A stretch of DNA of 33,101 nt. Source: Acidimicrobiia bacterium (GTDB taxonomy: Bacteria > Actinomycetota > Acidimicrobiia > Acidimicrobiales > JBBRKR01). Location of the stretch: assembly GCA_043782545.1 (NCBI GenBank), contig JAYWAI010000248.1, forward strand, positions 1 through 33,101. Reading direction: 5' to 3'. This document shows positions 1 through 33,101 of this stretch, piece after piece. The stretch's first letter is position 1; each line of letters opens with the position of its first letter. Below the pieces are notes generated by a model. It did not search any database. It saw nothing but the letters and a program-made list of their open reading frames with translations, and was not told the origin of the DNA. The translations under genes and the position numbers were made by a program.

Positions 1-117
1 CTCATGACGAATTTGGTGGACTGCCCGGCCGAGCACCTGAGAGTCGGCATGCCCGTCGTCGTCGATTTCCGCCCACTCACCGACGAGTTCTCCGCACCCA
101 TCTTCCGCCCTGCGTAG
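1..117 (+). CDS. 3' end of a DUF35 / OB-fold acyl-CoA-associated protein (5' part outside window)
   Basis: Frame 1 reads LMTNLVDCPAEHLRVGMPVVVDFRPLTDEFSAPIFRPA*, stop TAG at 115-117. The tail is paralogous to the C-termini of the two complete DUF35 ORFs here (..VGLPVEVTF..LPLFRP and ..IGMALEVDFE..IPVFRP). Confidence 0.6.
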   Translation, partial: LMTNLVDCPAEHLRVGMPVVVDFRPLTDEFSAPIFRPA

Positions 118-143
118 CAGCTAGTCAACTCTGAAAACGCAGG

Positions 144-1286
144 TCACACGCCGAGGATCATGGTACCGCTGGAGCAAAACCAGCCACCGGTGCCACTCAC
201 ACAGGCAAGTTTGGCGTCGGGCACTTGACGGGGGCCCGATTCACCGCGCAGTTGTCGGGCGGCTTCGACGATTAAGAAAAGCCCACGCTGGCCGGGATGA
301 CAGGCCGATAGTCCGCCGCCGTCTGTGTTGGTCGGCAACGCTCCGCCGAGTCGCAGGGCGCCCGATTCCACGAACGCCCCACCCTCGCCAGGAGCGCAAA
401 ATCCGAGATCCTCGAGTGTGATCAGCAGCATGTACGTGAACGCGTCATACAACTCGCATACGTCGATGTCGGCCGACTTCACCCCGGCTCGTTGGAAGGC
501 CAGTTTCCCAGAATCCTTGGCCGGGCCAGTAGTGAAATCGGCCCATTGGCCCATTGAAATGTGTGACGTGCTTTCGCCGGAACCCAAGACCCACACGGGT
601 TTGCGGGGAAGGTCTGCCACGCGATCTTCTGCCACGAGTACCACTGCGGCCGCGCCATCAGAGCGAATGCAGCACTGTAATTTTGTGAACGGATCGGCGA
701 TCATGGGGCCGTCAAGCACGTCGGCAATCGTGATTGGTTCGCGTGCAAATGCTTCTGGATTGTCGGCAGCATTGAAGCGTGCCGACACCGCTATCTCGGC
801 GAGTTGCTCGATCGTGGTGCCGTACTCGTGCATGTGCCGACGGGCGGCCATGGCGTACTTCGAAATGAGGGTGTGACCGTATGGCGCTTCCCACTGCATG
901 GGGCCTCGTGCGCCCCAATCCAAATTCGCCGCGCGCAAACCCTTGCGCAAGTCTGCCCGCGCCGTTGAGCCGTAGGCCAACAGCACCACGTCGGCATGTC
1001 CGGCAGATATGGCATCTGCGGCATGGGCCGCCATGATCTCCCAGGATGATCCGCCGACCGCTGTTGAATCGACCCATAGTGGTCGCAAACCCATATATTC
1101 CGCCACATCCACCGGGGCCATGGTGCCCAAGCCGGTGGACGCGAAACCGTCGATTTGATCGGGCCGCAAGCCCGCATCGGCGAGCGCTCTGCGGCTGGCT
1201 TGCGCCAATAACGCGTACGGGGTTTGGTTGTCTACCCGGCCAACTTCCGACAGTGCTACGCCCGCTATGGCCACTCGACGATTCAT
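144..1286 (-). CDS. Thiolase-superfamily protein, SCP-x / lipid-transfer-protein (Ltp) type
   Basis: 380-aa ORF. N-terminus MNRRVAIAGVALSEVGR and C-terminal NTDGGGLSACHPG..GTGG motifs are typical of SCP-x thiolase-like proteins. There is no Cys in the first ~105 residues, where the nucleophile normally sits. TACTGT lies 6 nt upstream of the ATG. Confidence 0.85.
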   Translation of the reverse strand: MNRRVAIAGVALSEVGRVDNQTPYALLAQASRRALADAGLRPDQIDGFASTGLGTMAPVDVAEYMGLRPLWVDSTAVGGSSWEIMAAHAADAISAGHADVVLLAYGSTARADLRKGLRAANLDWGARGPMQWEAPYGHTLISKYAMAARRHMHEYGTTIEQLAEIAVSARFNAADNPEAFAREPITIADVLDGPMIADPFTKLQCCIRSDGAAAVVLVAEDRVADLPRKPVWVLGSGESTSHISMGQWADFTTGPAKDSGKLAFQRAGVKSADIDVCELYDAFTYMLLITLEDLGFCAPGEGGAFVESGALRLGGALPTNTDGGGLSACHPGQRGLFLIVEAARQLRGESGPRQVPDAKLACVSGTGGWFCSSGTMILGV

Positions 1287-1300
1287 ACCCGCACAGTATC

Positions 1301-1314
1301 TGACACTTGTGTCA
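1301..1314. promoter_or_regulatory. Candidate operator, perfect palindrome TGACAC-TT-GTGTCA
   Basis: Perfect 6+6 inverted repeat in the 61-bp divergent spacer between the thiolase-like gene (start 1286, -) and the SDR gene (start 1348, +). One of nine copies in the window. Confidence 0.6.
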
Positions 1315-1347
1315 ACTCGTCGTTTCGAAGGGCGCTAGGTTGCGGCC

Positions 1348-2118
1348 ATGAGAAATCGTTTGGCAGGCAAAGTGGCGCTGGTATCCGGCTCGACGCGGGG
1401 GATTGGGCGTTCAGTCGCCGAGATGTTCTCGGCGCAAGGAGCTAAGGTCGCGGTGACGGGGCGCACGGTGGACCGGGGTGCCAAAGTGGTTGACGCCATC
1501 CGGGCCAATGGGGGCGAGGCAGAATTCTTCACGCTGGACATCACCAGTGAAGACAGCGTGCGTGATGTGATCAATGCCGTAGCTGAACGCTTCGGCGGAC
1601 TCACCACGTTGATCAACAACGCCGCGCCGACCGCCACGGTGGCACGAACAGTGAAACCATTGCATCAATACGGGACCGACGAGTGGAATGACATCCTCAC
1701 GGGAACCTTGACAGGCAACGTGTTCTGGGCGTCGAAATACGCGTGGCCATATCTCGTCGCGGCCCAAAGCTCTGCGTCGATTGTCAACATTTCGTCGGAC
1801 CAGTCGATACTGGGCTTACGCGGCTTTGGTGCTTACGCGGCGGCCAAGGGCGGCATGAATAGCGTCACTCGCACGCTCGCCGCCGAGGGAGCGGCCAACG
1901 GTATCCGGTGCAACACGATTGTGGTGGGCCGCGTCGTCAGCGGTCGCGGTGACTCCGGGGTGGGCATGACCAAAGGCGGCCTGAGCACCGTTGGCAACCC
2001 CAATCAGATTGCCGCTACAGCGCTGTTTCTGGCGTCAGATGAATCTTCATTTATCACCGGCGAACTCATCGTCGCAGACGGCGGCCTCGCTATGAACGGC
2101 GACGTCCACATGGCCTAA
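1348..2118 (+). CDS. SDR family oxidoreductase (FabG-like)
   Basis: 256 aa. Contains LAGKVALVSGSTRGIGRS (TGxxxGIG Rossmann motif), NNAA and YAAAK (YxxxK). TAGGTT lies 6 nt upstream of the ATG. Confidence 0.9.
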   Translation: MRNRLAGKVALVSGSTRGIGRSVAEMFSAQGAKVAVTGRTVDRGAKVVDAIRANGGEAEFFTLDITSEDSVRDVINAVAERFGGLTTLINNAAPTATVARTVKPLHQYGTDEWNDILTGTLTGNVFWASKYAWPYLVAAQSSASIVNISSDQSILGLRGFGAYAAAKGGMNSVTRTLAAEGAANGIRCNTIVVGRVVSGRGDSGVGMTKGGLSTVGNPNQIAATALFLASDESSFITGELIVADGGLAMNGDVHMA

Positions 2119-3164
2119 TCCTGTCGGGCGGCGAAGTGTTGGGCCAATGGGCCGAGGAGTTCTGGGACGGCGCCGTGGATGATGATCTCGTCGGCTCCAG
2201 CAGCGAGGTAATCCTGTAGCCGTGCCGCGCAATGCGCAGCCGTGCCGACAGCGGACGCTTCGCTCAGCCAGTGTTGGGGGAGCGCTCGGCTCACTTCGGC
2301 GAGTTGTTCCTTAGTGAAAATATCATCGGCGGCACCTCGCAAATTGACCAACATCGGGTGGGCGCGAAATGCGGTGAGCGCATTCACGTCCCACTGGTTG
2401 ACGGCGGCGAGCAAGTCGCCGAAGGCCGGGATTTGGTAGTACGTCACGGCCCGCCCGCCAACAATGGCGAGCTCGTGATCGCTTGTCACATCGGGAGCGG
2501 TCACCACAGTGGCGTACACCTTGACGGCGGTTGGATCGCGCCCTGCCTCGCTTGCGGCGCCTCGCACAATTGCGGCAGAGCGGGCGACCGCGTCGACGGT
2601 GAGAAACGGATGCAAAATCACGCCGTCGTAGTGCCGGCCAGCCAGCGTCAATGTGTTGGGGCCCATAGCGGCCAGCAACAGCGGAGGCGGAGGTACGGCA
2701 GGTAAGTCGCCGAGTTTGAGGGCCGGAAATTTGCCGGCGGGGCCGTCGTAACGCACCTTTTCGCCAGCGCACAATCGACGGTGGATGTCAGCGGAATCAA
2801 TCAGAATTTGATTCGACATCGGTGGGAACCCAGCGGCCCGCCACGTCGGCGCGACTGATCGACCAACACCTAACATGAACCGGCCGTTGCTGAGTGCTTG
2901 CAGCGTCATCGCCATGCTGGCCTGCGCTAACGGATGCCGAAATAGGTAGTGCGAGATACCGGTGGCAATTTTGACGGTGTGGGTGGCCTGCGCCACTGCT
3001 CCTCCAATTGCTGCCACGTCTTTGGTGCCATAACGTTCGCTGATCCACACGGTGCCGAGCCCGAGGTGCTCAGCAGTTTGGGCCTGACCTATAGCTAATC
3101 GAGGATCGGTTACCCGACCTGGCAAGAGGTACGCGCCGATCTGGTCGAGTGAAGTGGTCGGCAT
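2115..3164 (-). CDS. LLM-class (luciferase-like) F420/flavin-dependent oxidoreductase
   Basis: MPTTSLDQIGAYLLPGRVTDPRLAIGQAQTAEHLGLGTVWISERYGTKD is a typical LLM N-terminus. The ORF track starts at GTG 3182, inside the palindrome, so I prefer ATG 3164. The start is uncertain because no SD is seen. Confidence 0.8.
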   Translation of the reverse strand: MPTTSLDQIGAYLLPGRVTDPRLAIGQAQTAEHLGLGTVWISERYGTKDVAAIGGAVAQATHTVKIATGISHYLFRHPLAQASMAMTLQALSNGRFMLGVGRSVAPTWRAAGFPPMSNQILIDSADIHRRLCAGEKVRYDGPAGKFPALKLGDLPAVPPPPLLLAAMGPNTLTLAGRHYDGVILHPFLTVDAVARSAAIVRGAASEAGRDPTAVKVYATVVTAPDVTSDHELAIVGGRAVTYYQIPAFGDLLAAVNQWDVNALTAFRAHPMLVNLRGAADDIFTKEQLAEVSRALPQHWLSEASAVGTAAHCAARLQDYLAAGADEIIIHGAVPELLGPLAQHFAARQD

Positions 3165-3174
3165 CGGCGTATTC

Positions 3175-3188
3175 TGACACACGTGTCA
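3175..3188. promoter_or_regulatory. Candidate operator, perfect palindrome TGACAC-AC-GTGTCA
   Basis: Perfect inverted repeat filling the 18-bp gap between the LLM (-) and kinase (+) genes. The right half-site GTGTCA equals codons 1-2 (GTG TCA) of the kinase ORF. TATTCT lies at 3170-3175. Confidence 0.6.
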
Positions 3189-4271
3189 CATGTCGTTCCC
3201 GCTAGAGACCCGGTCGAGACGGCCAACACGTTGGCGATGTGGTTAGCCGCGCGAATGTCTGTCGAAGCGGTCGAAGTTGTCAACCTGTCGATTCCGGCTG
3301 CGGGGTTTTCCAATGAGACCATTTTGGTGACGGCACGATGGATAGCGAATGACGGAGCGCAGAACTCCTGTGATTTCGTGTTGCGTATTGAGCCGACGAG
3401 TCATCAATTGTTTGCTCAGCCCGACGCGATCCGACAGGCACGGGTGATGCAAGGATTGCAGGGCCGTGTCCCGGTCCCAAACGTGCTCTTTACCGAATCT
3501 GAGAATGGCTACTTTGGGGCGCCGTTTTACGTAATGGAACGCGTGAACGGGCGCGTGCCTGGCGATGTGCCGAGCTTCCACAAGCGGGGCTGGGTGGCAG
3601 AGTTAACACCGCAAGAGCGAGCGACGCTGCACCGGAACGCCGTTGGATCGTTGGTCGACCTCCACTCGATCCCCAACTCGACCGAGTTAAAATTTCTGGC
3701 CCAAACGCCGAGCCAAACGCCGAGCCAAACGCCGAGCCGTGCATCGGCGTTGTGGCACTACGTCGACAGCGTGCGCCAGTTCCACGAACTCAGCAAGCCC
3801 ATGTTGGTGCATGATCGAGCCGTGATTGACCGAGGGTTGTCGTACGTCATCAGCGAAATGCCCGACGACAGCGCCTCGTCGGTGGTGTGGGGTGACGCAC
3901 GCGTCGGCAACATCATTTTCGCTGACGATCTCTCCGTTGCCGCCTTGGTCGACTGGGAGGGAGCCACGGCCGGGCCGCCAGAAATCGACGTGGCGTGGTG
4001 GGGCATGTTCGACGAATTCCTCTGCGAGTGTCAAGGTCTCGTTCGGCTCGATGGGGTACCGACGCCGCAATCGTTTCTCGAGCAGTACGAGGCGCTGAGC
4101 GGTCGTCGGCTGGCCAACCTCAACTACTACCGTGTGTTATCCACCCTCGTGTTTTCGCTCATCAACAGTCGCCTGGCCGCGTTGTTGGTCGACACGGGAA
4201 AATCGACACCCGAGTTCGCCCGCCAAATAGTGACACGGGTGACCTCCATGATGCGCCAATCCTTGGGGTGA
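3183..4271 (+). CDS. Phosphotransferase-family protein (APH / acyl-CoA-dehydrogenase-associated kinase fold)
   Basis: 362 aa. Contains GFSNETILV, the catalytic-loop-like VVWGDARVGNIIF, and VDWEGATAGPPEIDVAWW (the DWE motif of APH-type kinases). The GTG start at 3183 is probably leaderless. Confidence 0.8.
   Translation: MSHVVPARDPVETANTLAMWLAARMSVEAVEVVNLSIPAAGFSNETILVTARWIANDGAQNSCDFVLRIEPTSHQLFAQPDAIRQARVMQGLQGRVPVPNVLFTESENGYFGAPFYVMERVNGRVPGDVPSFHKRGWVAELTPQERATLHRNAVGSLVDLHSIPNSTELKFLAQTPSQTPSQTPSRASALWHYVDSVRQFHELSKPMLVHDRAVIDRGLSYVISEMPDDSASSVVWGDARVGNIIFADDLSVAALVDWEGATAGPPEIDVAWWGMFDEFLCECQGLVRLDGVPTPQSFLEQYEALSGRRLANLNYYRVLSTLVFSLINSRLAALLVDTGKSTPEFARQIVTRVTSMMRQSLG
3701..3738 (+). 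repeat. Perfect 12-bp tandem repeat (ccaaacgccgag x3.2), in frame
   Basis: Units at 3701-3712, 3713-3724 and 3725-3736, plus 2 nt. Encodes QTPSQTPSQTPS inside the kinase ORF. Confidence 0.9.
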
Positions 4272-4292
4272 AAGCTTTAACGCACTCATGCT

Positions 4293-5033
4293 CTAGCGCC
4301 CTTCGCCAAGGTACGCGGACTCGAGCAGTGACGGATCCTTGCGAAATTCGGCGGCGTTGCCGTACATCGAAACACTGCCGTGGACGAGCACCATTGCCTC
4401 ATCGGCCACCTCGAGAGCCAAGCCGATGTGTTGCTCTACGAGCACCACCGCCGCACCAGTATTGTCAGCAATTTGGCGCACGACGGGCAGTAGTGACTCC
4501 ACAATGATCGGAGCCAGCCCCATGCTCATCTCGTCGACAAGAAGGACTTTGGGTTGTTGGACGAGGCCGCGAGCCATGGCCAACATTTGTTGCTCACCGC
4601 CCGAGAGTGCGCCAGCTTTGATTTTTATTCGGGTGCGTAGGGAGGGGAAGAGATCCAGAACGTAATCGATGTTCTTAACGCCCTTGGGACGAGCGATTTC
4701 GATATTTTCCTTCACTGTCAACGTGGTGAACAGTGCTCTGTTGTCGGGCACTAGGACGACACCGGACAAATTCGCAGCCGACGGCTTACCACTCGATAGC
4801 GACTTTCCGTTGAGCAAAACGTCCCCGAGAATGCGCGGTAGCAATCCAGCCATTGTCATCATCAACGTTGATTTCCCGGCACCGTTCGGACCAAGTACAG
4901 CGAGCACTTTCCCCGGTTGCAACCGCAGGTTGAGATCTCGAAATCCCACGATTTTGCCGTATCCGCCGACGAGATTGCGGCACTCCAACACCGGCGTGTC
5001 GTGCGGTTCTATGGCGGGTGATTCGGCGATCAT
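4293..5033 (-). CDS. livF: Branched-chain-amino-acid-type (HAAT family) ABC transporter ATP-binding protein, LivF-like
   Basis: 246 aa. Walker A GPNGAGKST, signature LSGGEQQML, Walker B LLLVDE. ATGA overlap with the upstream fused permease/ATPase gene. Confidence 0.9.
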   Translation of the reverse strand: MIAESPAIEPHDTPVLECRNLVGGYGKIVGFRDLNLRLQPGKVLAVLGPNGAGKSTLMMTMAGLLPRILGDVLLNGKSLSSGKPSAANLSGVVLVPDNRALFTTLTVKENIEIARPKGVKNIDYVLDLFPSLRTRIKIKAGALSGGEQQMLAMARGLVQQPKVLLVDEMSMGLAPIIVESLLPVVRQIADNTGAAVVLVEQHIGLALEVADEAMVLVHGSVSMYGNAAEFRKDPSLLESAYLGEGR

Positions 5034-7840
5034 TGCATGACCTCTTCGATCATTGATTCACCATGAGACTCGCCATGCGTCGTGCCCAAGTAGGCGTCGA
5101 TAACTCGCCGATTGCTCCGTATTTCTGCTGGCGTTCCTTGTGCGATGAGCTGACCAAAATCGAGCACCACGATGTAGTCGCAGAGGCCCAATACCAAATT
5201 GACATCATGGTCGACCATCAGGATGGTTGCTCCCATGTCACGAATATCTCGCAATCGTTCGCTGAGCCACTCGCTCTCCATCGAATCCAATCCAGCTGCC
5301 GGTTCGTCCAGAAGCAGCAAGTCGGGCTCAGCCACCAGTGCCCGACCAATTGAAACCAGTTGCCGTTGCCCCTGGGATAAATCGCCTGCCGGACGATCAC
5401 GAAGATCGCCGATACGCAGGGTTCCAATTGTGCGATCCAAGCTGGCTTTCGAGACGGCGCCAAAACCTTGGCGACCGCTGGCCAAACCAACCGTAAGGTT
5501 TTCTTCGACGGTGAGATCTTCGTACAGCTCGATGGCTTGAAAGGTTCTGGTCAGGCCGAGTTTGACCCGCTGATGCGGACGTTTGCCTTCGAGGTCAACG
5601 CCGTTGAGAGAAATACGTCCAGTCGAGTTGGCGAATCCGGTGAGGGCATCGATGGTGGTGGTCTTGCCTGCGCCATTGGGGCCGATGAGGCCAACAATGG
5701 CCCCCTGAGGTACGTCGAATGACACGTCGTTGACTGCCACTACGCCGCCGTAGGCAACACGTAGATTTTCGACGCGCAACAGGGTGGGCGCATCCGTGAG
5801 GTCGATTGTTTGACGCTGCGAAACGCTCGAAGTTGTGATGTCAGACGCCATGTCACCACCAGATCCTCGTAGTCGCTTTCTGGTTTTTTCGCGCACGTCT
5901 CTGACCATCAAATGGGCAGGGCCGGTGATGCCTTCTGGATTGGTAATCACTGTCACAATCAGCAAAACGGCAGTCACGATTTGGTACCACTTGCCGAGTG
6001 AAAACCATTTGTTGGTGGCGTAGTACACCACGGCGCTACCTCCGAGGAATCCAGCGGCAACACCGCCGGACACTGAGGTAATGCCGGCGAGGTAGGTCGT
6101 GCTAAAGAGTCCGAGTCCGACCAGCGGGAGGTATTGAGAATCAGACGCCGTGCCGTACCGGTACGCCAACACCGTGCCACCAATACCGGCGATAAATGAG
6201 GCAATGGCAAACGCGACCAGCTTCACCCGAAAGACGTCGACGCCCGCCGCAGCAGCGGAACGTTCGTTGGCCCGTACGGCCACCATGGCTGATCCAAGAT
6301 GGCTTCGGCGCAGAAAGGCGACTCCGGTACCGGCGAGGGTAAGCACCGTGAGAGCAAAAAGGCCGAATGCGATATGCGAGGCGTTTTTTGATTGTCCGTA
6401 GTCGAGATTGATGCCAAACAGTTTCGGCTTCGGGATGTCGACACCGCCCTTGAGACCCACAATGTCGGTGTTCTTGAACCAAACGTTTTCGATAGCCACG
6501 GCCAGACTTAGCGTGACCACGGCGACGCTCAGTCCTCGAACTCGCAATGCTGGTAACCCGACGACAACGCCAAGTGCCGTGGCAAACAGGGCCGCCAAAA
6601 TTGGAGCGACGGGGAATGGGATACCCCACTCCTTTGCTATGTAACTCAGCGAGTAGGCGGCAGTGCCCGCCAACGTGAGTTGAGCTAGTGAGATTTGGCC
6701 GGCATATCCCGAAACGACCACTAGTGACAATGAGAGCGTCCCGAATATCAAGCTGATGATGTAGGCCTGACGCCATTCGCCGTGTAAGGCGAGCAGTGCC
6801 AAAATTCCCAGGGCCACGCTGATGGCGGCAGTGGCGGGCACGTTGCGCGGTCGCGGCGCGCGGCCGAGCGATCGTTGCAACAATGCGCCACGTTCGGGCA
6901 ATGGTTTACCGCGCACGACGAGTACGAGTAACACGATGACGAGCGGCACAAGTTCCGGGCCCCCCACTTTGGGAAACCACGAAAACGTTTGCGGGAGAAA
7001 CAGTGTTTCTGATCCCAGCATGCCAATTGCCAGACCGCCGGCGGCGGCGAGGCCGAGGTGTTCGAATCGCCCTAGCACCGCGGCCGCCAGGGCGGGAATG
7101 ATGTAGAACGTGTAAGCCAACGGTGGTGGAGTTATCGAGCTCATCGAGGCGATCAAGATCCCCGCTAAGCCGGCCACGACCGATGACAACATCCAGTTGA
7201 TTGCCGCAACTCGTTGGGGCGAAATGCGGCTCACGGCCGCCCCTTTTTCCGTCTCGGCGGCGGCGCGGGTAGCTAGGCCGAACCGTGTGTATTTGAAACC
7301 TACGCCGAGCACTGCCGCCAGGATGATCACCGTGAGGGCAAACCACAATCGGTCAGTCGACACAACGGCGGCGCCGAGTTTGAACTTCGACGTGGGATAG
7401 ATCTTTTTTGACTTGGCGCCGCTGGCTCCAGCTTTGTTGACGGTGAGCGTGACGAGCAGAATTTGCACGCCGAGCGACGCCACGACTTTGGCCACGGGCG
7501 GCGCCGCTCTCAGCGGCCGGAAAACGGCCAAATACAACGTCAGGCCGAGCAGCGCTGACAGTGTGAGCGAGATAGCAAACCCGGTGTACACGTTAGGCAT
7601 AAACGGCAATTTGTACGTCTTGTCAAGGCCCGGCAATAGCGGCAGAAACTGTCCATCGCGCAAGTACGAGTAGACGTACGCGGCATACAGAGCGATTGAT
7701 CCAGTGGCGAAGTTGATGACACCGGAGCTGCGGTAGGTGACCACCAGAGCAATAGCCAACGCAGCAAACACTGCTCCGTTCCCCGTGCCAAGTAAGAGAT
7801 TGCCAAGATGACTCATTGTCGAAAAAATCCGTTCAGTCAA
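5030..7840 (-). CDS. Fused LivH-LivM-LivG polypeptide (two permease domains plus an ATPase domain)
   Basis: Uninterrupted 936-aa ORF. Residues ~10-330 are LivH-like (GVINFATGS..). Residues ~340-650 are LivM-like (LSLVVVSGYAGQISLAQ..). Residues ~680-936 are LivG-like (GLIGPNGAGKTT, LSQGQRQLV, LLLLDEPAAG). TTG at 7840 is the track start; the first ATG is at 7816. Confidence 0.85.
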   Translation of the reverse strand: MTERIFSTMSHLGNLLLGTGNGAVFAALAIALVVTYRSSGVINFATGSIALYAAYVYSYLRDGQFLPLLPGLDKTYKLPFMPNVYTGFAISLTLSALLGLTLYLAVFRPLRAAPPVAKVVASLGVQILLVTLTVNKAGASGAKSKKIYPTSKFKLGAAVVSTDRLWFALTVIILAAVLGVGFKYTRFGLATRAAAETEKGAAVSRISPQRVAAINWMLSSVVAGLAGILIASMSSITPPPLAYTFYIIPALAAAVLGRFEHLGLAAAGGLAIGMLGSETLFLPQTFSWFPKVGGPELVPLVIVLLVLVVRGKPLPERGALLQRSLGRAPRPRNVPATAAISVALGILALLALHGEWRQAYIISLIFGTLSLSLVVVSGYAGQISLAQLTLAGTAAYSLSYIAKEWGIPFPVAPILAALFATALGVVVGLPALRVRGLSVAVVTLSLAVAIENVWFKNTDIVGLKGGVDIPKPKLFGINLDYGQSKNASHIAFGLFALTVLTLAGTGVAFLRRSHLGSAMVAVRANERSAAAAGVDVFRVKLVAFAIASFIAGIGGTVLAYRYGTASDSQYLPLVGLGLFSTTYLAGITSVSGGVAAGFLGGSAVVYYATNKWFSLGKWYQIVTAVLLIVTVITNPEGITGPAHLMVRDVREKTRKRLRGSGGDMASDITTSSVSQRQTIDLTDAPTLLRVENLRVAYGGVVAVNDVSFDVPQGAIVGLIGPNGAGKTTTIDALTGFANSTGRISLNGVDLEGKRPHQRVKLGLTRTFQAIELYEDLTVEENLTVGLASGRQGFGAVSKASLDRTIGTLRIGDLRDRPAGDLSQGQRQLVSIGRALVAEPDLLLLDEPAAGLDSMESEWLSERLRDIRDMGATILMVDHDVNLVLGLCDYIVVLDFGQLIAQGTPAEIRSNRRVIDAYLGTTHGESHGESMIEEVMQ

Positions 7841-7864
7841 TATTCAGATTGACGAGGAGACACG

Positions 7865-7903
7865 AAAAAGGGGGTGGCATCGACCTGAGTCGACGCCACC
7901 CCC
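7865..7903 (-). terminator. Intrinsic terminator/attenuator hairpin between the SBP and permease genes
   Basis: The minus-strand RNA reads GGGGGUGGCGUCGAC-UCAG-GUCGAUGCCACCCCC-UUUUU. That is a 15-bp GC-rich stem with 1 mismatch, a 4-nt loop and a U5 tail. It starts 28 nt after the SBP stop codon. Confidence 0.6.
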
Positions 7904-7930
7904 GTAGTGCATTGAACTACTGGCTAAAGA

Positions 7931-9232
7931 TCAGGAGCCGACTTTGAAGTTAGTAGCGGTGCCCTTGTCGTCGAGGACGGCAGTGGCATACGAGACTGTG
8001 CACACTGGTGGGAAAATGGCAATCGCCTTACCGTCACAGTTAAAGGTCGCTCCCTTGAGCGTGGGGTACGGGTACGGGCCGCCGGTCTTGATGGCTGCGG
8101 TGACTGCTTCCTTGGTGACATCGCCGGTGACTTTTGCCATGATCTCGTTGAATGCGGTGATCACTGCGAAGGACCCGACTGGCGTACCTGCAGGGTTGAC
8201 CTTGGAGTCGTACTTTGCCACAATTCCCTTGAAGAGCACGATGTCAGCGTTAGCTGGGTCTTCGCCGGCTGCGTAGCTCACGATGATGTCTTTCAATTGT
8301 GCGCCAAGCGACGATACAACCGTTTTGTCCAGGCAGTTTGAAATCATCGTGATGGTGCCCTTAAACGATGCGTCGCGCAAACCCTTGATGGCGGTGGAAC
8401 AGAATGACGGATTGCCAATGATGTGGACGAGCTGGGCGCCTTTAGCAATGATTGCCTGGGCATCGGGGCCCATGTCACTGGCGGCGGCGTCGATACCGAC
8501 GATGTTGAGGTCGGTGATGCCAAGCGGGGTGAAGGCCAAAGGTGCCAACGCCTTTGCCGCGCCGATGGCGGCAGGCACGTTGGTTGACATGATGGCCGCC
8601 GATTTGACGCCCTTTTCTTTCGCAATGGAGGCGGGGAATGCTCCGAGGCCAGCAAGCCCGTTGGACATACTAAAGGCGGCCTGCCCGAGCATTGAGACGT
8701 CTGCTGCGGCGAAAGCCAGGGTAGGAATGCCGGCACCGGAGACGGTTTTGATCCATGGGGCAACCTGACCGTTGACATTCATAAGTACGATCGGCACGCC
8801 GTCGGAGACCATCTTGGCACCACAATCAGCGGCGATCGCTGGATCTTCGTTAGTGCCACAGACATCGAGTTCCAGCTTGTGACCGCCGAAGCCGCCCTTA
8901 TATTCGTTGTAGTACTTCACGACAGCTTGCGCAGCGTTGAGTTCCTCAGTGGCATCAATGCCCGCCGAGACGCCTGAGTAGATGTAGCCGACCTTGAGAG
9001 CTGTACCGGTGGCCGCGGTTGGTGTGCCAAGCACGTCGGGGACGGTAGTGGTGGCACCAGTAGTTGTCGTTGTGTCACCAGCCACAGTGGTCGTAGCTCC
9101 GGTGGTGGTTGCTCCGGTGGTGGTTGTGGCGGTGGTCTTCGAACTGCTGCAAGAAGCGGCAATTATCGAAATCGCCCCAACTGCTGCCACTCGTCGAACA
9201 AATGTCATGGACGTTTTCACGCGTTTCCCCAT
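7931..9232 (-). CDS. ABC transporter substrate-binding lipoprotein (LivK / type I periplasmic-binding fold)
   Basis: 433 aa. Signal peptide with lipobox ..RRVAAVGAISIIAAS|C, then the Thr/Gly-rich linker TTATTTTGATTTGATTTVAGDTTTTTGATTT, then an SBP body. Possible starts are 9232 (ATG), 9220 (GTG, with GGGGAA upstream) or 9208 (ATG). Confidence 0.85.
   Translation of the reverse strand: MGKRVKTSMTFVRRVAAVGAISIIAASCSSSKTTATTTTGATTTGATTTVAGDTTTTTGATTTVPDVLGTPTAATGTALKVGYIYSGVSAGIDATEELNAAQAVVKYYNEYKGGFGGHKLELDVCGTNEDPAIAADCGAKMVSDGVPIVLMNVNGQVAPWIKTVSGAGIPTLAFAAADVSMLGQAAFSMSNGLAGLGAFPASIAKEKGVKSAAIMSTNVPAAIGAAKALAPLAFTPLGITDLNIVGIDAAASDMGPDAQAIIAKGAQLVHIIGNPSFCSTAIKGLRDASFKGTITMISNCLDKTVVSSLGAQLKDIIVSYAAGEDPANADIVLFKGIVAKYDSKVNPAGTPVGSFAVITAFNEIMAKVTGDVTKEAVTAAIKTGGPYPYPTLKGATFNCDGKAIAIFPPVCTVSYATAVLDDKGTATNFKVGS
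9096..9125 (-). repeat. 15-bp tandem duplication (gctccggtggtggtt x2) within the Thr-rich linker coding region
   Basis: Exact copies at 9096-9110 and 9111-9125, embedded in a longer ggt/ggc-rich low-complexity tract (~9040-9140). Confidence 0.8.
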
Positions 9233-9286
9233 TCATTGTTGGCCCGACGCCCCCCTTGGGGTCGGGACGTCGCTCGTTGCCGAATC

Positions 9287-9300
9287 TGACGCGAGTGTCA
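9287..9300. promoter_or_regulatory. Candidate operator TGACGC-GA-GTGTCA (1 mismatch)
   Basis: Lies in the 191-bp divergent spacer between the SBP operon (-) and the P450 operon (+). The left flank TC extends the symmetry. Confidence 0.5.
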
Positions 9301-9423
9301 CCTTAGCAGTGAGCGGTGTCCGGCGTAAATAGGTGAACAATTAGTTTGTCGTCGTTTGCGATGACTTCCGGTGGCGTGATCGCTATAGAGTCGCGGTCTT
9401 ATCGACTGGTAACAAGGGGCGTC

Positions 9424-10623
9424 ATGAACACAACAGAGACAACGACCGCGACGGAATGCCCGTTTCGGTACGAGGACGCCCCGATGGGTTACGACCGTAC
9501 GGCGGGGTGGGCTTACATAAATTCCCACGGGCCTGTGGCCCTCGCCGAAGATGGCGCGTACTACCTCACCACTGCCGAGGCTGTGCAGTTTGCTCATCGC
9601 CGTCCAGATATTTTTCAATCGGGACCAGCGTTCGAAAGTTTGGGTAGCCCAATTCCCTTGGTGCCGCTGGCCATCGATCCGCCGAATCACAGTCGCTACC
9701 GCAAGATCCTGGACCCGATGTTGGCGCCTCGGGTCATCAACGCTATGGAGGACTCGCTTCGCCTTCAGGTACGCGAGCTCATCGAAGTATTTGCAGGAAA
9801 CGGCTCTTGTGATGTGATCACCGACCTTGCTCGGTTGTACCCCACTCAAGTGTTCATGACACTTTTTGGGCTGCCTTTGGAAGATCGCGACAAGTTCATG
9901 GCCTGGACCGAGGTCATTGTGTCTCAGGGGGGTGTGCAATCTGAGGAAGCCAGCGCGCAAGTAATGACGGCAGCGATCGACCTTATTACGTATCTTGGGG
10001 TCTACATCGAAATCAAGCGCGAGACACCTGGCGATGATCTTTTGAGCTCGGTGTTGGCGCTCACGGGCGACGATGCGTTCACCATGGATGAACTTCTCGG
10101 GATGTGTTTCCTCTTCGTGCTGGCGGGCCTTGACACGGTCATGTCGACCATAGGTTTTGTCATGTTGCACCTTGCTCGGAATCCTGAACTGCGCCGGGCT
10201 CTCGTCGCCGACCCAACCAAAGTCAATGCCGCGATAGAGGAAATTGTGCGGCTCGAACTGCCCGCCCCCATGACGCCTCGAATTGCGTCGCAGGACGTCG
10301 AAGTGTGCGGCGTGATGATCCCGGCTGGGGCACGCGTGAACTTGGTGTTGGGTTCGGCAAACCGAGATCCCGAGCGTTTTGAACTTCCCGACGACATCAA
10401 TCTGGCGGCAGGCGATCGTGGCCATTTATCGTTTGGTGGCGGCATTCATCGCTGCCTTGGCTCGCACCTGGCGCGGCGTGAGTTACGTCTTGTGGTCGAA
10501 GAATTTCATCGGCTCATCCCTGAATACTCTGTGGCGCCAGGCGCCGAGCCACACATCGAATGGCCCTCTGGCACCTACCATCTCACGTCTCTACCCCTTC
10601 AATTCCCCGTGGTGAACAAATGA
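9424..10623 (+). CDS. Cytochrome P450 monooxygenase
   Basis: Heme-binding loop FGGGIHRCLGSHLARRE (FxxGxHxCxG), the I-helix-like LFVLAGLDTV, and the ExxR-like EEIVRLE. I prefer ATG 9424, which has AAGGGG 4 nt upstream. The ORF track starts at TTG 9346. Confidence 0.9.
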   Translation: MNTTETTTATECPFRYEDAPMGYDRTAGWAYINSHGPVALAEDGAYYLTTAEAVQFAHRRPDIFQSGPAFESLGSPIPLVPLAIDPPNHSRYRKILDPMLAPRVINAMEDSLRLQVRELIEVFAGNGSCDVITDLARLYPTQVFMTLFGLPLEDRDKFMAWTEVIVSQGGVQSEEASAQVMTAAIDLITYLGVYIEIKRETPGDDLLSSVLALTGDDAFTMDELLGMCFLFVLAGLDTVMSTIGFVMLHLARNPELRRALVADPTKVNAAIEEIVRLELPAPMTPRIASQDVEVCGVMIPAGARVNLVLGSANRDPERFELPDDINLAAGDRGHLSFGGGIHRCLGSHLARRELRLVVEEFHRLIPEYSVAPGAEPHIEWPSGTYHLTSLPLQFPVVNK

Positions 10624-10811
10624 AAATTTCAATCGACGAACAACTCTGCACCGGTCACGCACGATGCGTGGCGATGGCACCGAATCTCTTCACTGACGAT
10701 GATCGCGGCTACGGCGTCGTCATTGGCGATGGCACCGTAACTGACGCCCTCGTCGATGAGGCGCACCGGGCAGTTGCCGCGTGCCCAGAGCGAGCCATTT
10801 CACTCTCCTAA
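10620..10811 (+). CDS. Small 3Fe-4S-type ferredoxin (P450 redox partner)
   Basis: 63 aa, MKISIDEQLCTGHARCVAMAPNLF...ACPERAISLS, with the CxxHxxC...CP cluster motif. ATGA overlap with the P450 stop codon. Confidence 0.85.
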   Translation: MKISIDEQLCTGHARCVAMAPNLFTDDDRGYGVVIGDGTVTDALVDEAHRAVAACPERAISLS

Positions 10812-10842
10812 CACATATTTAATTCACGAAAGGTTGTCAACA

Positions 10843-11700
10843 ATGGCAGGACGTTTAGAAGGCAAAGTCGCGCTCATTACCGGCGCGGCGATGGGGCAGG
10901 GCAAGAGCCACTGCATCCGCTTGGCCGAGGAAGGCGCGGCAATCATCGCGACCGACCTGTGCGCCCAAATCGACAGCGTCCGCTACCCGCTGGGCTCTGA
11001 TGCTGACCTCGCCGACACGGTGGCCAAGGTCGAAGCTGTAGGCGGTCGCATTGTTGCCGTCAAGGCTGACGTTCGTGAACGCAACGAAATGCGTGACGCT
11101 GTTGCGCAAGGTTTGGCGGCGTTTGGTCGCCTCGATATCGTGTGTTGTAACGCTGGCATCTTGCCGGTGAAGGATCGCGAAGTGCAGGCGTTCATCGATG
11201 CCGTCGATGTCGACTTTGGCGGAGTGCTCAACACAATTGCTGTGACCATGGAGCACCTCGGCGCTGGTGCGTCGATCGTGTTGACGGGCTCTACGGCCGG
11301 CATGATGCCCGGTGCGGTAAATAACCCGCAGCTTGGGCCAGGCGGCACGGGCTATGGCCTGTCGAAGAAGATGATCTTGGATTACACCGAATCGCTGGCG
11401 TTGCAGGTGGCGACCCGCATGATCCGTGTGAATGCCATCCACCCCACCAACACCAACACCAATTTGTTGCATAACGCCGACATTTACGGTGTGTTTCGCC
11501 CTGACCTGTCGGCGCCAACGCTCGATGACGTTTTGCCGGTGTTCAACATGTTCCAGGCCATGCCGATCCCGTTTGTGGAGCCCCGCGACATCAGCAACTT
11601 GGTGCTGTTCCTGGCCTCGGACGAGTCGCGCTACATGACTGGCCTCAACATTCGGATTGATGCCGGCGCATTCATCAAATCGCCTGGTATACCCGGGTGA
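10843..11700 (+). CDS. SDR, mycofactocin-coupled / carveol-dehydrogenase-like subfamily
   Basis: 285 aa. LEGKVALITGAAMGQGKSHCIRLAEEGAAIIATDLCAQIDSVRYPLGSDADLADTV..DVRE plus YGLSK match the signature N-terminus of this subfamily. RBS GAAAGG upstream of ATG 10843. Confidence 0.8.
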   Translation: MAGRLEGKVALITGAAMGQGKSHCIRLAEEGAAIIATDLCAQIDSVRYPLGSDADLADTVAKVEAVGGRIVAVKADVRERNEMRDAVAQGLAAFGRLDIVCCNAGILPVKDREVQAFIDAVDVDFGGVLNTIAVTMEHLGAGASIVLTGSTAGMMPGAVNNPQLGPGGTGYGLSKKMILDYTESLALQVATRMIRVNAIHPTNTNTNLLHNADIYGVFRPDLSAPTLDDVLPVFNMFQAMPIPFVEPRDISNLVLFLASDESRYMTGLNIRIDAGAFIKSPGIPG

Positions 11701-11715
11701 TGTGACGGCTGTTCT

Positions 11716-12486
11716 GTGGCGCAAAATCTGACCGGGCGATCAGCGTTAGTTACTGGCTCTGGCCAAGGCGTGGGTGCAGCAATTGCGCGCACCTTCGCTG
11801 TGGCCGGAGCCTTTGTATATGTCAACGATCTCATTGCCGGCCGTGCCCAGGCTGTGGTCGACGACATCGTTGCGAGCGGCGGACAAGCAGCGGCGTTGGT
11901 ATTTGACGTGACTTCGTACGCGGCGGTCGGCGACGCCATTTCTACCAGCGGCCCAGTCGACATTTTGGTCAACAACGCTGGCAACGCCGGTGGCGATGCG
12001 TGGCCGTCGATGGTGCCGTTTGCGCGTAGCGAGCCGTCTGATTGGGCCCCGTATTTGAGGGTCAATTTGGATGGCGTGATGAATTGCGTGAGGGCGTGCC
12101 TGCCGGGAATGATCGAGGGATCGTGGGGTCGCGTGATCACCATTATGAGCGACGCTGGTCGAGTTGGTTCGCCCAATATGGCCGCGTACGCGGCCGCTAA
12201 GGCGGGCGCCGCCGCGGTAACTCGGAGCGTTGCTCACGAAGAGGCTCGCCATGGCATCACGGCCAACAACATTTCGCTGGGCACCATGCGCACGCCGCTT
12301 ACCGAAGCCGTGTGGGCCGACCCCGACAACGCAACAGGCAAAGCGCTCATGGCGCACTATTTGGTGCGCCGACCCGGCTCCCCGAACGATGTGACAGCAC
12401 TGGCATTGCTGCTCGCCAGTGACGACGGCGAATGGATCACCGGCCAGACCTATCCCGTGAATGGCGGCTTTTCGCTGGCTCTGTGA
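11716..12486 (+). CDS. SDR family oxidoreductase (FabG-like)
   Basis: 256 aa. Contains LTGRSALVTGSGQGVGAAIA, NNAGNAG and YAAAKAG. GTG start. Confidence 0.85.
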   Translation: MAQNLTGRSALVTGSGQGVGAAIARTFAVAGAFVYVNDLIAGRAQAVVDDIVASGGQAAALVFDVTSYAAVGDAISTSGPVDILVNNAGNAGGDAWPSMVPFARSEPSDWAPYLRVNLDGVMNCVRACLPGMIEGSWGRVITIMSDAGRVGSPNMAAYAAAKAGAAAVTRSVAHEEARHGITANNISLGTMRTPLTEAVWADPDNATGKALMAHYLVRRPGSPNDVTALALLLASDDGEWITGQTYPVNGGFSLAL

Positions 12487-12505
12487 AAATCAGGGAGCGT
12501 TGCGG

Positions 12506-12519
12506 TGACACGAGTGTCA
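12506..12519. promoter_or_regulatory. Candidate operator, perfect palindrome TGACAC-GA-GTGTCA
   Basis: Lies in the 48-bp co-directional spacer upstream of the VOC gene. It is followed by TAGGGT (12523-12528), 6 nt before the GTG at 12535. Confidence 0.6.
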
Positions 12520-12534
12520 GATTAGGGTGATGGC

Positions 12535-13065
12535 GTGACTTCTTCGCCGCCGCTGCGCCGTCCAGACAAACCCCAAATGCTGAATCATGTGGCGTACATC
12601 ACCCACGATACGTCGGCCACGGTCGCCTTCTATACCGAGATGCTCGGCATGGAATTGGTAGCGGCCGTGATGGACGACAAGATCCCCTCCACGGGCGATC
12701 CGGTGCCGTATTTTCACTCCTTCTTCAAGATGGCTGATGGCTCGACCGTTGCGTTTTTCGAAGCGCCGTCGCTGCCGCCAGCCTGCGCCGTGACACATCC
12801 GGCTTACAACATTTTTCAGCACATAGCGCTGCAAGTCGCCACTCGGGACACGGTCGACGAGTGGCGCGAATGGTTGGTGGGCAACGGCATCGATGTGATC
12901 GGTCCCGTGAATCACGGCATCATTTACAGCATCTATTTCTACGACCCCAACGGCATCCGCTTGGAACTCACCACCGCATTAGATCCAACTTGGAACAGCC
13001 AACCCGAAGCGGCGCGTGCCTCCCTGGCCGAGTGGGAACTATCCAAGGCGACCAACCGTGGATGA
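12535..13065 (+). CDS. VOC-family protein (glyoxalase / extradiol-dioxygenase fold)
   Basis: 176 aa. LNHVAYITHDTSATVAFYTEMLGMELV and QHIALQV..IYFYDPNGIRLEL are typical VOC beta-alpha-beta-beta-beta modules. Confidence 0.8.
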   Translation: MTSSPPLRRPDKPQMLNHVAYITHDTSATVAFYTEMLGMELVAAVMDDKIPSTGDPVPYFHSFFKMADGSTVAFFEAPSLPPACAVTHPAYNIFQHIALQVATRDTVDEWREWLVGNGIDVIGPVNHGIIYSIYFYDPNGIRLELTTALDPTWNSQPEAARASLAEWELSKATNRG

Positions 13066-14260
13066 GCTCACTCTGCCCAAAATCATCAGTGTCGACGACC
13101 ACGTCGTAGAGCCAGCGCATGTGTGGGATACGTGGCTGCCGCAACGGTTTCGGGCCGATGGGCCCCGTGTCGAACGACGTGGCGTTCGCTCGATCGACTT
13201 TGCCGGGGCCGCCGCGTACAAGGAGGTTTTCGACGACGATTCGCCGATGAAAGCCGACACGTGGGTGTACGGCGATCTCGTTTACACGCACAAACGTATG
13301 GTCGCTGCGGTGGGCTACCCACGTGACGAAATGACGATGACGCCGATCACCTACGACGACATGCGCCCAGGGTGTTACGACCCCAAGGCACGATTGATTG
13401 ATATGGATGTCAACTGGGTGGAAGCGTCTGCGTGCTACCCGACATTTCCTCGCTTTTGTGGTCAAACGTTCGCCGAAGGCAAAAACAAAGACCTAGGTCT
13501 GGCATGCGTTGAGGCCTACAACAATTGGACAGTCGAGGAGTGGTGTGGCGATTCTGGCGGTCGGCTCATACCCGTGTGTTTGATCCCGCTCTGGGATGCC
13601 AATCTGGCCGCCACCGAAGTACGACGCAACGCTGCTCGCGGCGTGCGCGCCGTGGCGTTTAGTGAAATCCCTGTACACCTCGGATTGCCCAGCATTCACT
13701 CCGGAGAGTGGGATCCGCTGTGGGCCGCATGTGAAGAAACAGGCACTGTGGTGTGCATGCACATTGGTTCGTCCTCACGCATGCCGGCCACGTCGGCCGA
13801 TGCCCCTCCCGCAGTTACGGCGACGCTCGGTTTCGGCAACGCCATGTTTTCGTTGGTGGACTTTTTGTGGTCAGGCATTTTGGTGCGCTACCCGAAACTG
13901 AAATTGAGTTACGCCGAAAGCCAGATCGGTTGGATCCCGTACATCCTGGAACGTATCGACGATGTGTGGGAAGACAATCAAGGCTGGGCTGGCACCAAGG
14001 TCATCCCGGAGCCGCCGAGCGCGTATTTCCATCGGAACGTGTACTGCTGTTTTTTCAAAGACAACACCGGCATTGCCATGCGCGACCGCATCGGCATCGA
14101 CCGGATCGTGTTCGAAACCGACTACCCGCACAGTGACTCCACGTGGCCAGACACCCGGTCGGTGGCAGCCCGTCTTTTTGATGGCCTGAGCCCAGACGAC
14201 ATTTACAAAATTGTGCGCGGCAACGCTATCGAGATGTTCAGCTTGCAGGGATTCAACTAG
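13061..14260 (+). CDS. Amidohydrolase-2 family metal-dependent hydrolase/decarboxylase
   Basis: ~399 aa. Contains IISVDDHVVEP (an HxH-like metal site), AFSE.., MHIGS and FETDYPHSD. GTG 13061 overlaps the VOC stop codon (GTGGATGA). The track start at 13016 would overlap by 50 nt. Confidence 0.8.
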   Translation, partial: DELTLPKIISVDDHVVEPAHVWDTWLPQRFRADGPRVERRGVRSIDFAGAAAYKEVFDDDSPMKADTWVYGDLVYTHKRMVAAVGYPRDEMTMTPITYDDMRPGCYDPKARLIDMDVNWVEASACYPTFPRFCGQTFAEGKNKDLGLACVEAYNNWTVEEWCGDSGGRLIPVCLIPLWDANLAATEVRRNAARGVRAVAFSEIPVHLGLPSIHSGEWDPLWAACEETGTVVCMHIGSSSRMPATSADAPPAVTATLGFGNAMFSLVDFLWSGILVRYPKLKLSYAESQIGWIPYILERIDDVWEDNQGWAGTKVIPEPPSAYFHRNVYCCFFKDNTGIAMRDRIGIDRIVFETDYPHSDSTWPDTRSVAARLFDGLSPDDIYKIVRGNAIEMFSLQGFN

Positions 14261-15429
14261 TGGAGTTGGCGTTCACCAAAGCGGAAAACGAATTCCGCGA
14301 TGAAGTGCGCACGTGGCTGGGGGCGAATTCTCCCAAGGGTCATCGGCCGCGCTCGCTACCGGAAATGCGCGAGTTCGATTTGGCATGGCAGCGCTTGCAG
14401 TTTGATGCTGGCTGGGCGGGCATTGCCTGGCCAACTGAGTACGGAGGCGCTGGCCTGTCGTTGATACAGCAACTCATTTGGTTCGAGGAATACGCGCACA
14501 CCGGGTTGCAGCCCATCGATTCCCGATTCGTGGGGCTCAGCCATGCCGGCCCCACGCTGATGGCCCGGGCTACTGCCGAGCAGCAGACCAAACACCTTGC
14601 TGAAATTTTGCGCGGCGATGTGGTGTGGTGCCAAGGATTTTCTGAGCCTGAGGCGGGCAGCGACCTCGCCAGTTTGCGCACGACGGCGGTTGTCGATGGT
14701 GATCAGTTGGTGATCAACGGGCAGAAGATTTGGACGAGCTTTGCCCCCATTGCCGAGTGGCAAGAACTTCTCGTGCGCACCGACCCAGACGTGCCCAAAC
14801 ACAAGGGACTCACCTGGGTTATTTGTGACATGCACTCGCCCGGCATAGATGCCCGCCCGATTCGCACAATCGACGGCGGTACGGAGTTCGCCGAGGTGTT
14901 TTACGACGATGTGCGAGTGCCGCTGGCCAACGTGGTGGGCGGCATCAACAACGGCTGGAGCGTGGCCATGTCGACCCTGTCATTCGAACGCGGTACGGCA
15001 TTCACGGTGAGCCAAATGCAGTTGTCTTCCAATGTGGAACGGCTCATCGAGATCGCACGCTCACGGATGTCGTTCAACGGGAAGCCGGCGATTGCCGACG
15101 AGTCACTGGCGAAACGGCTTGCTGCAGTGCGTGCGGAAGTGGCGGCGTTGCGGGCACTGACCTACCTCAGTATCTCGGCGAACCTGCACCGCGCCGAGCC
15201 TGGGCCAGAAGGCTCGATGCTGAAGTTGCAGATGGGTGACCTCACCAAACAGGTCTACCAATTGTCGCTGGAAATTCTCGGGCCGCGCTCGCTGAATCGG
15301 CCAGAAAACGAAGACGACAGCTATTGGGTGGATCGCCACTTGGAAGCGTTTTCGTTAACGATTGGCGGCGGTACGTCGGAGATTCAGCGCAACATCATTG
15401 CCGAAAAAGTGTTGGGGTTACCGCGATGA
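14260..15429 (+). CDS. Acyl-CoA dehydrogenase, large subunit of a probable heteromeric FadE pair
   Basis: 389 aa. Contains CQGFSEPEAGSDLASL, GQKIWTS and GGGTSEIQRNIIAE. The GTG start shares 1 nt with the upstream stop codon. Confidence 0.9.
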   Translation: MELAFTKAENEFRDEVRTWLGANSPKGHRPRSLPEMREFDLAWQRLQFDAGWAGIAWPTEYGGAGLSLIQQLIWFEEYAHTGLQPIDSRFVGLSHAGPTLMARATAEQQTKHLAEILRGDVVWCQGFSEPEAGSDLASLRTTAVVDGDQLVINGQKIWTSFAPIAEWQELLVRTDPDVPKHKGLTWVICDMHSPGIDARPIRTIDGGTEFAEVFYDDVRVPLANVVGGINNGWSVAMSTLSFERGTAFTVSQMQLSSNVERLIEIARSRMSFNGKPAIADESLAKRLAAVRAEVAALRALTYLSISANLHRAEPGPEGSMLKLQMGDLTKQVYQLSLEILGPRSLNRPENEDDSYWVDRHLEAFSLTIGGGTSEIQRNIIAEKVLGLPR

Positions 15430-16451
15430 ATCTGCTGCCATCAGATGAACAGACCGGGATCGTTGAAGCGTCTCGAGCGTTCTTGAGCGGTCAATTGCCA
15501 ATCGCCCGTACCCGCGAAATGTTTGGCGAGTCGAGCAATATTGACGCCGGGGCGTGGTCTGAGGCGGCCGAGTTGGGCTGGTTTGGCCTCGGGCTGCCCG
15601 AGCGTTTTGGCGGCGTGGGTTGCGGCCTGGCCGATGAGGCATTGCTGTTTCGCGAAATAGGCCGATCGCTGGCGTCTGGGCCATTTCTTTCAACCGTCGT
15701 CGCCGCTCGTGTGGCGGCATTCGCCGGGCACGCTGACCTTGCCGAAGCCATCGTGAGCGGGCAACCCGTTGGTTTCGTGGTCGCCGAATCTCACGGCACC
15801 GTGTCGCCTGACGGTGTACTCAACGGGCCGTTGCAACTTGTCGATGCATCGGGCGATCTTGCTGTTGTCGTGACGCCCACCATCGCGGCGTTGATCGATG
15901 TAACACAACTCCACGACGTGGAGGTGGTGGAAAGCGTGGATCCCGCGGTGCGTCTCCATAGGGCTCTGGCCCATAACGTGATTCCTGGTGCGGTAGTCGC
16001 CGTCAGCATTGACCCTGTGGCCCAACGAGCCATGGTGTTAGCCGCGGCGATGCTCAACGGTATTACAGAAGCGAGTCGCGACATCGGCGCAGAACACGCC
16101 AAAGTACGCGTCCAATTTGGCAAACCGATCGGAGTCAATCAGGCCATCAAACACCCCTGTGCCGACATGGCCGTGAAGGCCCAACTGGCGTACGCGCAAA
16201 CGATATTCGCCGCCGCGTCGCTCGATGAGCAGCGCAGCGATAGCGAGTTTCATGCCACCGGCGCGCTGCTCGTGAGCGCCTCGGCCGCCGAATTTTCTAC
16301 CGCTGCCGCCTTACAAATATTGGGCGGCATGGGTTTCACGTTCGAGCACGACATTCACCTCTACGTGAAGCGGACGCACCTTTTGACCCGTTTATTTCAC
16401 GGCACGAGTCATCAACTTGGCCGGCTCATCGACCTGCCCTTGGCCGAGTAG
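15426..16451 (+). CDS. Acyl-CoA dehydrogenase-family protein, small partner subunit
   Basis: 341 aa from ATG 15426 (ATGA overlap with the upstream ACAD). C-terminal ACAD helices: FGKPIGVNQAIKH and ILGGMGFTFEHDIHLYVKR. Confidence 0.85.
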   Translation: MNLLPSDEQTGIVEASRAFLSGQLPIARTREMFGESSNIDAGAWSEAAELGWFGLGLPERFGGVGCGLADEALLFREIGRSLASGPFLSTVVAARVAAFAGHADLAEAIVSGQPVGFVVAESHGTVSPDGVLNGPLQLVDASGDLAVVVTPTIAALIDVTQLHDVEVVESVDPAVRLHRALAHNVIPGAVVAVSIDPVAQRAMVLAAAMLNGITEASRDIGAEHAKVRVQFGKPIGVNQAIKHPCADMAVKAQLAYAQTIFAAASLDEQRSDSEFHATGALLVSASAAEFSTAAALQILGGMGFTFEHDIHLYVKRTHLLTRLFHGTSHQLGRLIDLPLAE

Positions 16452-16462
16452 AGCGGGTCGAT

Positions 16463-17578
16463 ATGGCACTAGAACGGAACCTGCTGGGCGCTCGCACGGA
16501 GGCCTCAACCCGAGTGGAAATTTATTCTGGGGTAGCCCGATTGGCGCGAACTGTGTGGGGGAGTGAGGTGCGTATCGCGGGCACGCAACCCAAAGTGGCC
16601 GTCATGATCTGTCACCCGACAGCCAATTTTCTGGGCCACTACGCACTGCCGGGTTTGGCTGAGCGCAGCGTCGGAGCCGTTGGGTTTACCTCGCGTTATG
16701 TCGGCAACGACACGTCGCTCATTATGGAGAACTGCTTGCGCGATATGGGTTCGCTGGTCGAGCATCTCTACGAACGCGGCTATGAAAAGGTCGTGCTCGT
16801 TGGTAATTCCGGCGGCGCGTCAATCGTGCCCTACTACCAAGCGCAAGCCAAGAATCCAACAACTGTGACCGACAGTTTGCGGCCCGTCGACGCGCTGGTG
16901 ATGCTCAACGCCCACCCGTCGCGGGCTCGCCTCAACATCGAGTGGCTCGACCCCGCAATCACCGACGAGTTGCGGCCTTTTGATCGCGACCCCGATCTGG
17001 ATATGTATCACCCCGATCGCACGGTACCCTTCGAAACCGAATTCGTCACGAGATATCGCGCCGCTCAAATAGAACGCAATCGCCGCATTTCCGCCTGGGC
17101 GCTTGAACAATTGGCGCTGATGGGCAACGACCCCAGGCGACCAGAAGCCTTGGACGACATGGCATTTGTGGTGCACGGCACGGCCGCCGACTTGCGTTTT
17201 CTGGATGGCACCATCGACGCGAGTGATCGTGAAATTGGCGTCACGTTGTGGGGTCCGCCCACGGTGGCCAACTACATGCCAGCCGGTATCAGTCGAGTCA
17301 CCACGTTGCGGTCATGGATCAACCAGTGGTCACTCGATCACACCAACGGTGATTCGCTGCGTTGGCTGCCGGAAATCGATGTGCCCATCTTGATTCAATT
17401 GGGCACTGCTGACCCCACCGTGATGCCCGCCATGGCGCAACAAATGTTTGACGCCGCGACGGCCGCACCGAGGCGGGAATTGCACATGATCCCCGGTGCC
17501 ACTCACTATTTCGAAGGGCAGCCGGAGTTGCTCAATGACGCGCTTGACACCATGGTTGCCTTCACCAACTCGTTGTAG
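16463..17578 (+). CDS. Alpha/beta-fold hydrolase
   Basis: 371 aa. Nucleophile elbow VVLVGNSGGAS (GxSxG). A late GATHYFEG segment is consistent with the catalytic His region. Confidence 0.7.
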   Translation: MALERNLLGARTEASTRVEIYSGVARLARTVWGSEVRIAGTQPKVAVMICHPTANFLGHYALPGLAERSVGAVGFTSRYVGNDTSLIMENCLRDMGSLVEHLYERGYEKVVLVGNSGGASIVPYYQAQAKNPTTVTDSLRPVDALVMLNAHPSRARLNIEWLDPAITDELRPFDRDPDLDMYHPDRTVPFETEFVTRYRAAQIERNRRISAWALEQLALMGNDPRRPEALDDMAFVVHGTAADLRFLDGTIDASDREIGVTLWGPPTVANYMPAGISRVTTLRSWINQWSLDHTNGDSLRWLPEIDVPILIQLGTADPTVMPAMAQQMFDAATAAPRRELHMIPGATHYFEGQPELLNDALDTMVAFTNSL

Positions 17579-18410
17579 ATCGCAACCAATTCTCGGAGTA
17601 TTGCTGGGCTTGAGCGGCTTTCATTCCCGCGATGCCATCGGAGTCGATGATGCTGCGAAATGTGCGGCCATCGGGGGCCGTAGCGAGAGCCGCTAGTCCA
17701 AGAGTGTGAGCATCGGCTTTCATGGCGGCACCCCTGAGTGAGGTTGCGCCGCCCGCGTCGGCGGCAGCGTCGATGGCTCGACGATTGGCGAGCACAGATT
17801 GCGACGGCATACGCGTAAGTCGACGCGCCAGATCAAACGCTCTGGCACCGAGTTCCCCGTCGGGTTCGACGCTGAATACGAGGCCGAGTTCGTGGGCTTG
17901 GGCCGCCGAAATGAGTTCGCCAGTGGTCATCAAAAACTTCGCCCATTGCCGACCCACGACGTCGACCAGCGTCGTCGCGCCGACCAAACCAAGTCGGGCT
18001 TCCGGGAACCCGAAAAGTGTTGATTCTGCGGCGAGCACAAAGTCACACGACATGGCTAGCAACAGGCCTGCACCCAAGCAGTGACCGTGCACAGCGGCAA
18101 TGATGGGCTTGGTGCTCGACCGCACCCGTGCGTGAAACGCATCAGCGGTTTCTAAAAACGCCAGATCGTCTTCGTACGTTTCACGCCGTGAGTTACCAGT
18201 GAGGTCCCCTCCACAGCAGAACGATTTCCCCGCCCCGTTGAGGATGATGCACCTGAGGTTGTCGTCGCTCTCAGCGATTACGAGCGCCTCGATGATTTGA
18301 TCGCGAGTACCGCCAGAACGCCCCGAAATCGCGTTGCGCATCTCGGGTCGATTCAGGGTAACCGTGGCGATGCCATCGCTGGTGGCGTATGCGATTTCGT
18401 CAAGTGACAC
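17562..18410 (-). CDS. Enoyl-CoA hydratase/isomerase (crotonase) family protein
   Basis: Contains GIATVTLNRPEMRNA, GAGKSFCCGGDL, AAVHGHCLGAGL and FGFPEARLGL. I prefer GTG 18410, which has TAATCT 7 nt upstream (leaderless). The track start at 18614 would overlap the divergent ligase gene by 160 nt (more against the ligase track ORF). Confidence 0.8.
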   Translation of the reverse strand: MSLDEIAYATSDGIATVTLNRPEMRNAISGRSGGTRDQIIEALVIAESDDNLRCIILNGAGKSFCCGGDLTGNSRRETYEDDLAFLETADAFHARVRSSTKPIIAAVHGHCLGAGLLLAMSCDFVLAAESTLFGFPEARLGLVGATTLVDVVGRQWAKFLMTTGELISAAQAHELGLVFSVEPDGELGARAFDLARRLTRMPSQSVLANRRAIDAAADAGGATSLRGAAMKADAHTLGLAALATAPDGRTFRSIIDSDGIAGMKAAQAQQYSENWLRSTTSW

Positions 18411-18418
18411 GACTGTTA
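18405..18418. promoter_or_regulatory. Degenerate operator copy TGACAC-GA-CTGTTA (2 mismatches)
   Basis: Lies at the crotonase (-) / ligase (+) divergent junction. The left half-site on the minus strand (GTGTCA) equals codons 1-2 of the crotonase gene. A 21-nt stretch is 19/21 identical to the copy at 12506. Confidence 0.35.
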
Positions 18419-18453
18419 GATTAGGCCGCGACGCCCGCCCTAACATGCACACC

Positions 18454-20547
18454 ATGCCAGTCCCTCCGGTCGCGCAAGTGCGCGCCAATCTCGCTCGAAT
18501 GTTGTCACCGAAAACCGTAGCTGTGGTGGGGGCCAACGAATCCCTGGGCATGTCCAACAACGCTGTCATCCCGATGTTGGAAGCGGGTAACAAAGTGTTT
18601 CTAGTGAATCCCAACCGCGACGAGCTATACGGTCAGCACGTGTACCCGAACCTGACCGCGATCGGTCAGCCGATTGACGCGGTGTTGAGCCTGGTGAGCG
18701 CGGCTCGATCGATCGACGTCGTATCAGAAGCGTCCGCTATGGCATGCGGGGGAGTAGCCGTTGCCGCGGCTGGTTTCACCGAAGGCGGCCAGGAAGGCGT
18801 CACGCTCCAAGGCCAGCTCGCAGCGACCGCTGGCACGATGGCCATTGTCGGACCGAATTGCAGTGGGTTTAAAAACGTGGGGTTGGGCGTGAACCTTTTC
18901 ACGGGCGGTCGCATCGACCTCGCTGCTGGTGGTGTTGGCATTGTTTCGCAAAGCGGATTTTTGGTGCGCTCGGCCATGGCCGCCGCGGCCGAGCGAGCAC
19001 TCGGCGTGTCAATTGCGGTGTCGTGCGGCAATGAAGCCGTGTGTGACCTTGCCGACTACGTGACTGTTTTGGCGGCCCACGAAACCACAAACGTCATCTG
19101 TTTGGTTATCGAAACGATCCGTCGGCCTCGGGAGTTTTTCGAGGCTGTTGCCTTGGCGAGGGCCGCGCGCAAACCGGTGATCGCTCTCAAACTGGGCCGC
19201 ACCGATCGGAGTCGCCGGATCATGCAATCCCACACCGGCGCCATTGCCGATTCGGCGTGGGTGTACGACGTGGCATTTCGAGAACACGGCGTGATCATCG
19301 CTCGCGACATCGACGATCTCTTGGACCGAGCTCAGCTGTTTGAACAAATTCCCGTGCTTCGGAGAACCAAGGTGCGTTCAATCGGCATGATCACCACGTC
19401 AGGAGGCGTCGCCGCGCTGGCCGCCGACATTGCCGACGACCTCGACGCTCCGTTGAGCCCGTTGATGGAAATTGAAACATGGGTACGCGAACGGGTGCCC
19501 GGCGATACCGTCAACCCGCTTGATCTCACCGGTTTTGTGATGTCGAAATCGGAGCTGATGGAAGAAGTGTTCGATAAGTACGCCGCCAATGTCGATGCAC
19601 TGGTGTTGGCGTGGTGGGCTGGAGACGGCGACGAAAATTGGAGCAGAACGTTGTTGACGCCATTCGCCAATTCGGCGACCCGGGCCAACATCCCGTTCGT
19701 TGTGAGCCCAGTGGAATCAACCGGATTGGGGCCGTGGGTGGACGACTGGCGCAGTCGCGGGCTCACGTTTACGCGGGGCATCACCTCCACCTATCGGGCA
19801 CTGGAATCTCTCGGCCCGTTGGTAATGATCGACCGCGAAGCTGGGCCAGCGAGGCACACAACCGCACTCCCACGGCCCGCCACGATGCCATCCACTGTCG
19901 GTCCGATGGTCACGTTCGTTGACGCCATGACGCTCCTGGCAAACGCCGGATTCACTGTTGCCCCGTTTGTCATGTTGGAAGCCGATGACCGCCCGTCAGA
20001 GGTTCAGCATCTCGGCGATTCGCTGGTGGTGAAGTTGGCCGATGTTCCTCATCGGACCGAACTCGGTGCTGTTCGGCTGAACGTGCCGGTTGCCGCGGTG
20101 GCCGCAGTCGCCGACGAATTGCGTGCCATCGCCCGAAGTAACGGTGTGCCGGAAACTGTTGTCGTTCAGGGTTCGGTGAGTGGATTCGGTGAGGCGTTCG
20201 CTGGTCTGCAGTGTGACAACCAACTCGGTTCGGTGGCTCTTTTCGGGCTCGGTGGCGTGCTCGTTGAGGTCACCAAAAACGTGGGCGGCCGCATGTTGCC
20301 GTTGTCGAAAACAACGACAGAATCACTCGCCAACGAAGTAGCAGGCCCAGAAGTCTTCGCCCAGTTGCGCGGTCAAACTCCGTGGCCTGAGGATCACGTC
20401 AACGCCATGCTGAACGCCCTAAATGCCTTCTGGCGTGCCAACAATTCGTGGTTGGCATCCGTTGACCTCAACCCTTTGATTGTCACGCCGACGGGCCTTG
20501 TGGCCGTCGATGCGCTGATCGTGGCCCAAACCACCGAGCAGTTCTAA
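18454..20547 (+). CDS. NDP(ADP)-forming acyl-CoA synthetase (acetate--CoA ligase family; CoA-binding, ligase-CoA and ATP-grasp domains)
   Basis: ~697 aa. Contains LSPKTVAVVGANES, IVGPNCSGF and VSQSGF, plus a C-terminal ATP-grasp-like region. ATG 18454 is preceded by TAACAT plus 7 nt. Confidence 0.85.
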   Translation: MPVPPVAQVRANLARMLSPKTVAVVGANESLGMSNNAVIPMLEAGNKVFLVNPNRDELYGQHVYPNLTAIGQPIDAVLSLVSAARSIDVVSEASAMACGGVAVAAAGFTEGGQEGVTLQGQLAATAGTMAIVGPNCSGFKNVGLGVNLFTGGRIDLAAGGVGIVSQSGFLVRSAMAAAAERALGVSIAVSCGNEAVCDLADYVTVLAAHETTNVICLVIETIRRPREFFEAVALARAARKPVIALKLGRTDRSRRIMQSHTGAIADSAWVYDVAFREHGVIIARDIDDLLDRAQLFEQIPVLRRTKVRSIGMITTSGGVAALAADIADDLDAPLSPLMEIETWVRERVPGDTVNPLDLTGFVMSKSELMEEVFDKYAANVDALVLAWWAGDGDENWSRTLLTPFANSATRANIPFVVSPVESTGLGPWVDDWRSRGLTFTRGITSTYRALESLGPLVMIDREAGPARHTTALPRPATMPSTVGPMVTFVDAMTLLANAGFTVAPFVMLEADDRPSEVQHLGDSLVVKLADVPHRTELGAVRLNVPVAAVAAVADELRAIARSNGVPETVVVQGSVSGFGEAFAGLQCDNQLGSVALFGLGGVLVEVTKNVGGRMLPLSKTTTESLANEVAGPEVFAQLRGQTPWPEDHVNAMLNALNAFWRANNSWLASVDLNPLIVTPTGLVAVDALIVAQTTEQF

Positions 20548-21363
20548 CTAGTGCACTAAGAAGCCGGCATCGACGGGCAACGCAACGCCCGTGATGTAGC
20601 GAGCTTGTTCTGACACCAAAAACTCCACGGCGTCTGAAATATCTTCGGGTTGCAAGATTTGCACCGGTAGCGCATTTTGCATTGCCGACAACGCAGGGTC
20701 GTTCGCGGCCATCATGGCGGCCATAGCTTCGTTCATAACCATGCCGGTGGCTACGCCAGTCGGGTGGATCGAATTGACCCGAATGCTGTGCTTGGCCAAC
20801 TCTCCAGCGTATTGCTTCATGAGGCCGACCAGTGCGTGCTTGGATGCCGTGTAGGCCTGCGAACCGGCGTTGGAACTGGCTGGAGGCTTGAGCCCAGCGG
20901 TCGAACTGGTGATGATGATCGAGCCGCCGCGCCCGCCGTCGATCAAGGTGGGGATGGCAATTTGACACGTGTTCCACACCCCGGTGAGGTTGGTGGCAAT
21001 GATGTCGAGCCATTCATTGACAGGGTCTGGGCCCGGTGCCAGTCGCACGATGCCAGCATTGGCGATCACGATGTCACACCGTCCAAATACGTCAACCCCA
21101 GCCTTGAACGCGGCGGCGACAGCGGCGTGATCGCGCACGTCGGCCCGGGTCGCCACAATTCGGCCGCCCAGCGCCTCGACTAAGTCGACCGTTTCGGCCA
21201 TGTCGGCGAGCGAGGCGTTGGGATAGTCCATCGACGCAATATCAGCGCAAATGTCGAGCCCGATGATGTGCGCCCCTTGGCTAGCCAGACGCACCGCGTG
21301 CGATCGTCCTTGGCCGCGGGCCACCCCGGTGATGAATGCGACTTTTCCGTCCAGTGTTCCCAT
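20548..21363 (-). CDS. SDR, mycofactocin-coupled / carveol-dehydrogenase-like subfamily (second paralog)
   Basis: 271 aa from ATG 21363 (AGGAG overlaps the upstream stop codon). Contains LDGKVAFITGVARGQGRSHAVRLASQGAHIIGLDICADIASMDYPNASLADMAETV..DVRD and YTASK. Confidence 0.8.
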   Translation of the reverse strand: MGTLDGKVAFITGVARGQGRSHAVRLASQGAHIIGLDICADIASMDYPNASLADMAETVDLVEALGGRIVATRADVRDHAAVAAAFKAGVDVFGRCDIVIANAGIVRLAPGPDPVNEWLDIIATNLTGVWNTCQIAIPTLIDGGRGGSIIITSSTAGLKPPASSNAGSQAYTASKHALVGLMKQYAGELAKHSIRVNSIHPTGVATGMVMNEAMAAMMAANDPALSAMQNALPVQILQPEDISDAVEFLVSEQARYITGVALPVDAGFLVH

Positions 21364-21370
21364 GATGCTC

Positions 21371-22288
21371 CTAGTTGAGTGTGAGGCCCGCGGCGCGTGT
21401 GCCGAAGACCTGTGTTGCCATGACATTGCCGAGCGTGATGGCGTCCCAACGTTTGCCGCCATTGCTGATGATCTTGTCTTCTGTCCAGCCGCCCATCAGG
21501 AAGATCTTTTCGCCCATGGCCCGGATGACTTGACCGCTGACATGCCCAGCTTCTGGGCTGGCCAACCATGCCACTACAGGGCAACACAACGACGGATCCA
21601 TTGGGTCGAATTCGTCAACCGGAATTTCATCGGGCTCGCGAATAGATGCGCCGGTGAGGCCAGCTGAAATTCGAGTAATGCCACCCGGCCCAATGCAATT
21701 GGCGGTGACGCCGAGGCGAGCCAGTTCCAGATTGAGGGTGAGCGTCATGCCCACGATGGCTGCTTTGGCGGTGCCGTAATTGGTCTGGCCAAAGTTGCCC
21801 AGCAACCCCGCTCCGGACGTCGTGTTGATGATGCGCCCGTACGCGATACCTCCGGCCCCTTTGGCGGCATCGCGCCAATGTTGCGCAGCTGCCCTCGAGG
21901 TGAGCCATGTGCCGCGGACGTGCACGTTCATCACGAGATCAAAATCTTGCACAGTCATATTCCAGATCACTCGGTCGCGCACGATGCCGGCGTTGTTGAC
22001 CAAAATGTCCAGACGCCCGTACTCGTCGATGGCCTGTTGCACCATGGCGTTGGCGTCAGTCTCGTCTGCCACATTGCCGTAGTTGGCGCTGGCAATTCCG
22101 CCGCGTTCCTGAATGATTCCTACAACGACGTCAGCGTCTCGGCCCGCTCCCTCGCCGCTCACGTTGGAGCCCAAATCGTTGACGATGACGGTGGCCCCAT
22201 GCTTGGCGAGCTCGAGAGCGTGGCCGCGTCCAATGCCGTGACCGGCTCCAGTAACGAGGGCGATTTTTCCGTCCAGTAGTTTGGGCAT
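21371..22288 (-). CDS. SDR, Hsd4A / MFE-2 N-terminal-domain-like 3-hydroxyacyl-CoA dehydrogenase
   Basis: 305 aa from ATG 22288. Contains LDGKIALVTGAGHGIGRGHALELAKHGATVIVNDLGSNVSGEG, NNAGI and YGTAKAA, with a C-terminal extension typical of this group. Confidence 0.8.
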   Translation of the reverse strand: MPKLLDGKIALVTGAGHGIGRGHALELAKHGATVIVNDLGSNVSGEGAGRDADVVVGIIQERGGIASANYGNVADETDANAMVQQAIDEYGRLDILVNNAGIVRDRVIWNMTVQDFDLVMNVHVRGTWLTSRAAAQHWRDAAKGAGGIAYGRIINTTSGAGLLGNFGQTNYGTAKAAIVGMTLTLNLELARLGVTANCIGPGGITRISAGLTGASIREPDEIPVDEFDPMDPSLCCPVVAWLASPEAGHVSGQVIRAMGEKIFLMGGWTEDKIISNGGKRWDAITLGNVMATQVFGTRAAGLTLN

Positions 22289-22294
22289 ATCGAT

Positions 22295-22308
22295 TGACAC
22301 TAGCGTCA
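22295..22308. promoter_or_regulatory. Candidate operator TGACAC-TA-GCGTCA (1 mismatch)
   Basis: Lies in the 42-bp divergent spacer between the Hsd4A-like SDR (-) and the first crotonase (+). The right flank GA extends the symmetry. Confidence 0.45.
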
Positions 22309-22330
22309 GAAGCTCGATCGAGGGAGAGTC

Positions 22331-23134
22331 GTGACGGATACTGCAAATCAATCAAGTGGCATCGCGGTGCACCACGACGACGGGATTACAAAGGTCACAT
22401 TGGCACGGCCGCAGCGGCGCAACGCCATCGACGTTGACACGGCCCGTGAGCTCACTGCCCTGTTGTTCAACGCCAATACCGATAGTGGCATTCGGGCCAT
22501 CGTGGTCACCGGCACCGATCGTGATTTTTGCACCGGTGCCGACGCCGTGAGTGACCCCAACGCGCCGCGGCCCACCACGCTGGATTACCGTTACGCCACA
22601 GAGGATTACCGCCGATTGTTTCAAGCACTCTGGGAAGTAGAAAAGCCAGTGGTGAGCGCGGTCAACGGCACTGTTGCCGGTGCGGGGTGGATGTTGGCGT
22701 TGCTGGCCGACCTTGTGGTGGCCCGTGAAGATGCCCGATGGACGCATGTGTTTAATCGTCGCGGCATGGTGCCCCACGCTGGCGATCCCTATTTCTTGGC
22801 GCGCATTATTCCCTTCCATCGTCTCAACGAAATAGCCATGTTGGGCGATTCCGTGACGTCGAAAGACCTCTACGAGTGGGGCATAGTCAACCGATGCGTG
22901 ACCGATGGTGAGGTGATGCCAACTGCAATGGATTTGGCCCGGCGGCTAGCGCAAGGTCCCACCCGCACGCTTGGTCTCACCAAGCGCCTATATCGTCGAT
23001 CGCTGACCAGCGATATGGCCACCGCGTTCGAAGATGAGCGCAATGCCACTGCGTTGATCTCGACAACTGCGGATCGTCTCGAAGGCGTGCAGTCATTCGT
23101 AGACGGTCGTCCACCGAATTTTATTGGCAACTGA
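22331..23134 (+). CDS. Enoyl-CoA hydratase/isomerase family protein
   Basis: 267 aa. Contains ITKVTLARPQRRNA, GTDRDFCTGAD and AVNGTVAGAGW. GTG start with GAGGGAGAG upstream. Confidence 0.9.
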   Translation: MTDTANQSSGIAVHHDDGITKVTLARPQRRNAIDVDTARELTALLFNANTDSGIRAIVVTGTDRDFCTGADAVSDPNAPRPTTLDYRYATEDYRRLFQALWEVEKPVVSAVNGTVAGAGWMLALLADLVVAREDARWTHVFNRRGMVPHAGDPYFLARIIPFHRLNEIAMLGDSVTSKDLYEWGIVNRCVTDGEVMPTAMDLARRLAQGPTRTLGLTKRLYRRSLTSDMATAFEDERNATALISTTADRLEGVQSFVDGRPPNFIGN

Positions 23135-23144
23135 AAGGCCGAAT

Positions 23145-23888
23145 ATGTCCGTACAATCTCAAGTAACTGACGGCGTGTTGATCATCACGCTCGATCGCCC
23201 AGAAGCGGGAAACTCGCTGAATCCCGAGGTCGGGAGCGGCATCGTGGGCGCTATGACACAGGCCGAAGCGGATCCCGATATTCGCGTGATTGTGGTGACC
23301 GGTGCCGGTGAGAAAATCTTCTGCGCCGGCATGGATCTCAAGGCATTCGCCGCCGGCGAGGACATGGCGCCGGTTGGCAAAGCTCTCAACATGTTGAGAG
23401 CAAGCAAGAAGCCAATCATTGCGGCCGTAAATGGCGCTGCAGTGGCTGGCGGCTTCGAAGTCGTGATGACGTGCGACCTCGTGGTGGCCGTCGAACATGC
23501 CAAATTCGGCATTCCGGAAGTGAAACGCGGTTTAGTGGCCGCTGGTGGCGGCACACGCTTGCCCACTCGTATCCCATTACAAGTGGCCCTGGAAATGGGG
23601 CTCACCGGCGATCCGATTTCGGCCGCTCGGGCGCTCGGATTAGGACTCATTAATCGTGTGGTGCCGGCCGCTGATTTGATGGCCGCCGCGCTCGAGTTGG
23701 CGGGGCGAATCACCGCTAACGGTCCGCTTGCCGTGCAGGCAACCAAACAGCTGATGCTTGAAGAGATGGGCGCTGATATTTCGGCCCACGTGCTCGAGGT
23801 GACACGACATGTATTCGCCAGTCACGATGCCATCGAGGGCGCCACGGCGTTCGCCCAAAAGCGCCCACCGGTGTGGACGGGTAGCTAA
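23145..23888 (+). CDS. Enoyl-CoA hydratase (crotonase)
   Basis: 247 aa from ATG 23145 (GAAAGG RBS). Contains VLIITLDRPEAGNSL, GAGEKIFCAGMDLK, AAVNGAAVAGGFE and FGIPEVKRGL. Confidence 0.9.
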   Translation: MSVQSQVTDGVLIITLDRPEAGNSLNPEVGSGIVGAMTQAEADPDIRVIVVTGAGEKIFCAGMDLKAFAAGEDMAPVGKALNMLRASKKPIIAAVNGAAVAGGFEVVMTCDLVVAVEHAKFGIPEVKRGLVAAGGGTRLPTRIPLQVALEMGLTGDPISAARALGLGLINRVVPAADLMAAALELAGRITANGPLAVQATKQLMLEEMGADISAHVLEVTRHVFASHDAIEGATAFAQKRPPVWTGS

Positions 23889-25018
23889 CGCGTCAGCAAC
23901 ATCGCGCCGGAGAATGGCCCCACCGCGTTGGCCCACACGGCCACCTCGGCGTTGTCGACCTGTCGATCGCCACACTGCCCCCGCAATTGGCGCGTTGCTT
24001 CGATGCAAAAATTGGCGCCATGACGACGCCCCACATTGATCGCTCCACCGTCGGTGTTCGTCGGCATCGCACCTCCTAAACGCGTATTGCCTTCGGCAAT
24101 AAACGGCCCGGCCTGCCCCGGCGGACACAGGCCGAGTGCTTCGAGCCATTGAAACGTGATGATCGAAAACCCGTCGTACAGATGAGCACAATCAACGTCG
24201 GCTGGTTTCAGATCAGTACGCGACCACAACACCTCGGCACAGTGCGCGGGGGATGTGTGCACCATGTCGGGCAAGATCTCAAAATTCATGTCATGAATCG
24301 CCGAGAGTGCCGATGCCTCGATAAACACTTCTGGTTGTTTGAGATCTCGTGCCCGCTCCTCAGTCGTGAAAATCACCGCGGAGCCAGAGTCGCACGGGTA
24401 GTCACAATCCAGTATCCGTAATGGTTTTGTGATGTATGGCTGCGCCAAGAAGTCGGCTTTGCTCAGCGGTCCGCGCATGAGCGCATTGTCGTTCAAGCGG
24501 GCGTACTCACGCTGCACCTCGGCGAACGCAGCAAAGTGCTCTTCGGTCGCATCAGATTCGTGCATGTAGCGATTCATGAGCAATCCAGCCCATTGGGTCG
24601 GGCTGAAATCGCCGAACGGATATTGGAATTGTGTATCGCCGGGGCTCGGTGAGCCGAGCATCGCGCCACCAGCAGCCAAAGCAGCGCTTGAAGGTTGTTG
24701 CATCATCAAACGAAACGACATGCACACTTCGCTATGGCCCGTGGCCACTGCTTGCGCGGCGTGATACGCCGGTGTGATGAACGCGGGGGACGTACCCACG
24801 TTGAGATTCCACTGGAGTTTGTTGAAGCCCAACATCCAGGCAAAGTCGGTGGCGTCACCACCCCAGGTGCTCACTCCGTCGATGTCGCTGGCCTTGAGAC
24901 CGGCGTCGTCGAGAGCGGCGACGGCCGCTTGGGCGGCGTGCATGCGTTCACTCATACCCGAATTTCGGGCCACTTGGGAATAGCCAACGCCGACGATAGC
25001 AACACGACGATTTTTCAC
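23885..25018 (-). CDS. Thiolase-superfamily protein, SCP-x/Ltp type
   Basis: 377 aa. Contains MKNRRVAIVGVGYSQVAR and NTDGGAINVGRRHG. GTGA overlap with the upstream DUF35 gene. No Cys is visible at the expected nucleophile position. Confidence 0.85.
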   Translation of the reverse strand: MKNRRVAIVGVGYSQVARNSGMSERMHAAQAAVAALDDAGLKASDIDGVSTWGGDATDFAWMLGFNKLQWNLNVGTSPAFITPAYHAAQAVATGHSEVCMSFRLMMQQPSSAALAAGGAMLGSPSPGDTQFQYPFGDFSPTQWAGLLMNRYMHESDATEEHFAAFAEVQREYARLNDNALMRGPLSKADFLAQPYITKPLRILDCDYPCDSGSAVIFTTEERARDLKQPEVFIEASALSAIHDMNFEILPDMVHTSPAHCAEVLWSRTDLKPADVDCAHLYDGFSIITFQWLEALGLCPPGQAGPFIAEGNTRLGGAMPTNTDGGAINVGRRHGANFCIEATRQLRGQCGDRQVDNAEVAVWANAVGPFSGAMLLTR

Positions 25019-25437
25019 TTCGACACCGGCCGAAAAACAGGAATCGTGATTTCATCTGAGAGCATTTCGAAGTCGACTTCGAGCGCCATGCCAATGCGGG
25101 CATCTGACTCAGAAACGCCAACCAAGTTGGACAAGAAGTGCAATTGCGGTTGTTCAATTAGTGCGACGGTGGCCAACAAGTACGGCACCCGGTCGACGAA
25201 GTAAGGGTGAAACGCTTTGTGCGTTTCGGTAAATGAATACAGCGTTGCCCGTCCGGAAACTTGCTCGAAGGCCAGGTCGAAACCTTGGCAATTGCGGCAA
25301 ACGGGTCGCGGCAGATGGATATACGTGCCGCATGCCTGGCAACGCAAAATGCGAAGCTGGCGTTGCCGGGTACCTTCCCAAAATGGCTCGGTGAACGGCT
25401 CGATAACTATTGGCGGAGGAGCGACATTTTGACTCAT
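25015..25437 (-). CDS. DUF35 OB-fold / Zn-ribbon protein (thiolase partner)
   Basis: 140 aa. Contains FWEGTRQRQLRILRCQACGTYIHLPRPVCRNC (Cys4 ribbon) followed by an OB-fold tail. The ATG overlaps the TetR stop codon (ATGA). Confidence 0.85.
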   Translation of the reverse strand: MSQNVAPPPIVIEPFTEPFWEGTRQRQLRILRCQACGTYIHLPRPVCRNCQGFDLAFEQVSGRATLYSFTETHKAFHPYFVDRVPYLLATVALIEQPQLHFLSNLVGVSESDARIGMALEVDFEMLSDEITIPVFRPVSK

Positions 25438-26786
25438 GTGGCGACAATGACCCTTTCAATGAACGTTGCTTGCATTTCGATAATCGCCGGGACGGTGGGC
25501 TCATATTTGCTGCCGCGCCCTTCGTTCGGTACATGCTCAAGTAGCGCGGAGAGCATCAAGCCCGCTGCCCGGCGATCCAGTGCGTAGGCCCGGCTTTGGC
25601 CGAAGAGTGAGCGCACTGCGGCGCCGATCCCAATCACGGTATCTCGGCACGCAGAGAGGGTTTGCGGGTCGTTGGGATAGCCCTCCGTCCACGAACGCAA
25701 CACCCCGGCATATCGTTCTTGCAATACGATGAAACCGTTGAGCCACGCGCGGAGGGCCGCTGGGTCGTTGGTAGAGGCAGCGACGCCGAGCTGTTGGAAT
25801 GGCGGCGTCATGGCGAGGGCACAATCGTGGGCGAGGTATCGCAACAGGTCGAGTTTGTCAGTGAAATAGCGGTAGTAGGTACCTCGTGCCACACCGGCCT
25901 TTTTCACAATGGCGTCGATGCTGGCGCCATCGAATCCGGAGTCGGCAAATACCGCACTACCGGCGTCGAGCAGATTTCGCATTGTTTGATGGGCCTGGTC
26001 ACTCAGGTCGAATCGGCCAGTCAGAGGCTCGATGTCTGTTCGAGCCGCCAAGTGCGCCAGTGGTCCCATGGCGTCGGGGCTTGGTGATGGGGCCACTCGA
26101 TGCTGACGACCCAGGGCTGACTGCGGCCCGGCTCGCAAGAACTCGTGAGGCGTATCGGGGAAAAGAAAAAGCTGCAAGGCAGTAGCGATGTTGTCGACGA
26201 GTTGCGTGTTGGTGAGGCCGGGTCGATAGACATGGTTGATGTAGTGGTACCGATTGAGGAGACCTAGCACGACGATCGCCGCGGTGTGTTGATCGCGAAC
26301 GGGGTAGCCAGCGGCAGCGAGGGATTCGCCAAACTGCTCGGCGTGTCTGTCGACGTAGCTGGTAACCCGTGGGCGCAGCGGAGCCTTGGGGGACGCCACG
26401 TTGGCCCACTCGACGAACAAGGTGGCATACCGTTCAAACACCCAATTCCACTCGCCGAGCCACCAATGCAAATTGTCGAAGCCTTCGGGTGTCGGACCGA
26501 TTGCACCGAGGCGACGGGTGACCCGCATTAGCGCATCGCCGGCCTCATCCATGAGCTCGATGAAGATCGCTTGTTTGCTCTCGAAATATTGATACAGCGT
26601 GGCGCGCGAAACATCGGCTGCCGTGGCGATGTCATCGACAGACGTGGTGTGAAAACCGATCTTGGCAAAGCAGCCCAAAGCCGATTCGACGATCTGTTGT
26701 CGGGTCTGGGCACCTCGTTCGCCGATGGTAGGACTCGTAGGTCCGTAGCTGTTTCGCCGTTCGAATGCGTCGGATTTTGCCTTCAA
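25434..26786 (-). CDS. Tandem-duplicated (double) TetR-family transcriptional regulator
   Basis: About 450 aa with two complete TetR modules. HTH 1 is QQIVESALGCFAKIGFHTTSVDDIATAADVSRATLYQYFESK. HTH 2 is RNLLDAGSAVFADSGFDGASIDAIVKKAGVARGTYYRYFTDK. My preferred start is TTG 26786, with GGAGGG 3 nt upstream. The 598-aa track ORF runs antisense through the neighbouring DUF35 gene. Confidence 0.8.
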   Translation of the reverse strand: MKAKSDAFERRNSYGPTSPTIGERGAQTRQQIVESALGCFAKIGFHTTSVDDIATAADVSRATLYQYFESKQAIFIELMDEAGDALMRVTRRLGAIGPTPEGFDNLHWWLGEWNWVFERYATLFVEWANVASPKAPLRPRVTSYVDRHAEQFGESLAAAGYPVRDQHTAAIVVLGLLNRYHYINHVYRPGLTNTQLVDNIATALQLFLFPDTPHEFLRAGPQSALGRQHRVAPSPSPDAMGPLAHLAARTDIEPLTGRFDLSDQAHQTMRNLLDAGSAVFADSGFDGASIDAIVKKAGVARGTYYRYFTDKLDLLRYLAHDCALAMTPPFQQLGVAASTNDPAALRAWLNGFIVLQERYAGVLRSWTEGYPNDPQTLSACRDTVIGIGAAVRSLFGQSRAYALDRRAAGLMLSALLEHVPNEGRGSKYEPTVPAIIEMQATFIERVIVAT

Positions 26787-26815
26787 CGACCCTCCGATCC
26801 TCTCGATTGCGCGTG

Positions 26816-26829
26816 TGACGTTAGTGTCA
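26816..26829. promoter_or_regulatory. Candidate operator TGACGT-TA-GTGTCA (2 mismatches, right half perfect)
   Basis: Lies in the 78-bp divergent spacer between the double-TetR operon (-) and the DUF35-thiolase operon (+). The right flank GA extends the symmetry. Confidence 0.4.
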
Positions 26830-26864
26830 GAATAGACCACTGCTCCACGATCAGGGAAGGCAAC

Positions 26865-27290
26865 ATGCCGTTTCAACCATTGCCCACGATTACTGATGAC
26901 ACCGCGCCGTTTTGGGAAGGTGGTGCCGTCGGCGAATTGCGCATCAACCGATGCCGATCCTGCCGCACCTGGTTTCACCCGCCGGCGCCGGTATGCCCTG
27001 AATGTCTGACTATGGACGTGGGCCCAGAAGTGGCCAGCGGTCGTGCCACAGTGGCAGCCTTCACCGTCAATATGCAGCAATGGTCGCTCGACATGGTGGT
27101 GCCCTTCGTGTTGGCCATCGTGGACCTCGACGATCAACCAGGTGTCCGGTTGATGACGCGCATGGTCGACTGCGCTGCTGACGACATGCATGTTGGGTTG
27201 CCGGTCGAGGTCACATTTCAGGCGGCCCAAGACATGTGGTTGCCGTTGTTTCGGCCCTGCTCGGGCAATGACTCGGCGGTGTCGGTATGA
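26865..27290 (+). CDS. DUF35 OB-fold / Zn-ribbon protein (thiolase partner)
   Basis: 141 aa from ATG 26865 (AGGGAAGG RBS). Contains FWEGGAVGELRINRCRSCRTWFHPPAPVCPEC followed by an OB-fold tail. Confidence 0.85.
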   Translation: MPFQPLPTITDDTAPFWEGGAVGELRINRCRSCRTWFHPPAPVCPECLTMDVGPEVASGRATVAAFTVNMQQWSLDMVVPFVLAIVDLDDQPGVRLMTRMVDCAADDMHVGLPVEVTFQAAQDMWLPLFRPCSGNDSAVSV

Positions 27291-28474
27291 CCCCCAGAAT
27301 TGGCGAACGCGACACCCTCATTTCGGGAATTGGGCAGTCGGCGATCGGCCGAAAGTTGGGTCGCACGGGTCTGTCGCTCACGGTGGAAGCGTGTTTGGCG
27401 GCGATAGCCGACGCTGGCTTATCGCGCGACGATATCGACGGCGTGTCGAGCTACCCCGGAGCCATGGACGCCTCGCCTGGCATGTCGCCAACGGGCGTGC
27501 ATGAGCTCAAAGACGCGCTTCGATTGCCGGTGAATTGGTTCTGCGGTGGCGCCGAAACGCCGGGGCAGTTGGGCGCGGTATTTAACGCCATTGCCGCGGT
27601 GTCGGCCGGGCTGGCGAACCATGTGTTGGTATTTCGCACGGTTACCGAATCCAGCGCTCAGACCGCCAGCCGCCGTGCCAGTGTGGTGGGCGGTGGCGGC
27701 CGAGTGGGTGGTGTCATGCAATGGATGGTGCCGTTTCACGCGGTGAGCGCGTCGAACTGGGTGGGGATGTACACCCAGCGCTACATGCACGACTACGGCC
27801 TGACCCGAGAGCAACTCGCCCAAATTCCGCTCAACGCCCGCCGGCACGCGGCGCTCAATCCGAACGCCATTTTCCGGGACCCGCTCACTCTTGATGACTA
27901 CATGAACGCCCGCATGATTTCGTGGCCGTTGTGCCTCTTCGACTGTGACATTCCGTGTGACGGCTCGTCGGCTCTGATCATCTCGCGTTCTGATGCTCGT
28001 GCTGACCTGCGCAAAGTCGTTGATATTGAGGCGATTGGTTCGGCCCTCCATGGTCGAGACTCGTGGGACCAGCGCGCCGATCTCACCGAAATGGCCAGTC
28101 ACGACGCCGCTGGCATGATGTGGTCACGTACCGACCTCAAACCCGCTGATGTCGATTCGGCGCATCTCTATGACGGGTTTTCTTACCTCAATTTGCAGTG
28201 GCTCGAAGCTTTGAATTTCTTTCGCAAGGGCGAGGCCGGCGGGTTTCTGGAGGGCGGCGAAAGTCGGATTGGGCTCGGCGGCGAGTTGCCGATGAACACC
28301 AACGGCGGCCAGCTTTCTGGGGGCCGTTTGCACGGGTATGGCTACCTGCACGAGGCATGTGTGCAGCTGCGCGGCGAGGCAACCGGCCGTCAGGTCGCAA
28401 ACGCGCAAGTGTCGGTAGTGGCCGCCGGTGGAGGTCCACTCGGCGGTTGTTTGCTGCTGACGAGCGGGCGCTAG
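27287..28474 (+). CDS. Thiolase-superfamily protein, SCP-x/Ltp type
   Basis: 395 aa. ATGA overlap with the DUF35 gene. Contains NTNGGQLSGGRLHG. A Cys is present in NWFCGGAETPG, but it is not in the usual register. Confidence 0.85.
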   Translation: MTPRIGERDTLISGIGQSAIGRKLGRTGLSLTVEACLAAIADAGLSRDDIDGVSSYPGAMDASPGMSPTGVHELKDALRLPVNWFCGGAETPGQLGAVFNAIAAVSAGLANHVLVFRTVTESSAQTASRRASVVGGGGRVGGVMQWMVPFHAVSASNWVGMYTQRYMHDYGLTREQLAQIPLNARRHAALNPNAIFRDPLTLDDYMNARMISWPLCLFDCDIPCDGSSALIISRSDARADLRKVVDIEAIGSALHGRDSWDQRADLTEMASHDAAGMMWSRTDLKPADVDSAHLYDGFSYLNLQWLEALNFFRKGEAGGFLEGGESRIGLGGELPMNTNGGQLSGGRLHGYGYLHEACVQLRGEATGRQVANAQVSVVAAGGGPLGGCLLLTSGR

Positions 28475-28512
28475 CCCCTCGCCCCTCGCTAGCCCAACGC
28501 TAGCCCAACGCT
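28470..28512. repeat. Micro-tandem repeats carrying three CTAG motifs in a convergent spacer
   Basis: The 7-mer gcccctc occurs twice (28474-28487). The 11-mer gctagcccaac occurs twice (28488-28509), plus a partial third copy. gctagccc occurs at 28470, 28488 and 28499. The stop codons of both convergent genes lie in these units. Confidence 0.7.
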
Positions 28513-29708
28513 CCGGCTTCTCGCACGGCAGTGATTTCGTCCCAATCGAATCCGGCATCCATCAGGATCGCTTCGGTGTCCTGACCCAGCTCCGGCGCGG
28601 GGCCTGCAGGAGTGGTGTGTACCCCGTCGAATTGCATGGGCGCCGCCACTAAGCGGAATTCGAGGCCGTCGTTTCCAGTCACCAAGGGTAGAAAACCATT
28701 GGGGGCCATTTGTACATGATCATGAACTTCCTTCACGTCAATGACCGGTGCCCAAACTCCGCTGAAACCATCGAACCGTTTTTTCCATTCCTCCAACGTG
28801 GCACTGCCAAAAATGTCGTCCATGACTCGAACGCATTCGGCACGGTTGACATATCGCGCTTGTGCGTTGTCGAATCGCGGGTCGGCAATGAGATCGGGGC
28901 GTTGCATGACGCCGCACAATTCACCCCAGAAACGGTCGGCCTGCAGGAGCACTAAATACAGCCAGCGTTCGTCGGACGTTTTGTACCAATTGGTCAGCGG
29001 GTTACCCGGCTCCTCCCGTGAGGTCGTCATGCTCTGCGCCAAATAGGGGGCGCTCACGATGTCGCACGCCATCGACCACATGCCGACGTTGAGAAGCGAC
29101 ACGTCCACGATCGATGGTTCGCCGGTGTTGGCCCGCTTGAACAACGCCATGGCGATCGCTCCCGCAATGGTGTTGCCACCTTGGAGGTCATAGAACGCCG
29201 GTGGTTGCGGGGGAGGGGTCTTGGTCGGTGATTGGTTGGCGAGCCGATTGGCAAACCCCGAGGAGGCCCATGCCGCGGCCAAGTCGTAGCCGCCCACATT
29301 TTTCATAGGGCCTTGGCTGCCCCAACCGCTCCCGCACACAAAGATGATGTTGGGATTGGCCTGTCGGATCACGTCAATGTCGATATTCAGTTTCTGGCGA
29401 GTCTCGGGCAGGTAGCTCGTGAGGAAAACGTCGCTCACCGCGGCGATCTTCAAGAGTGTCTCGCGCCCCGCTGGAATGCTCAGATTCAGTGTGATGCTGC
29501 GCTTGCCCCGGTTGGGAATTTCGTTAAACGGGTTCGGGCCCGCACTCTCGAAATTCAACATGTTCTTCAAGCCACGCTGAGGGTCGCCCGTTGGGGGCTC
29601 TACTTTAATGACATCAGCGCCGAGGTCGGCCAAGATGGCCCCTGCCGCGGGCACAAACGTCCAGGCGGCAACTTCGAGAACACGTACACCTGCAAGTGGT
29701 TTGGTCAT
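28500..29708 (-). CDS. Family III CoA-transferase (CaiB/BaiF; same fold as alpha-methylacyl-CoA racemase)
   Basis: MTKPLAGVRVLEVAAWTFVPAAGAILADLGADVIKVEPPTGDPQRG is the hallmark N-terminus. I prefer ATG 29708 over 29723, which lies inside the palindrome. Confidence 0.9.
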   Translation of the reverse strand: MTKPLAGVRVLEVAAWTFVPAAGAILADLGADVIKVEPPTGDPQRGLKNMLNFESAGPNPFNEIPNRGKRSITLNLSIPAGRETLLKIAAVSDVFLTSYLPETRQKLNIDIDVIRQANPNIIFVCGSGWGSQGPMKNVGGYDLAAAWASSGFANRLANQSPTKTPPPQPPAFYDLQGGNTIAGAIAMALFKRANTGEPSIVDVSLLNVGMWSMACDIVSAPYLAQSMTTSREEPGNPLTNWYKTSDERWLYLVLLQADRFWGELCGVMQRPDLIADPRFDNAQARYVNRAECVRVMDDIFGSATLEEWKKRFDGFSGVWAPVIDVKEVHDHVQMAPNGFLPLVTGNDGLEFRLVAAPMQFDGVHTTPAGPAPELGQDTEAILMDAGFDWDEITAVREAGALG

Positions 29709-29717
29709 ATGCAATTC

Positions 29718-29731
29718 TGACATATGTGTCA
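29718..29731. promoter_or_regulatory. Candidate operator TGACAT-AT-GTGTCA (1 mismatch)
   Basis: Lies in the divergent spacer between the CoA-transferase (-) and the isochorismatase-like pair (+). The left flank TC extends the symmetry. Confidence 0.5.
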
Positions 29732-29776
29732 GCTATGGTGGCGATTCGACCGGGAGGGACATTTGCCGTGGAGAAA

Positions 29777-30409
29777 ATGCCGAAAACCATTCGAGGACTC
29801 GAGGCGGGCAAACGTCCGGCGCTGGTGATTAGCGAGTGCCAGCGCGGCATTTTGGACCCTGCGCTCACCACGATTGGCGGCCTCGCTGCGCAAGCTGCGG
29901 AGCGAAACATGTTCGTGCATATTGCGCGCCTGGCTGACGCGTTTCGGGGCGCGAATCTACCGGTTGTTCATGCGCATATTGGGTTCCTGCCGGGCTACGC
30001 GGGTGCGGCATTGACGAGCCCCATGATGGGCATGTCGCGCCGCAACAACAAGCTGATGTTGGGCTCGCCCGATGCCGAACCAATGCCGGGTGTCGAACCG
30101 CAGCCCGGCGATTTCGTGTCGCTTCGCCACTCTGGCCTGGTGATGTGGGAAGGCACCCACATCGATTCGACTTTGCGAAATTGCGGCGTCGATACGATCG
30201 TGTTTACCGGCGTGTCCACCAACTTGGCGTTGTTTGGCGGCACGCTCGGTGCAGTGGAGCGGGGGTATTACGCGGTGATCCCCGAGGATGCCACCTCAGG
30301 CGCATCAGCAGAATCGCATCAATGGATGCTGCAAAATTCGTTAAATTTGTTGGCCTGGATCTCGTCCGTCGACGCCGTCATCGATGCCATTTCGCGGTTG
30401 TCAACATGA
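29777..30409 (+). CDS. Isochorismatase-family (cysteine-hydrolase fold) protein
   Basis: 210 aa from ATG 29777 (GGAG 4 nt upstream). Contains PALVISECQRGI and IVFTGVSTNLALFGG. ATG 29735 is an alternative start. Confidence 0.7.
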   Translation: MPKTIRGLEAGKRPALVISECQRGILDPALTTIGGLAAQAAERNMFVHIARLADAFRGANLPVVHAHIGFLPGYAGAALTSPMMGMSRRNNKLMLGSPDAEPMPGVEPQPGDFVSLRHSGLVMWEGTHIDSTLRNCGVDTIVFTGVSTNLALFGGTLGAVERGYYAVIPEDATSGASAESHQWMLQNSLNLLAWISSVDAVIDAISRLST

Positions 30410-31059
30410 GTACGCCAAGCGATCGGTTTCGCCAAATCGTTGATCCGTCGCACACCGCCGTGGTAACCATGGAGCTGCAACGGGGCATCGTGGGCGACCA
30501 GGCCGTGTTGCCGGCATTGCCCGTAGCGGTGCGTGAAGCGGGCATGCTCGAGATCGCGGGACGTGTGTGCCGGGCGGCGCGAATTGTGGGTGCTCGTGTT
30601 GTGCACGCCACCATGGAAGAGCGAGCCGACGGCCTCGGCCAGGCGGTCAACTGCAAGATATTTTCGATTGTGGCCAAGCGCAGGGCCGAGGTCGGGTTTT
30701 CACCCACCGAAATTGGTCAACCAGGGGCCGAACTCGTGGAAGAACTCGACGTGCAGCCAGCCGACGTGAAGGTGGCGCGTATGCACGGCATGACTCCGTT
30801 TACTGGTACGGAACTCGACGCCGTCATTCGCAACATGCGTGTCACCACAATCGTGCTCATGGGCGTCTCGCTCAATCTGGGCATTATCGGAGCGGCACTC
30901 AGTGCGCTTGATTTGGGATACCAGGTAGTGGTTGTTCGTGACGCCGTCGTGGGTTTGCCCAAGGCATATGCGGACGCGGTGCTCGAAAATTCGATCGCCA
31001 TGATTGCTACGGTTGTGACCGCCGATGAGTTGATCGCCGCATGGGGCGAGTCTTTGTAG
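30406..31059 (+). CDS. Isochorismatase-family protein (paralog of the preceding gene)
   Basis: 217 aa from ATG 30406 (ATGA overlap). Contains TAVVTMELQRGI and IVLMGVSLNLGIIGA. Confidence 0.75.
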   Translation: MSTPSDRFRQIVDPSHTAVVTMELQRGIVGDQAVLPALPVAVREAGMLEIAGRVCRAARIVGARVVHATMEERADGLGQAVNCKIFSIVAKRRAEVGFSPTEIGQPGAELVEELDVQPADVKVARMHGMTPFTGTELDAVIRNMRVTTIVLMGVSLNLGIIGAALSALDLGYQVVVVRDAVVGLPKAYADAVLENSIAMIATVVTADELIAAWGESL

Positions 31060-31069
31060 GCCGTGCGTT

Positions 31070-31501
31070 CTAGATGTCGGGAAAGATCGAGTCGGGCACT
31101 TTGCCGTCGACCGTTACTCGTCGCTCCGCAAAGCGCCACTGGCCGTCCACGACGCGGTAGCTGTCGACGTAGCGTCCCCAATGATCAAGCCCAATTGGCG
31201 TGATGACCGAGAAATACACGCGCCCCGTGGCATGGGCCTCATCAACGAGGTCGATCTGATGCGTGGACGTCGAATGGCGTAGGTACGCCGGCGTGTCGTG
31301 GCCGGCGATCTGGGATTGCGTGTTGGTGAAAATGGTCATGACTTCGTCGATGCCGACATAGCTCTGACCCATGAGATGCATTGACGCGTCGAGCGCAAAC
31401 AATGGCCGCACCTGGGCGAAACGCCCGCTGTCGCCGTTGGCGTTGTACCGCGTCACCAAATCTCGGATGCTTTCGCGTGCGATGACTTCCCACAGTTCCA
31501 C
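31070..31501 (-). CDS. NTF2-like / SnoaL-family protein
   Basis: 143 aa from GTG 31501 (GGGGAG 6 nt upstream). The pattern I..L..RY....D......LF..D... and the C-terminal WRFAERRV are typical of SnoaL_4/NTF2 folds. The 294-aa track ORF extends antisense into the next gene. Confidence 0.65.
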   Translation of the reverse strand: MELWEVIARESIRDLVTRYNANGDSGRFAQVRPLFALDASMHLMGQSYVGIDEVMTIFTNTQSQIAGHDTPAYLRHSTSTHQIDLVDEAHATGRVYFSVITPIGLDHWGRYVDSYRVVDGQWRFAERRVTVDGKVPDSIFPDI

Positions 31502-31518
31502 TGAGTTCTCCCCAAAAT

Positions 31519-31532
31519 TGACACATGTGTCA
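31519..31532. promoter_or_regulatory. Candidate operator, perfect palindrome TGACAC-AT-GTGTCA
   Basis: Lies in the 75-bp divergent spacer between the SnoaL-like gene (-) and the HSD10-like SDR (+). Confidence 0.6.
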
Positions 31533-31576
31533 GATCCCGGTGAGACTACCGCACGTTTTCTTAATAGGAGTGTGTC

Positions 31577-32338
31577 ATGCAGATTCAAGGACTTCGGGCC
31601 ATGGTGGTTGGCGGCGCATCGGGCATGGCTCGCGCCACGGTCGAGCGCATCGCCGCCGGCGGCGGCAAGGTCGCCATTTTGGACCGGGCTGGGTCTGCTG
31701 GCGCTGAAGTCGCAGCCGCGGTCGGAGGTACCTATTTCGAGTGCGACATCCTGGACTATGCCGGTATCGAAATCACCATCCAAGAAGCCGTTGATGCGCT
31801 TGGTGGGCTTGACGCTGCGGTCAATACGGCCGGCGGCGGCATCGGCGCCAAGACCCTCACAAAAGACGGACCGCACCCGCTGGAATCGTTCCGTGGCGTC
31901 ATCGAGCTCAATCTGGTGGCCACGTTCAACCTCAACCGATTGCAAGCATTCCACATGAGTAAGAACGAGCCCAACGAAGACGAGGAGCGCGGCGTGATCA
32001 TCAACACGGCGTCAATTGCTGCGTTCGAAGGGCAGATCGGCCAAGTTGCCTACACCGCATCAAAAGCCGGCATTGCTGGCATGTCACTCACCATGGCCCG
32101 AGACCTCGGCTTCTACGGCGTGCGCGTGAATGCCATTGCGCCGAGCCTGTTCGACACGGGCATTACTTCGGGACTTCCTGACTCGATGAAGGGCCCGCTG
32201 ACCAAGGATGCTGCGTTCCCCAAGCGCATGGGTAAGCCCGACGAGTACGCCCGCTTGGCCGTTGCCATCATCGAAAACCCGATGCTCAACGGCGGCACAA
32301 TTCGCCTCGACGCCGGGCAACGTTTCGCCCCCAAATAG
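31577..32338 (+). CDS. SDR, type II 3-hydroxyacyl-CoA dehydrogenase (HSD10-like)
   Basis: 253 aa. Contains GLRAMVVGGASGMARAT, NTAGGG.., NTASIAAFEGQIGQVAYTASKAG and RVNAIAPSLFDT. AGGAG RBS. Confidence 0.85.
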   Translation: MQIQGLRAMVVGGASGMARATVERIAAGGGKVAILDRAGSAGAEVAAAVGGTYFECDILDYAGIEITIQEAVDALGGLDAAVNTAGGGIGAKTLTKDGPHPLESFRGVIELNLVATFNLNRLQAFHMSKNEPNEDEERGVIINTASIAAFEGQIGQVAYTASKAGIAGMSLTMARDLGFYGVRVNAIAPSLFDTGITSGLPDSMKGPLTKDAAFPKRMGKPDEYARLAVAIIENPMLNGGTIRLDAGQRFAPK

Positions 32339-32361
32339 CCGGTGAGGCTGTAATTGGCTCG

Positions 32362-32751
32362 TTAGAGCAGCAGCTTGGCGGCGCGTGGATGAGCGGCGGC
32401 CATTGCTTTGTCGAAGGTCAAGACTTTGCCCGAAAAATGCCCAGCGAGAGAGATGAGATAGGCATCGGTGACCTGCCGGTGGCCAGTGATGTTTTCCAGA
32501 CCGACTTGCTCGAATCCGATAGCGTCGGGCCAAAATTCGTGTCGACGCGAATCTGTGATTGATGCCAGTGCCGCGAGTGCCTCCTCGTGCCGCACGCCGA
32601 CTCGCAGGCAGTACCTCAGGAGCGATCCTTGCGTGATCGGGCAGGTGGCGAATGGCGTGTCTTTCGCCCACCAGGTCAACATCTTGTGATGGTGTTCGTG
32701 GTCGACAATTGCGAGCGCAATCAACGCGTTTGAATCGAGCAGGGTCACCAT
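32362..32751 (-). CDS. vapC: Type II toxin VapC (PIN-domain ribonuclease)
   Basis: 129 aa. MVTLLDSNALIAL carries the PIN Asp in LLDSN, and TDAYL carries a later acidic residue. It overlaps the upstream antitoxin gene by 7 nt. Confidence 0.85.
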   Translation of the reverse strand: MVTLLDSNALIALAIVDHEHHHKMLTWWAKDTPFATCPITQGSLLRYCLRVGVRHEEALAALASITDSRRHEFWPDAIGFEQVGLENITGHRQVTDAYLISLAGHFSGKVLTFDKAMAAAHPRAAKLLL

Positions 32752-32975
32752 TCGTCCTCCATTGCTGCGACGTCGGCGGAGGTGACCGGACGACCCACGC
32801 GGATTGGCTTGAGGCCTCGTGGGCCGGTGGTAACGACCGGTCGTTGCGGTCCGTTCGCGAGTAGTGATTCCTTCAGGAGATCCGAAGCCAATTGGCTCAT
32901 GGTGGAGTGAAGGTCAATTGCTCGTTTGCGTAGTTCGCGATGTATCTCGGGCGGCAAGTCGATGGTCGTTCGCAT
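32745..32975 (-). CDS. vapB: Type II antitoxin VapB
   Basis: 76 aa. MRTTIDLPPEIHRELRKRAIDLHSTMSQLA is a typical VapB/RHH-like N-terminus. TACCAT lies 6 nt upstream of the ATG. Confidence 0.8.
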   Translation of the reverse strand: MRTTIDLPPEIHRELRKRAIDLHSTMSQLASDLLKESLLANGPQRPVVTTGPRGLKPIRVGRPVTSADVAAMEDEW

Positions 32976-33025
32976 ATCTGCATGGTAGCGCGCATCTTGA
33001 TGTATTGATGCGAAATTCGACGCCT

Positions 33026-33101
33026 TTAGGCGGCGGTGTATGTGAGCCAGTGGGTGTTGAGGGTTTCGCCGGTGGGGTTGGGGGCGGGTTTTTGTATTGG
33101 T
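33026..33101 (-). CDS. Possible 3' end of an unidentified minus-strand gene (5' part outside window)
   Basis: The open frame to the window edge reads ..PIQKPAPNPTGETLNTHWLTYTAA*, with stop TAA at 33026-33028. It is too short to identify. Confidence 0.25.
   Translation of the reverse strand, partial: PIQKPAPNPTGETLNTHWLTYTAA

Follow-up and report, generated by a model that had tools for sequence, protein, structure and literature searches.

A 32-kb block of genes in an uncultured actinobacterium from sediment (an Acidimicrobiia MAG) raises the question of what it degrades, and whether it does so as one unit. The initial annotation described a self-contained, co-regulated cluster for a bulky or branched acyl-CoA, reminiscent of the mycobacterial igr operon and Mce3R regulon. 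We analyzed the whole stretch of DNA that contains the block (33,101 nucleotides; the window). Co-regulation, the distinction from cholesterol catabolism and the lack of a characterised orthologous block all stood. The assignments of an amidohydrolase and of thiolases, the self-containment, and the likeness to igr and Mce3R beyond architecture did not. The source of the DNA is not a mycobacterium.

Layout, extent and conservation of the block

The window is nearly all coding. Its genes form nine alternating transcription units with 8 divergent and 8 convergent junctions, matching the zig-zag layout described initially. The non-coding gaps between genes are only 42-191 bp, which leaves no room for missed genes. 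We called gene content with Pfam and NCBIfam profiles over the window and recovered nearly every gene listed before, together with an APH-family phosphotransferase, two isochorismatase-like hydrolases, a SnoaL-like protein and a tandem TetR. The genes reported as missing (MaoC, AMP-forming ligase, Mce, KshA, KstD and Hsa) are indeed absent from the window, and the block is non-canonical relative to the cholesterol pathway, as claimed. The window also contains no true thiolase, ferredoxin reductase or aldehyde dehydrogenase. The cluster needs F420 made elsewhere, and it probably needs mycofactocin made elsewhere, so it is not self-contained.

The right-hand end had been placed correctly at 32338; a VapBC pair comes next, without an operator. 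At the left edge the window cuts into a DUF35 gene. The contig as a whole exceeds the window by ~3.3 kb.

1..117, plus strand: C-terminal fragment of a DUF35 (OB-fold) protein whose gene begins left of the window; its translation (...VGMPVVVDFRPLTDEFSAPIFRPA, then stop) aligns with the C-termini of two complete DUF35 proteins

Using the NDP-forming CoA synthetase as an anchor, we collected 58 related loci, all from uncultured MAGs. Among these relatives, conservation extends to only about half of the block. A linked, often colinear core (VOC-oxygenase-ACAD pair-hydrolase, ECH, NDP-forming CoA synthetase, SDR, ECH) is found in dozens of Acidimicrobiia MAGs. Scattering of the genes in relatives had been named as evidence against a single pathway; the core remains linked. 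The importer, P450/ferredoxin, regulator, aldolase pairs, CoA-transferase and isochorismatases vary with lineage, and some relatives carry inserted modules (a fused double ACAD; a Glyoxalase/hydrolase/FAD-monooxygenase/aldehyde-dehydrogenase set). The block may combine several pathways, since the importer, P450, regulator and aldolase pairs do not accompany the core in relatives. No orthologous block with a characterised pathway was found among the anchored relatives, no NCBIfam equivalog of a characterised pathway enzyme scored above cutoff in the block, and literature searches on the block, like a search for RNA runs, found nothing.

A shared palindrome and a tandem TetR

We found that every one of the nine transcription units has the palindrome TGACACnnGTGTCA upstream. 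It occupies 8/8 divergent promoter gaps and also precedes the VOC operon (sites O1 to O9, given without strand).

1301..1314: operator O1 (TGACACTTGTGTCA), thl1/SDRa divergent gap
3175..3188: operator O2 (TGACACACGTGTCA), LLM/APH divergent gap
9287..9300: operator O3 (TGACGCGAGTGTCA), gap separating the importer operon from the P450 operon
12506..12519: operator O4 (TGACACGAGTGTCA), upstream of the VOC operon
18405..18418: weak operator O5 (TGACACGACTGTTA, 2 mismatches), ECH1/ACS gap
22295..22308: operator O6 (TGACACTAGCGTCA), SDRc/ECH2 gap
26816..26829: operator O7 (TGACGTTAGTGTCA), regulator/DUF35b gap
29718..29731: operator O8 (TGACATATGTGTCA), CoA-transferase/isochorismatase gap
31519..31532: operator O9 (TGACACATGTGTCA), SnoaL/SDRd gap

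Allowing up to 2 mismatches, TGACACNNGTGTCA had 11 matches in the window versus 1.69 expected. Nine of the 11 were in promoter gaps, and 0/100 shuffles reached 11 matches. With an operator at every divergent promoter, these results support the shared operator and, as proposed in the initial annotation, a single catabolic unit under common regulation that acts on a bulky or branched acyl-CoA. With at most 1 mismatch there were 7 matches in this 33-kb window versus 22 in 1.46 Mb of other loci. All but one of these 22 lie outside matched genes, and about half are at homologous junctions. These are SDRc/ECH2 in L006 (a site identical to O6), regulator/DUF35b in L048, ECH1/LLM in L003, L005, L012 and L023, the region upstream of ACS in L002 and L021 (better copies of O5, in the same place), and that upstream of VOC, the position of O4, in L039 and L009 (some 250 bp upstream in L009).

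The block encodes a sole regulator.

25434..26786, minus strand: tandem (double) TetR, about 450 aa, two TetR_N stretches; start refined to TTG with GGAGG before it

Its two recognition helices are alike (VSRATLYQYF and VARGTYYRYF). Relatives in the library numbered 99 cluster representatives at E<=1e-30, and most of the top-scoring ones had near-full-length alignments. We pair the tandem TetR with the operator because it is the only regulator present and its own promoter carries a site; autoregulation through O7 is a candidate prediction. The protein might sit on the palindromes as a pseudo-dimer until a pathway intermediate, perhaps a CoA ester, releases it.

Enzymes of the block

In all relatives listed by the gene-order analysis, the VOC gene immediately precedes the oxygenase gene.

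12535..13065, plus strand: single-domain VOC/glyoxalase-fold protein (PF00903)
13016..14260, plus strand: amidohydrolase-related dinuclear oxygenase (ARO; PF04909), start codon uncertain

The best solved relatives of the oxygenase are DitZ (8uyr; E 1.6e-60), a diterpenoid hydroxylase, and PtmU3 (E 3.8e-35). It carries both ARO-defining motifs (DDH and DYPHSD; PMC13154177). With these motifs and relatives, the earlier label "amidohydrolase-2" no longer applies. No other gene of the block is as well conserved as the ARO gene (67-84% in relatives) and thl1. The oxygenase does not fix the substrate class, because its identity to DitZ is only about 40% (judged by eye from the alignment, not computed), closer DitZ-like paralogues exist in Acidimicrobiia (54%), and AROs also take non-terpenoid substrates, e.g., aminoisobutyrate and sulfonates.

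Relatives of the oxygenase on Rhodococcus and Mycobacterium plasmids adjoin the same enzyme families. On the R. rhodochrous plasmid, the oxygenase gene lies near orthologues of SDRa (64%) and SDRc (66%) and a homologue (46%) of the cysteine hydrolase Iso1. Other neighbours of the plasmid oxygenases are a P450, ECH, DUF35, a lipid-transfer protein and CoA-transferases. A close DitZ relative in R. zopfii has a CoA ligase, ECH, TetR and the same ferredoxin type as neighbours.

Three thiolase-like genes are accompanied by three DUF35 genes, plus the extra DUF35 fragment at 1-117.

144..1286, minus strand: thl1, SCP2-thiolase-like, motif YDAF (Thiolase_C_1 203 bits; PRK06158 425 bits, cutoff 421); orthologues in many relatives are 75-80% identical
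23885..25018, minus strand: thl2, Ltp2-like thiolase fold, motif YDGF (best PDB 6ok1, Ltp2, E 3.5e-56)
25015..25437, minus strand: DUF35a, zinc-ribbon and OB-fold partner of thl2 (zf-ChsH2, OB_ChsH2_C)
26865..27290, plus strand: DUF35b, overlapping the thl3 start (read from the translated sequence)
27287..28474, plus strand: thl3, thiolase fold, motif YDGF (Pfam, NCBIfam, active-site alignment)

In the active-site alignment, thl1, thl2 and thl3 all lack both thiolase cysteines and keep the Tyr of Y-D-x-F. Judged by these residues, they cannot act as thiolases, contrary to the earlier reading, and the cluster is without a true thiolase. Criteria for Ltp2/Sal retro-aldolases, including the catalytic Tyr, came from PMC12329534. 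The three proteins are without the second catalytic residue of either known aldolase type (His or Cys in the motif; Tyr344). That the thl/DUF35 pairs are retro-aldolases is our guess.

The following genes encode acyl-CoA enzymes and SDRs. ACADa and ACADb are a translationally coupled pair.

14260..15429, plus strand: ACADa, large subunit of a heteromeric acyl-CoA dehydrogenase, three ACAD domains (best PDB 4x28 and Tcur3483)
15426..16451, plus strand: ACADb, partner subunit without a middle-domain match, its start overlapping the stop of ACADa
17562..18413, minus strand: ECH1, crotonase, start codon uncertain (Pfam, NCBIfam)
22331..23134, plus strand: ECH2, crotonase (Pfam, NCBIfam)
23145..23888, plus strand: ECH3, crotonase, EchA19-like but below cutoff (PRK08252 278 bits, cutoff 282; EchA19 254 bits, cutoff 400)
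18445..20547, plus strand: NDP-forming acyl-CoA synthetase (ACS), alpha/beta parts fused (CoA_binding_2, Succ_CoA_lig, ATP-grasp_5)
28500..29723, minus strand: family III CoA-transferase (PF02515 285 bits), no NCBIfam equivalog above cutoff; the family also holds acyl-CoA racemases
21371..22288, minus strand: SDRc, MFE-2/Hsd4A-type 3-hydroxyacyl-CoA dehydrogenase (PDB 7ulh 425 bits; 2et6, (3R)-hydroxyacyl-CoA dehydrogenase, 279 bits)
10843..11700, plus strand: mftSDR1, mycofactocin-coupled (carveol-dehydrogenase-type) SDR (TIGR03971 321 bits, cutoff 300)
20548..21363, minus strand: mftSDR2, of the same type (TIGR03971 353 bits, cutoff 300)
1348..2118, plus strand: SDRa, classical SDR (Pfam), 60-65% orthologues in relatives
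11716..12486, plus strand: SDRb, classical SDR (Pfam, NCBIfam)
31577..32338, plus strand: SDRd, classical SDR, last gene of the regulon (Pfam, NCBIfam); labelled HSD10-like in the initial annotation

The search result labels 4x28 only as 'acyl-CoA dehydrogenase'; we take it to be ChsE4-ChsE5, the dehydrogenase of the cholesterol side chain. The remaining genes encode an importer, a P450 and accessory proteins.

4293..5033, minus strand: ABC ATPase, LivF-like (Pfam)
5030..7840, minus strand: fused LivH/LivM-type permease and LivG-type ATPase, 936 aa (BPD_transp_2 in two stretches, ABC_tran, BCA_ABC_TP_C)
7931..9232, minus strand: substrate-binding lipoprotein (Peripla_BP_6) with a Thr-rich linker (Pfam, translation)
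9424..10623, plus strand: cytochrome P450, nearest CYP143 (PDB 8ckn/8amo 320 bits; next best about 175 bits); CYP143 of M. tuberculosis is an orphan
10620..10811, plus strand: small 3Fe-4S-type ferredoxin, 63 aa (ORF MKISIDEQLCTGHARCV...)
2115..3182, minus strand: F420-dependent LLM-class oxidoreductase (TIGR03857 462 bits, cutoff 218)
3183..4271, plus strand: APH-family phosphotransferase (PF01636 E 1e-24), in relatives invariably paired with the LLM gene; true start probably downstream of O2
16463..17578, plus strand: alpha/beta hydrolase, G-N-S116-G-G, D317 and H348 invariant; no close characterised relative found
29735..30409, plus strand: Iso1, isochorismatase-family (cysteine) hydrolase (Pfam)
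30406..31059, plus strand: Iso2, second isochorismatase-family hydrolase (Pfam)
31070..31501, minus strand: SnoaL_4-fold protein, start refined to GTG after the operator (Pfam)

Proposed pathway, alternatives and known systems

Based on gene content and the shared operator, we suggest, with a probability of roughly 55%, that the block is a repressor-controlled regulon whose enzymes degrade a bulky carboxylic acid by way of CoA thioesters. This acid would be methyl-branched or alicyclic, most plausibly of terpenoid origin, and would enter through the Liv-type ABC system. The CYP143-like P450/ferredoxin, the two mycofactocin-type SDRs and the classical SDRs would oxidise methyl or alcohol groups. 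The NDP-forming synthetase would make the CoA ester, and the family III CoA-transferase could make, swap or racemise it. Beta-oxidation-like cycles on 2-methyl-branched chains would fall to the heteromeric ACAD, the three crotonases and the MFE-2-type dehydrogenase. At a quaternary or tertiary carbon that blocks dehydrogenation, the DitZ/PtmU3-like dinuclear oxygenase would hydroxylate a C-H using O2, and the cysteine-less thiolase-fold/DUF35 pairs would then cleave the C-C bond by a retro-aldol reaction, like Ltp2 and Sal. The serine hydrolase, isochorismatase-like hydrolases, VOC, F420 LLM, APH-family and SnoaL proteins may serve side reactions. Thiolysis, ferredoxin reduction and cofactor supply would be provided elsewhere in the genome.

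The block might instead be a catabolic island, in which several independent small pathways for different acids accreted under one regulator. We consider this unlikely. Only the core is conserved while accessories come and go, relatives insert other modules, and the paralogues inside the block are old (30-41% identity), all consistent with accretion. However, the presence of one operator at each promoter points to a shared inducer, and the enzymes are complementary rather than redundant, save the SDRs, ECHs and aldolase pairs. Somewhat less probable still is a cluster for the side chain of a sterol, hopanoid or other isoprenoid, an analogue of the igr/ChsE/EchA19/Hsd4A/Ltp2 genes with ring degradation encoded elsewhere. 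The best solved relatives of ACADa (4x28, Tcur3483) and thl2 (the side-chain aldolase Ltp2), the likeness of ECH3 to EchA19 and of SDRc to MFE-2/Hsd4A, and weaker P450 matches to CYP125 and CYP124 point that way. Yet the MaoC hydratase pair, a FadA5-type thiolase and an AMP-forming ligase are absent from the window, the P450 is much nearer CYP143 (320 bits) than CYP125 (169 bits), and steroid equivalog matches are all far below cutoff. The invariant VOC-oxygenase pair, among the most conserved elements, would also be left unexplained.

Biosynthetic clusters do contain AROs (PMC13154177), and PtmU3, a solved relative of the oxygenase, acts in platensimycin biosynthesis. Even so, a tailoring or biosynthetic role for a terpenoid-derived natural product seems very improbable: terpene synthase, PKS, NRPS and prenyltransferase are all absent from the window, the transporter is an SBP-dependent importer, not an exporter, and the beta-oxidation set and wide conservation in oligotrophic MAGs fit catabolism.

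Degradation of a terpenoid-derived acid would have a described counterpart. For catabolism of Ambrox, sclareol and manool, the proposed order is P450, dehydrogenases, CoA synthetase, C5 monooxygenase, retro-aldol cleavage and beta-oxidation, and the same order of steps occurs in platensimycin biosynthesis (PMC13599519). In a resin-acid degrader, 5-hydroxy-dehydroabietic acid appears (PMC13063091). The kinship of the oxygenase with DitZ and PtmU3 ties the cluster to this logic, in which terpenoid CoA esters are hydroxylated and their rings opened by retro-aldol cleavage. The ACAD, crotonase and MFE-2-type enzymes are the types of the first cholesterol side-chain cycle. The likeness to igr and the Mce3R regulon holds for architecture but not for control: the tandem TetR matches Mce3R over only one HTH (E 5.6e-12), and the operator here is a palindrome, unlike the non-palindromic site of Mce3R (PMC11667970).

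Gene content and a shared operator

The genes at 144-32338 probably form a jointly controlled, CoA-dependent regulon that breaks down a bulky branched or alicyclic acid. We put the probability of this reading at about 0.8.

Genes were called by scanning all long ORFs against Pfam and NCBIfam, and short ORFs were inspected as well. Nearly all of the window is coding (GC content ~59%), with non-coding gaps of 42-191 bp. Between 144 and 32338 there are 33 complete genes, and a fragment of a DUF35 gene is at 1-117; the block extends to the left beyond the window. Start codon positions are approximate for the oxygenase (Amidohydro_2), ECH1, APH and LLM genes. A third DUF35 gene (26865-27290) lies inside the region that an ORF finder would give to the regulator as a 5' extension; we therefore moved the start of the regulator to a TTG at 26786, with GGAGG in front.

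Transcription units of the block in order, with the flanking toxin-antitoxin pair
Unit 1 (-): thl1, thiolase-fold gene, 144-1286
Unit 2 (+): SDRa, 1348-2118
Unit 3 (-): F420-type LLM gene
Unit 4 (+): APH-family phosphotransferase
Unit 5 (-): SBP; fused permease/ATPase; ATPase
Unit 6 (+), first part: P450; ferredoxin; mycofactocin-type SDR; SDRb, 11716-12486
Unit 6 (+), continuation: VOC, 12535-13065; Amidohydro_2, 13016-14260; acyl-CoA dehydrogenase pair ACADa and ACADb; alpha/beta hydrolase
Unit 7 (-): crotonase ECH1
Unit 8 (+): NDP-forming acyl-CoA synthetase, 18445-20547
Unit 9 (-): SDRc, 21371-22288; mycofactocin-type SDR
Unit 10 (+): crotonases ECH2 and ECH3
Unit 11 (-): tandem TetR, 25434-26786; DUF35a; thl2, thiolase-fold gene, 23885-25018
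Unit 12 (+): DUF35b; thl3, thiolase-fold gene, 27287-28474
Unit 13 (-): family III CoA-transferase
Unit 14 (+): two isochorismatase-like hydrolases
Unit 15 (-): SnoaL-like protein
Unit 16 (+): SDRd, 31577-32338
32362-32975 (-): VapBC toxin-antitoxin pair; VapC PIN, TIGR00028 79 bits (cutoff 74)

Every gene listed in the initial annotation was present, and the absences that it stated (MaoC, AMP-forming ligase, Mce, KshA, KstD and Hsa) were correct. The APH-family protein, the two isochorismatase-like hydrolases and the SnoaL protein are additional to its list. There were no Rfam matches in the window. A sigma-70 promoter scan gave 1 promoter-like site (5.5 expected), a terminator scan was likewise uninformative, and none of the RNA runs searched for the window sequence contained it.

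Several repeats were noted. A 94-nt inverted repeat (I1) merely reflects the opposite orientations of thl2 and thl3, and recent duplication is ruled out as the origin of the paralogues, which are 30-41% identical. A perfect 12-nt tandem repeat in the APH-family gene (CCAAACGCCGAG, 3.2 copies, 3701-3738) encodes an (SQTP)n insertion that may be a slippage-prone, length-variable loop. A 15-nt tandem repeat in the SBP gene (9087-9136) gives a Thr/Gly-rich linker (TTTGATTT repeated) at SBP residues ~30-65, after the lipobox cysteine. At the convergent thl3/CoA-transferase junction, a perfect 11-nt tandem repeat (CGCTAGCCCAA, 2.4 copies, 28487-28512) reaches into the CoA-transferase stop codon.

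We found that the promoters of the block share an operator. The first lead was the resemblance of the LLM/APH gap to the regulator promoter (repeat search, inverted repeat I5). The operator is a 14-bp perfect palindrome, TGACACnnGTGTCA, with 6-2-6 layout and mostly WTC directly before it. Allowing up to 2 mismatches, the window contains 11 matches compared to 1.69 expected, a number reached in 0 of 100 shuffles. Nine of the 11 are in promoter gaps: one at each divergent junction (8/8) and one before the VOC operon. The shared operator proposed earlier is thus real. The remaining two matches (4231 and 20963, inside genes, 2 mismatches each) were taken as chance, 1.7 being expected. The VapBC pair directly to the right of the regulon is without an operator site and forms the right-hand boundary. 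Because there is no site beyond SDRd, the regulon ends where the initial annotation had drawn it.

The window has a single regulator, a ~450-aa protein with two TetR_N domains (Pfam). Since it is the sole regulator present and has a site in its own promoter, we infer that this tandem TetR binds the palindrome. Its two halves are 28% identical and have similar recognition helices (VSRATLYQYF and VARGTYYRYF), which would fit a pseudo-dimer that binds a palindromic site. Its homologues are few, with 99 cluster representatives out of 1.84 billion passing E ≤ 1e-30. Among those with the best scores, most aligned over nearly their full length and were 410-500 aa long.

Oxygenase, thiolase-fold proteins and other enzymes

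We found that the gene at 13016-14260 (+), previously labelled amidohydrolase-2, encodes an oxygenase-type protein. It has the PF04909 TIM-barrel fold (E 2.1e-36), and its best solved relatives are DitZ (8uyr, E 1.6e-60, nearly full length) and PtmU3 (E 3.8e-35). PMC13154177 describes DitZ as a diiron-dependent diterpenoid hydroxylase and PtmU3 as the diiron monooxygenase of platensimycin biosynthesis, both members of the amidohydrolase-related dinuclear oxygenases (ARO). AROs are defined by an N-terminal D-x-H and a C-terminal D-x-P-H-x-D/E, neither of which is in PF04909 hydrolases or decarboxylases (PMC13154177); the C-terminal motif has to be preceded by at least 200 residues. Both motifs are present in the window protein. 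The D-x-H motif is on the first strand (SVDDHVVEP, aligned with DitZ SIDDHVVEP), and the C-terminal motif (DYPHSD) is near residue 370 (ETDYPHSDSTWP, aligned with DitZ CDYPHSDSTWP). Judged by fold and both motifs, the protein is a predicted ARO member, and a dinuclear Fe/Mn cofactor and O2-dependent hydroxylation are predicted from this membership.

Orthology to DitZ was ruled out. The window protein is ~40% identical to 8uyr, as judged by eye from the alignment and not computed. The Acidimicrobiia have other proteins with 54% identity to DitZ, which places the window oxygenase in a separate subfamily. A search for the source of the solved DitZ among plasmids did not find it; the best match was ~42% identical. 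The VOC and Amidohydro_2 genes were adjacent in every locus listed in the gene-order analysis, and the VOC protein may serve as an epimerase or as the oxygenase's partner.

The three thiolase-fold proteins, described earlier as thiolase-like modules, lack both catalytic cysteines of thiolases (3/3). Criteria for the catalytic residues of thiolases (nucleophilic Cys, HDCF) and retro-aldolases (Ltp2 YDHF, Sal YDCY) were taken from PMC12329534. The best solved relative of thl2 is TcLtp2 (6ok1, E 3.5e-56). When aligned with TcLtp2, the nucleophile regions of thl1, thl2 and thl3 (GGSS, TSPA and ETPG) have no aligned cysteine, and the HDCF position reads YDAF, YDGF and YDGF. On these residues, none of the three can be a thiolase. 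All three keep the catalytic-base Tyr of Ltp2 and Sal. We also looked for the second catalytic residue, which is Tyr344 in Ltp2 or Cys304 in the YDCY of Sal. The Tyr344 position is H, R and R, and the third residue of the motif is A, G and G (thl1, thl2 and thl3, respectively). Because the Tyr is kept and the second residue is gone, the three proteins are candidate retro-aldolases and not proven aldolases. thl2 and thl3 are translationally coupled to free-standing DUF35 zinc-ribbon/OB proteins with two CxxC pairs, and thl1 has no adjacent DUF35 partner on its own strand. Labels such as "amidohydrolase" and "thiolase/lipid-transfer protein" in clusters of this type can mislead annotation.

Other enzymes were placed by comparison with solved structures and family models. 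The P450 best matches the orphan M. tuberculosis enzyme CYP143, at 320 bits, with CYP125 far behind at 169 bits. The closest solved relatives of ACADa are Tcur3483 and PDB 4x28, which the search result names only 'acyl-CoA dehydrogenase' and which we take to be the ChsE4-ChsE5 heterotetramer. SDRc is an MFE-2-type 3-hydroxyacyl-CoA dehydrogenase by PDB comparison. The alpha/beta hydrolase has the invariant Ser-Asp-His set; it had no sequence match in the PDB, and a fold search gave only generic matches (TM 0.4-0.5). The LLM protein is F420-dependent by TIGR03857 (462 bits, cutoff 218). The SDRs at 10843-11700 and 20548-21363 match the mycofactocin-coupled family TIGR03971 (321 and 353 bits, cutoff 300); as predicted family members in Acidimicrobiia, they would imply a mycofactocin system outside Mycobacteriales. 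Matches to the pim, Ipd, EchA19, Bbs, Bad and Paa equivalog models were all far below cutoff. The family III CoA-transferase could be a transferase or a 2-methylacyl-CoA racemase.

Conservation in Acidimicrobiia and in cultured actinobacteria

Exact copies of the window sequence were confined to sediment metagenome assemblies. The CoA synthetase shares 56-66% identity with its closest homologues; those with a name are labelled as MAGs of Acidimicrobiia, Ilumatobacteraceae or, at a higher rank, Actinomycetota. The VapC Mtu_PIN, F420 and mycofactocin families had pointed to a mycobacterial source, which we rejected because every close homologue comes from an Acidimicrobiia MAG and the GC content is 59%. 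A scan with the synthetase alignment as query (one genome per species) gave 79 loci, 58 of them close relatives, all from MAGs (58/58).

We determined the core by tblastn of all window proteins against these loci. The oxygenase is 67-84% identical in relatives; only thl1 (up to 80%) is comparably conserved. Gene order is as in the window in six loci (L004, L006, L007, L011, L017 and L048): VOC, Amidohydro_2, ACADa, ACADb, hydrolase, ECH1, synthetase, SDRc, ECH2. ECH3 comes next in 4 of the 6. Other species have the same core genes rearranged but within 20 kb. The core is therefore linked in relatives; the initial annotation had said that scattered genes would count against its reading, and they are not scattered. 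Frequent companions of the core are thl1 (75-80%), SDRa (60-65%) and the LLM/APH pair. Found in some relatives only are the importer, P450/ferredoxin, mycofactocin-type SDRs, tandem TetR, aldolase-like pairs, CoA-transferase and isochorismatases. In the most fitting description, the block is a conserved core accompanied by accessories that vary with lineage.

The operator is conserved in part. Allowing at most 1 mismatch, there are 22 matches in 1.46 Mb of relatives compared to 7 in the 33 kb of the window. All but one of those in relatives are outside matched genes, and about half are at homologous junctions.

Some features of the related loci differ from the window. A fused double ACAD of ~700 aa lies between ECH2 and ECH3 in L086 (14739-16850) and L087 (from 21130). 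In the window ECH2 and ECH3 abut (23134-23145), so the double ACAD was lost or never gained in this lineage. Just downstream of the synthetase, L087 (12219-17949) encodes Glyoxalase, Abhydrolase_1, FAD_binding_3 monooxygenase, aldehyde dehydrogenase and CoA-transferase. This set resembles one for ring hydroxylation and meta-cleavage, a hint that in some lineages this gene context serves to process an aromatic ring. The LLM and APH-family genes (window 2115-4271), which have an operator between them in the window, are neighbours in 11 loci (L003, L004, L005, L012, L020, L023, L028, L035, L037, L052 and L057). The titles of MAG records with clear core orthologues (L018, L026, L038, L046 and L048) include Acidobacteriota and even Bifidobacterium breve; errors in binning or labelling are the probable cause.

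Homologues of the oxygenase also occur on plasmids, mostly Rhodococcus megaplasmids (34-55% identical, tblastn). The closest block that we found in a cultured organism is centred on the oxygenase of plasmid pGD02.2.1 of R. rhodochrous GD02. Around this ARO are genes for TetR, SDRs, cysteine hydrolase, P450, ECH, DUF35 and CoA-transferases, as well as a MaoC pair, DUF35 with a lipid-transfer protein, and an APH gene adjoining an ACAD gene. The APH/ACAD neighbourhood recalls kinase/ACAD pairs that process 4-hydroxyacyl-CoA. Identities to the window are 42% for the ARO, 64% for SDRa, 66% for SDRc and 46% for the cysteine hydrolase; SDRa and SDRc are as close to the window as homologues within Acidimicrobiia. 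In contrast to the window, the plasmid cluster has MaoC pairs and KstD-like FAD oxidoreductases, is without the VOC partner and the NDP-forming synthetase, and has a single-domain TetR.

A plasmid of M. branderi encodes an oxygenase, an SDR, a thiolase-like protein (46% to thl1) and a DUF35 protein in that order, with P450, alcohol and aldehyde dehydrogenases and ECHs nearby. A close DitZ relative in R. zopfii adjoins an AMP-forming ligase, ECH, TetR, the same ferredoxin type, SDR and FAD oxidoreductase, a small context only partly similar to the window. Their records assign no function to the R. rhodochrous, M. branderi and R. zopfii blocks. The oxygenase, SDRs, thiolase-fold/DUF35 proteins, P450 and CoA enzymes are thus a recurrent actinobacterial "kit".

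Proposed pathway and known systems

A route for polycyclic terpenoids with a gem-dimethyl or quaternary C4 offers a model for the block. P450 and dehydrogenases oxidise a methyl to an acid, which becomes a CoA ester; a monooxygenase then hydroxylates C5, a retro-aldol reaction opens the ring, and beta-oxidation and crotonase-type ring hydrolysis follow (PMC13599519). This route is described for platensimycin biosynthesis and proposed for catabolism of Ambrox, sclareol and manool (PMC13599519), and 5-hydroxy-dehydroabietic acid builds up in a resin-acid degrader (PMC13063091). The monooxygenase is needed at C5 because ACADs cannot work beside a quaternary carbon. The window encodes all enzyme types of the route except aldehyde dehydrogenase, true thiolase and ferredoxin reductase. 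The ACAD pair, EchA19-like crotonase and MFE-2-type SDR match in type the enzymes that carry out the first cycle on the 2-methyl-branched side chain of cholesterol, and by analogy these types fit isoprenoid chains.

Judging from the encoded enzymes, we lean slightly toward hydroxylation and retro-aldol cleavage as the mechanism. We suggest only tentatively that a diterpenoid acid, or another polycyclic terpenoid acid, is the substrate. A wider reading seems rather unlikely: the core may be an unrecognised, Acidimicrobiia-wide pathway that mineralises alicyclic or quaternary-carbon acids by dinuclear-metal O2 hydroxylation and retro-aldol cleavage, instead of thiolysis, at blocked carbons. The core would then comprise VOC-ARO, heteromeric ACAD, orphan serine hydrolase, NDP-forming CoA synthetase, crotonases, MFE-2-type SDR and cysteine-less thiolase-fold proteins. 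In this lineage, control of the complete set would lie with a pseudo-dimeric tandem TetR which, unlike Mce3R, reads a palindrome at every promoter. Resin-acid-like compounds and other molecules of terpenoid origin would be candidate substrates, possibly from the carboxyl-rich alicyclic part of organic matter in sediment and water.

Three features are new: the core conserved in Acidimicrobiia, in which the VOC-oxygenase pair is obligate and the synthetase is NDP-forming; the presence of three thiolase-fold proteins that lack the cysteines, with no thiolase; and a regulon of nine palindromic sites, predicted to be controlled by a tandem TetR. In sediments, soils and waters the Acidimicrobiia are abundant, hardly any have been cultured, and their diet is largely unknown. 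A core around a DitZ/PtmU3-like oxygenase gives a testable handle on the attack of branched or ring terpenoid-type acids that resist ordinary beta-oxidation. The significance would be greater if the substrate were a major class of recalcitrant terpenoid-derived organic matter. The new ARO subfamily with its obligate VOC neighbour, the three thiolase-fold non-thiolases and the orphan serine hydrolase family are candidates for biochemistry, and the tandem TetR with its clear nine-site palindromic regulon is a useful contrast to Mce3R.

The initial annotation had said that an orthologous block with a characterised pathway would overturn its proposal of an undescribed pathway; we found none among the synthetase-anchored relatives or in the literature. 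It had also called the block Mce3R-regulon-like. The likeness holds for the tandem architecture, with two TetR units in one polypeptide of ~400-450 aa, and for the predicted control of divergent lipid-type catabolic genes. It does not hold for orthology, operator or mce3 linkage. Mce3R is the best solved relative of the window regulator, but the match covers only residues 32-110, one HTH (E 5.6e-12), and the window has no mce operon or Mce genes (Pfam). The operator of Mce3R is non-palindromic and bound through two unlike HTHs (PMC11667970). In contrast, the candidate operator of the window is palindromic and the two recognition helices are alike.

The block resembles the cholesterol side-chain system (igr, ChsE4-E5/EchA19/Hsd4A/Ltp2-ChsH2) in its heteromeric ACAD pair, EchA19-like crotonase, MFE-2-type dehydrogenase, Ltp2-like thiolase-fold proteins with DUF35 partners, P450 and TetR-family control. 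It differs in lacking MaoC hydratases, FadA5 thiolase, FadD ligase, CYP125 and the Mce transporter; its DUF35 proteins are free-standing, and the Ltp2 catalytic pair is half conserved. Of the igr set (CYP125, ChsE1-E2, the MaoC pair ChsH1-H2 and Ltp2), the window has the ACAD pair and Ltp2-like protein only as distant homologues, with no MaoC domain and a CYP143-like P450. The proteobacterial dit (abietane) cluster, described in part in PMC13063091, has the ring-hydroxylating dioxygenase DitA, extradiol dioxygenase DitC, the P450 CYP226 and an AMP-forming ligase. The window has no Rieske dioxygenase and no AMP-binding gene, and its VOC is single-domain only.

PtmU3/DitZ-type chemistry is hydroxylation beside the quaternary centre of diterpenoid acids or their CoA esters followed by retro-aldol A-ring opening; it belongs to platensimycin biosynthesis and to the catabolism of abietanes, Ambrox and sclareol. 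The window shares with these systems a PF04909 protein with both ARO motifs that is homologous to DitZ and PtmU3. Its P450 and ferredoxin, dehydrogenases, CoA-activating enzyme, crotonases, ACADs and thiolase-fold/DUF35 proteins are those of the proposed list (PMC13599519). In contrast, the window oxygenase is always VOC-paired and not a DitZ orthologue, the synthetase is NDP-forming and not AMP-forming, there is no DitA-type ring dioxygenase, and the host belongs to the Acidimicrobiia. Judged by gene content, the block does not have what defines the igr operon, the dit cluster or the Mce3R regulon, nor does it encode true thiolases. Its genes predict a mode of action like that of the PtmU3/DitZ-type systems and of steroid side-chain degradation, but it belongs to none of these systems.

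Follow-up and report, generated by a model that had tools for sequence, protein, structure and literature searches.

Nine copies of a 14-bp inverted repeat, TGACAC-N2-GTGTCA, lie in the promoter gaps of a 33,101-nucleotide stretch of DNA (hereafter the window). Judging from sequence, these are probably the operators of a repressor encoded at 25434-26786, a single protein chain with two TetR helix-turn-helix domains. The motif and this double TetR most likely represent a further case of the known TetR type of operator and regulator. Short inverted repeats of about 14-18 bp in promoter regions are the general form of TetR-family operators, to which the motif conforms, and as in other TetR repressor/operator pairs the regulator gene adjoins its predicted targets and has the motif upstream of itself.

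Perfect copies start at 1301, 3175, 12506 and 31519 in the whole window, as an earlier note on this DNA had reported, and no perfect match occurred in 100 dinucleotide-preserving shuffles of the window. With up to two mismatches there are 11 matches as compared to 1.69 expected. They comprise the nine copies of the earlier note and two additional matches at 4231 and 20963, both within coding sequence and probably due to chance (20963 scores 10.3 bits, 4231 is under the 9-bit listing threshold). On a symmetrised scoring matrix the window scores are bimodal, with the nine sites at 16.3-24.3 bits and all sites below them coding and at no more than 10.7 bits, although the matrix was built from the nine window sites themselves and the high-scoring mode is therefore partly there by construction. 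The sites, to which no strand is assigned, the candidate regulator and the predicted regulon are as follows, with the strand of flanking genes in brackets.

1299..1314, Operator 1, tcTGACACTTGTGTCA: 24.3 bits, perfect core; 61-bp gap between a thiolase-like gene (-) and an SDR gene (+)
3173..3188, Operator 2, tcTGACACACGTGTCA: 22.8 bits; overlaps the GTG 3183 start; between an F420-type luciferase-like oxidoreductase gene (-) and an APH-family kinase gene (+)
9285..9300, Operator 3, tcTGACGCGAGTGTCA: 20.4 bits; between an ABC-transporter operon (-) and a P450 operon (+)
12506..12521, Operator 4, TGACACGAGTGTCAga: 23.2 bits; co-directional gap before the VOC operon (VOC, amidohydrolase, two acyl-CoA dehydrogenases, hydrolase)
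18405..18420, Operator 5, TGACACGACTGTTAga: 16.3 bits; conserved TGTTA variant; between an enoyl-CoA hydratase gene (-) and an ADP-forming acyl-CoA synthetase gene (+)
22295..22310, Operator 6, TGACACTAGCGTCAga: 21.9 bits; between an SDR pair (-) and an enoyl-CoA hydratase pair (+)
26816..26831, Operator 7, TGACGTTAGTGTCAga: 19.7 bits; candidate autoregulatory site, lying 30 nt in front of TTG 26786, where the regulator gene (-) starts, and 35 nt ahead of the DUF35-thiolase operon (+)
29716..29731, Operator 8, tcTGACATATGTGTCA: 21.7 bits; between a family III CoA-transferase gene (-) and an isochorismatase-family pair (+)
31519..31534, Operator 9, TGACACATGTGTCAga: 23.9 bits; between a SnoaL-like gene (-) and an SDR gene (+)
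25434..26786, minus strand, candidate regulator, double TetR: single chain of 450 aa with two TetR_N helix-turn-helix domains (Pfam)
144..32338, no strand assigned, predicted regulon: 31 genes in 17 transcription units (Pfam, NCBIfam, junction map); a lipid-breakdown cluster with genes for thiolase-like/DUF35 pairs, enoyl-CoA hydratases, acyl-CoA dehydrogenases, SDRs, a CoA-transferase, an acyl-CoA synthetase, a P450, an F420 LLM oxidoreductase and a branched-chain-type ABC importer

An independent gene map, made from Pfam matches and inspection of start codons, gave the arrangement described before: exactly one site in each of eight divergent junctions of 18-113 bp, and the ninth in a 48-bp gap preceding the VOC gene. 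All copies indeed lie in or at the edge of non-coding DNA, seven of them wholly, while those at 3175 and 18405 overlap a predicted GTG start by 6 nt. The non-coding share, given earlier as ~0.94 kb (~3%), comes to 1111 bp (3.4%) on our map. Several genes seem to lack a leader and have a TANNNT-like hexamer 5-8 nt ahead of their start codon. In the gap of Operator 1, TACTGT and TAGGTT stop 6 nt short of ATG 1286 and ATG 1348, respectively, and in the gap of Operator 4, TAGGGT ends 6 nt before GTG 12535. Overlap of sites and promoters was judged from the reading of these hexamers and start codons; a scan for E. coli-type sigma-70 promoters of window positions 1-19000 (the first five junctions) found nothing there.

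Six comparison loci (L016-L021), all found via the regulator, encode regulators 41-58% identical to it. Among their motif matches of at least 10 bits, 24 of 27 are wholly intergenic, with 6.3% of positions being intergenic (P = 3e-26). The regulator is the only transcription factor common to the six loci. Each regulator start has a site 30-73 bp ahead of it, with best scores of 13.5-20.9 bits in L016-L019 and weak ones in L020 (10.6) and L021 (6.4). L019, L020 and L021 each additionally encode a single-domain TetR. The position of the motif is kept across genomes of 59-71% G+C, and phylogenetic footprinting, which the earlier note had proposed, left the motif as the only invariant block when orthologous gaps were aligned. 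Loci of double-TetR relatives have 0.10-0.27 motif hits/kb, against 0.013-0.019 hits/kb, about the shuffle expectation, in 452 kb of unrelated-TetR loci; since the former were found via the regulator, these unrelated-TetR loci rather than whole genomes are the control for co-occurrence. Promoter-gap position, conservation and intergenic bias thus support the earlier idea of a regulon-wide operator at bidirectional promoters.

Several sites can be followed individually. The junction type of Operator 2 also carries a site in a Streptomyces locus (L020:8698), CoA-transferase-adjoining junctions with sites, as at Operator 8, are found in L017, L018 and L019, and the SDR/SnoaL junction of Operator 9 has an orthologue with a site at L017:2525. 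The form of Operator 5, aagTGACAC..TGTTAgat, is found again in L028, L029, L030, L031 and L036. A 16-nt block of Operator 6, TCTGACGCTAGTGTCA, is the same in L016 and L017 with diverged flanks, and nothing but Operator 7 is conserved as a block ahead of the orthologous regulator genes. Among more distant relatives (34-46% identical), the retrieved DNA of 10 of 20 loci had no site of at least 12 bits, and the regions upstream of their regulators mostly scored low. In these lineages the operator may have drifted, or the start estimates may be wrong.

The flanks had been thought often to extend the symmetry of the motif to TCTGACAC..GTGTCAGA. This was not borne out. A TC (GA on the other strand) flank is present on one side only, never on both, in 9/9 window sites (P = 0.011), on one side in 20/25 sites of the close clade with a single two-sided case (P = 0.003), and on one side in 27 sites of independent metagenome loci with none two-sided (P = 0.0008), counts which include many orthologous copies and hence overstate the number of independent events. 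The flanked half-site is also the more degenerate one: TAACA variants fall into it in 11/11 cases, and the opposite half has an invariant GTCA. One-sided flank and unequal degeneracy fit two non-identical DNA-reading heads and are not what a homodimer would be expected to impose. The polarity of the autoregulatory site flips among orthologues (window and L017 versus L016 and L018), so orientation relative to the promoters is not conserved.

The likely binder is the product of 25434-26786, as the earlier note had suggested, because it is the sole regulator in the window (Pfam), is the only one common to all related loci and has the motif upstream of each copy of its gene, weakly so in L020 and L021. 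This gene is the first of a three-gene operon, followed by DUF35 and a thiolase-like gene. Regulator homologues measure 447-451 aa; in the wider set of listed homologues 120 of 120 carry TetR_N and most measure 417-487 aa. Some relatives of the regulator are fused to a MaoC dehydratase or a methyltransferase, which ties the family to acyl-CoA chemistry. M1 and M2, the two halves of the protein, have 28% identity across 107 residues. Their recognition helices both retain R-x-T-x-Y-x-Y-F-x-x-K and differ at family-invariant positions, with TLYQYF in M1 and TFY(R/K)YF in M2. An AlphaFold2 model (pLDDT 85, pTM 0.84) predicts that M1 and M2 form an intramolecular pseudo-dimer. In a Foldseek search of the PDB, Mce3R (9b7y_A) was the top and only full-length match to this model (438 aligned columns, TM-score 0.66), and structures of FadR (Bacillus/Thermus) and FasR matched each half.

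Among natural double TetRs, only Mce3R (Rv1963c) of M. tuberculosis has been characterised structurally (PDB 9b7y), and its operator consists of two non-palindromic 25-bp sites 53 bp apart (PMC11667970). Mce3R and the window regulator belong to the tandem-TetR family of Actinomycetes (PMC3711444). Each of them combines two TetR helix-turn-helix modules in one chain of roughly 400-450 aa and carries an arginine-rich N-terminal arm, the predicted pseudo-dimer fold matches across the full length, and both control lipid-catabolic genes, a role that is predicted for the window regulator. However, identity in the structural alignment is 17% and sequence similarity is limited to the helix-turn-helix regions (phmmer E = 5e-12), and we rejected orthology at the sequence level on these grounds. 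An operator of the Mce3R type was likewise rejected, as the window sites are single near-palindromes of 14-17 bp rather than paired non-palindromic sites; probe A of Mce3R contains no TGACA..TGTCA. The halves of the window regulator are recognisably homologous, whereas Mce3R has been proposed to stem from the fusion of two diverse TetRs.

KstR, the regulator of actinobacterial cholesterol/lipid catabolism, offers the closer operator. Its site, TnnAACnnGTTnnA, is a 14-bp inverted repeat of the same 6-2-6 layout and has T1, A5, C6, G9, T10 and A14 in common with the window motif. In further agreement with what is predicted for the window, one KstR site often serves divergent promoters, the regulon is large, of acyl-CoA type and catabolic, and KstR is autoregulated. 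Residues 23-173, in the M1 half of the window regulator, match KstR chains with E = 5e-7, and these chains rank among the better sequence hits to that half in the PDB. The earlier note had set the motif apart from the operators of KstR and KstR2. This stands as to base identities but not as to the layout, which is that of KstR. In the window the KstR operator matched once, in coding sequence, against 0.33 expected, and the KstR2 operator AnCAAGnnCTTGnT had 0 matches. Furthermore, KstR is a homodimer, unlike the single-chain double TetR, and the window operator is polar. The regulator reaches 51.4 bits against the NCBIfam KstR model (NF033703), by its helix-turn-helix only and far from the cut-off of 280, and we rejected it as a KstR orthologue; the KstR and KstR2 regulons were rejected on the operator counts. 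KstR2, FadR and FasR are acyl-CoA-responsive TetR repressors which act as homodimers on operators different from the window motif; from its gene neighbourhood, the window regulator is likewise predicted to have an acyl-CoA as effector.

The sites might be real operators for another regulator whose gene lies outside the window, either a homodimeric TetR of the ordinary sort or a protein of another helix-turn-helix family, with the double TetR merely a member of the regulon. Near-palindromic 14-bp sites are classic homodimer targets, the sites of Mce3R, the one double TetR characterised, are 25 bp long and non-palindromic (PMC11667970), only 33 kb of genome is in view, and three comparison loci also encode single-domain TetRs. 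We consider this unlikely nonetheless. No further regulator is common to all loci and none occurs in the window, motif density tracks the double-TetR family and drops to chance beside other TetR genes, and the polarity of the site speaks against a symmetric homodimer. There is even less reason to believe that the double TetR binds the motif as an activator site or bidirectional promoter element. The left half often reads TTGAC, resembling a -35 element, the right flank CAGAWT resembles a -10 element, and a few TetR-family proteins, e.g. FasR, are activators. But the two elements are just 7 nt apart and hence cannot make one promoter, and the last T of the would-be -10 hexamer is T in 20/47 oriented sites, below the conservation of the TC flank. 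Moreover, the sites lie at or within ~30 nt of start codons in very short gaps, where they overlap or sit just downstream of the inferred core promoters and not upstream, and TetR-family regulators are mostly repressors (PMC3511530).

A short inverted repeat with many copies in a small region could also be a dispersed repeat such as a REP or the end of a MITE, could form an RNA hairpin, or could have clustered by chance, in each case without a part in regulation. We give this hardly any credence and rejected the repeat and hairpin. The shuffles contained no perfect motif, similarity among the sites ends at ~17 bp with diverging flanks, and an Rfam search found nothing. RNA folds are no stabler than those of shuffled sequence (z -0.94 to +0.49), and with a spacer of 2 nt no hairpin loop can form. 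The ~450 kb of control loci are at chance density, and the sites are strictly intergenic and conserved in position across genomes.

Repression by the double TetR could proceed as follows. M1 and M2, homologous but non-identical, would fold together as an intramolecular pseudo-dimer, and one molecule would insert a helix-turn-helix head into each of two successive major grooves of the 16-17-bp wTC-TGACAC-NN-GTGTCA. The invariant half, GTGTCA, would be read by one head, and the more variable half, T(G/A)(A/G)CA, together with the one-sided wTC flank by the second; at this flank the N-terminal arm of M1, which is arginine-rich and conserved, may assist. Because the divergent gaps are so short and several genes apparently leaderless, a single bound repressor could cover both core promoters, block RNA polymerase in both directions and so silence the 17 transcription units, its own operon included. 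An intermediate of the pathway, most likely an acyl-CoA thioester, would induce the system by occupying a single pocket between M1 and M2, and the ligand-bound protein would leave the DNA, by analogy with KstR, KstR2, FadR and FasR.

A broader reading, whose chances we judge to be evenly balanced, holds that this is the first operator logic for a natural single-chain double TetR besides Mce3R. The clade would go back to a palindrome-binding TetR that was duplicated internally, and divergence of the duplicated heads would have led to a near-palindrome with built-in polarity, a strict half and a relaxed half with an extra wTC flank, at which one monomer per site shuts two back-to-back, largely leaderless promoters. 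If true, the clade controls a widespread, uncharacterised F420-/CoA-dependent regulon for the catabolism of lipids or alicyclic acids in Actinomycetota, ranging from Acidimicrobiia-like metagenome-assembled genomes to Streptomyces and Cryptosporangium.

The motif TGACACNNGTGTCA occurs in four perfect copies in the window (1301, 3175, 12506, 31519); 100 dinucleotide-preserving shuffles of the window gave no perfect match. Allowing up to two mismatches, 11 matches are found against 1.69 expected, namely the nine copies listed in the earlier note (the perfect ones and 9287, 18405, 22295, 26816 and 29718) plus 4231 and 20963. A symmetrised weight matrix was derived from the nine sites. It separates two groups in the window: the nine sites score 16.3-24.3 bits, which is partly by construction since the matrix derives from those same sites, and all others lie inside genes and score 10.7 bits or less. 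The motif density of the window is 0.27 hits/kb. Using Pfam and NCBIfam searches plus start-codon inspection, we obtained an independent gene map with exactly eight divergent junctions (18-113 bp), each carrying one site, and the ninth site inside a 48-bp gap 5' of the VOC gene. Motif counts, scores and gene map thus confirm what had been read from the sequence: four perfect copies among nine, one copy per divergent junction and the last before the VOC gene.

The window (59% G+C) harbours 31 closely packed catabolic genes from 144 to 32338, forming 17 transcription units according to the gene and junction map; 1111 bp (3.4%) lie outside genes. The features of the cluster and its right edge are:

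Three thiolase-like proteins, of which two each form a pair with a DUF35 (ChsH2-type OB-fold) protein
Three enoyl-CoA hydratases
An acyl-CoA dehydrogenase resembling PimC, plus its partner, in which the middle domain is missing
Six short-chain dehydrogenases (SDRs)
One family III CoA-transferase
One ADP-forming acyl-CoA synthetase
One P450
2115-3164, minus strand, F420-dependent luciferase-like (LLM) oxidoreductase, TIGR03857 (NCBIfam 462 bits, cut-off 218)
One each of an APH-family kinase, a VOC protein, an amidohydrolase_2 and an alpha/beta hydrolase
Two isochorismatase-family proteins and a SnoaL-like protein
A branched-chain-type ABC importer
32362-32975, minus strand, PIN-domain (VapC-like) toxin gene with a small upstream ORF, at the right edge of the cluster

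Since the luciferase-like gene passes the cut-off of TIGR03857, a family typified by MSMEG_2249 in NCBIfam, the pathway probably uses coenzyme F420. The motif is absent from the PIN toxin region (32362-32975), where the small ORF may encode the antitoxin.

The sole regulator found in the window is encoded at 25434-26786 on the minus strand, at the head of a three-gene operon. The protein has 450 aa and, in Pfam, two TetR_N domains; it is here called double TetR. Among the matches listed, its nearest relatives (55-58% identity) belong to uncultured Actinomycetota or Acidimicrobiia, and relatives of 41-45% identity are found in Streptomyces, Frankia, Pseudonocardia, Amycolatopsis and Cryptosporangium. 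The family is without a name, because all NCBIfam models stay below their cut-offs on this protein. An AlphaFold2 model built with 28 homologues is confident (pLDDT 85, pTM 0.84). Of all PDB entries matched, Mce3R of M. tuberculosis alone aligns with the model over its full length (9b7y_A, 438 aligned columns, TM-score 0.66, 17% identity); all other matches cover one half each. The two halves, M1 and M2, are 28% identical over 107 residues (E = 1e-11), and both recognition helices retain R-x-T-x-Y-x-Y-F-x-x-K. They differ invariantly across the family in TLYQYF (M1) versus TFY(R/K)YF (M2), and such differing heads would fit an operator that is near-palindromic and not fully symmetric. The N-terminal arm of M1 is conserved and arginine-rich (RRxSYGP) and is a candidate reader of the operator flank, because the equivalent Mce3R residues contact DNA. 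Some homologues carry additional domains: of the two proteins P0058 and P0118, one (604 aa) is a fusion with a MaoC acyl dehydratase and the other (684 aa) with a TIGR00027-type methyltransferase.

The operator itself is polar. The earlier note had described flanks that often extend the symmetry; this did not hold up, as a TC/GA dinucleotide flanks the sites on one side. The one-sided flank is found at 9/9 sites of the window (P = 0.011), at 20 of 25 sites of the close clade with one two-sided (P = 0.003) and at 27 of 40 sites of independent metagenome loci with none two-sided (P = 0.0008), and an expectation-maximisation orientation test against a symmetric null model gave P = 0.02, all of these values overstating the number of independent events because many counted sites are orthologous copies. 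Among the 47 sites oriented by the flank, 44 have A or T at position -3, the flanked half holds all TAACA (11/11) and TGGCA (5/5) variants, and the unflanked half is invariant GTCA. Such polarity would be unexpected from a symmetric homodimer and expected from a protein with two different heads; the corrected flank strengthens the assignment of the sites to the double TetR. Reading the one-sided flank as a -10 box is only partly tenable, since the would-be final T is poorly conserved.

The motif was sought in six other loci, each of about 21 kb around a homologous regulator (L016-L021, 59 to 71% G+C, including L020 from Streptomyces sp. NPDC048254 and L021 from Cryptosporangium aurantiacum, GCA_900143005.1). 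It is present in all six. At 10 bits or more, 24 of 27 matches lie wholly in annotated non-coding DNA, which makes up just 6.3% of positions (binomial P = 3e-26). Of the other three, at least L016:17856 falls at the 5' end of a gene that was called too long. A motif lies 30-73 bp upstream of every regulator start, with strong scores in L016-L019 (13.5-20.9 bits) and weak ones in L020 (10.6 bits) and L021 (6.4 bits). Junction types occupied here are also occupied in other loci (hydratase|SDR, hydratase|DUF35-thiolase, MaoC|CoA-transferase, SDR|SnoaL, LLM|APH). Phylogenetic footprinting of orthologous junctions, proposed in the earlier note, revealed a conserved motif in diverged flanks: upstream of the regulator TGACA...GTCA are the sole invariant columns of the alignment, and three genomes share the 16-nt block TCTGACGCTAGTGTCA without a change at the hydratase|SDR junction despite diverged flanks.

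A metagenome scan with the family alignment added 80 loci. A genome-collection scan queried with the regulator protein alone mainly picked up unrelated TetR genes via the helix-turn-helix, and these served as negative controls. Motif density reaches 0.10-0.26 hits/kb where a locus encodes a full-length or distant relative of the double TetR. Loci matched solely through the generic TetR helix-turn-helix (452 kb) show 0.013-0.019 hits/kb, about the shuffle expectation. The motif, with a family-wide core of TGACR-N4-YGTCA, thus tracks the double-TetR family. A dispersed repeat with no promoter bias is contradicted by the chance density in control loci, the raised density in double-TetR loci and the intergenic bias in L016-L021.

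Among known systems, Mce3R resembles the present regulator in architecture and predicted fold. It is the one characterised natural double TetR, an asymmetric intramolecular pseudo-dimer whose targets are two non-palindromic sites of 25 bp separated by 53 bp (PMC11667970), and our literature search for other natural double TetRs gave no further characterised one. The operator logic differs: Mce3R combines dissimilar heads with a fully asymmetric site, whereas the present family combines similar heads with a polar site that is nearly palindromic. An Mce3R-type operator was rejected, as probe A of the Mce3R supplement bears no resemblance to the motif. KstR shares the 6-2-6 operator layout, the divergent promoters served in common and a lipid-catabolic regulon, and the KstR and KstR2 operators were absent from a scan of the window. 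The double TetR is neither KstR nor an Mce3R orthologue. A CRP-type site (TGTGA-N6-TCACA) was rejected by inspection because the present half-sites are everted relative to it, and an RNA structure was rejected as well, with folds no better than shuffled sequence and no Rfam match. Literature searches with the motif string gave primers and unrelated papers, two comparative mycobacterial studies are without such a motif, and no description of the motif or of this double-TetR branch was found in the searchable literature.

Several genes adjoining the sites lack a Shine-Dalgarno sequence and carry a TANNNT-like hexamer whose end is 5-8 nt ahead of the start codon (ATG 1286, ATG 1348, ATG 3164, GTG 3183, GTG 12535, GTG 18410, ATG 29708), which suggests leaderless transcripts. 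At these genes the operator abuts or overlaps the predicted -10 region, and in the shortest gaps one site would necessarily cover both divergent promoters. From this arrangement we infer that bound double TetR would repress by occluding promoters, and it would autoregulate through site 26816. By analogy with KstR, KstR2, FadR and FasR, an acyl-CoA of the pathway may be the inducer. With one set of start codons, whose exact positions are uncertain, gaps 3165-3182 and 29709-29734 measure only 18 and 26 bp. In that case the opposing predicted -10 hexamers would overlap on opposite strands, e.g. TATTCT and CAGAAT at 3170-3176. A scan of window positions 1-19000 for E. coli-type sigma-70 promoters and terminators gave no more than chance and none at the junctions covered; it is uninformative because the promoter set is actinobacterial and probably leaderless.

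The system is best placed among the TetR-family repressor regulons of actinobacterial lipid catabolism, with one unusual feature, a polar near-palindromic operator predicted to be read by a single-chain double TetR. As general regulon biology the arrangement is of the expected kind and no surprise. It supplies a concrete operator, together with a predicted regulon of 31 genes, for a widespread but uncharacterised tandem-TetR branch in a family whose sole studied member so far is Mce3R, and the contrast with Mce3R could reveal how single-chain TetR repressors evolve DNA specificity. The motif is usable to delimit the catabolic regulon in metagenome-assembled genomes, and the arrangement suggests compact bidirectional single-operator promoter parts.

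Throughout the window the sites are single, without pairs. Motif-like pairs 76 bp apart lie just upstream of the regulator in L051 (5403 and 5479) and L053 (1278 and 1354), which encode more distant double-TetR relatives (24-26% identity). L066 has a pair 77 bp apart at the equivalent place (131 and 208; 33% identity, short match). The two Mce3R sites have a similar centre-to-centre spacing, 78 bp, which hints at bridging by a dimer of monomers in these branches. Further pairs in L021 (3981 and 4047, 66 bp apart) and L028 (1101 and 1190, 89 bp apart) are kilobases from the regulator gene.

The largest motif-free gap in the cluster (10624-10755, 132 bp, co-directional, from the P450 gene to an SDR gene) yielded nothing and might hold an unregulated internal promoter or an overlooked small ORF. 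In the ABC operon, a 936-aa fusion (5030-7840, minus strand) joins two permease domains of the branched-chain type to an ABC ATPase domain, followed by a separate second ATPase gene (4293-5033). Between the solute-binding-protein and permease genes, a strong terminator-like hairpin (7870-7903, minus strand; 15-bp stem with 11 G-C pairs, followed by a run of T) may act as an attenuator within the operon, giving surplus binding protein.

Follow-up and report, generated by a model that had tools for sequence, protein, structure and literature searches.

The locus considered here raises the question of whether two thiolase-like proteins that are each encoded beside a DUF35 gene, ThlA and ThlB, are still thiolases, and which chemistry they may carry out if they are not. 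They lie in a 33,101-nucleotide stretch of Acidimicrobiia DNA (the window), for which the initial annotation had proposed mirror-image DUF35 + thiolase-like modules flanking a regulator, and possibly aldolases of the Ltp2 type. The features of the locus are presented in the table.

Features of the DUF35/thiolase-like locus, in window coordinates
Feature	Position	Strand	Description
ThlA	23885-25018	-	377 aa; Pfam Thiolase_C_1 at 1.2e-33; Cys-less thiolase fold, YDGF/GRxH clade
ThlA G330-R331-R-H333 (GRxH)	24020-24031	-	Gly-Arg invariant in orthologues and clade alignment
ThlA Y281-D-G-F	24167-24178	-	invariant in 119/119 orthologues and clade alignment
ThlA D204-C-D206-Y-P208 (DCDxP)	24395-24409	-	clade-specific motif
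ThlA Ser77-Pro78	24785-24790	-	column of the thiolase nucleophilic Cys, by alignment to 7yvy and BbsB 7pxp
DUF35-A	25015-25437	-	140 aa; Cys4 zinc-ribbon + OB-fold; Pfam zf-ChsH2, OB_ChsH2_C
Fused double TetR	25434-26786	-	~450 aa; Pfam TetR_N x2 (HTH domains); start inferred
Divergent spacer	26787-26864	.	78 bp, TetR start to DUF35-B start
DUF35-B	26865-27290	+	141 aa; Cys4 zinc-ribbon + OB-fold; zf-ChsH2 2e-11, OB_ChsH2_C 3.7e-15
ThlB	27287-28474	+	395 aa; Pfam Thiolase_C_1 at 2.9e-32; Cys-less thiolase fold, YDGF/GRxH clade
ThlB C86-G-G-A-E-T91-P92	27542-27562	+	off-register Cys86; Thr91 at nucleophile column, then Pro
ThlB D219-C-D221-I-P223 (DCDxP)	27941-27955	+	D219, C220, D221, P223 invariant (n=119); I222 variable
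ThlB Y295-D-G-F	28169-28180	+	invariant in 119/119 orthologues
ThlB G346-R347-L-H349 (GRxH)	28322-28333	+	G346, R347, H349 invariant (n=119); L348 variable

Gene anatomy and Pfam domains confirmed the mirror-image arrangement: the double TetR gene is followed by DUF35-A and ThlA on the minus strand, and DUF35-B is followed by ThlB on the plus strand. The start-stop overlaps of the translationally coupled genes can be read directly from the nucleotide sequence, as an ATGA shared by the TetR stop and the DUF35-A start, a GTGA shared by the DUF35-A stop and the ThlA start, and an ATGA shared by the DUF35-B stop and the ThlB start. Sequence identity is 37% between ThlA and ThlB (E 4e-73) and 40% between DUF35-A and DUF35-B (E 3e-31); on this basis, the two pairs are true paralogues, and a chance resemblance is rejected. 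The DNA inverted repeats of the locus (94 nt at 77% and 22 nt at 91%) correspond to the pairs' most conserved coding stretches. A third paralogue in the window, ThlC (144-1286), falls in the NCBIfam PRK06158 / 4U4E group.

The TetR open reading frame extends as far as 27230, but translation probably begins at a TTG at 26786, with a GTG at 26840 as the alternative. The TTG has a GGAGGG Shine-Dalgarno sequence 4 nt upstream, and the alignment with the L002 orthologue (429 aa, 57% identity) begins at residue 169 of the frame. DUF35-B, whose ATG at 26865 is preceded by the ribosome-binding site GGGAAGG, is absent from the public gene call on L001 because the TetR frame was over-extended there to 585 aa. 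Double TetR orthologues are located between or beside the pairs in L002, L005-L007 and L085/86. The 78-bp spacer presumably has a regulatory role, yet its description as operator-bearing was not substantiated, given that neither an inverted repeat nor a sigma-70-like promoter was found in it. Placed between the modules, the double TetR would keep the two operons repressed as long as no pathway intermediate is bound to it.

The nucleophile-segment peptides quoted in the initial annotation are correct for both proteins, and its reading that ThlA has no Cys in this segment holds when the protein is aligned against 7yvy and BbsB. Given that, in the column of Ser77, 100 of the 119 ThlA orthologues have Ser and the other 19 have Ala, Ser77 is not a conserved nucleophile; the following Pro78 is invariant. 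In ThlB, the column falls on Thr91, or on the neighbouring Glu90 by HMMER alignment, and Cys86 sits 4-5 residues upstream, in agreement with the earlier estimate of about five residues out of register. Among the 119 ThlB orthologues, the Cys86 position is Cys in 8, Ser in 52 and Ala in 40, the Thr91 position is T in 35, S in 29, V in 17, L in 11 and N in 10, and the Pro92 position is Pro in 115. The thiolase HDCF loop reads YDGF in both proteins, so its His and its Cys are both replaced, and alignments to true thiolases place an Arg at the GHP position. The C-terminal NT(D/N)GG....H motif is indeed present, but its His aligns with Ltp2 His346 rather than with the catalytic GHP His. No conserved Cys/His/Cys set was found in ThlA or ThlB, which by these alignments are without any thiolase catalytic residue and would be unable to form an acyl-cysteine intermediate.

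In the alignment, the ThlA YDGF corresponds to Y294DHF of Ltp2, to Y302DCY of the bile-acid aldolase Sal and to HDCF of SCP2-thiolase, and Arg331, like Arg347 of ThlB, shares a column with Ltp2 Tyr344 and the thiolase GHP His. The combined YDGF/GRxH/DCDxP signature occurs at no fewer than 592 loci in species-representative genomes from many phyla. Its residues do not vary among 119 orthologues of each protein, nor in an alignment of 35 clade sequences that are 30-58% identical. The clade has Asp206 throughout, whereas 81% of Ltp2-like sequences have Cys there, and Pro208 is 94% conserved, whereas Ltp2-like proteins have Glu. In 47 cluster representatives at 50% identity, Arg331, Asp206, Gly283 and Pro208 co-occur, as against Tyr, Cys, any residue and Glu in the Ltp2-like type. 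Cys205, at about 96% conservation, is a general SCP2-type feature, since it is equally common in Ltp2-like proteins, 4u4e-like proteins and BbsB. Tyr190 is 98% conserved elsewhere in the clade and is Phe in ThlA. A neighbour-joining tree places ThlA and ThlB in one clade of 34 leaves, 33 of which are of the Arg type. This conservation marks the signature residues as being under selection, and by sequence ThlA and ThlB are members of a clade that is widespread and uncharacterised, a sister group to the Ltp2 steroid aldolases with its own invariant Tyr, Arg and Asp. A literature search found neither a published description of the clade nor an assay of any member.

The association with DUF35 extends across the clade. 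Over 80 genome loci, a DUF35 frame lies directly upstream of 72 of 84 clade genes and directly downstream of 4, so that about 90% of the sampled members adjoin one; DUF35-thiolase fusions occur too. The surroundings are clusters for acyl-CoA catabolism and include acyl-CoA dehydrogenases, crotonase and MaoC hydratases, SDRs, CoA ligases/transferases and P450s, with KshA-like oxygenases in some neighbourhoods. In the window, the hydratases that adjoin the pairs are of the crotonase type, and not the MaoC hydratase with which Ltp2 and Sal are associated.

The best PDB match of both thiolase-fold proteins is Ltp2 (6ok1_A), with E values of about 3.5e-56 for ThlA and 3.5e-54 for ThlB. It is also the top Foldseek match of their AF2 models, with a TM of 0.88 for ThlA (pLDDT 90.3) and 0.87-0.90 for ThlB (pLDDT 87.1). 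DUF35-A, whose CxxC...CxxC is visible in the sequence, best matches 6ok1_B, the ChsH2(DUF35) chain (3.6e-21), followed by 9myr_B (5.7e-16), both being DUF35s of aldolase complexes; the archaeal thiolase DUF35 is a much weaker match, and BbsA a faint one (NCBIfam E 2.9e-4). On NCBIfam PRK07855, the Ltp2 family, ThlA scores 255.7 bits and ThlB 258.3, against a cutoff of 469 and 702 for TcLtp2 itself. On PRK06158, where the cutoff is 421, their scores are 216-226 bits.

These results uphold part of the proposal of Ltp2-type aldolases: the nucleophile, HDCF and GHP residues are lost, Ltp2 is the nearest solved relative, and the base Tyr is invariant. The proteins are nevertheless not of the Ltp2 type, either catalytically or by family. 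Retro-aldol cleavage instead of thiolysis is reasonable by analogy, yet the residues do not demonstrate it, given that Ltp2 Tyr344 and His296 and Sal Cys304 are replaced and that the scores fall below the Ltp2 cutoff. On balance, we lean towards ThlA and ThlB being C-C lyases that depend on their DUF35 partners and act without thiolysis, probably as retro-aldolases, with a catalytic architecture of a third kind.

Each module would then make a two-subunit enzyme, the thiolase-fold catalytic protein and its translationally coupled DUF35 being the subunits. The DUF35 may bind the thiolase-fold dimer and help to shape or stabilise the substrate cleft, if Ltp2-ChsH2(DUF35) and Sal-Shy(DUF35) are taken as a guide. 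A bulky or branched beta-hydroxyacyl-CoA from the neighbouring hydratases would be the substrate for retro-aldol cleavage. The conserved Tyr may act as the base on the beta-hydroxyl, the role assigned to Ltp2 Tyr294 and Sal Tyr302 (PMC12329534). The Arg, at the thiolase "GHP" oxyanion-hole position and in the space freed by the His/Cys-to-Gly change, would stabilise the acyl-CoA enolate, and the co-varying Asp, or water, would relay a proton. Covariation and the loop topology of thiolases suggest that Arg331, Asp206 and Tyr281 are close in space. The known aldolase mechanism is not simply transferable, because Ltp2 Tyr344 and Sal Cys304 are absent and His296 is Gly. Further observations speak against the retro-aldolase reading: ThlA has Phe at the otherwise conserved Tyr190, the hydratases in the window are of the crotonase type rather than MaoC, and the Arg/Asp pair fits other chemistries, such as carboxylate binding or decarboxylation, equally well.

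A different CoA-ester chemistry on the thiolase scaffold, with the invariant Arg binding a substrate carboxylate or enolate, is a possible though less likely explanation; examples are decarboxylation of an acyl-CoA that carries a carboxyl group, retro-Claisen/hydrolytic cleavage, Claisen/aldol condensation without a covalent intermediate, and isomerisation. The loss of both known aldolase acids beside a new invariant Arg/Asp pair would fit it, as would the presence beside 41 of 80 clade loci of Amidohydrolase_2 genes, whose family has decarboxylases and C-C hydrolases among its members. The Cys-less relative TbSLP has also shown weak malonyl-CoA decarboxylase activity (PMC12329534). Against this explanation, the base Tyr common to both characterised aldolases is invariant here, aldolase complexes are the nearest relatives of both subunits, and the adjacent hydratases would supply beta-hydroxyacyl-CoAs. 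It is unlikely that the proteins are catalytically inert, organising pathway enzymes as a scaffold, a lipid/acyl-CoA-binding "lipid-transfer" protein or a pseudoenzyme subunit. Although all canonical thiolase residues and both aldolase acids are absent, relatives are annotated in databases as lipid-transfer proteins, and heteromeric enzymes with inert partner subunits are abundant in steroid-type catabolism, Tyr281, Asp282, Arg331, Asp206 and His333 are invariant across clusters less than 50% identical from many phyla, and invariant polar residues in catalytic loops are typical of an active site, not of a scaffold.

That the two are genuine Ltp2 orthologues, i.e., steroid C17 side-chain aldolases acting on 17-hydroxy-3-oxo-4-pregnene-20-carboxyl-CoA, seems very improbable. 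The sub-cutoff family scores, the 31-33% identity to TcLtp2, the Tyr344-to-Arg and His296-to-Gly replacements, the DUF35 not fused to a MaoC hydratase, and a window containing no MaoC or ring-degradation genes argue against it, despite Ltp2 being the best PDB and fold match, ChsH2(DUF35) being the best match of DUF35-A, and MaoC hydratase pairs, heteromeric ACADs and KshA-like oxygenases occurring at related loci. Working thiolases with another nucleophile (Ser77 of ThlA, Cys86 of ThlB or Cys205 of DCDxP) are already disfavoured and hardly credible. Both proteins do have a hydroxyl residue at the nucleophile column, and Cys205 is highly conserved; however, the column is Ala in some ThlA and V, L or N in many ThlB orthologues and varies across the clade (G/A/V/S/T and others), Cys86 is rarely retained, Cys205 is a general feature of the fold type, and the proteins lack the His and the Cys with which a thiolase nucleophile works.

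Compared with known systems, the BbsAB benzoylsuccinyl-CoA thiolase (7PXP), the archaeal thiolase/HMG-CoA synthase/DUF35 complex (6ESQ) and PhlABC (5M3K) share the SCP2-type fold and a small zinc-ribbon/OB DUF35 partner encoded alongside. They are about 20-26% identical to ThlA/ThlB, and they keep the nucleophilic Cys and GHP His and act via an acyl-enzyme, whereas ThlA/ThlB have neither residue. The Sphaerobacter thermophilus "putative thiolase" (4U4E / PRK06158), their second-best PDB match, likewise lacks the Cys, having Gly at the nucleophile column, and has the Tyr of YDxF; in its group, however, this loop reads YD(S/A)F, and a His-Pro-Gly is retained where thiolases have GHP. Trypanosoma brucei TbSLP (5AB4-7), proposed as an aldolase (2025 JBC paper), shares the Cys-less SCP2-type fold; its YDCF loop carries the Sal-type Cys absent here, and it is eukaryotic with no known DUF35 partner.

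Sal-Shy(DUF35), the bile-acid C5 side-chain aldolase of Comamonas testosteroni (9MYR), also combines a Cys-less thiolase fold with DUF35. Its base Tyr302 is kept in ThlA/ThlB, and its residue at the Ltp2 Tyr344 column (Gln352) is non-Tyr, as it is here. However, identity is only 23-26%, its acid Cys304 (YDCY) is Gly in ThlA/ThlB, and its DUF35, in which the zinc site is Cys3His, forms a fusion protein with a MaoC hydratase. Ltp2 (Thermomonospora curvata 6OK1; M. tuberculosis Rv3540c) is closest in sequence and predicted fold, shares the missing nucleophilic Cys, the base Tyr of the YDxF loop, the His two residues past the Tyr344 position and an actinobacterial acyl-CoA catabolic context, and is partnered by a Cys4 zinc-ribbon/OB DUF35. 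It differs in its acid Tyr344 and oxyanion-hole His296, which are invariant Arg and Gly in ThlA/ThlB, and in its CCxE, which is DCDxP. Its DUF35 is a C-terminal domain carried by ChsH2, a MaoC hydratase, whereas the DUF35s of this locus are free-standing and translationally coupled, in two paralogous modules around a double TetR.

The ORF listing and the Pfam scans agree, gene by gene, with the layout proposed in the initial annotation, in which two mirror-image pairs of a thiolase-like and a DUF35 protein (ThlA/DUF35-A and ThlB/DUF35-B) surround a fused double TetR regulator. The translational coupling claimed for both pairs is also borne out, as the overlaps read directly from the sequence are GTGA for DUF35-A/ThlA and ATGA for DUF35-B/ThlB; the TetR/DUF35-A overlap is ATGA as well. 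These start/stop overlaps place TetR, DUF35-A and ThlA in a single operon with translational coupling, and DUF35-B and ThlB in a second, divergent operon.

Positions of the two modules, their regulator and other genes of the window named in the text
Feature	Position	Strand	Description
ThlC	144-1286	-	third thiolase-like protein
Amidohydrolase_2	12983-14260	+	PF04909
ACAD ORF	14182-15429	+	
ACAD ORF	15240-16451	+	
SDR	20548-21495	-	passes mycofactocin-coupled oxidoreductase cutoff
ThlA	23885-25018	-	377 aa; Pfam Thiolase_C_1
DUF35-A	25015-25437	-	140 aa; zf-ChsH2 + OB_ChsH2_C
Double TetR	25434-26786	-	two TetR_N; start placed at TTG
Spacer TetR/DUF35-B	26787-26864		78 bp
DUF35-B	26865-27290	+	ATG start, GGGAAGG ahead
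ThlB	27287-28474	+	395 aa; Thiolase_C_1
Isochorismatase family	29696-30409	+	
Isochorismatase family	30145-31059	+	
PIN domain	32362-32913	-	toxin-like

ThlA and ThlB share 37% identity (E 4e-73), DUF35-A and DUF35-B share 40% (E 3e-31) and, judged by sequence, the two modules are real paralogues. Two DNA inverted repeats were observed between them: 24138-24231 against 28116-28209 (94 nt, 77%), which codes for the DVD..LYDGFS..WLEALG region, and 25372-25393 against 26900-26921 (22 nt, 91%), which codes for PFWEG of DUF35. Both are simply the best-conserved coding segments of the mirrored paralogues; an inversion between the modules could in principle be conceived from them. No Rfam match to a structured RNA was found across the window, and megablast with 21000-31000 gave no hit among plasmids.

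Pfam matches TetR_N twice in one chain, at about residues 180 and 415 of the regulator's ORF, and the orthologues, of 429-474 aa, present the same architecture. The ORF reaches 27230, and the public gene call on the record of the same sequence (L001, 3564-5321) spans 585 aa and leaves DUF35-B out; hence, this call hides the DUF35-B gene. Given that a 429-aa orthologue, 57% identical, aligns with the TetR only from ORF residue 169, and that a GGAGGG Shine-Dalgarno sequence lies 4 nt upstream of a TTG at 26786, the gene was placed from this TTG. The true start is probably about 135-150 codons inside the ORF of the public call, and similar 5' over-extension may conceal other DUF35 genes. The description of the spacer as operator-bearing is unproven, since no inverted repeat of at least 10 nt (seed 6) was found in 26650-26900, nor any sigma-70-like promoter in the spacer. 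As a fused pseudo-dimer, the TetR could bind an asymmetric site. It lies between A-like and B-like pairs in the loci L002 and L005-L007, is divergent from DUF35->ThlB alone in L085/86, and is a conserved companion of the Thl/DUF35 modules. Its top NCBIfam match is the mycofactocin regulator MftR, far under the cutoff.

The catalytic positions were read from an alignment of ThlA, ThlB, ThlC, five solved structures, whose sequences were rebuilt from HMMER alignments, and 123 full-length representatives of 50%-identity clusters. The claim that both proteins lack the Cys nucleophile holds: in the column occupied by Cys in 7yvy and BbsB (7pxp), ThlA has Ser77-Pro and ThlB has Thr91-Pro, so neither carries the nucleophilic Cys of the CxS/AG loop, at the N-terminus of helix N-alpha3. 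The His and the SCP2-type acid/base Cys of the thiolase HDCF/HDAF loop are likewise missing (HDCF-type motif definitions follow PMC12329534), and an invariant YDGF takes their place in both proteins. The catalytic His of the thiolase G-H-P loop is replaced by Arg331 in ThlA and Arg347 in ThlB. As for the C-terminal NT(D/N)GG....H motif, reported as retained, its His is indeed present, but it is located two residues past the GHP position and corresponds to Ltp2 His346, not to the catalytic His of thiolases. Therefore, every residue that defines the thiolase active site is gone, with no conserved substitute nucleophile, and an acyl-Cys intermediate is impossible for ThlA and ThlB.

Candidates for such a substitute were considered in the light of the orthologues. 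Ser77 and Thr91 share the position of the lost Cys, yet their role as stand-in nucleophile is rejected due to the variability of this column, where many orthologues carry Ala, Val, Leu or Asn instead (S100/A19 among 119 orthologues of ThlA; T35/S29/V17/L11/N10 among 119 of ThlB). The out-of-register Cys pointed out in ThlB is Cys86, upstream of the column; a shifted nucleophile is rejected, given that only 8 of 119 orthologues have Cys there. Cys205, in the DCDxP motif, is well conserved, but equally so in Ltp2-like, 4u4e-like and BbsB sequences, hence it is rejected too. Tyr190 is 98% conserved in the clade formed by the YDGF/GRxH/DCDxP ("Arg type") proteins; ThlA itself carries Phe there, as do 27 of 119 ThlA orthologues, which indicates it is not essential.

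The motifs co-vary sharply across the cluster representatives. YDGF occurs with G-R-x-H and D-C-D-x-P, Ltp2-like sequences combine YD(H/A/C/N)F with (E)(A/G)YxH and C-C-x-E, those resembling 4U4E (an uncharacterised Sphaerobacter protein) present H-P-G, and true thiolases present Cys...HDAF...GHP. Arg331, Asp206, Gly283 and Pro208 are found together in 47 sequences of the 50%-identity representatives. In an alignment of 35 Arg-type sequences, with 30-58% identity to ThlA, the invariant residues are P134, D204, D206, Y281, D282, G283, F284, G330, R331, Q344 and Q353, and these are likewise invariant in the 119+119 orthologues. A neighbour-joining distance tree, which carries no support values, groups ThlA with ThlB in a clade of 34 leaves, all Arg-type but for one that seems to be truncated; the smallest clade that also holds TcLtp2 takes in all 52 Arg-type sequences. 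The homologues P0163, P0228, P0237, P0239 and P0240 keep YDGF and the Asp of DCDxP, with Ala in place of the Arg that is otherwise invariant (…EGATQ…); this small subgroup may have yet another version of the active site or be inactive.

Scanning one genome per GTDB species, with an 8-sequence alignment and the peptide pattern DVDx[AC]xLYDG, yielded at least 592 confirmed relatives, in Acidimicrobiia, Nanopelagicales, Dehalococcoidia, Binatia, Myxococcota and Alpha-, Beta- and Gammaproteobacteria. Cultured actinomycete carriers include Nocardia nova, Rhodococcus gannanensis, Williamsia limnetica, Mycobacterium scrofulaceum and M. nebraskense. The names carried by its closest homologues indicate that the window itself belongs to an Acidimicrobiia-type actinobacterium. 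All of the loci found bear the annotation "acetyl-CoA acetyltransferase" or "thiolase family protein", and no paper describing the clade was found in full-text literature of incomplete coverage.

Both DUF35 proteins score above the Pfam gathering cutoffs for zf-ChsH2 (PF12172, 23.2 bits) and OB_ChsH2_C (PF01796, 27.1 bits), with 37.4 and 54.4 bits for DUF35-A and 43.9 and 56.1 bits for DUF35-B, and a four-ligand CxxC...CxxC zinc ribbon can be read in each. The top solved relative of DUF35-A is the DUF35 of the T. curvata Ltp2 complex (6ok1_B, 3.6e-21), followed by that of the C. testosteroni Sal complex (9myr_B, 5.7e-16); the DUF35 of the archaeal thiolase complex reaches only 3e-5, and BbsA is absent from these solved-structure matches. 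The putative DUF35 partner of ThlA and ThlB is of the aldolase type. Here it is a free-standing protein, coupled upstream of Thl, whereas in the Ltp2 system it is a domain of ChsH2. In the 80 loci (84 clade genes, out of at least 592) used for neighbourhood counts, a DUF35 gene adjoins 76 of the 84, being directly upstream on the same strand in 72 and directly downstream in 4. Also observed were DUF35-thiolase fusions, about 540-600 aa long, in which DUF35 precedes the thiolase-like domain (P0133, P0152, P0187, P0201 and P0320), most of them ThlB-like (53-66% identical) and P0201 Ltp2-like, with Tyr. These natural fusions support a physical DUF35-Thl complex, which would be expected to be alpha2-beta2, like 6OK1 and 9MYR.

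ThlC is also Cys-less: its nucleophile column holds Gly, and it has YDAF and an H-P-G loop. With 47% identity to 4U4E, it just passes NCBIfam PRK06158 (425 vs 421 bits). No DUF35 gene adjoins it within the window, nor can one be recognised in the 143 nt between it and the downstream window edge. Among 26 Pfam-scanned ORFs and the five of the modules and regulator, this makes three thiolase-fold genes and no canonical Cys-containing thiolase.

As a CoA-dependent catabolic island, the window encodes three crotonases, of which two meet ThlA tail-to-tail; crotonase genes adjacent to the modules lie at 22331-23134 and 23124-23888. It further encodes an NDP-forming acyl-CoA synthetase and a family III CoA-transferase convergent with ThlB, a P450 and a luciferase-like monooxygenase, besides an amidohydrolase_2 and an ABC importer of the Liv type. 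The stop-to-stop frames of the two adjacent ACAD ORFs overlap; one ACAD resembles PimC-large (pimeloyl-CoA dehydrogenase large subunit) and the other, with no detectable middle domain, resembles IpdE2, both below cutoff. The pair looks like the heteromeric alpha/beta type, as for steroid and cyclic substrates. Several SDRs are present, one passing the NCBIfam mycofactocin-coupled oxidoreductase cutoff (354 vs 269 bits), yet the window shows no genes for mft biosynthesis. The two tandem isochorismatase-family genes, downstream of the CoA-transferase, and the PIN-domain gene, near the right edge, have no obvious tie to the modules.

Among the 80 loci, clade genes neighbour SDRs in 45, amidohydrolase_2 in 41, ACADs in 32, AMP-ligases in 30, crotonases and CoA-transferase III in 25 each, and P450s in 17. 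The amidohydrolase_2 gene is often directly upstream and co-directional, and is a possible functional partner of Thl; it occurs in L003 at 8002-9285, and in the proteobacterial loci L049, L050 and L079, where no DUF35 was detected, the genes run MaoC-ECH-amidohydrolase-Thl. MaoC hydratase pairs, 4HBT thioesterases, AMP-ligases and ACADs lie nearby in related genomes. KshA-like Rieske oxygenases (Pfam KshA_C) were observed near clade members in L003 (15911-16903), L038, L043 and L046, the hosts being Acidiferrimicrobium sp. IK, Rhodococcus gannanensis, Pseudomaricurvus hydrocarbonicus and Halioxenophilus aromaticivorans, which hints at steroid-like substrates in some lineages. For the window, this context points to an acid substrate that is bulky, branched or alicyclic, possibly steroid- or terpenoid-like, rather than a straight-chain fatty acid.

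We infer both the function and the substrate of ThlA and ThlB. In thiolases, the position of the GHP His, here taken by Arg, provides the oxyanion hole of the acetyl-CoA enolate. Plausibly, the change from His/Cys to Gly would make room and the Arg would stabilise the acyl-CoA enolate, while the co-varying, invariant Asp206 would relay a proton or position the Arg. In ungapped register, we take Asp206, with low confidence, to match the pantetheine-lining Ser before the DGAAA strand of classical thiolases. To our knowledge, the only characterised DUF35-dependent thiolase-fold aldolases are Ltp2 and Sal, which are both steroid-specific and differ in their catalytic residues. Ltp2 splits 17-hydroxy-3-oxo-4-pregnene-20-carboxyl-CoA by retro-aldol cleavage, and Sal is a bile-acid aldolase; the solutions known so far for such C-C lyases are thus Tyr/Tyr in Ltp2 and Tyr/Cys in Sal. 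Our tentative reading, to which we give slightly less than an even chance, is that a Tyr base, an Arg at the old His site and a co-evolved Asp constitute a third solution, which would cleave bulky or branched beta-hydroxyacyl-CoAs in hundreds of species of Acidimicrobiia, freshwater Nanopelagicales, Dehalococcoidia, Myxococcota, Proteobacteria and mycobacteria, with two paralogous complexes here under one double-TetR switch. If true, the thiolase fold would have been turned to non-thiolytic C-C cleavage more than twice, and a mis-annotation that inflates the apparent beta-oxidation capacity of abundant soil and freshwater Actinobacteria would be mended. A third signature would also indicate that a step is still lacking in the known degradation of acids of branched, alicyclic or steroid-like type, and provide new aldolase scaffolds for biocatalysis.

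Thiolase_C_1 is above the Pfam cutoff in ThlA and ThlB, and their best solved structure is T. curvata Ltp2 (6ok1_A; E 3.5e-56 for ThlA and 3.5e-54 for ThlB), the next sequence matches being 4U4E, Pyrococcus thiolase 7YVY and C. testosteroni Sal 9MYR. Confident AlphaFold2 models (pLDDT 90.3 and pTM 0.92 for ThlA; 87.1 and 0.90 for ThlB) predict the five-layered alpha-beta-alpha-beta-alpha thiolase fold, with Foldseek TM of 0.8-0.9 to many thiolase-fold structures, of which 6OK1 ranks first (TM 0.87-0.90), then 4U4E and 9MYR. On NCBIfam PRK07855, whose cutoff is 469 bits, TcLtp2 itself scores 702, which identifies the model as the Ltp2 family; ThlA (255.7), ThlB (258.3) and six more proteins with the same motifs score 255-302, and none of these eight reaches the cutoff of any NCBIfam model. 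An Ltp3/Ltp4-type or Sal-type assignment (MSMEG_6561, a Sal homologue) was rejected, as the other NCBIfam "lipid-transfer protein" models (PRK06059, PRK08256 and PRK07937), which may correspond to Ltp1, Ltp3 or Ltp4, yield only 27-132 bits. AedK, whose gene adjoins a MaoC-DUF35 gene, is reported to be 43% identical to M. tuberculosis Ltp2.

According to the 2025 Sal paper (Rolfe et al. 2025, PMC12329534), from which the Ltp2 residue roles are taken, the base of TcLtp2 is Tyr294 (Y294DHF) and its acid Tyr344, with His296 in the oxyanion hole, CtSal uses Tyr302 and Cys304 (YDCY) and has Gln352 in the Tyr344 site, and both have Gly in the former nucleophile position. The base Tyr, the single catalytic residue that Ltp2 and Sal share, is kept in ThlA (Tyr281) and ThlB (Tyr295), where it is invariant. 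In contrast, the column of the acid Tyr344 is an invariant Arg, and that of His296 an invariant Gly; relative to the Sal dyad, the Tyr is kept whereas the Cys column is Gly. Hence, the Ltp2-type interpretation of the initial annotation stands insofar as ThlA and ThlB are not thiolases and are Ltp2/Sal-like and probably DUF35-dependent, yet catalytically they are not of the Ltp2 type. This interpretation is partly supported, with the correction that ThlA and ThlB belong to a sister clade, so far uncharacterised, whose signature is Tyr/Arg/Asp.

Follow-up and report, generated by a model that had tools for sequence, protein, structure and literature searches.

A single-chain tandem TetR protein as candidate repressor of a CoA-ester catabolic island in an Acidimicrobiia bacterium

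The stretch of DNA analysed here, 33,101 nucleotides from an Acidimicrobiia bacterium (hereafter the window), contains one gene for a protein with two TetR modules and, in promoter regions of catabolic genes, repeated copies of the palindrome TGACAC-N2-GTGTCA. The question is whether this single chain reads these palindromes, and how a protein with two different DNA-reading halves would use a symmetric site. We consider it probable, at roughly 0.7, that a single-chain tandem TetR with Mce3R-type architecture represses a fat/CoA-ester catabolic island of about 30 kb via nine near-palindromic sites, each with a one-sided tail of four bases.

Candidate operators in the window and in related loci

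The regulator gene and its neighbours are arranged as follows.

25434..26786, minus: tandem TetR regulator CDS, 450 aa, TTG start and TGA stop (ORF listing and sequence)
25015..25437, minus: DUF35/ChsH2-type gene (zinc ribbon and OB fold), whose ATG overlaps the regulator TGA (ATGA)
23885..25018, minus: thiolase-like (SCP-x type) gene, overlapping the stop codon of the DUF35 gene
26877..28474, plus: divergent DUF35 gene (26877-27290) and thiolase-like gene (27287-28474), a pair kept beside the regulator in relatives

The first-pass annotation had described the regulator as translationally coupled to a DUF35-thiolase pair. The ATGA overlap is present in the sequence, but it is restricted to the window genome, and in relatives that DUF35-thiolase pair lies further downstream behind its own operator. 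The conserved element is the divergent DUF35-thiolase pair, and its orthologues (57-83% identity) adjoin the regulator in many related loci. In Pfam scans of the window ORFs, no further regulator domain was found beyond the tandem TetR. The protein had been called the only regulator in the window, and this holds except for a VapBC toxin-antitoxin pair at the 3' end, made up of a VapC (PIN) gene and a preceding small antitoxin-like ORF (32362-32975, minus strand). The same scans detected no Mce or YrbE domains, and the sole transporter was a Liv-type ABC system.

When two or fewer mismatches were allowed, TGACAC-N2-GTGTCA was found in 11 copies in the 33-kb window against 1.69 expected, a number reached by 0/100 shuffles, and four copies were perfect. 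Nine sites, scoring 24-31 bits with an oriented matrix (0.2 matches in each shuffle), sit in promoter regions, mostly divergent, and are listed here as candidate operators.

1297..1314, plus: TATC-TGACAC-TT-GTGTCA, between a thiolase-like gene (-) and an SDR gene (+); 27.0 bits
3171..3188, plus: ATTC-TGACAC-AC-GTGTCA, between a luciferase-like monooxygenase gene (-) and an APH-family gene (+); 28.0 bits
9283..9300, plus: AATC-TGACGC-GA-GTGTCA, between an ABC substrate-binding protein gene (-) and a P450 gene (+); 27.4 bits
12506..12523, minus: AATC-TGACAC-TC-GTGTCA, upstream of a glyoxalase/VOC gene at 12577-13065 (+); 30.9 bits
18405..18422, minus: AATC-TAACAG-TC-GTGTCA, at the junction of an ECH gene (-) and an ADP-forming CoA ligase gene (+); 25.7 bits
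22295..22312, minus: CTTC-TGACGC-TA-GTGTCA, between an SDR gene (-) and an ECH gene (+); 24.7 bits
26816..26833, minus: ATTC-TGACAC-TA-ACGTCA, in a 90-bp divergent intergenic region; 24.7 bits
29714..29731, plus: ATTC-TGACAT-AT-GTGTCA, at the start of a CaiB-type CoA-transferase gene (-), beside isochorismatase-family genes (+); 24.2 bits
31519..31536, minus: GATC-TGACAC-AT-GTGTCA, between a SnoaL-like gene (-) and an SDR gene (+); 26.0 bits

Three further matches lack the extension and stay below 14 bits, namely those at 4231 and 20963 (each with 2 mismatches) and the core-only match at 31810; they were set aside as chance. The palindrome copy reported earlier at the regulator junction was found again, with 2 mismatches in its core (26816-26829), 30 nt 5' of the regulator start and 48 nt 5' of the divergent DUF35 start; it is a putative autoregulatory site, shared with the promoter of the DUF35 and thiolase-like genes. 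The site at 18405..18422 shares the TAACA form with mycobacterial sites, and in relatives an orthologous site is present upstream of CaiB.

The symmetry of the sites is confined to the 14-bp core, and (A)(A/T)TC stands on one flank only in 9/9 window sites. Counting TC alone, exactly one flank carries it in all nine; the probability of finding it by chance on one flank or more at every site is 6e-9. Among non-redundant target sites (n=25), 6 have no extended flank, 19 have one and 0 have two, and the distant-locus sites listed are essentially all one-sided. At the regulator's own promoter, the two-sided form was found in 7/11 sites. A pseudo-dimer might be expected to favour asymmetric sites, and it had been a worry that four cores are perfectly symmetric. 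The symmetry of these cores is real, but the one-sided (A)(W)TC flank largely answers the worry; such a flank fits a pseudo-dimer whose two DNA-reading halves differ.

The link between regulator and motif extends to relatives. In 11/16 Acidimicrobiia loci, the 300 bp 5' of the orthologous regulator gene contain a site, and the orthologues in Frankia and Parafrankia have a related inverted repeat across their start codon. A matrix trained on the nine window sites only gave 86 matches in 64 distant orthologue loci vs 0.83 in shuffles, and 36/64 distant loci had a match of at least 19 bits vs 0.03 expected. The motif is found with the gene for the tandem TetR in Acidimicrobiia and as far away as Mycobacterium, Nocardia and Streptomyces. 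Counting against the link, a site immediately 5' of the regulator gene is missing in most mycobacterial orthologues, where the sites are found some 4-7 kb upstream or 2-5 kb downstream of it. Mycobacterial sites also come in pairs, 88-90 bp apart, and in Mycolicibacterium flavescens DSM 43991 (regulator at 9980-11320) the paired sites are flanked by P450 and Gfo/Idh/MocA genes. Matches of the form TGTCCGA/TGTCAGA at the starts of many distant orthologues are coding sequence (ATG-TCC-GAA, Met-Ser-Glu) and were not taken as operators.

The same data have to be weighed for another reading, in which a conventional homodimeric regulator other than the tandem TetR, encoded beyond the window, uses the palindromes as its operators, and the tandem TetR itself binds other, non-palindromic DNA, as Mce3R does, or regulates its own operon only. 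A 14-bp core that is a perfect palindrome at four sites is typical of homodimers, the operator of Mce3R is non-palindromic (PMC11667970), and in one related locus (L080) a second, ordinary TetR gene (202 aa) lies about 7 kb from the regulator gene. Moreover, the loci compared were picked for containing the regulator, and the regulator-site evidence is co-localisation, which alone is no proof: because the CaiB, DUF35-thiolase and P450 genes travel with the tandem TetR, an unlinked regulator of these genes would give a similar pattern. Against this stand the tracking of the tandem TetR gene by the motif across such distant genera, the site directly 5' of the regulator gene in most close loci, and a 33-kb window whose only other regulator is the toxin-antitoxin pair. 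In addition, a symmetric homodimer would not predict one-sided flanks, neither in the nine window sites nor among the target sites, where two-sided forms were absent. We regard an outside regulator as unlikely. The comparison of loci supports the tandem TetR as the best candidate binder of the palindromes, in line with the proposal of the first-pass annotation.

The regulator gene and its predicted fold

The TGA stop of the regulator occupies 25434-25436 and the TTG start 26784-26786 on the minus strand. The longest open frame, found mechanically, extends to 27230 (598 aa), and a database annotation of the gene (P0001, 468 aa) begins at GTG 26840. These longer forms were rejected because the operator or the divergent gene would fall within coding sequence, and TTG 26786 was chosen because homologue N-termini align there and GGAGGG precedes it. 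Scans of the junction 26700-26950 for sigma-70 promoters and terminators, and an inverted-repeat search of the same interval, found nothing. The translation signal and the parts of the protein are as follows.

26790..26795, minus: Shine-Dalgarno GGAGGG, 3 nt 5' of the TTG (direct sequence reading)
26721..26786, minus: N-terminal arm, residues 1-22, conserved RRxSYGPxSPxVGxRG, predicted disordered
26553..26693, minus: HTH 1 (TetR_N), residues 32-78, recognition helix SRATLYQYF, invariant family-wide
26001..26144, minus: inter-module linker, residues ~215-262, partly disordered, with conserved GPLAxLP and LS motifs
25854..25994, minus: HTH 2 (second TetR_N), residues ~265-311, recognition helix ARGTYYRYF

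The presence of two complete TetR modules in one ORF, each with an HTH and a regulatory domain, was borne out. Pfam TetR_N (PF00440) matches twice (E 2e-29; 101.4 bits vs a cut-off of 24), at residues 32-78 and at residues ~263-315, the latter placed by NCBIfam and PDB alignments, and a comparison of one half with the other gives 30% identity over 101 aa (E 2e-11). Both recognition helices reported earlier as similar but not identical, VSRATLYQYFESK and VARGTYYRYFTDK, were found in the regulator. In an alignment of 31 homologues both HTHs are almost invariant; position 306 in HTH 2 is R in the window protein and K in distant clades. The nearly invariant positions of the N-terminal arm are R10, R11, Y14, S18 and G22; directly after it, R24 and G25 are invariant.

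The AlphaFold model has 22 helices with a pLDDT of 84.9 and a pTM of 0.83. Its helices span residues 23-208 (first module, M1) and 263-447 (second module, M2), and each HTH is followed by an all-helical regulatory domain of about six helices, giving nine helices per module. The pLDDT falls below 50 at residues 1-20 and, in the linker, at residues 228-231 and 234-238. In Foldseek searches, solved TetR structures align to each single module over about 185-200 residues at a TM of 0.6-0.8, whereas Mce3R (9b7y_A) is the sole full-length structural match (439 columns; TM 0.58 query-normalised and 0.67 Mce3R-normalised) and the remaining matches cover one module each. By sequence, 114 PDB TetR chains match either half at E<=1e-3. 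The NCBIfam KstR model NF033703 gives 51.4 bits vs an equivalog cut-off of 280, and all 25 NCBIfam families among the matches listed stay below their own cut-offs. The regulator is accordingly predicted by the model to fold as an intramolecular pseudo-dimer, with the modules packed against each other in one chain, as had been anticipated.

The packing bears on a further alternative, in which the palindromes are bound by a domain-swapped dimer of two chains (M1-M1', M2-M2'), one like-pair sitting on the symmetric core and the other being free for a second site, with DNA looping as the result. Two identical HTHs would fit a palindromic core, and the paired mycobacterial sites would suit such looping; for Mce3R itself, an M1M1/M2M2 assembly was considered by its authors, and isolated M1 oligomerises but does not bind DNA (PMC11667970). 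This last point speaks against the swapped dimer, as do the packing of the two modules in the model (pTM 0.83), the alignment over 439 columns to the intramolecular Mce3R fold, and the one-sided flank, which is not what two identical readers would require. We therefore hold the swapped dimer to be improbable, more so than an outside regulator.

The two-module architecture recurs in more than 180 homologues of 430-470 aa with 93-100% query coverage, from independent Actinomycetota genomes and metagenomes. The subfamily counts 99 clusters at 50% identity (E<=1e-30) and ranges from Acidimicrobiia to Mycobacterium and Streptomyces, with cultured members in Mycolicibacterium, Nocardia and Streptomyces. 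The suspicion, raised earlier, that two adjacent TetR genes were joined into this ORF artificially, by a frameshift or misassembly, has the unusual length alone in its favour and was rejected as having a negligible chance, because these full-length homologues keep the same architecture in independent genomes and many clusters and the linker holds conserved motifs.

Proposed mechanism and direction of the operator

We infer DNA binding, a ligand and repression by the tandem TetR in the following way. According to the model, two nine-helix modules (M1 ~23-210, M2 ~263-447) would form an omega-shaped pseudo-dimer, a shape normally made by two TetR subunits, which carries two non-identical helix-turn-helix motifs. 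Comparative genomics suggests that one protomer binds one operator, 5'-(A)(W)TC-TGACAC-NN-GTGTCA-3'. The two similar recognition helices would each read a TGACA-type half-site, and one module would additionally contact the 4-bp one-sided extension, by which the orientation of the protein on DNA would be fixed; these contacts may be made by the disordered Arg-rich N-terminal arm or by the inter-module linker. The candidate operators in the promoter regions point to the tandem TetR as a local repressor of the island, and the putative regulon consists of DUF35/thiolase-like pairs, enoyl-CoA hydratases, acyl-CoA dehydrogenases, SDRs, a CaiB-type CoA-transferase, a P450, a luciferase-like monooxygenase, a VOC enzyme and the Liv-type ABC transporter. 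Its own operon, which in the window genome includes the ATGA-joined DUF35-thiolase pair, would be repressed via the operator at 26816. Repression is probably relieved, as an analogy with KstR2, Fad35R and Mce3R suggests, when a hydrophobic pathway intermediate binds the cavity between the modules, and an acyl-CoA would be the most likely ligand.

One point speaks against this scheme: the core half-sites are identical, yet the residue matching the essential R53 of Mce3R is Q66 in M1, whereas M2 has R306 at that position. As to which module faces the extension, two hints conflict. The N-terminal Arg arm, with the precedent of SimR, would place M1 at the extension. On the other hand, HTH 1 and the GTGTCAC half are both invariant, HTH 2 (R/K306) and the other half both variable, and pairing them accordingly would place M2 there. 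Beyond this, we put forward tentatively, and at somewhat less than even odds, that the subfamily reads a directional operator, in which the palindromic core goes back to a homodimeric ancestor and the added one-sided extension is of use only to a pseudo-dimer with covalent asymmetry. The one-sided form at target genes would then fix the orientation, and the two-sided form at the regulator's own promoter would permit the protein to sit in either orientation or to bind more tightly. Should this hold, the family would be a natural series of operator symmetry decaying once a dimer was fused into one chain, and the idea would be open to study in the cultured Mycolicibacterium, Nocardia and Streptomyces members.

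Our literature search, directed at the motif and at characterised tandem TetRs besides Mce3R, returned Mce3R-related papers or irrelevant matches only; within its scope, Mce3R is the sole tandem TetR studied, with a long non-palindromic operator. The present work defines a second large tandem-TetR subfamily with a short predicted operator, a predicted regulon and a testable asymmetry, and it offers a tractable system for how, and in which orientation, a single-chain pseudo-dimer reads DNA. In addition, the motif may be used by annotators for regulons of CoA-ester catabolic islands in uncultured Actinomycetota. Since the tandem-TetR architecture was already known, the advance is incremental and not conceptual.

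Comparison with known systems

The closest known system is Mce3R (Rv1963c) of M. tuberculosis (PDB 9b7y), the prototype of actinomycete tandem-TetR repressors (PMC3711444), in which both HTHs of one chain bind one non-palindromic operator of 25-27 bp (PMC11667970). Like Mce3R, the window protein has two TetR modules with two non-identical HTHs in one chain, an Arg-rich N-terminal segment beside HTH 1 and an actinobacterial lipid-metabolism context, and Mce3R is its best PDB sequence match, with the halves aligned in the same order. On DNA, its two HTHs would be expected some 32-35 Å apart, the spacing in Mce3R. M1 resembles the M1 of Mce3R (score 116 vs 54 for M2), whereas M2 is ambiguous (71 vs 69). 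Unlike Mce3R, the window lacks mce genes, and the protein is longer (450 aa vs 406 aa), as is its conserved N-terminal arm (RRxSYGPxSP), and it has Q66 in place of R53; its predicted operator is a 14-bp palindromic core with a 4-bp one-sided extension. The sequence match of 48.7 bits is confined to the two DNA-binding domains, and identity in the structural alignment is only 17%, by which the regulator is, at the level of sequence, not an orthologue of Mce3R and belongs to a separate subfamily in which no characterised member was found. The Mce3R precedent named by the first-pass annotation is therefore valid for the architecture and not for orthology.

KstR, KstR2 and Fad35R, the mycobacterial repressors of steroid and fatty-acid catabolism, are similar in function, as the window protein would likewise be a local repressor of a beta-oxidation-type cluster, with short palindromic operators predicted to be repeated over many divergent promoters; KstR chains are also among its PDB sequence matches. 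Their operator consensus differs from the window motif, that of KstR being TnnAACnnGTTnnA. Each of their chains contains a single module and they work as true homodimers, in contrast to the two modules per chain of the window protein. The ligand of KstR2 is HIP-CoA and that of Fad35R is palmitoyl-CoA (PMC11667970).

In SimR, N-terminal arms of the kind that bind flanking minor grooves in TetR proteins touch DNA beyond the major-groove site and enlarge the footprint (PMC3241653). The window protein has a similar disordered Arg-rich extension before the HTH, and a SimR-like arm contact is a possible explanation, by analogy, of the extra flank bases of the window sites. SimR is a homodimer that contacts both flanks, whereas the window protein has one free N-terminus, from which a one-sided extension would follow naturally. 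Finally, in engineered single-chain TetR, two TetR subunits were joined by a linker (PMC3711444). The window protein would resemble it as a covalent pseudo-dimer with one operator per chain; the engineered protein is artificial, with identical halves and a symmetric tetO, whereas the halves of the window protein are non-identical.

Palindromic sites in a catabolic island

We consider the regulator, a tandem-TetR protein, to be the probable binder and repressor of the palindromic sites in the window (probability about 0.7). This candidacy, proposed in the first-pass annotation, is supported by the co-localisation of the motif with the regulator family and by a one-sided flank of the sites. With up to 2 mismatches, TGACAC-N2-GTGTCA occurs 11 times in the window against 1.69 expected, and none of 100 shuffles reached 11. 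The copy reported at the regulator junction was found (26816-26829); it falls within the 90 bp that separate the regulator from a divergent DUF35/thiolase-like pair. A 22-nt matrix, built solely from nine oriented window sites, recovered these training sites at 24-31 bits, and shuffles gave 0.2 matches each at >=14 bits.

By gene content, the window is a catabolic island, with three thiolase-like genes, of which two form pairs with DUF35 genes, four genes for enoyl-CoA hydratases (ECH), two for acyl-CoA dehydrogenases and six for short-chain dehydrogenases. Single genes encode a CaiB-type CoA-transferase, an ADP-forming CoA ligase, an amidohydrolase_2, a P450, a luciferase-like monooxygenase, an APH-family kinase, a VOC protein and a SnoaL-like protein. 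The window further contains the following features.

4293-5033: separate LivF-like ATPase, adjoining the 936-aa ORF
5030-7840, minus strand: 936-aa ORF, BPD_transp_2 matched twice, ABC ATPase domain and BCA_ABC_TP_C tail
7931-9232: ABC substrate-binding protein, adjoining the 936-aa ORF
29696-31059, plus strand: two consecutive isochorismatase-family genes, mechanical ORFs overlapping by 265 nt (30145-30409)
32362-32751, minus strand: VapC (PIN-domain) gene, Pfam PIN, E 1.8e-9
32745-32975, minus strand: 76-aa antitoxin-like ORF, 'MRTTIDLPPEIHRELRKRAIDL...', in the upstream position and overlapping the vapC start

The 936-aa ORF resembles a fusion of LivH/M and LivG into one transporter polypeptide, and the operator at 9283-9300 precedes the entire Liv-type ABC transporter. 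Because of the ORF overlap, the second isochorismatase-family gene probably starts near 30420-30455. Two divergent ORFs have mechanical GTG starts (3182, minus; 3183, plus) that are overlapped by the operator at 3171-3188; Pfam matches in these ORFs do not begin until residues 25 and 38, and translation therefore probably starts further in. A start further in is likewise probable for CaiB (mechanical start 29723, also overlapped by an operator), where Met6 at 29708 is an alternative. The claim that the regulator is the only one in the window needs correction at the 3' end: no further regulator domain was found in the window besides the VapC-linked pair, which is likely a toxin-antitoxin pair (32362-32975). 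Its 76-aa ORF had no Pfam match but lies in the position of a VapB-type antitoxin, and is therefore the sole other likely DNA-binding protein of the window.

The regulator gene runs on the minus strand from a TTG start (26784-26786, with GGAGGG 3 nt upstream) to a TGA stop (25434-25436), giving 450 aa. The N-termini of its homologues align with this TTG in a 31-member alignment, and not with GTG 26840, the start of the database gene call P0001 (468 aa); a mechanical ORF to 27230 was also rejected, as its extra part overlaps the divergent DUF35 gene. The stop overlaps the ATG of a DUF35/ChsH2-type gene (25015-25437) as ATGA, just as had been described, and a thiolase-like gene follows. Translational coupling to this pair was not found conserved in relatives. 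Five related loci (L002, L003, L010, L011, L036) have an orthologous pair (55-81% identity) downstream of the regulator and on its strand, with a gap or an intervening ECH gene in between, and in several loci the pair has its own operator (L002 6727, L010 6796, L011 12209, L080 12132). In relatives, the neighbour that is conserved is instead the divergent pair of DUF35 and thiolase genes (57-83% identity). In the window's genome, the regulator's operon seems to have taken in the downstream pair, which would therefore be controlled via the 26816 site.

One-sided flanks and the proposed mode of binding

The first-pass annotation had cautioned that perfectly symmetric sites are not what a pseudo-dimer with two different HTHs might be expected to prefer. 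The symmetry holds solely in the 14-bp core; beyond it all nine window sites are asymmetric, reading (A)(A/T)TC-TGACAC-NN-GTGTCA when oriented by the flank. On one side T at -2 and C at -1 are invariant and A or T stands at -3 in 9/9, while the mirrored flank is unconserved, with the mirror-image base at -1 in 1/9. The chance of at least one TC flank at all nine sites is 6e-9.

Extended flanks per site in the non-redundant set (window and 16 close loci; orthology among many of the sites makes the counts non-independent)
Target sites, elsewhere than upstream of the regulator gene: none, 6; one, 19; two, 0
Sites upstream of the regulator gene: none, 0; one, 4; two, 7

Of the window sites in this set, seven are non-autoregulatory; they belong to seven different promoter regions and are all one-sided. 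The TC/GA extension occurs on both flanks in none of the 25 target sites and in 7 of 11 sites upstream of regulator genes (L001-L012, L036, L080; for example L011 9894 and L080 9854); the window's 26816 site is one-sided. Common ancestry of the sites could account for the two-sided flanks upstream of regulator genes, as could tighter binding or an ability to bind in either orientation.

The motif was followed in 79 loci encoding relatives, taken from one-genome-per-species contigs, plus one found by exact look-up; the loci were selected for presence of the regulator, with which several target genes co-travel. Close Acidimicrobiia orthologues carry GTC-TGACAC-NN-NCGTCA-GAA within ~270 bp upstream of the regulator start (36-101 bp in most loci), and the window's own site (TTC-TGACAC-TA-ACGTCA on the regulator strand) has the same inner form. 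By the non-redundant tally, 11 of 16 close loci have a site <=300 bp upstream. One of the loci, L010 (CAMAYS010000001.1), is titled 'MAG: Bifidobacterium breve'; its 52% GC and Acidimicrobiia-type synteny (CaiB, divergent DUF35-thiolase pair, tandem TetR, downstream DUF35-thiolase pair) were noted, and the taxonomic label looks wrong. Frankia and Parafrankia orthologues show CTCTGACAT-NG-ATGTCCGAG across the start codon. In 64 more distant loci (37-45% protein identity; Mycobacterium, Mycolicibacterium, Nocardia, Gordonia, Williamsia, Streptomyces, Amycolatopsis and Actinoallomurus among them), the window-trained matrix gave 86 matches at >=16 bits against 0.83 in shuffles, and 36/64 had a match at >=19 bits against 0.03 expected. 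The motif therefore appears to travel with the regulator family across two classes of Actinomycetota, as co-localisation and not as proof.

Mycobacterial loci (L034, L035, L037, L039-L042, L045, L046, L050, L058, L059, L061, L064, L066, L069) carry a pair of one-sided sites, ATTC-TGGCAC-TC-ATGTCA-CT and ATC-TAACAT-TA-GTGTCA-CT, spaced 88-90 bp apart and located 4.8-6.5 kb upstream of the regulator; most have a third site 2-5 kb downstream of it. In L066, the sole mycobacterial locus annotated, the pair (5133 and 5221) lies between divergent P450 and Gfo/Idh/MocA oxidoreductase genes, in a cluster with ADH, ALDH, ECH and CaiB genes. The distant sites listed are essentially all one-sided (ATTC-TGGCAy-NN-rTGTCA-CT and ATC-TAACAT-NN-GTGTCA-CT), with a strict GTGTCAC half and a looser extended half (T-R-R-C-A).

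From the sequence pattern, such a flank would be expected of a covalently asymmetric pseudo-dimer and not of a symmetric homodimer. Binding by an unlinked homodimeric regulator, which the symmetric core would suit, is on this ground unlikely. In the preferred reading, one regulator chain would bind one 18-bp operator using both HTHs; that a domain-swapped assembly of two chains occupies the sites instead is more doubtful still. The regulator would repress nine promoter regions, most of them divergent and its own included, and a hydrophobic or acyl-CoA intermediate may bring derepression, by analogy with KstR2, Fad35R and Mce3R (PMC11667970).

Which module faces the extension is indicated in conflicting ways. 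Ahead of HTH 1 lies a conserved, disordered N-terminal arm rich in Arg; an arm of this kind in SimR binds the flanking minor groove (PMC3241653) and residues R9-R15 of Mce3R contact DNA (PMC11667970), a precedent that suggests the first module. The HTH 1 recognition helix, however, is invariant family-wide and HTH 2 is variable (Acidimicrobiia have R306, whereas Mycobacterium, Frankia and Streptomyces have K), which may match the strict and the looser extended half, respectively, and so suggests the second. The one-sided extension is the most interesting testable lead.

Two-module architecture and relation to Mce3R

HMM domain parsing confirmed two TetR modules in one polypeptide. Pfam TetR_N gave two stretches (E 2e-29), the first at residues 32-78 and the second, by NCBIfam and PDB alignments, at about residues 263-315; the halves are 30% identical over 101 residues (E 2e-11), and both recognition helices quoted earlier were found. 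A search of 5.8 billion proteins gave 187 matches at E<=1e-10. Among the 120 listed, nearly all have 430-470 aa, 93-100% query coverage and 40-58% identity; the named homologues are Actinomycetota, closest in Acidimicrobiia MAGs and further out in Streptomyces, Frankia, Pseudonocardia, Amycolatopsis and Cryptosporangium. Among 1.84 billion cluster representatives, an exhaustive phmmer search found 99 clusters at E<=1e-30; at E<=1e-10 the count rose to 486, and most of the matches were full-length. In the 31-member alignment, HTHs TSRATLYQYFESKE and ARGTFYRYFDDKL are both nearly invariant, and the N-terminal segment RRxSYGPxSPxVGxRGAxTR and linker motifs are conserved. With such abundant full-length homologues and conserved HTH, arm and linker motifs, a frameshift or assembly artefact joining two genes is excluded for practical purposes.

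Some family members are longer: P0058 (684 aa) is fused to a TIGR00027-type methyltransferase (PF04072), P0118 (604 aa) to MaoC/acyl dehydratase domains (PF13452, PF01575), and P0169 (670 aa) has an N-terminal extension of ~245 aa. A regulator-hydratase fusion would point to an enoyl- or hydroxyacyl-CoA ligand.

An AlphaFold2 model from the 31-member alignment (mean pLDDT 84.9, pTM 0.83) has 22 helices, with residues 1-20, 228-231 and 234-238 disordered. The sole full-length Foldseek match in the PDB was 9b7y_A, the cryo-EM structure of Mce3R on DNA (439 aligned columns, 17% identity; TM 0.58 normalised to the query, 0.67 to Mce3R); the remaining matches cover one module each (~190 residues). 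Mce3R is also the best PDB sequence match (E 5e-12), with the two DNA-binding domains aligned in the same order. The regulator is thus a real, well-conserved member of the Mce3R-like tandem-TetR architecture, which was noted earlier in >200 actinomycete proteins (PMC3711444). As a precedent, Mce3R stands for the architecture and not for orthology. None of the 25 NCBIfam families listed for the regulator reaches its cut-off, and Pfam scans of the window ORFs found no mce genes. The regulator belongs to a distinct subfamily, of which no characterised member was found in the literature searched, and for which a predicted operator and regulon are now defined. Overall, the first interpretation is supported, with corrections on operator symmetry, conservation of coupling, Mce3R orthology and the 'only regulator' claim.

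In Mce3R, a single chain adopts an asymmetric TetR-like omega fold with one ligand cavity and two different HTHs ~32 Å apart, each chain binds one 25-27-bp non-palindromic site, and two chains dimerise via helix alpha15 (PMC11667970). Only the DNA-binding domains of the regulator align with Mce3R by sequence; its first module resembles the first of Mce3R (score 116 against 54 for the second), and its second is ambiguous (71 against 69). The paired layout in mycobacterial loci is reminiscent of Mce3R, whose two sites are 53 bp apart, and of the looping idea put forward in that study (PMC11667970).
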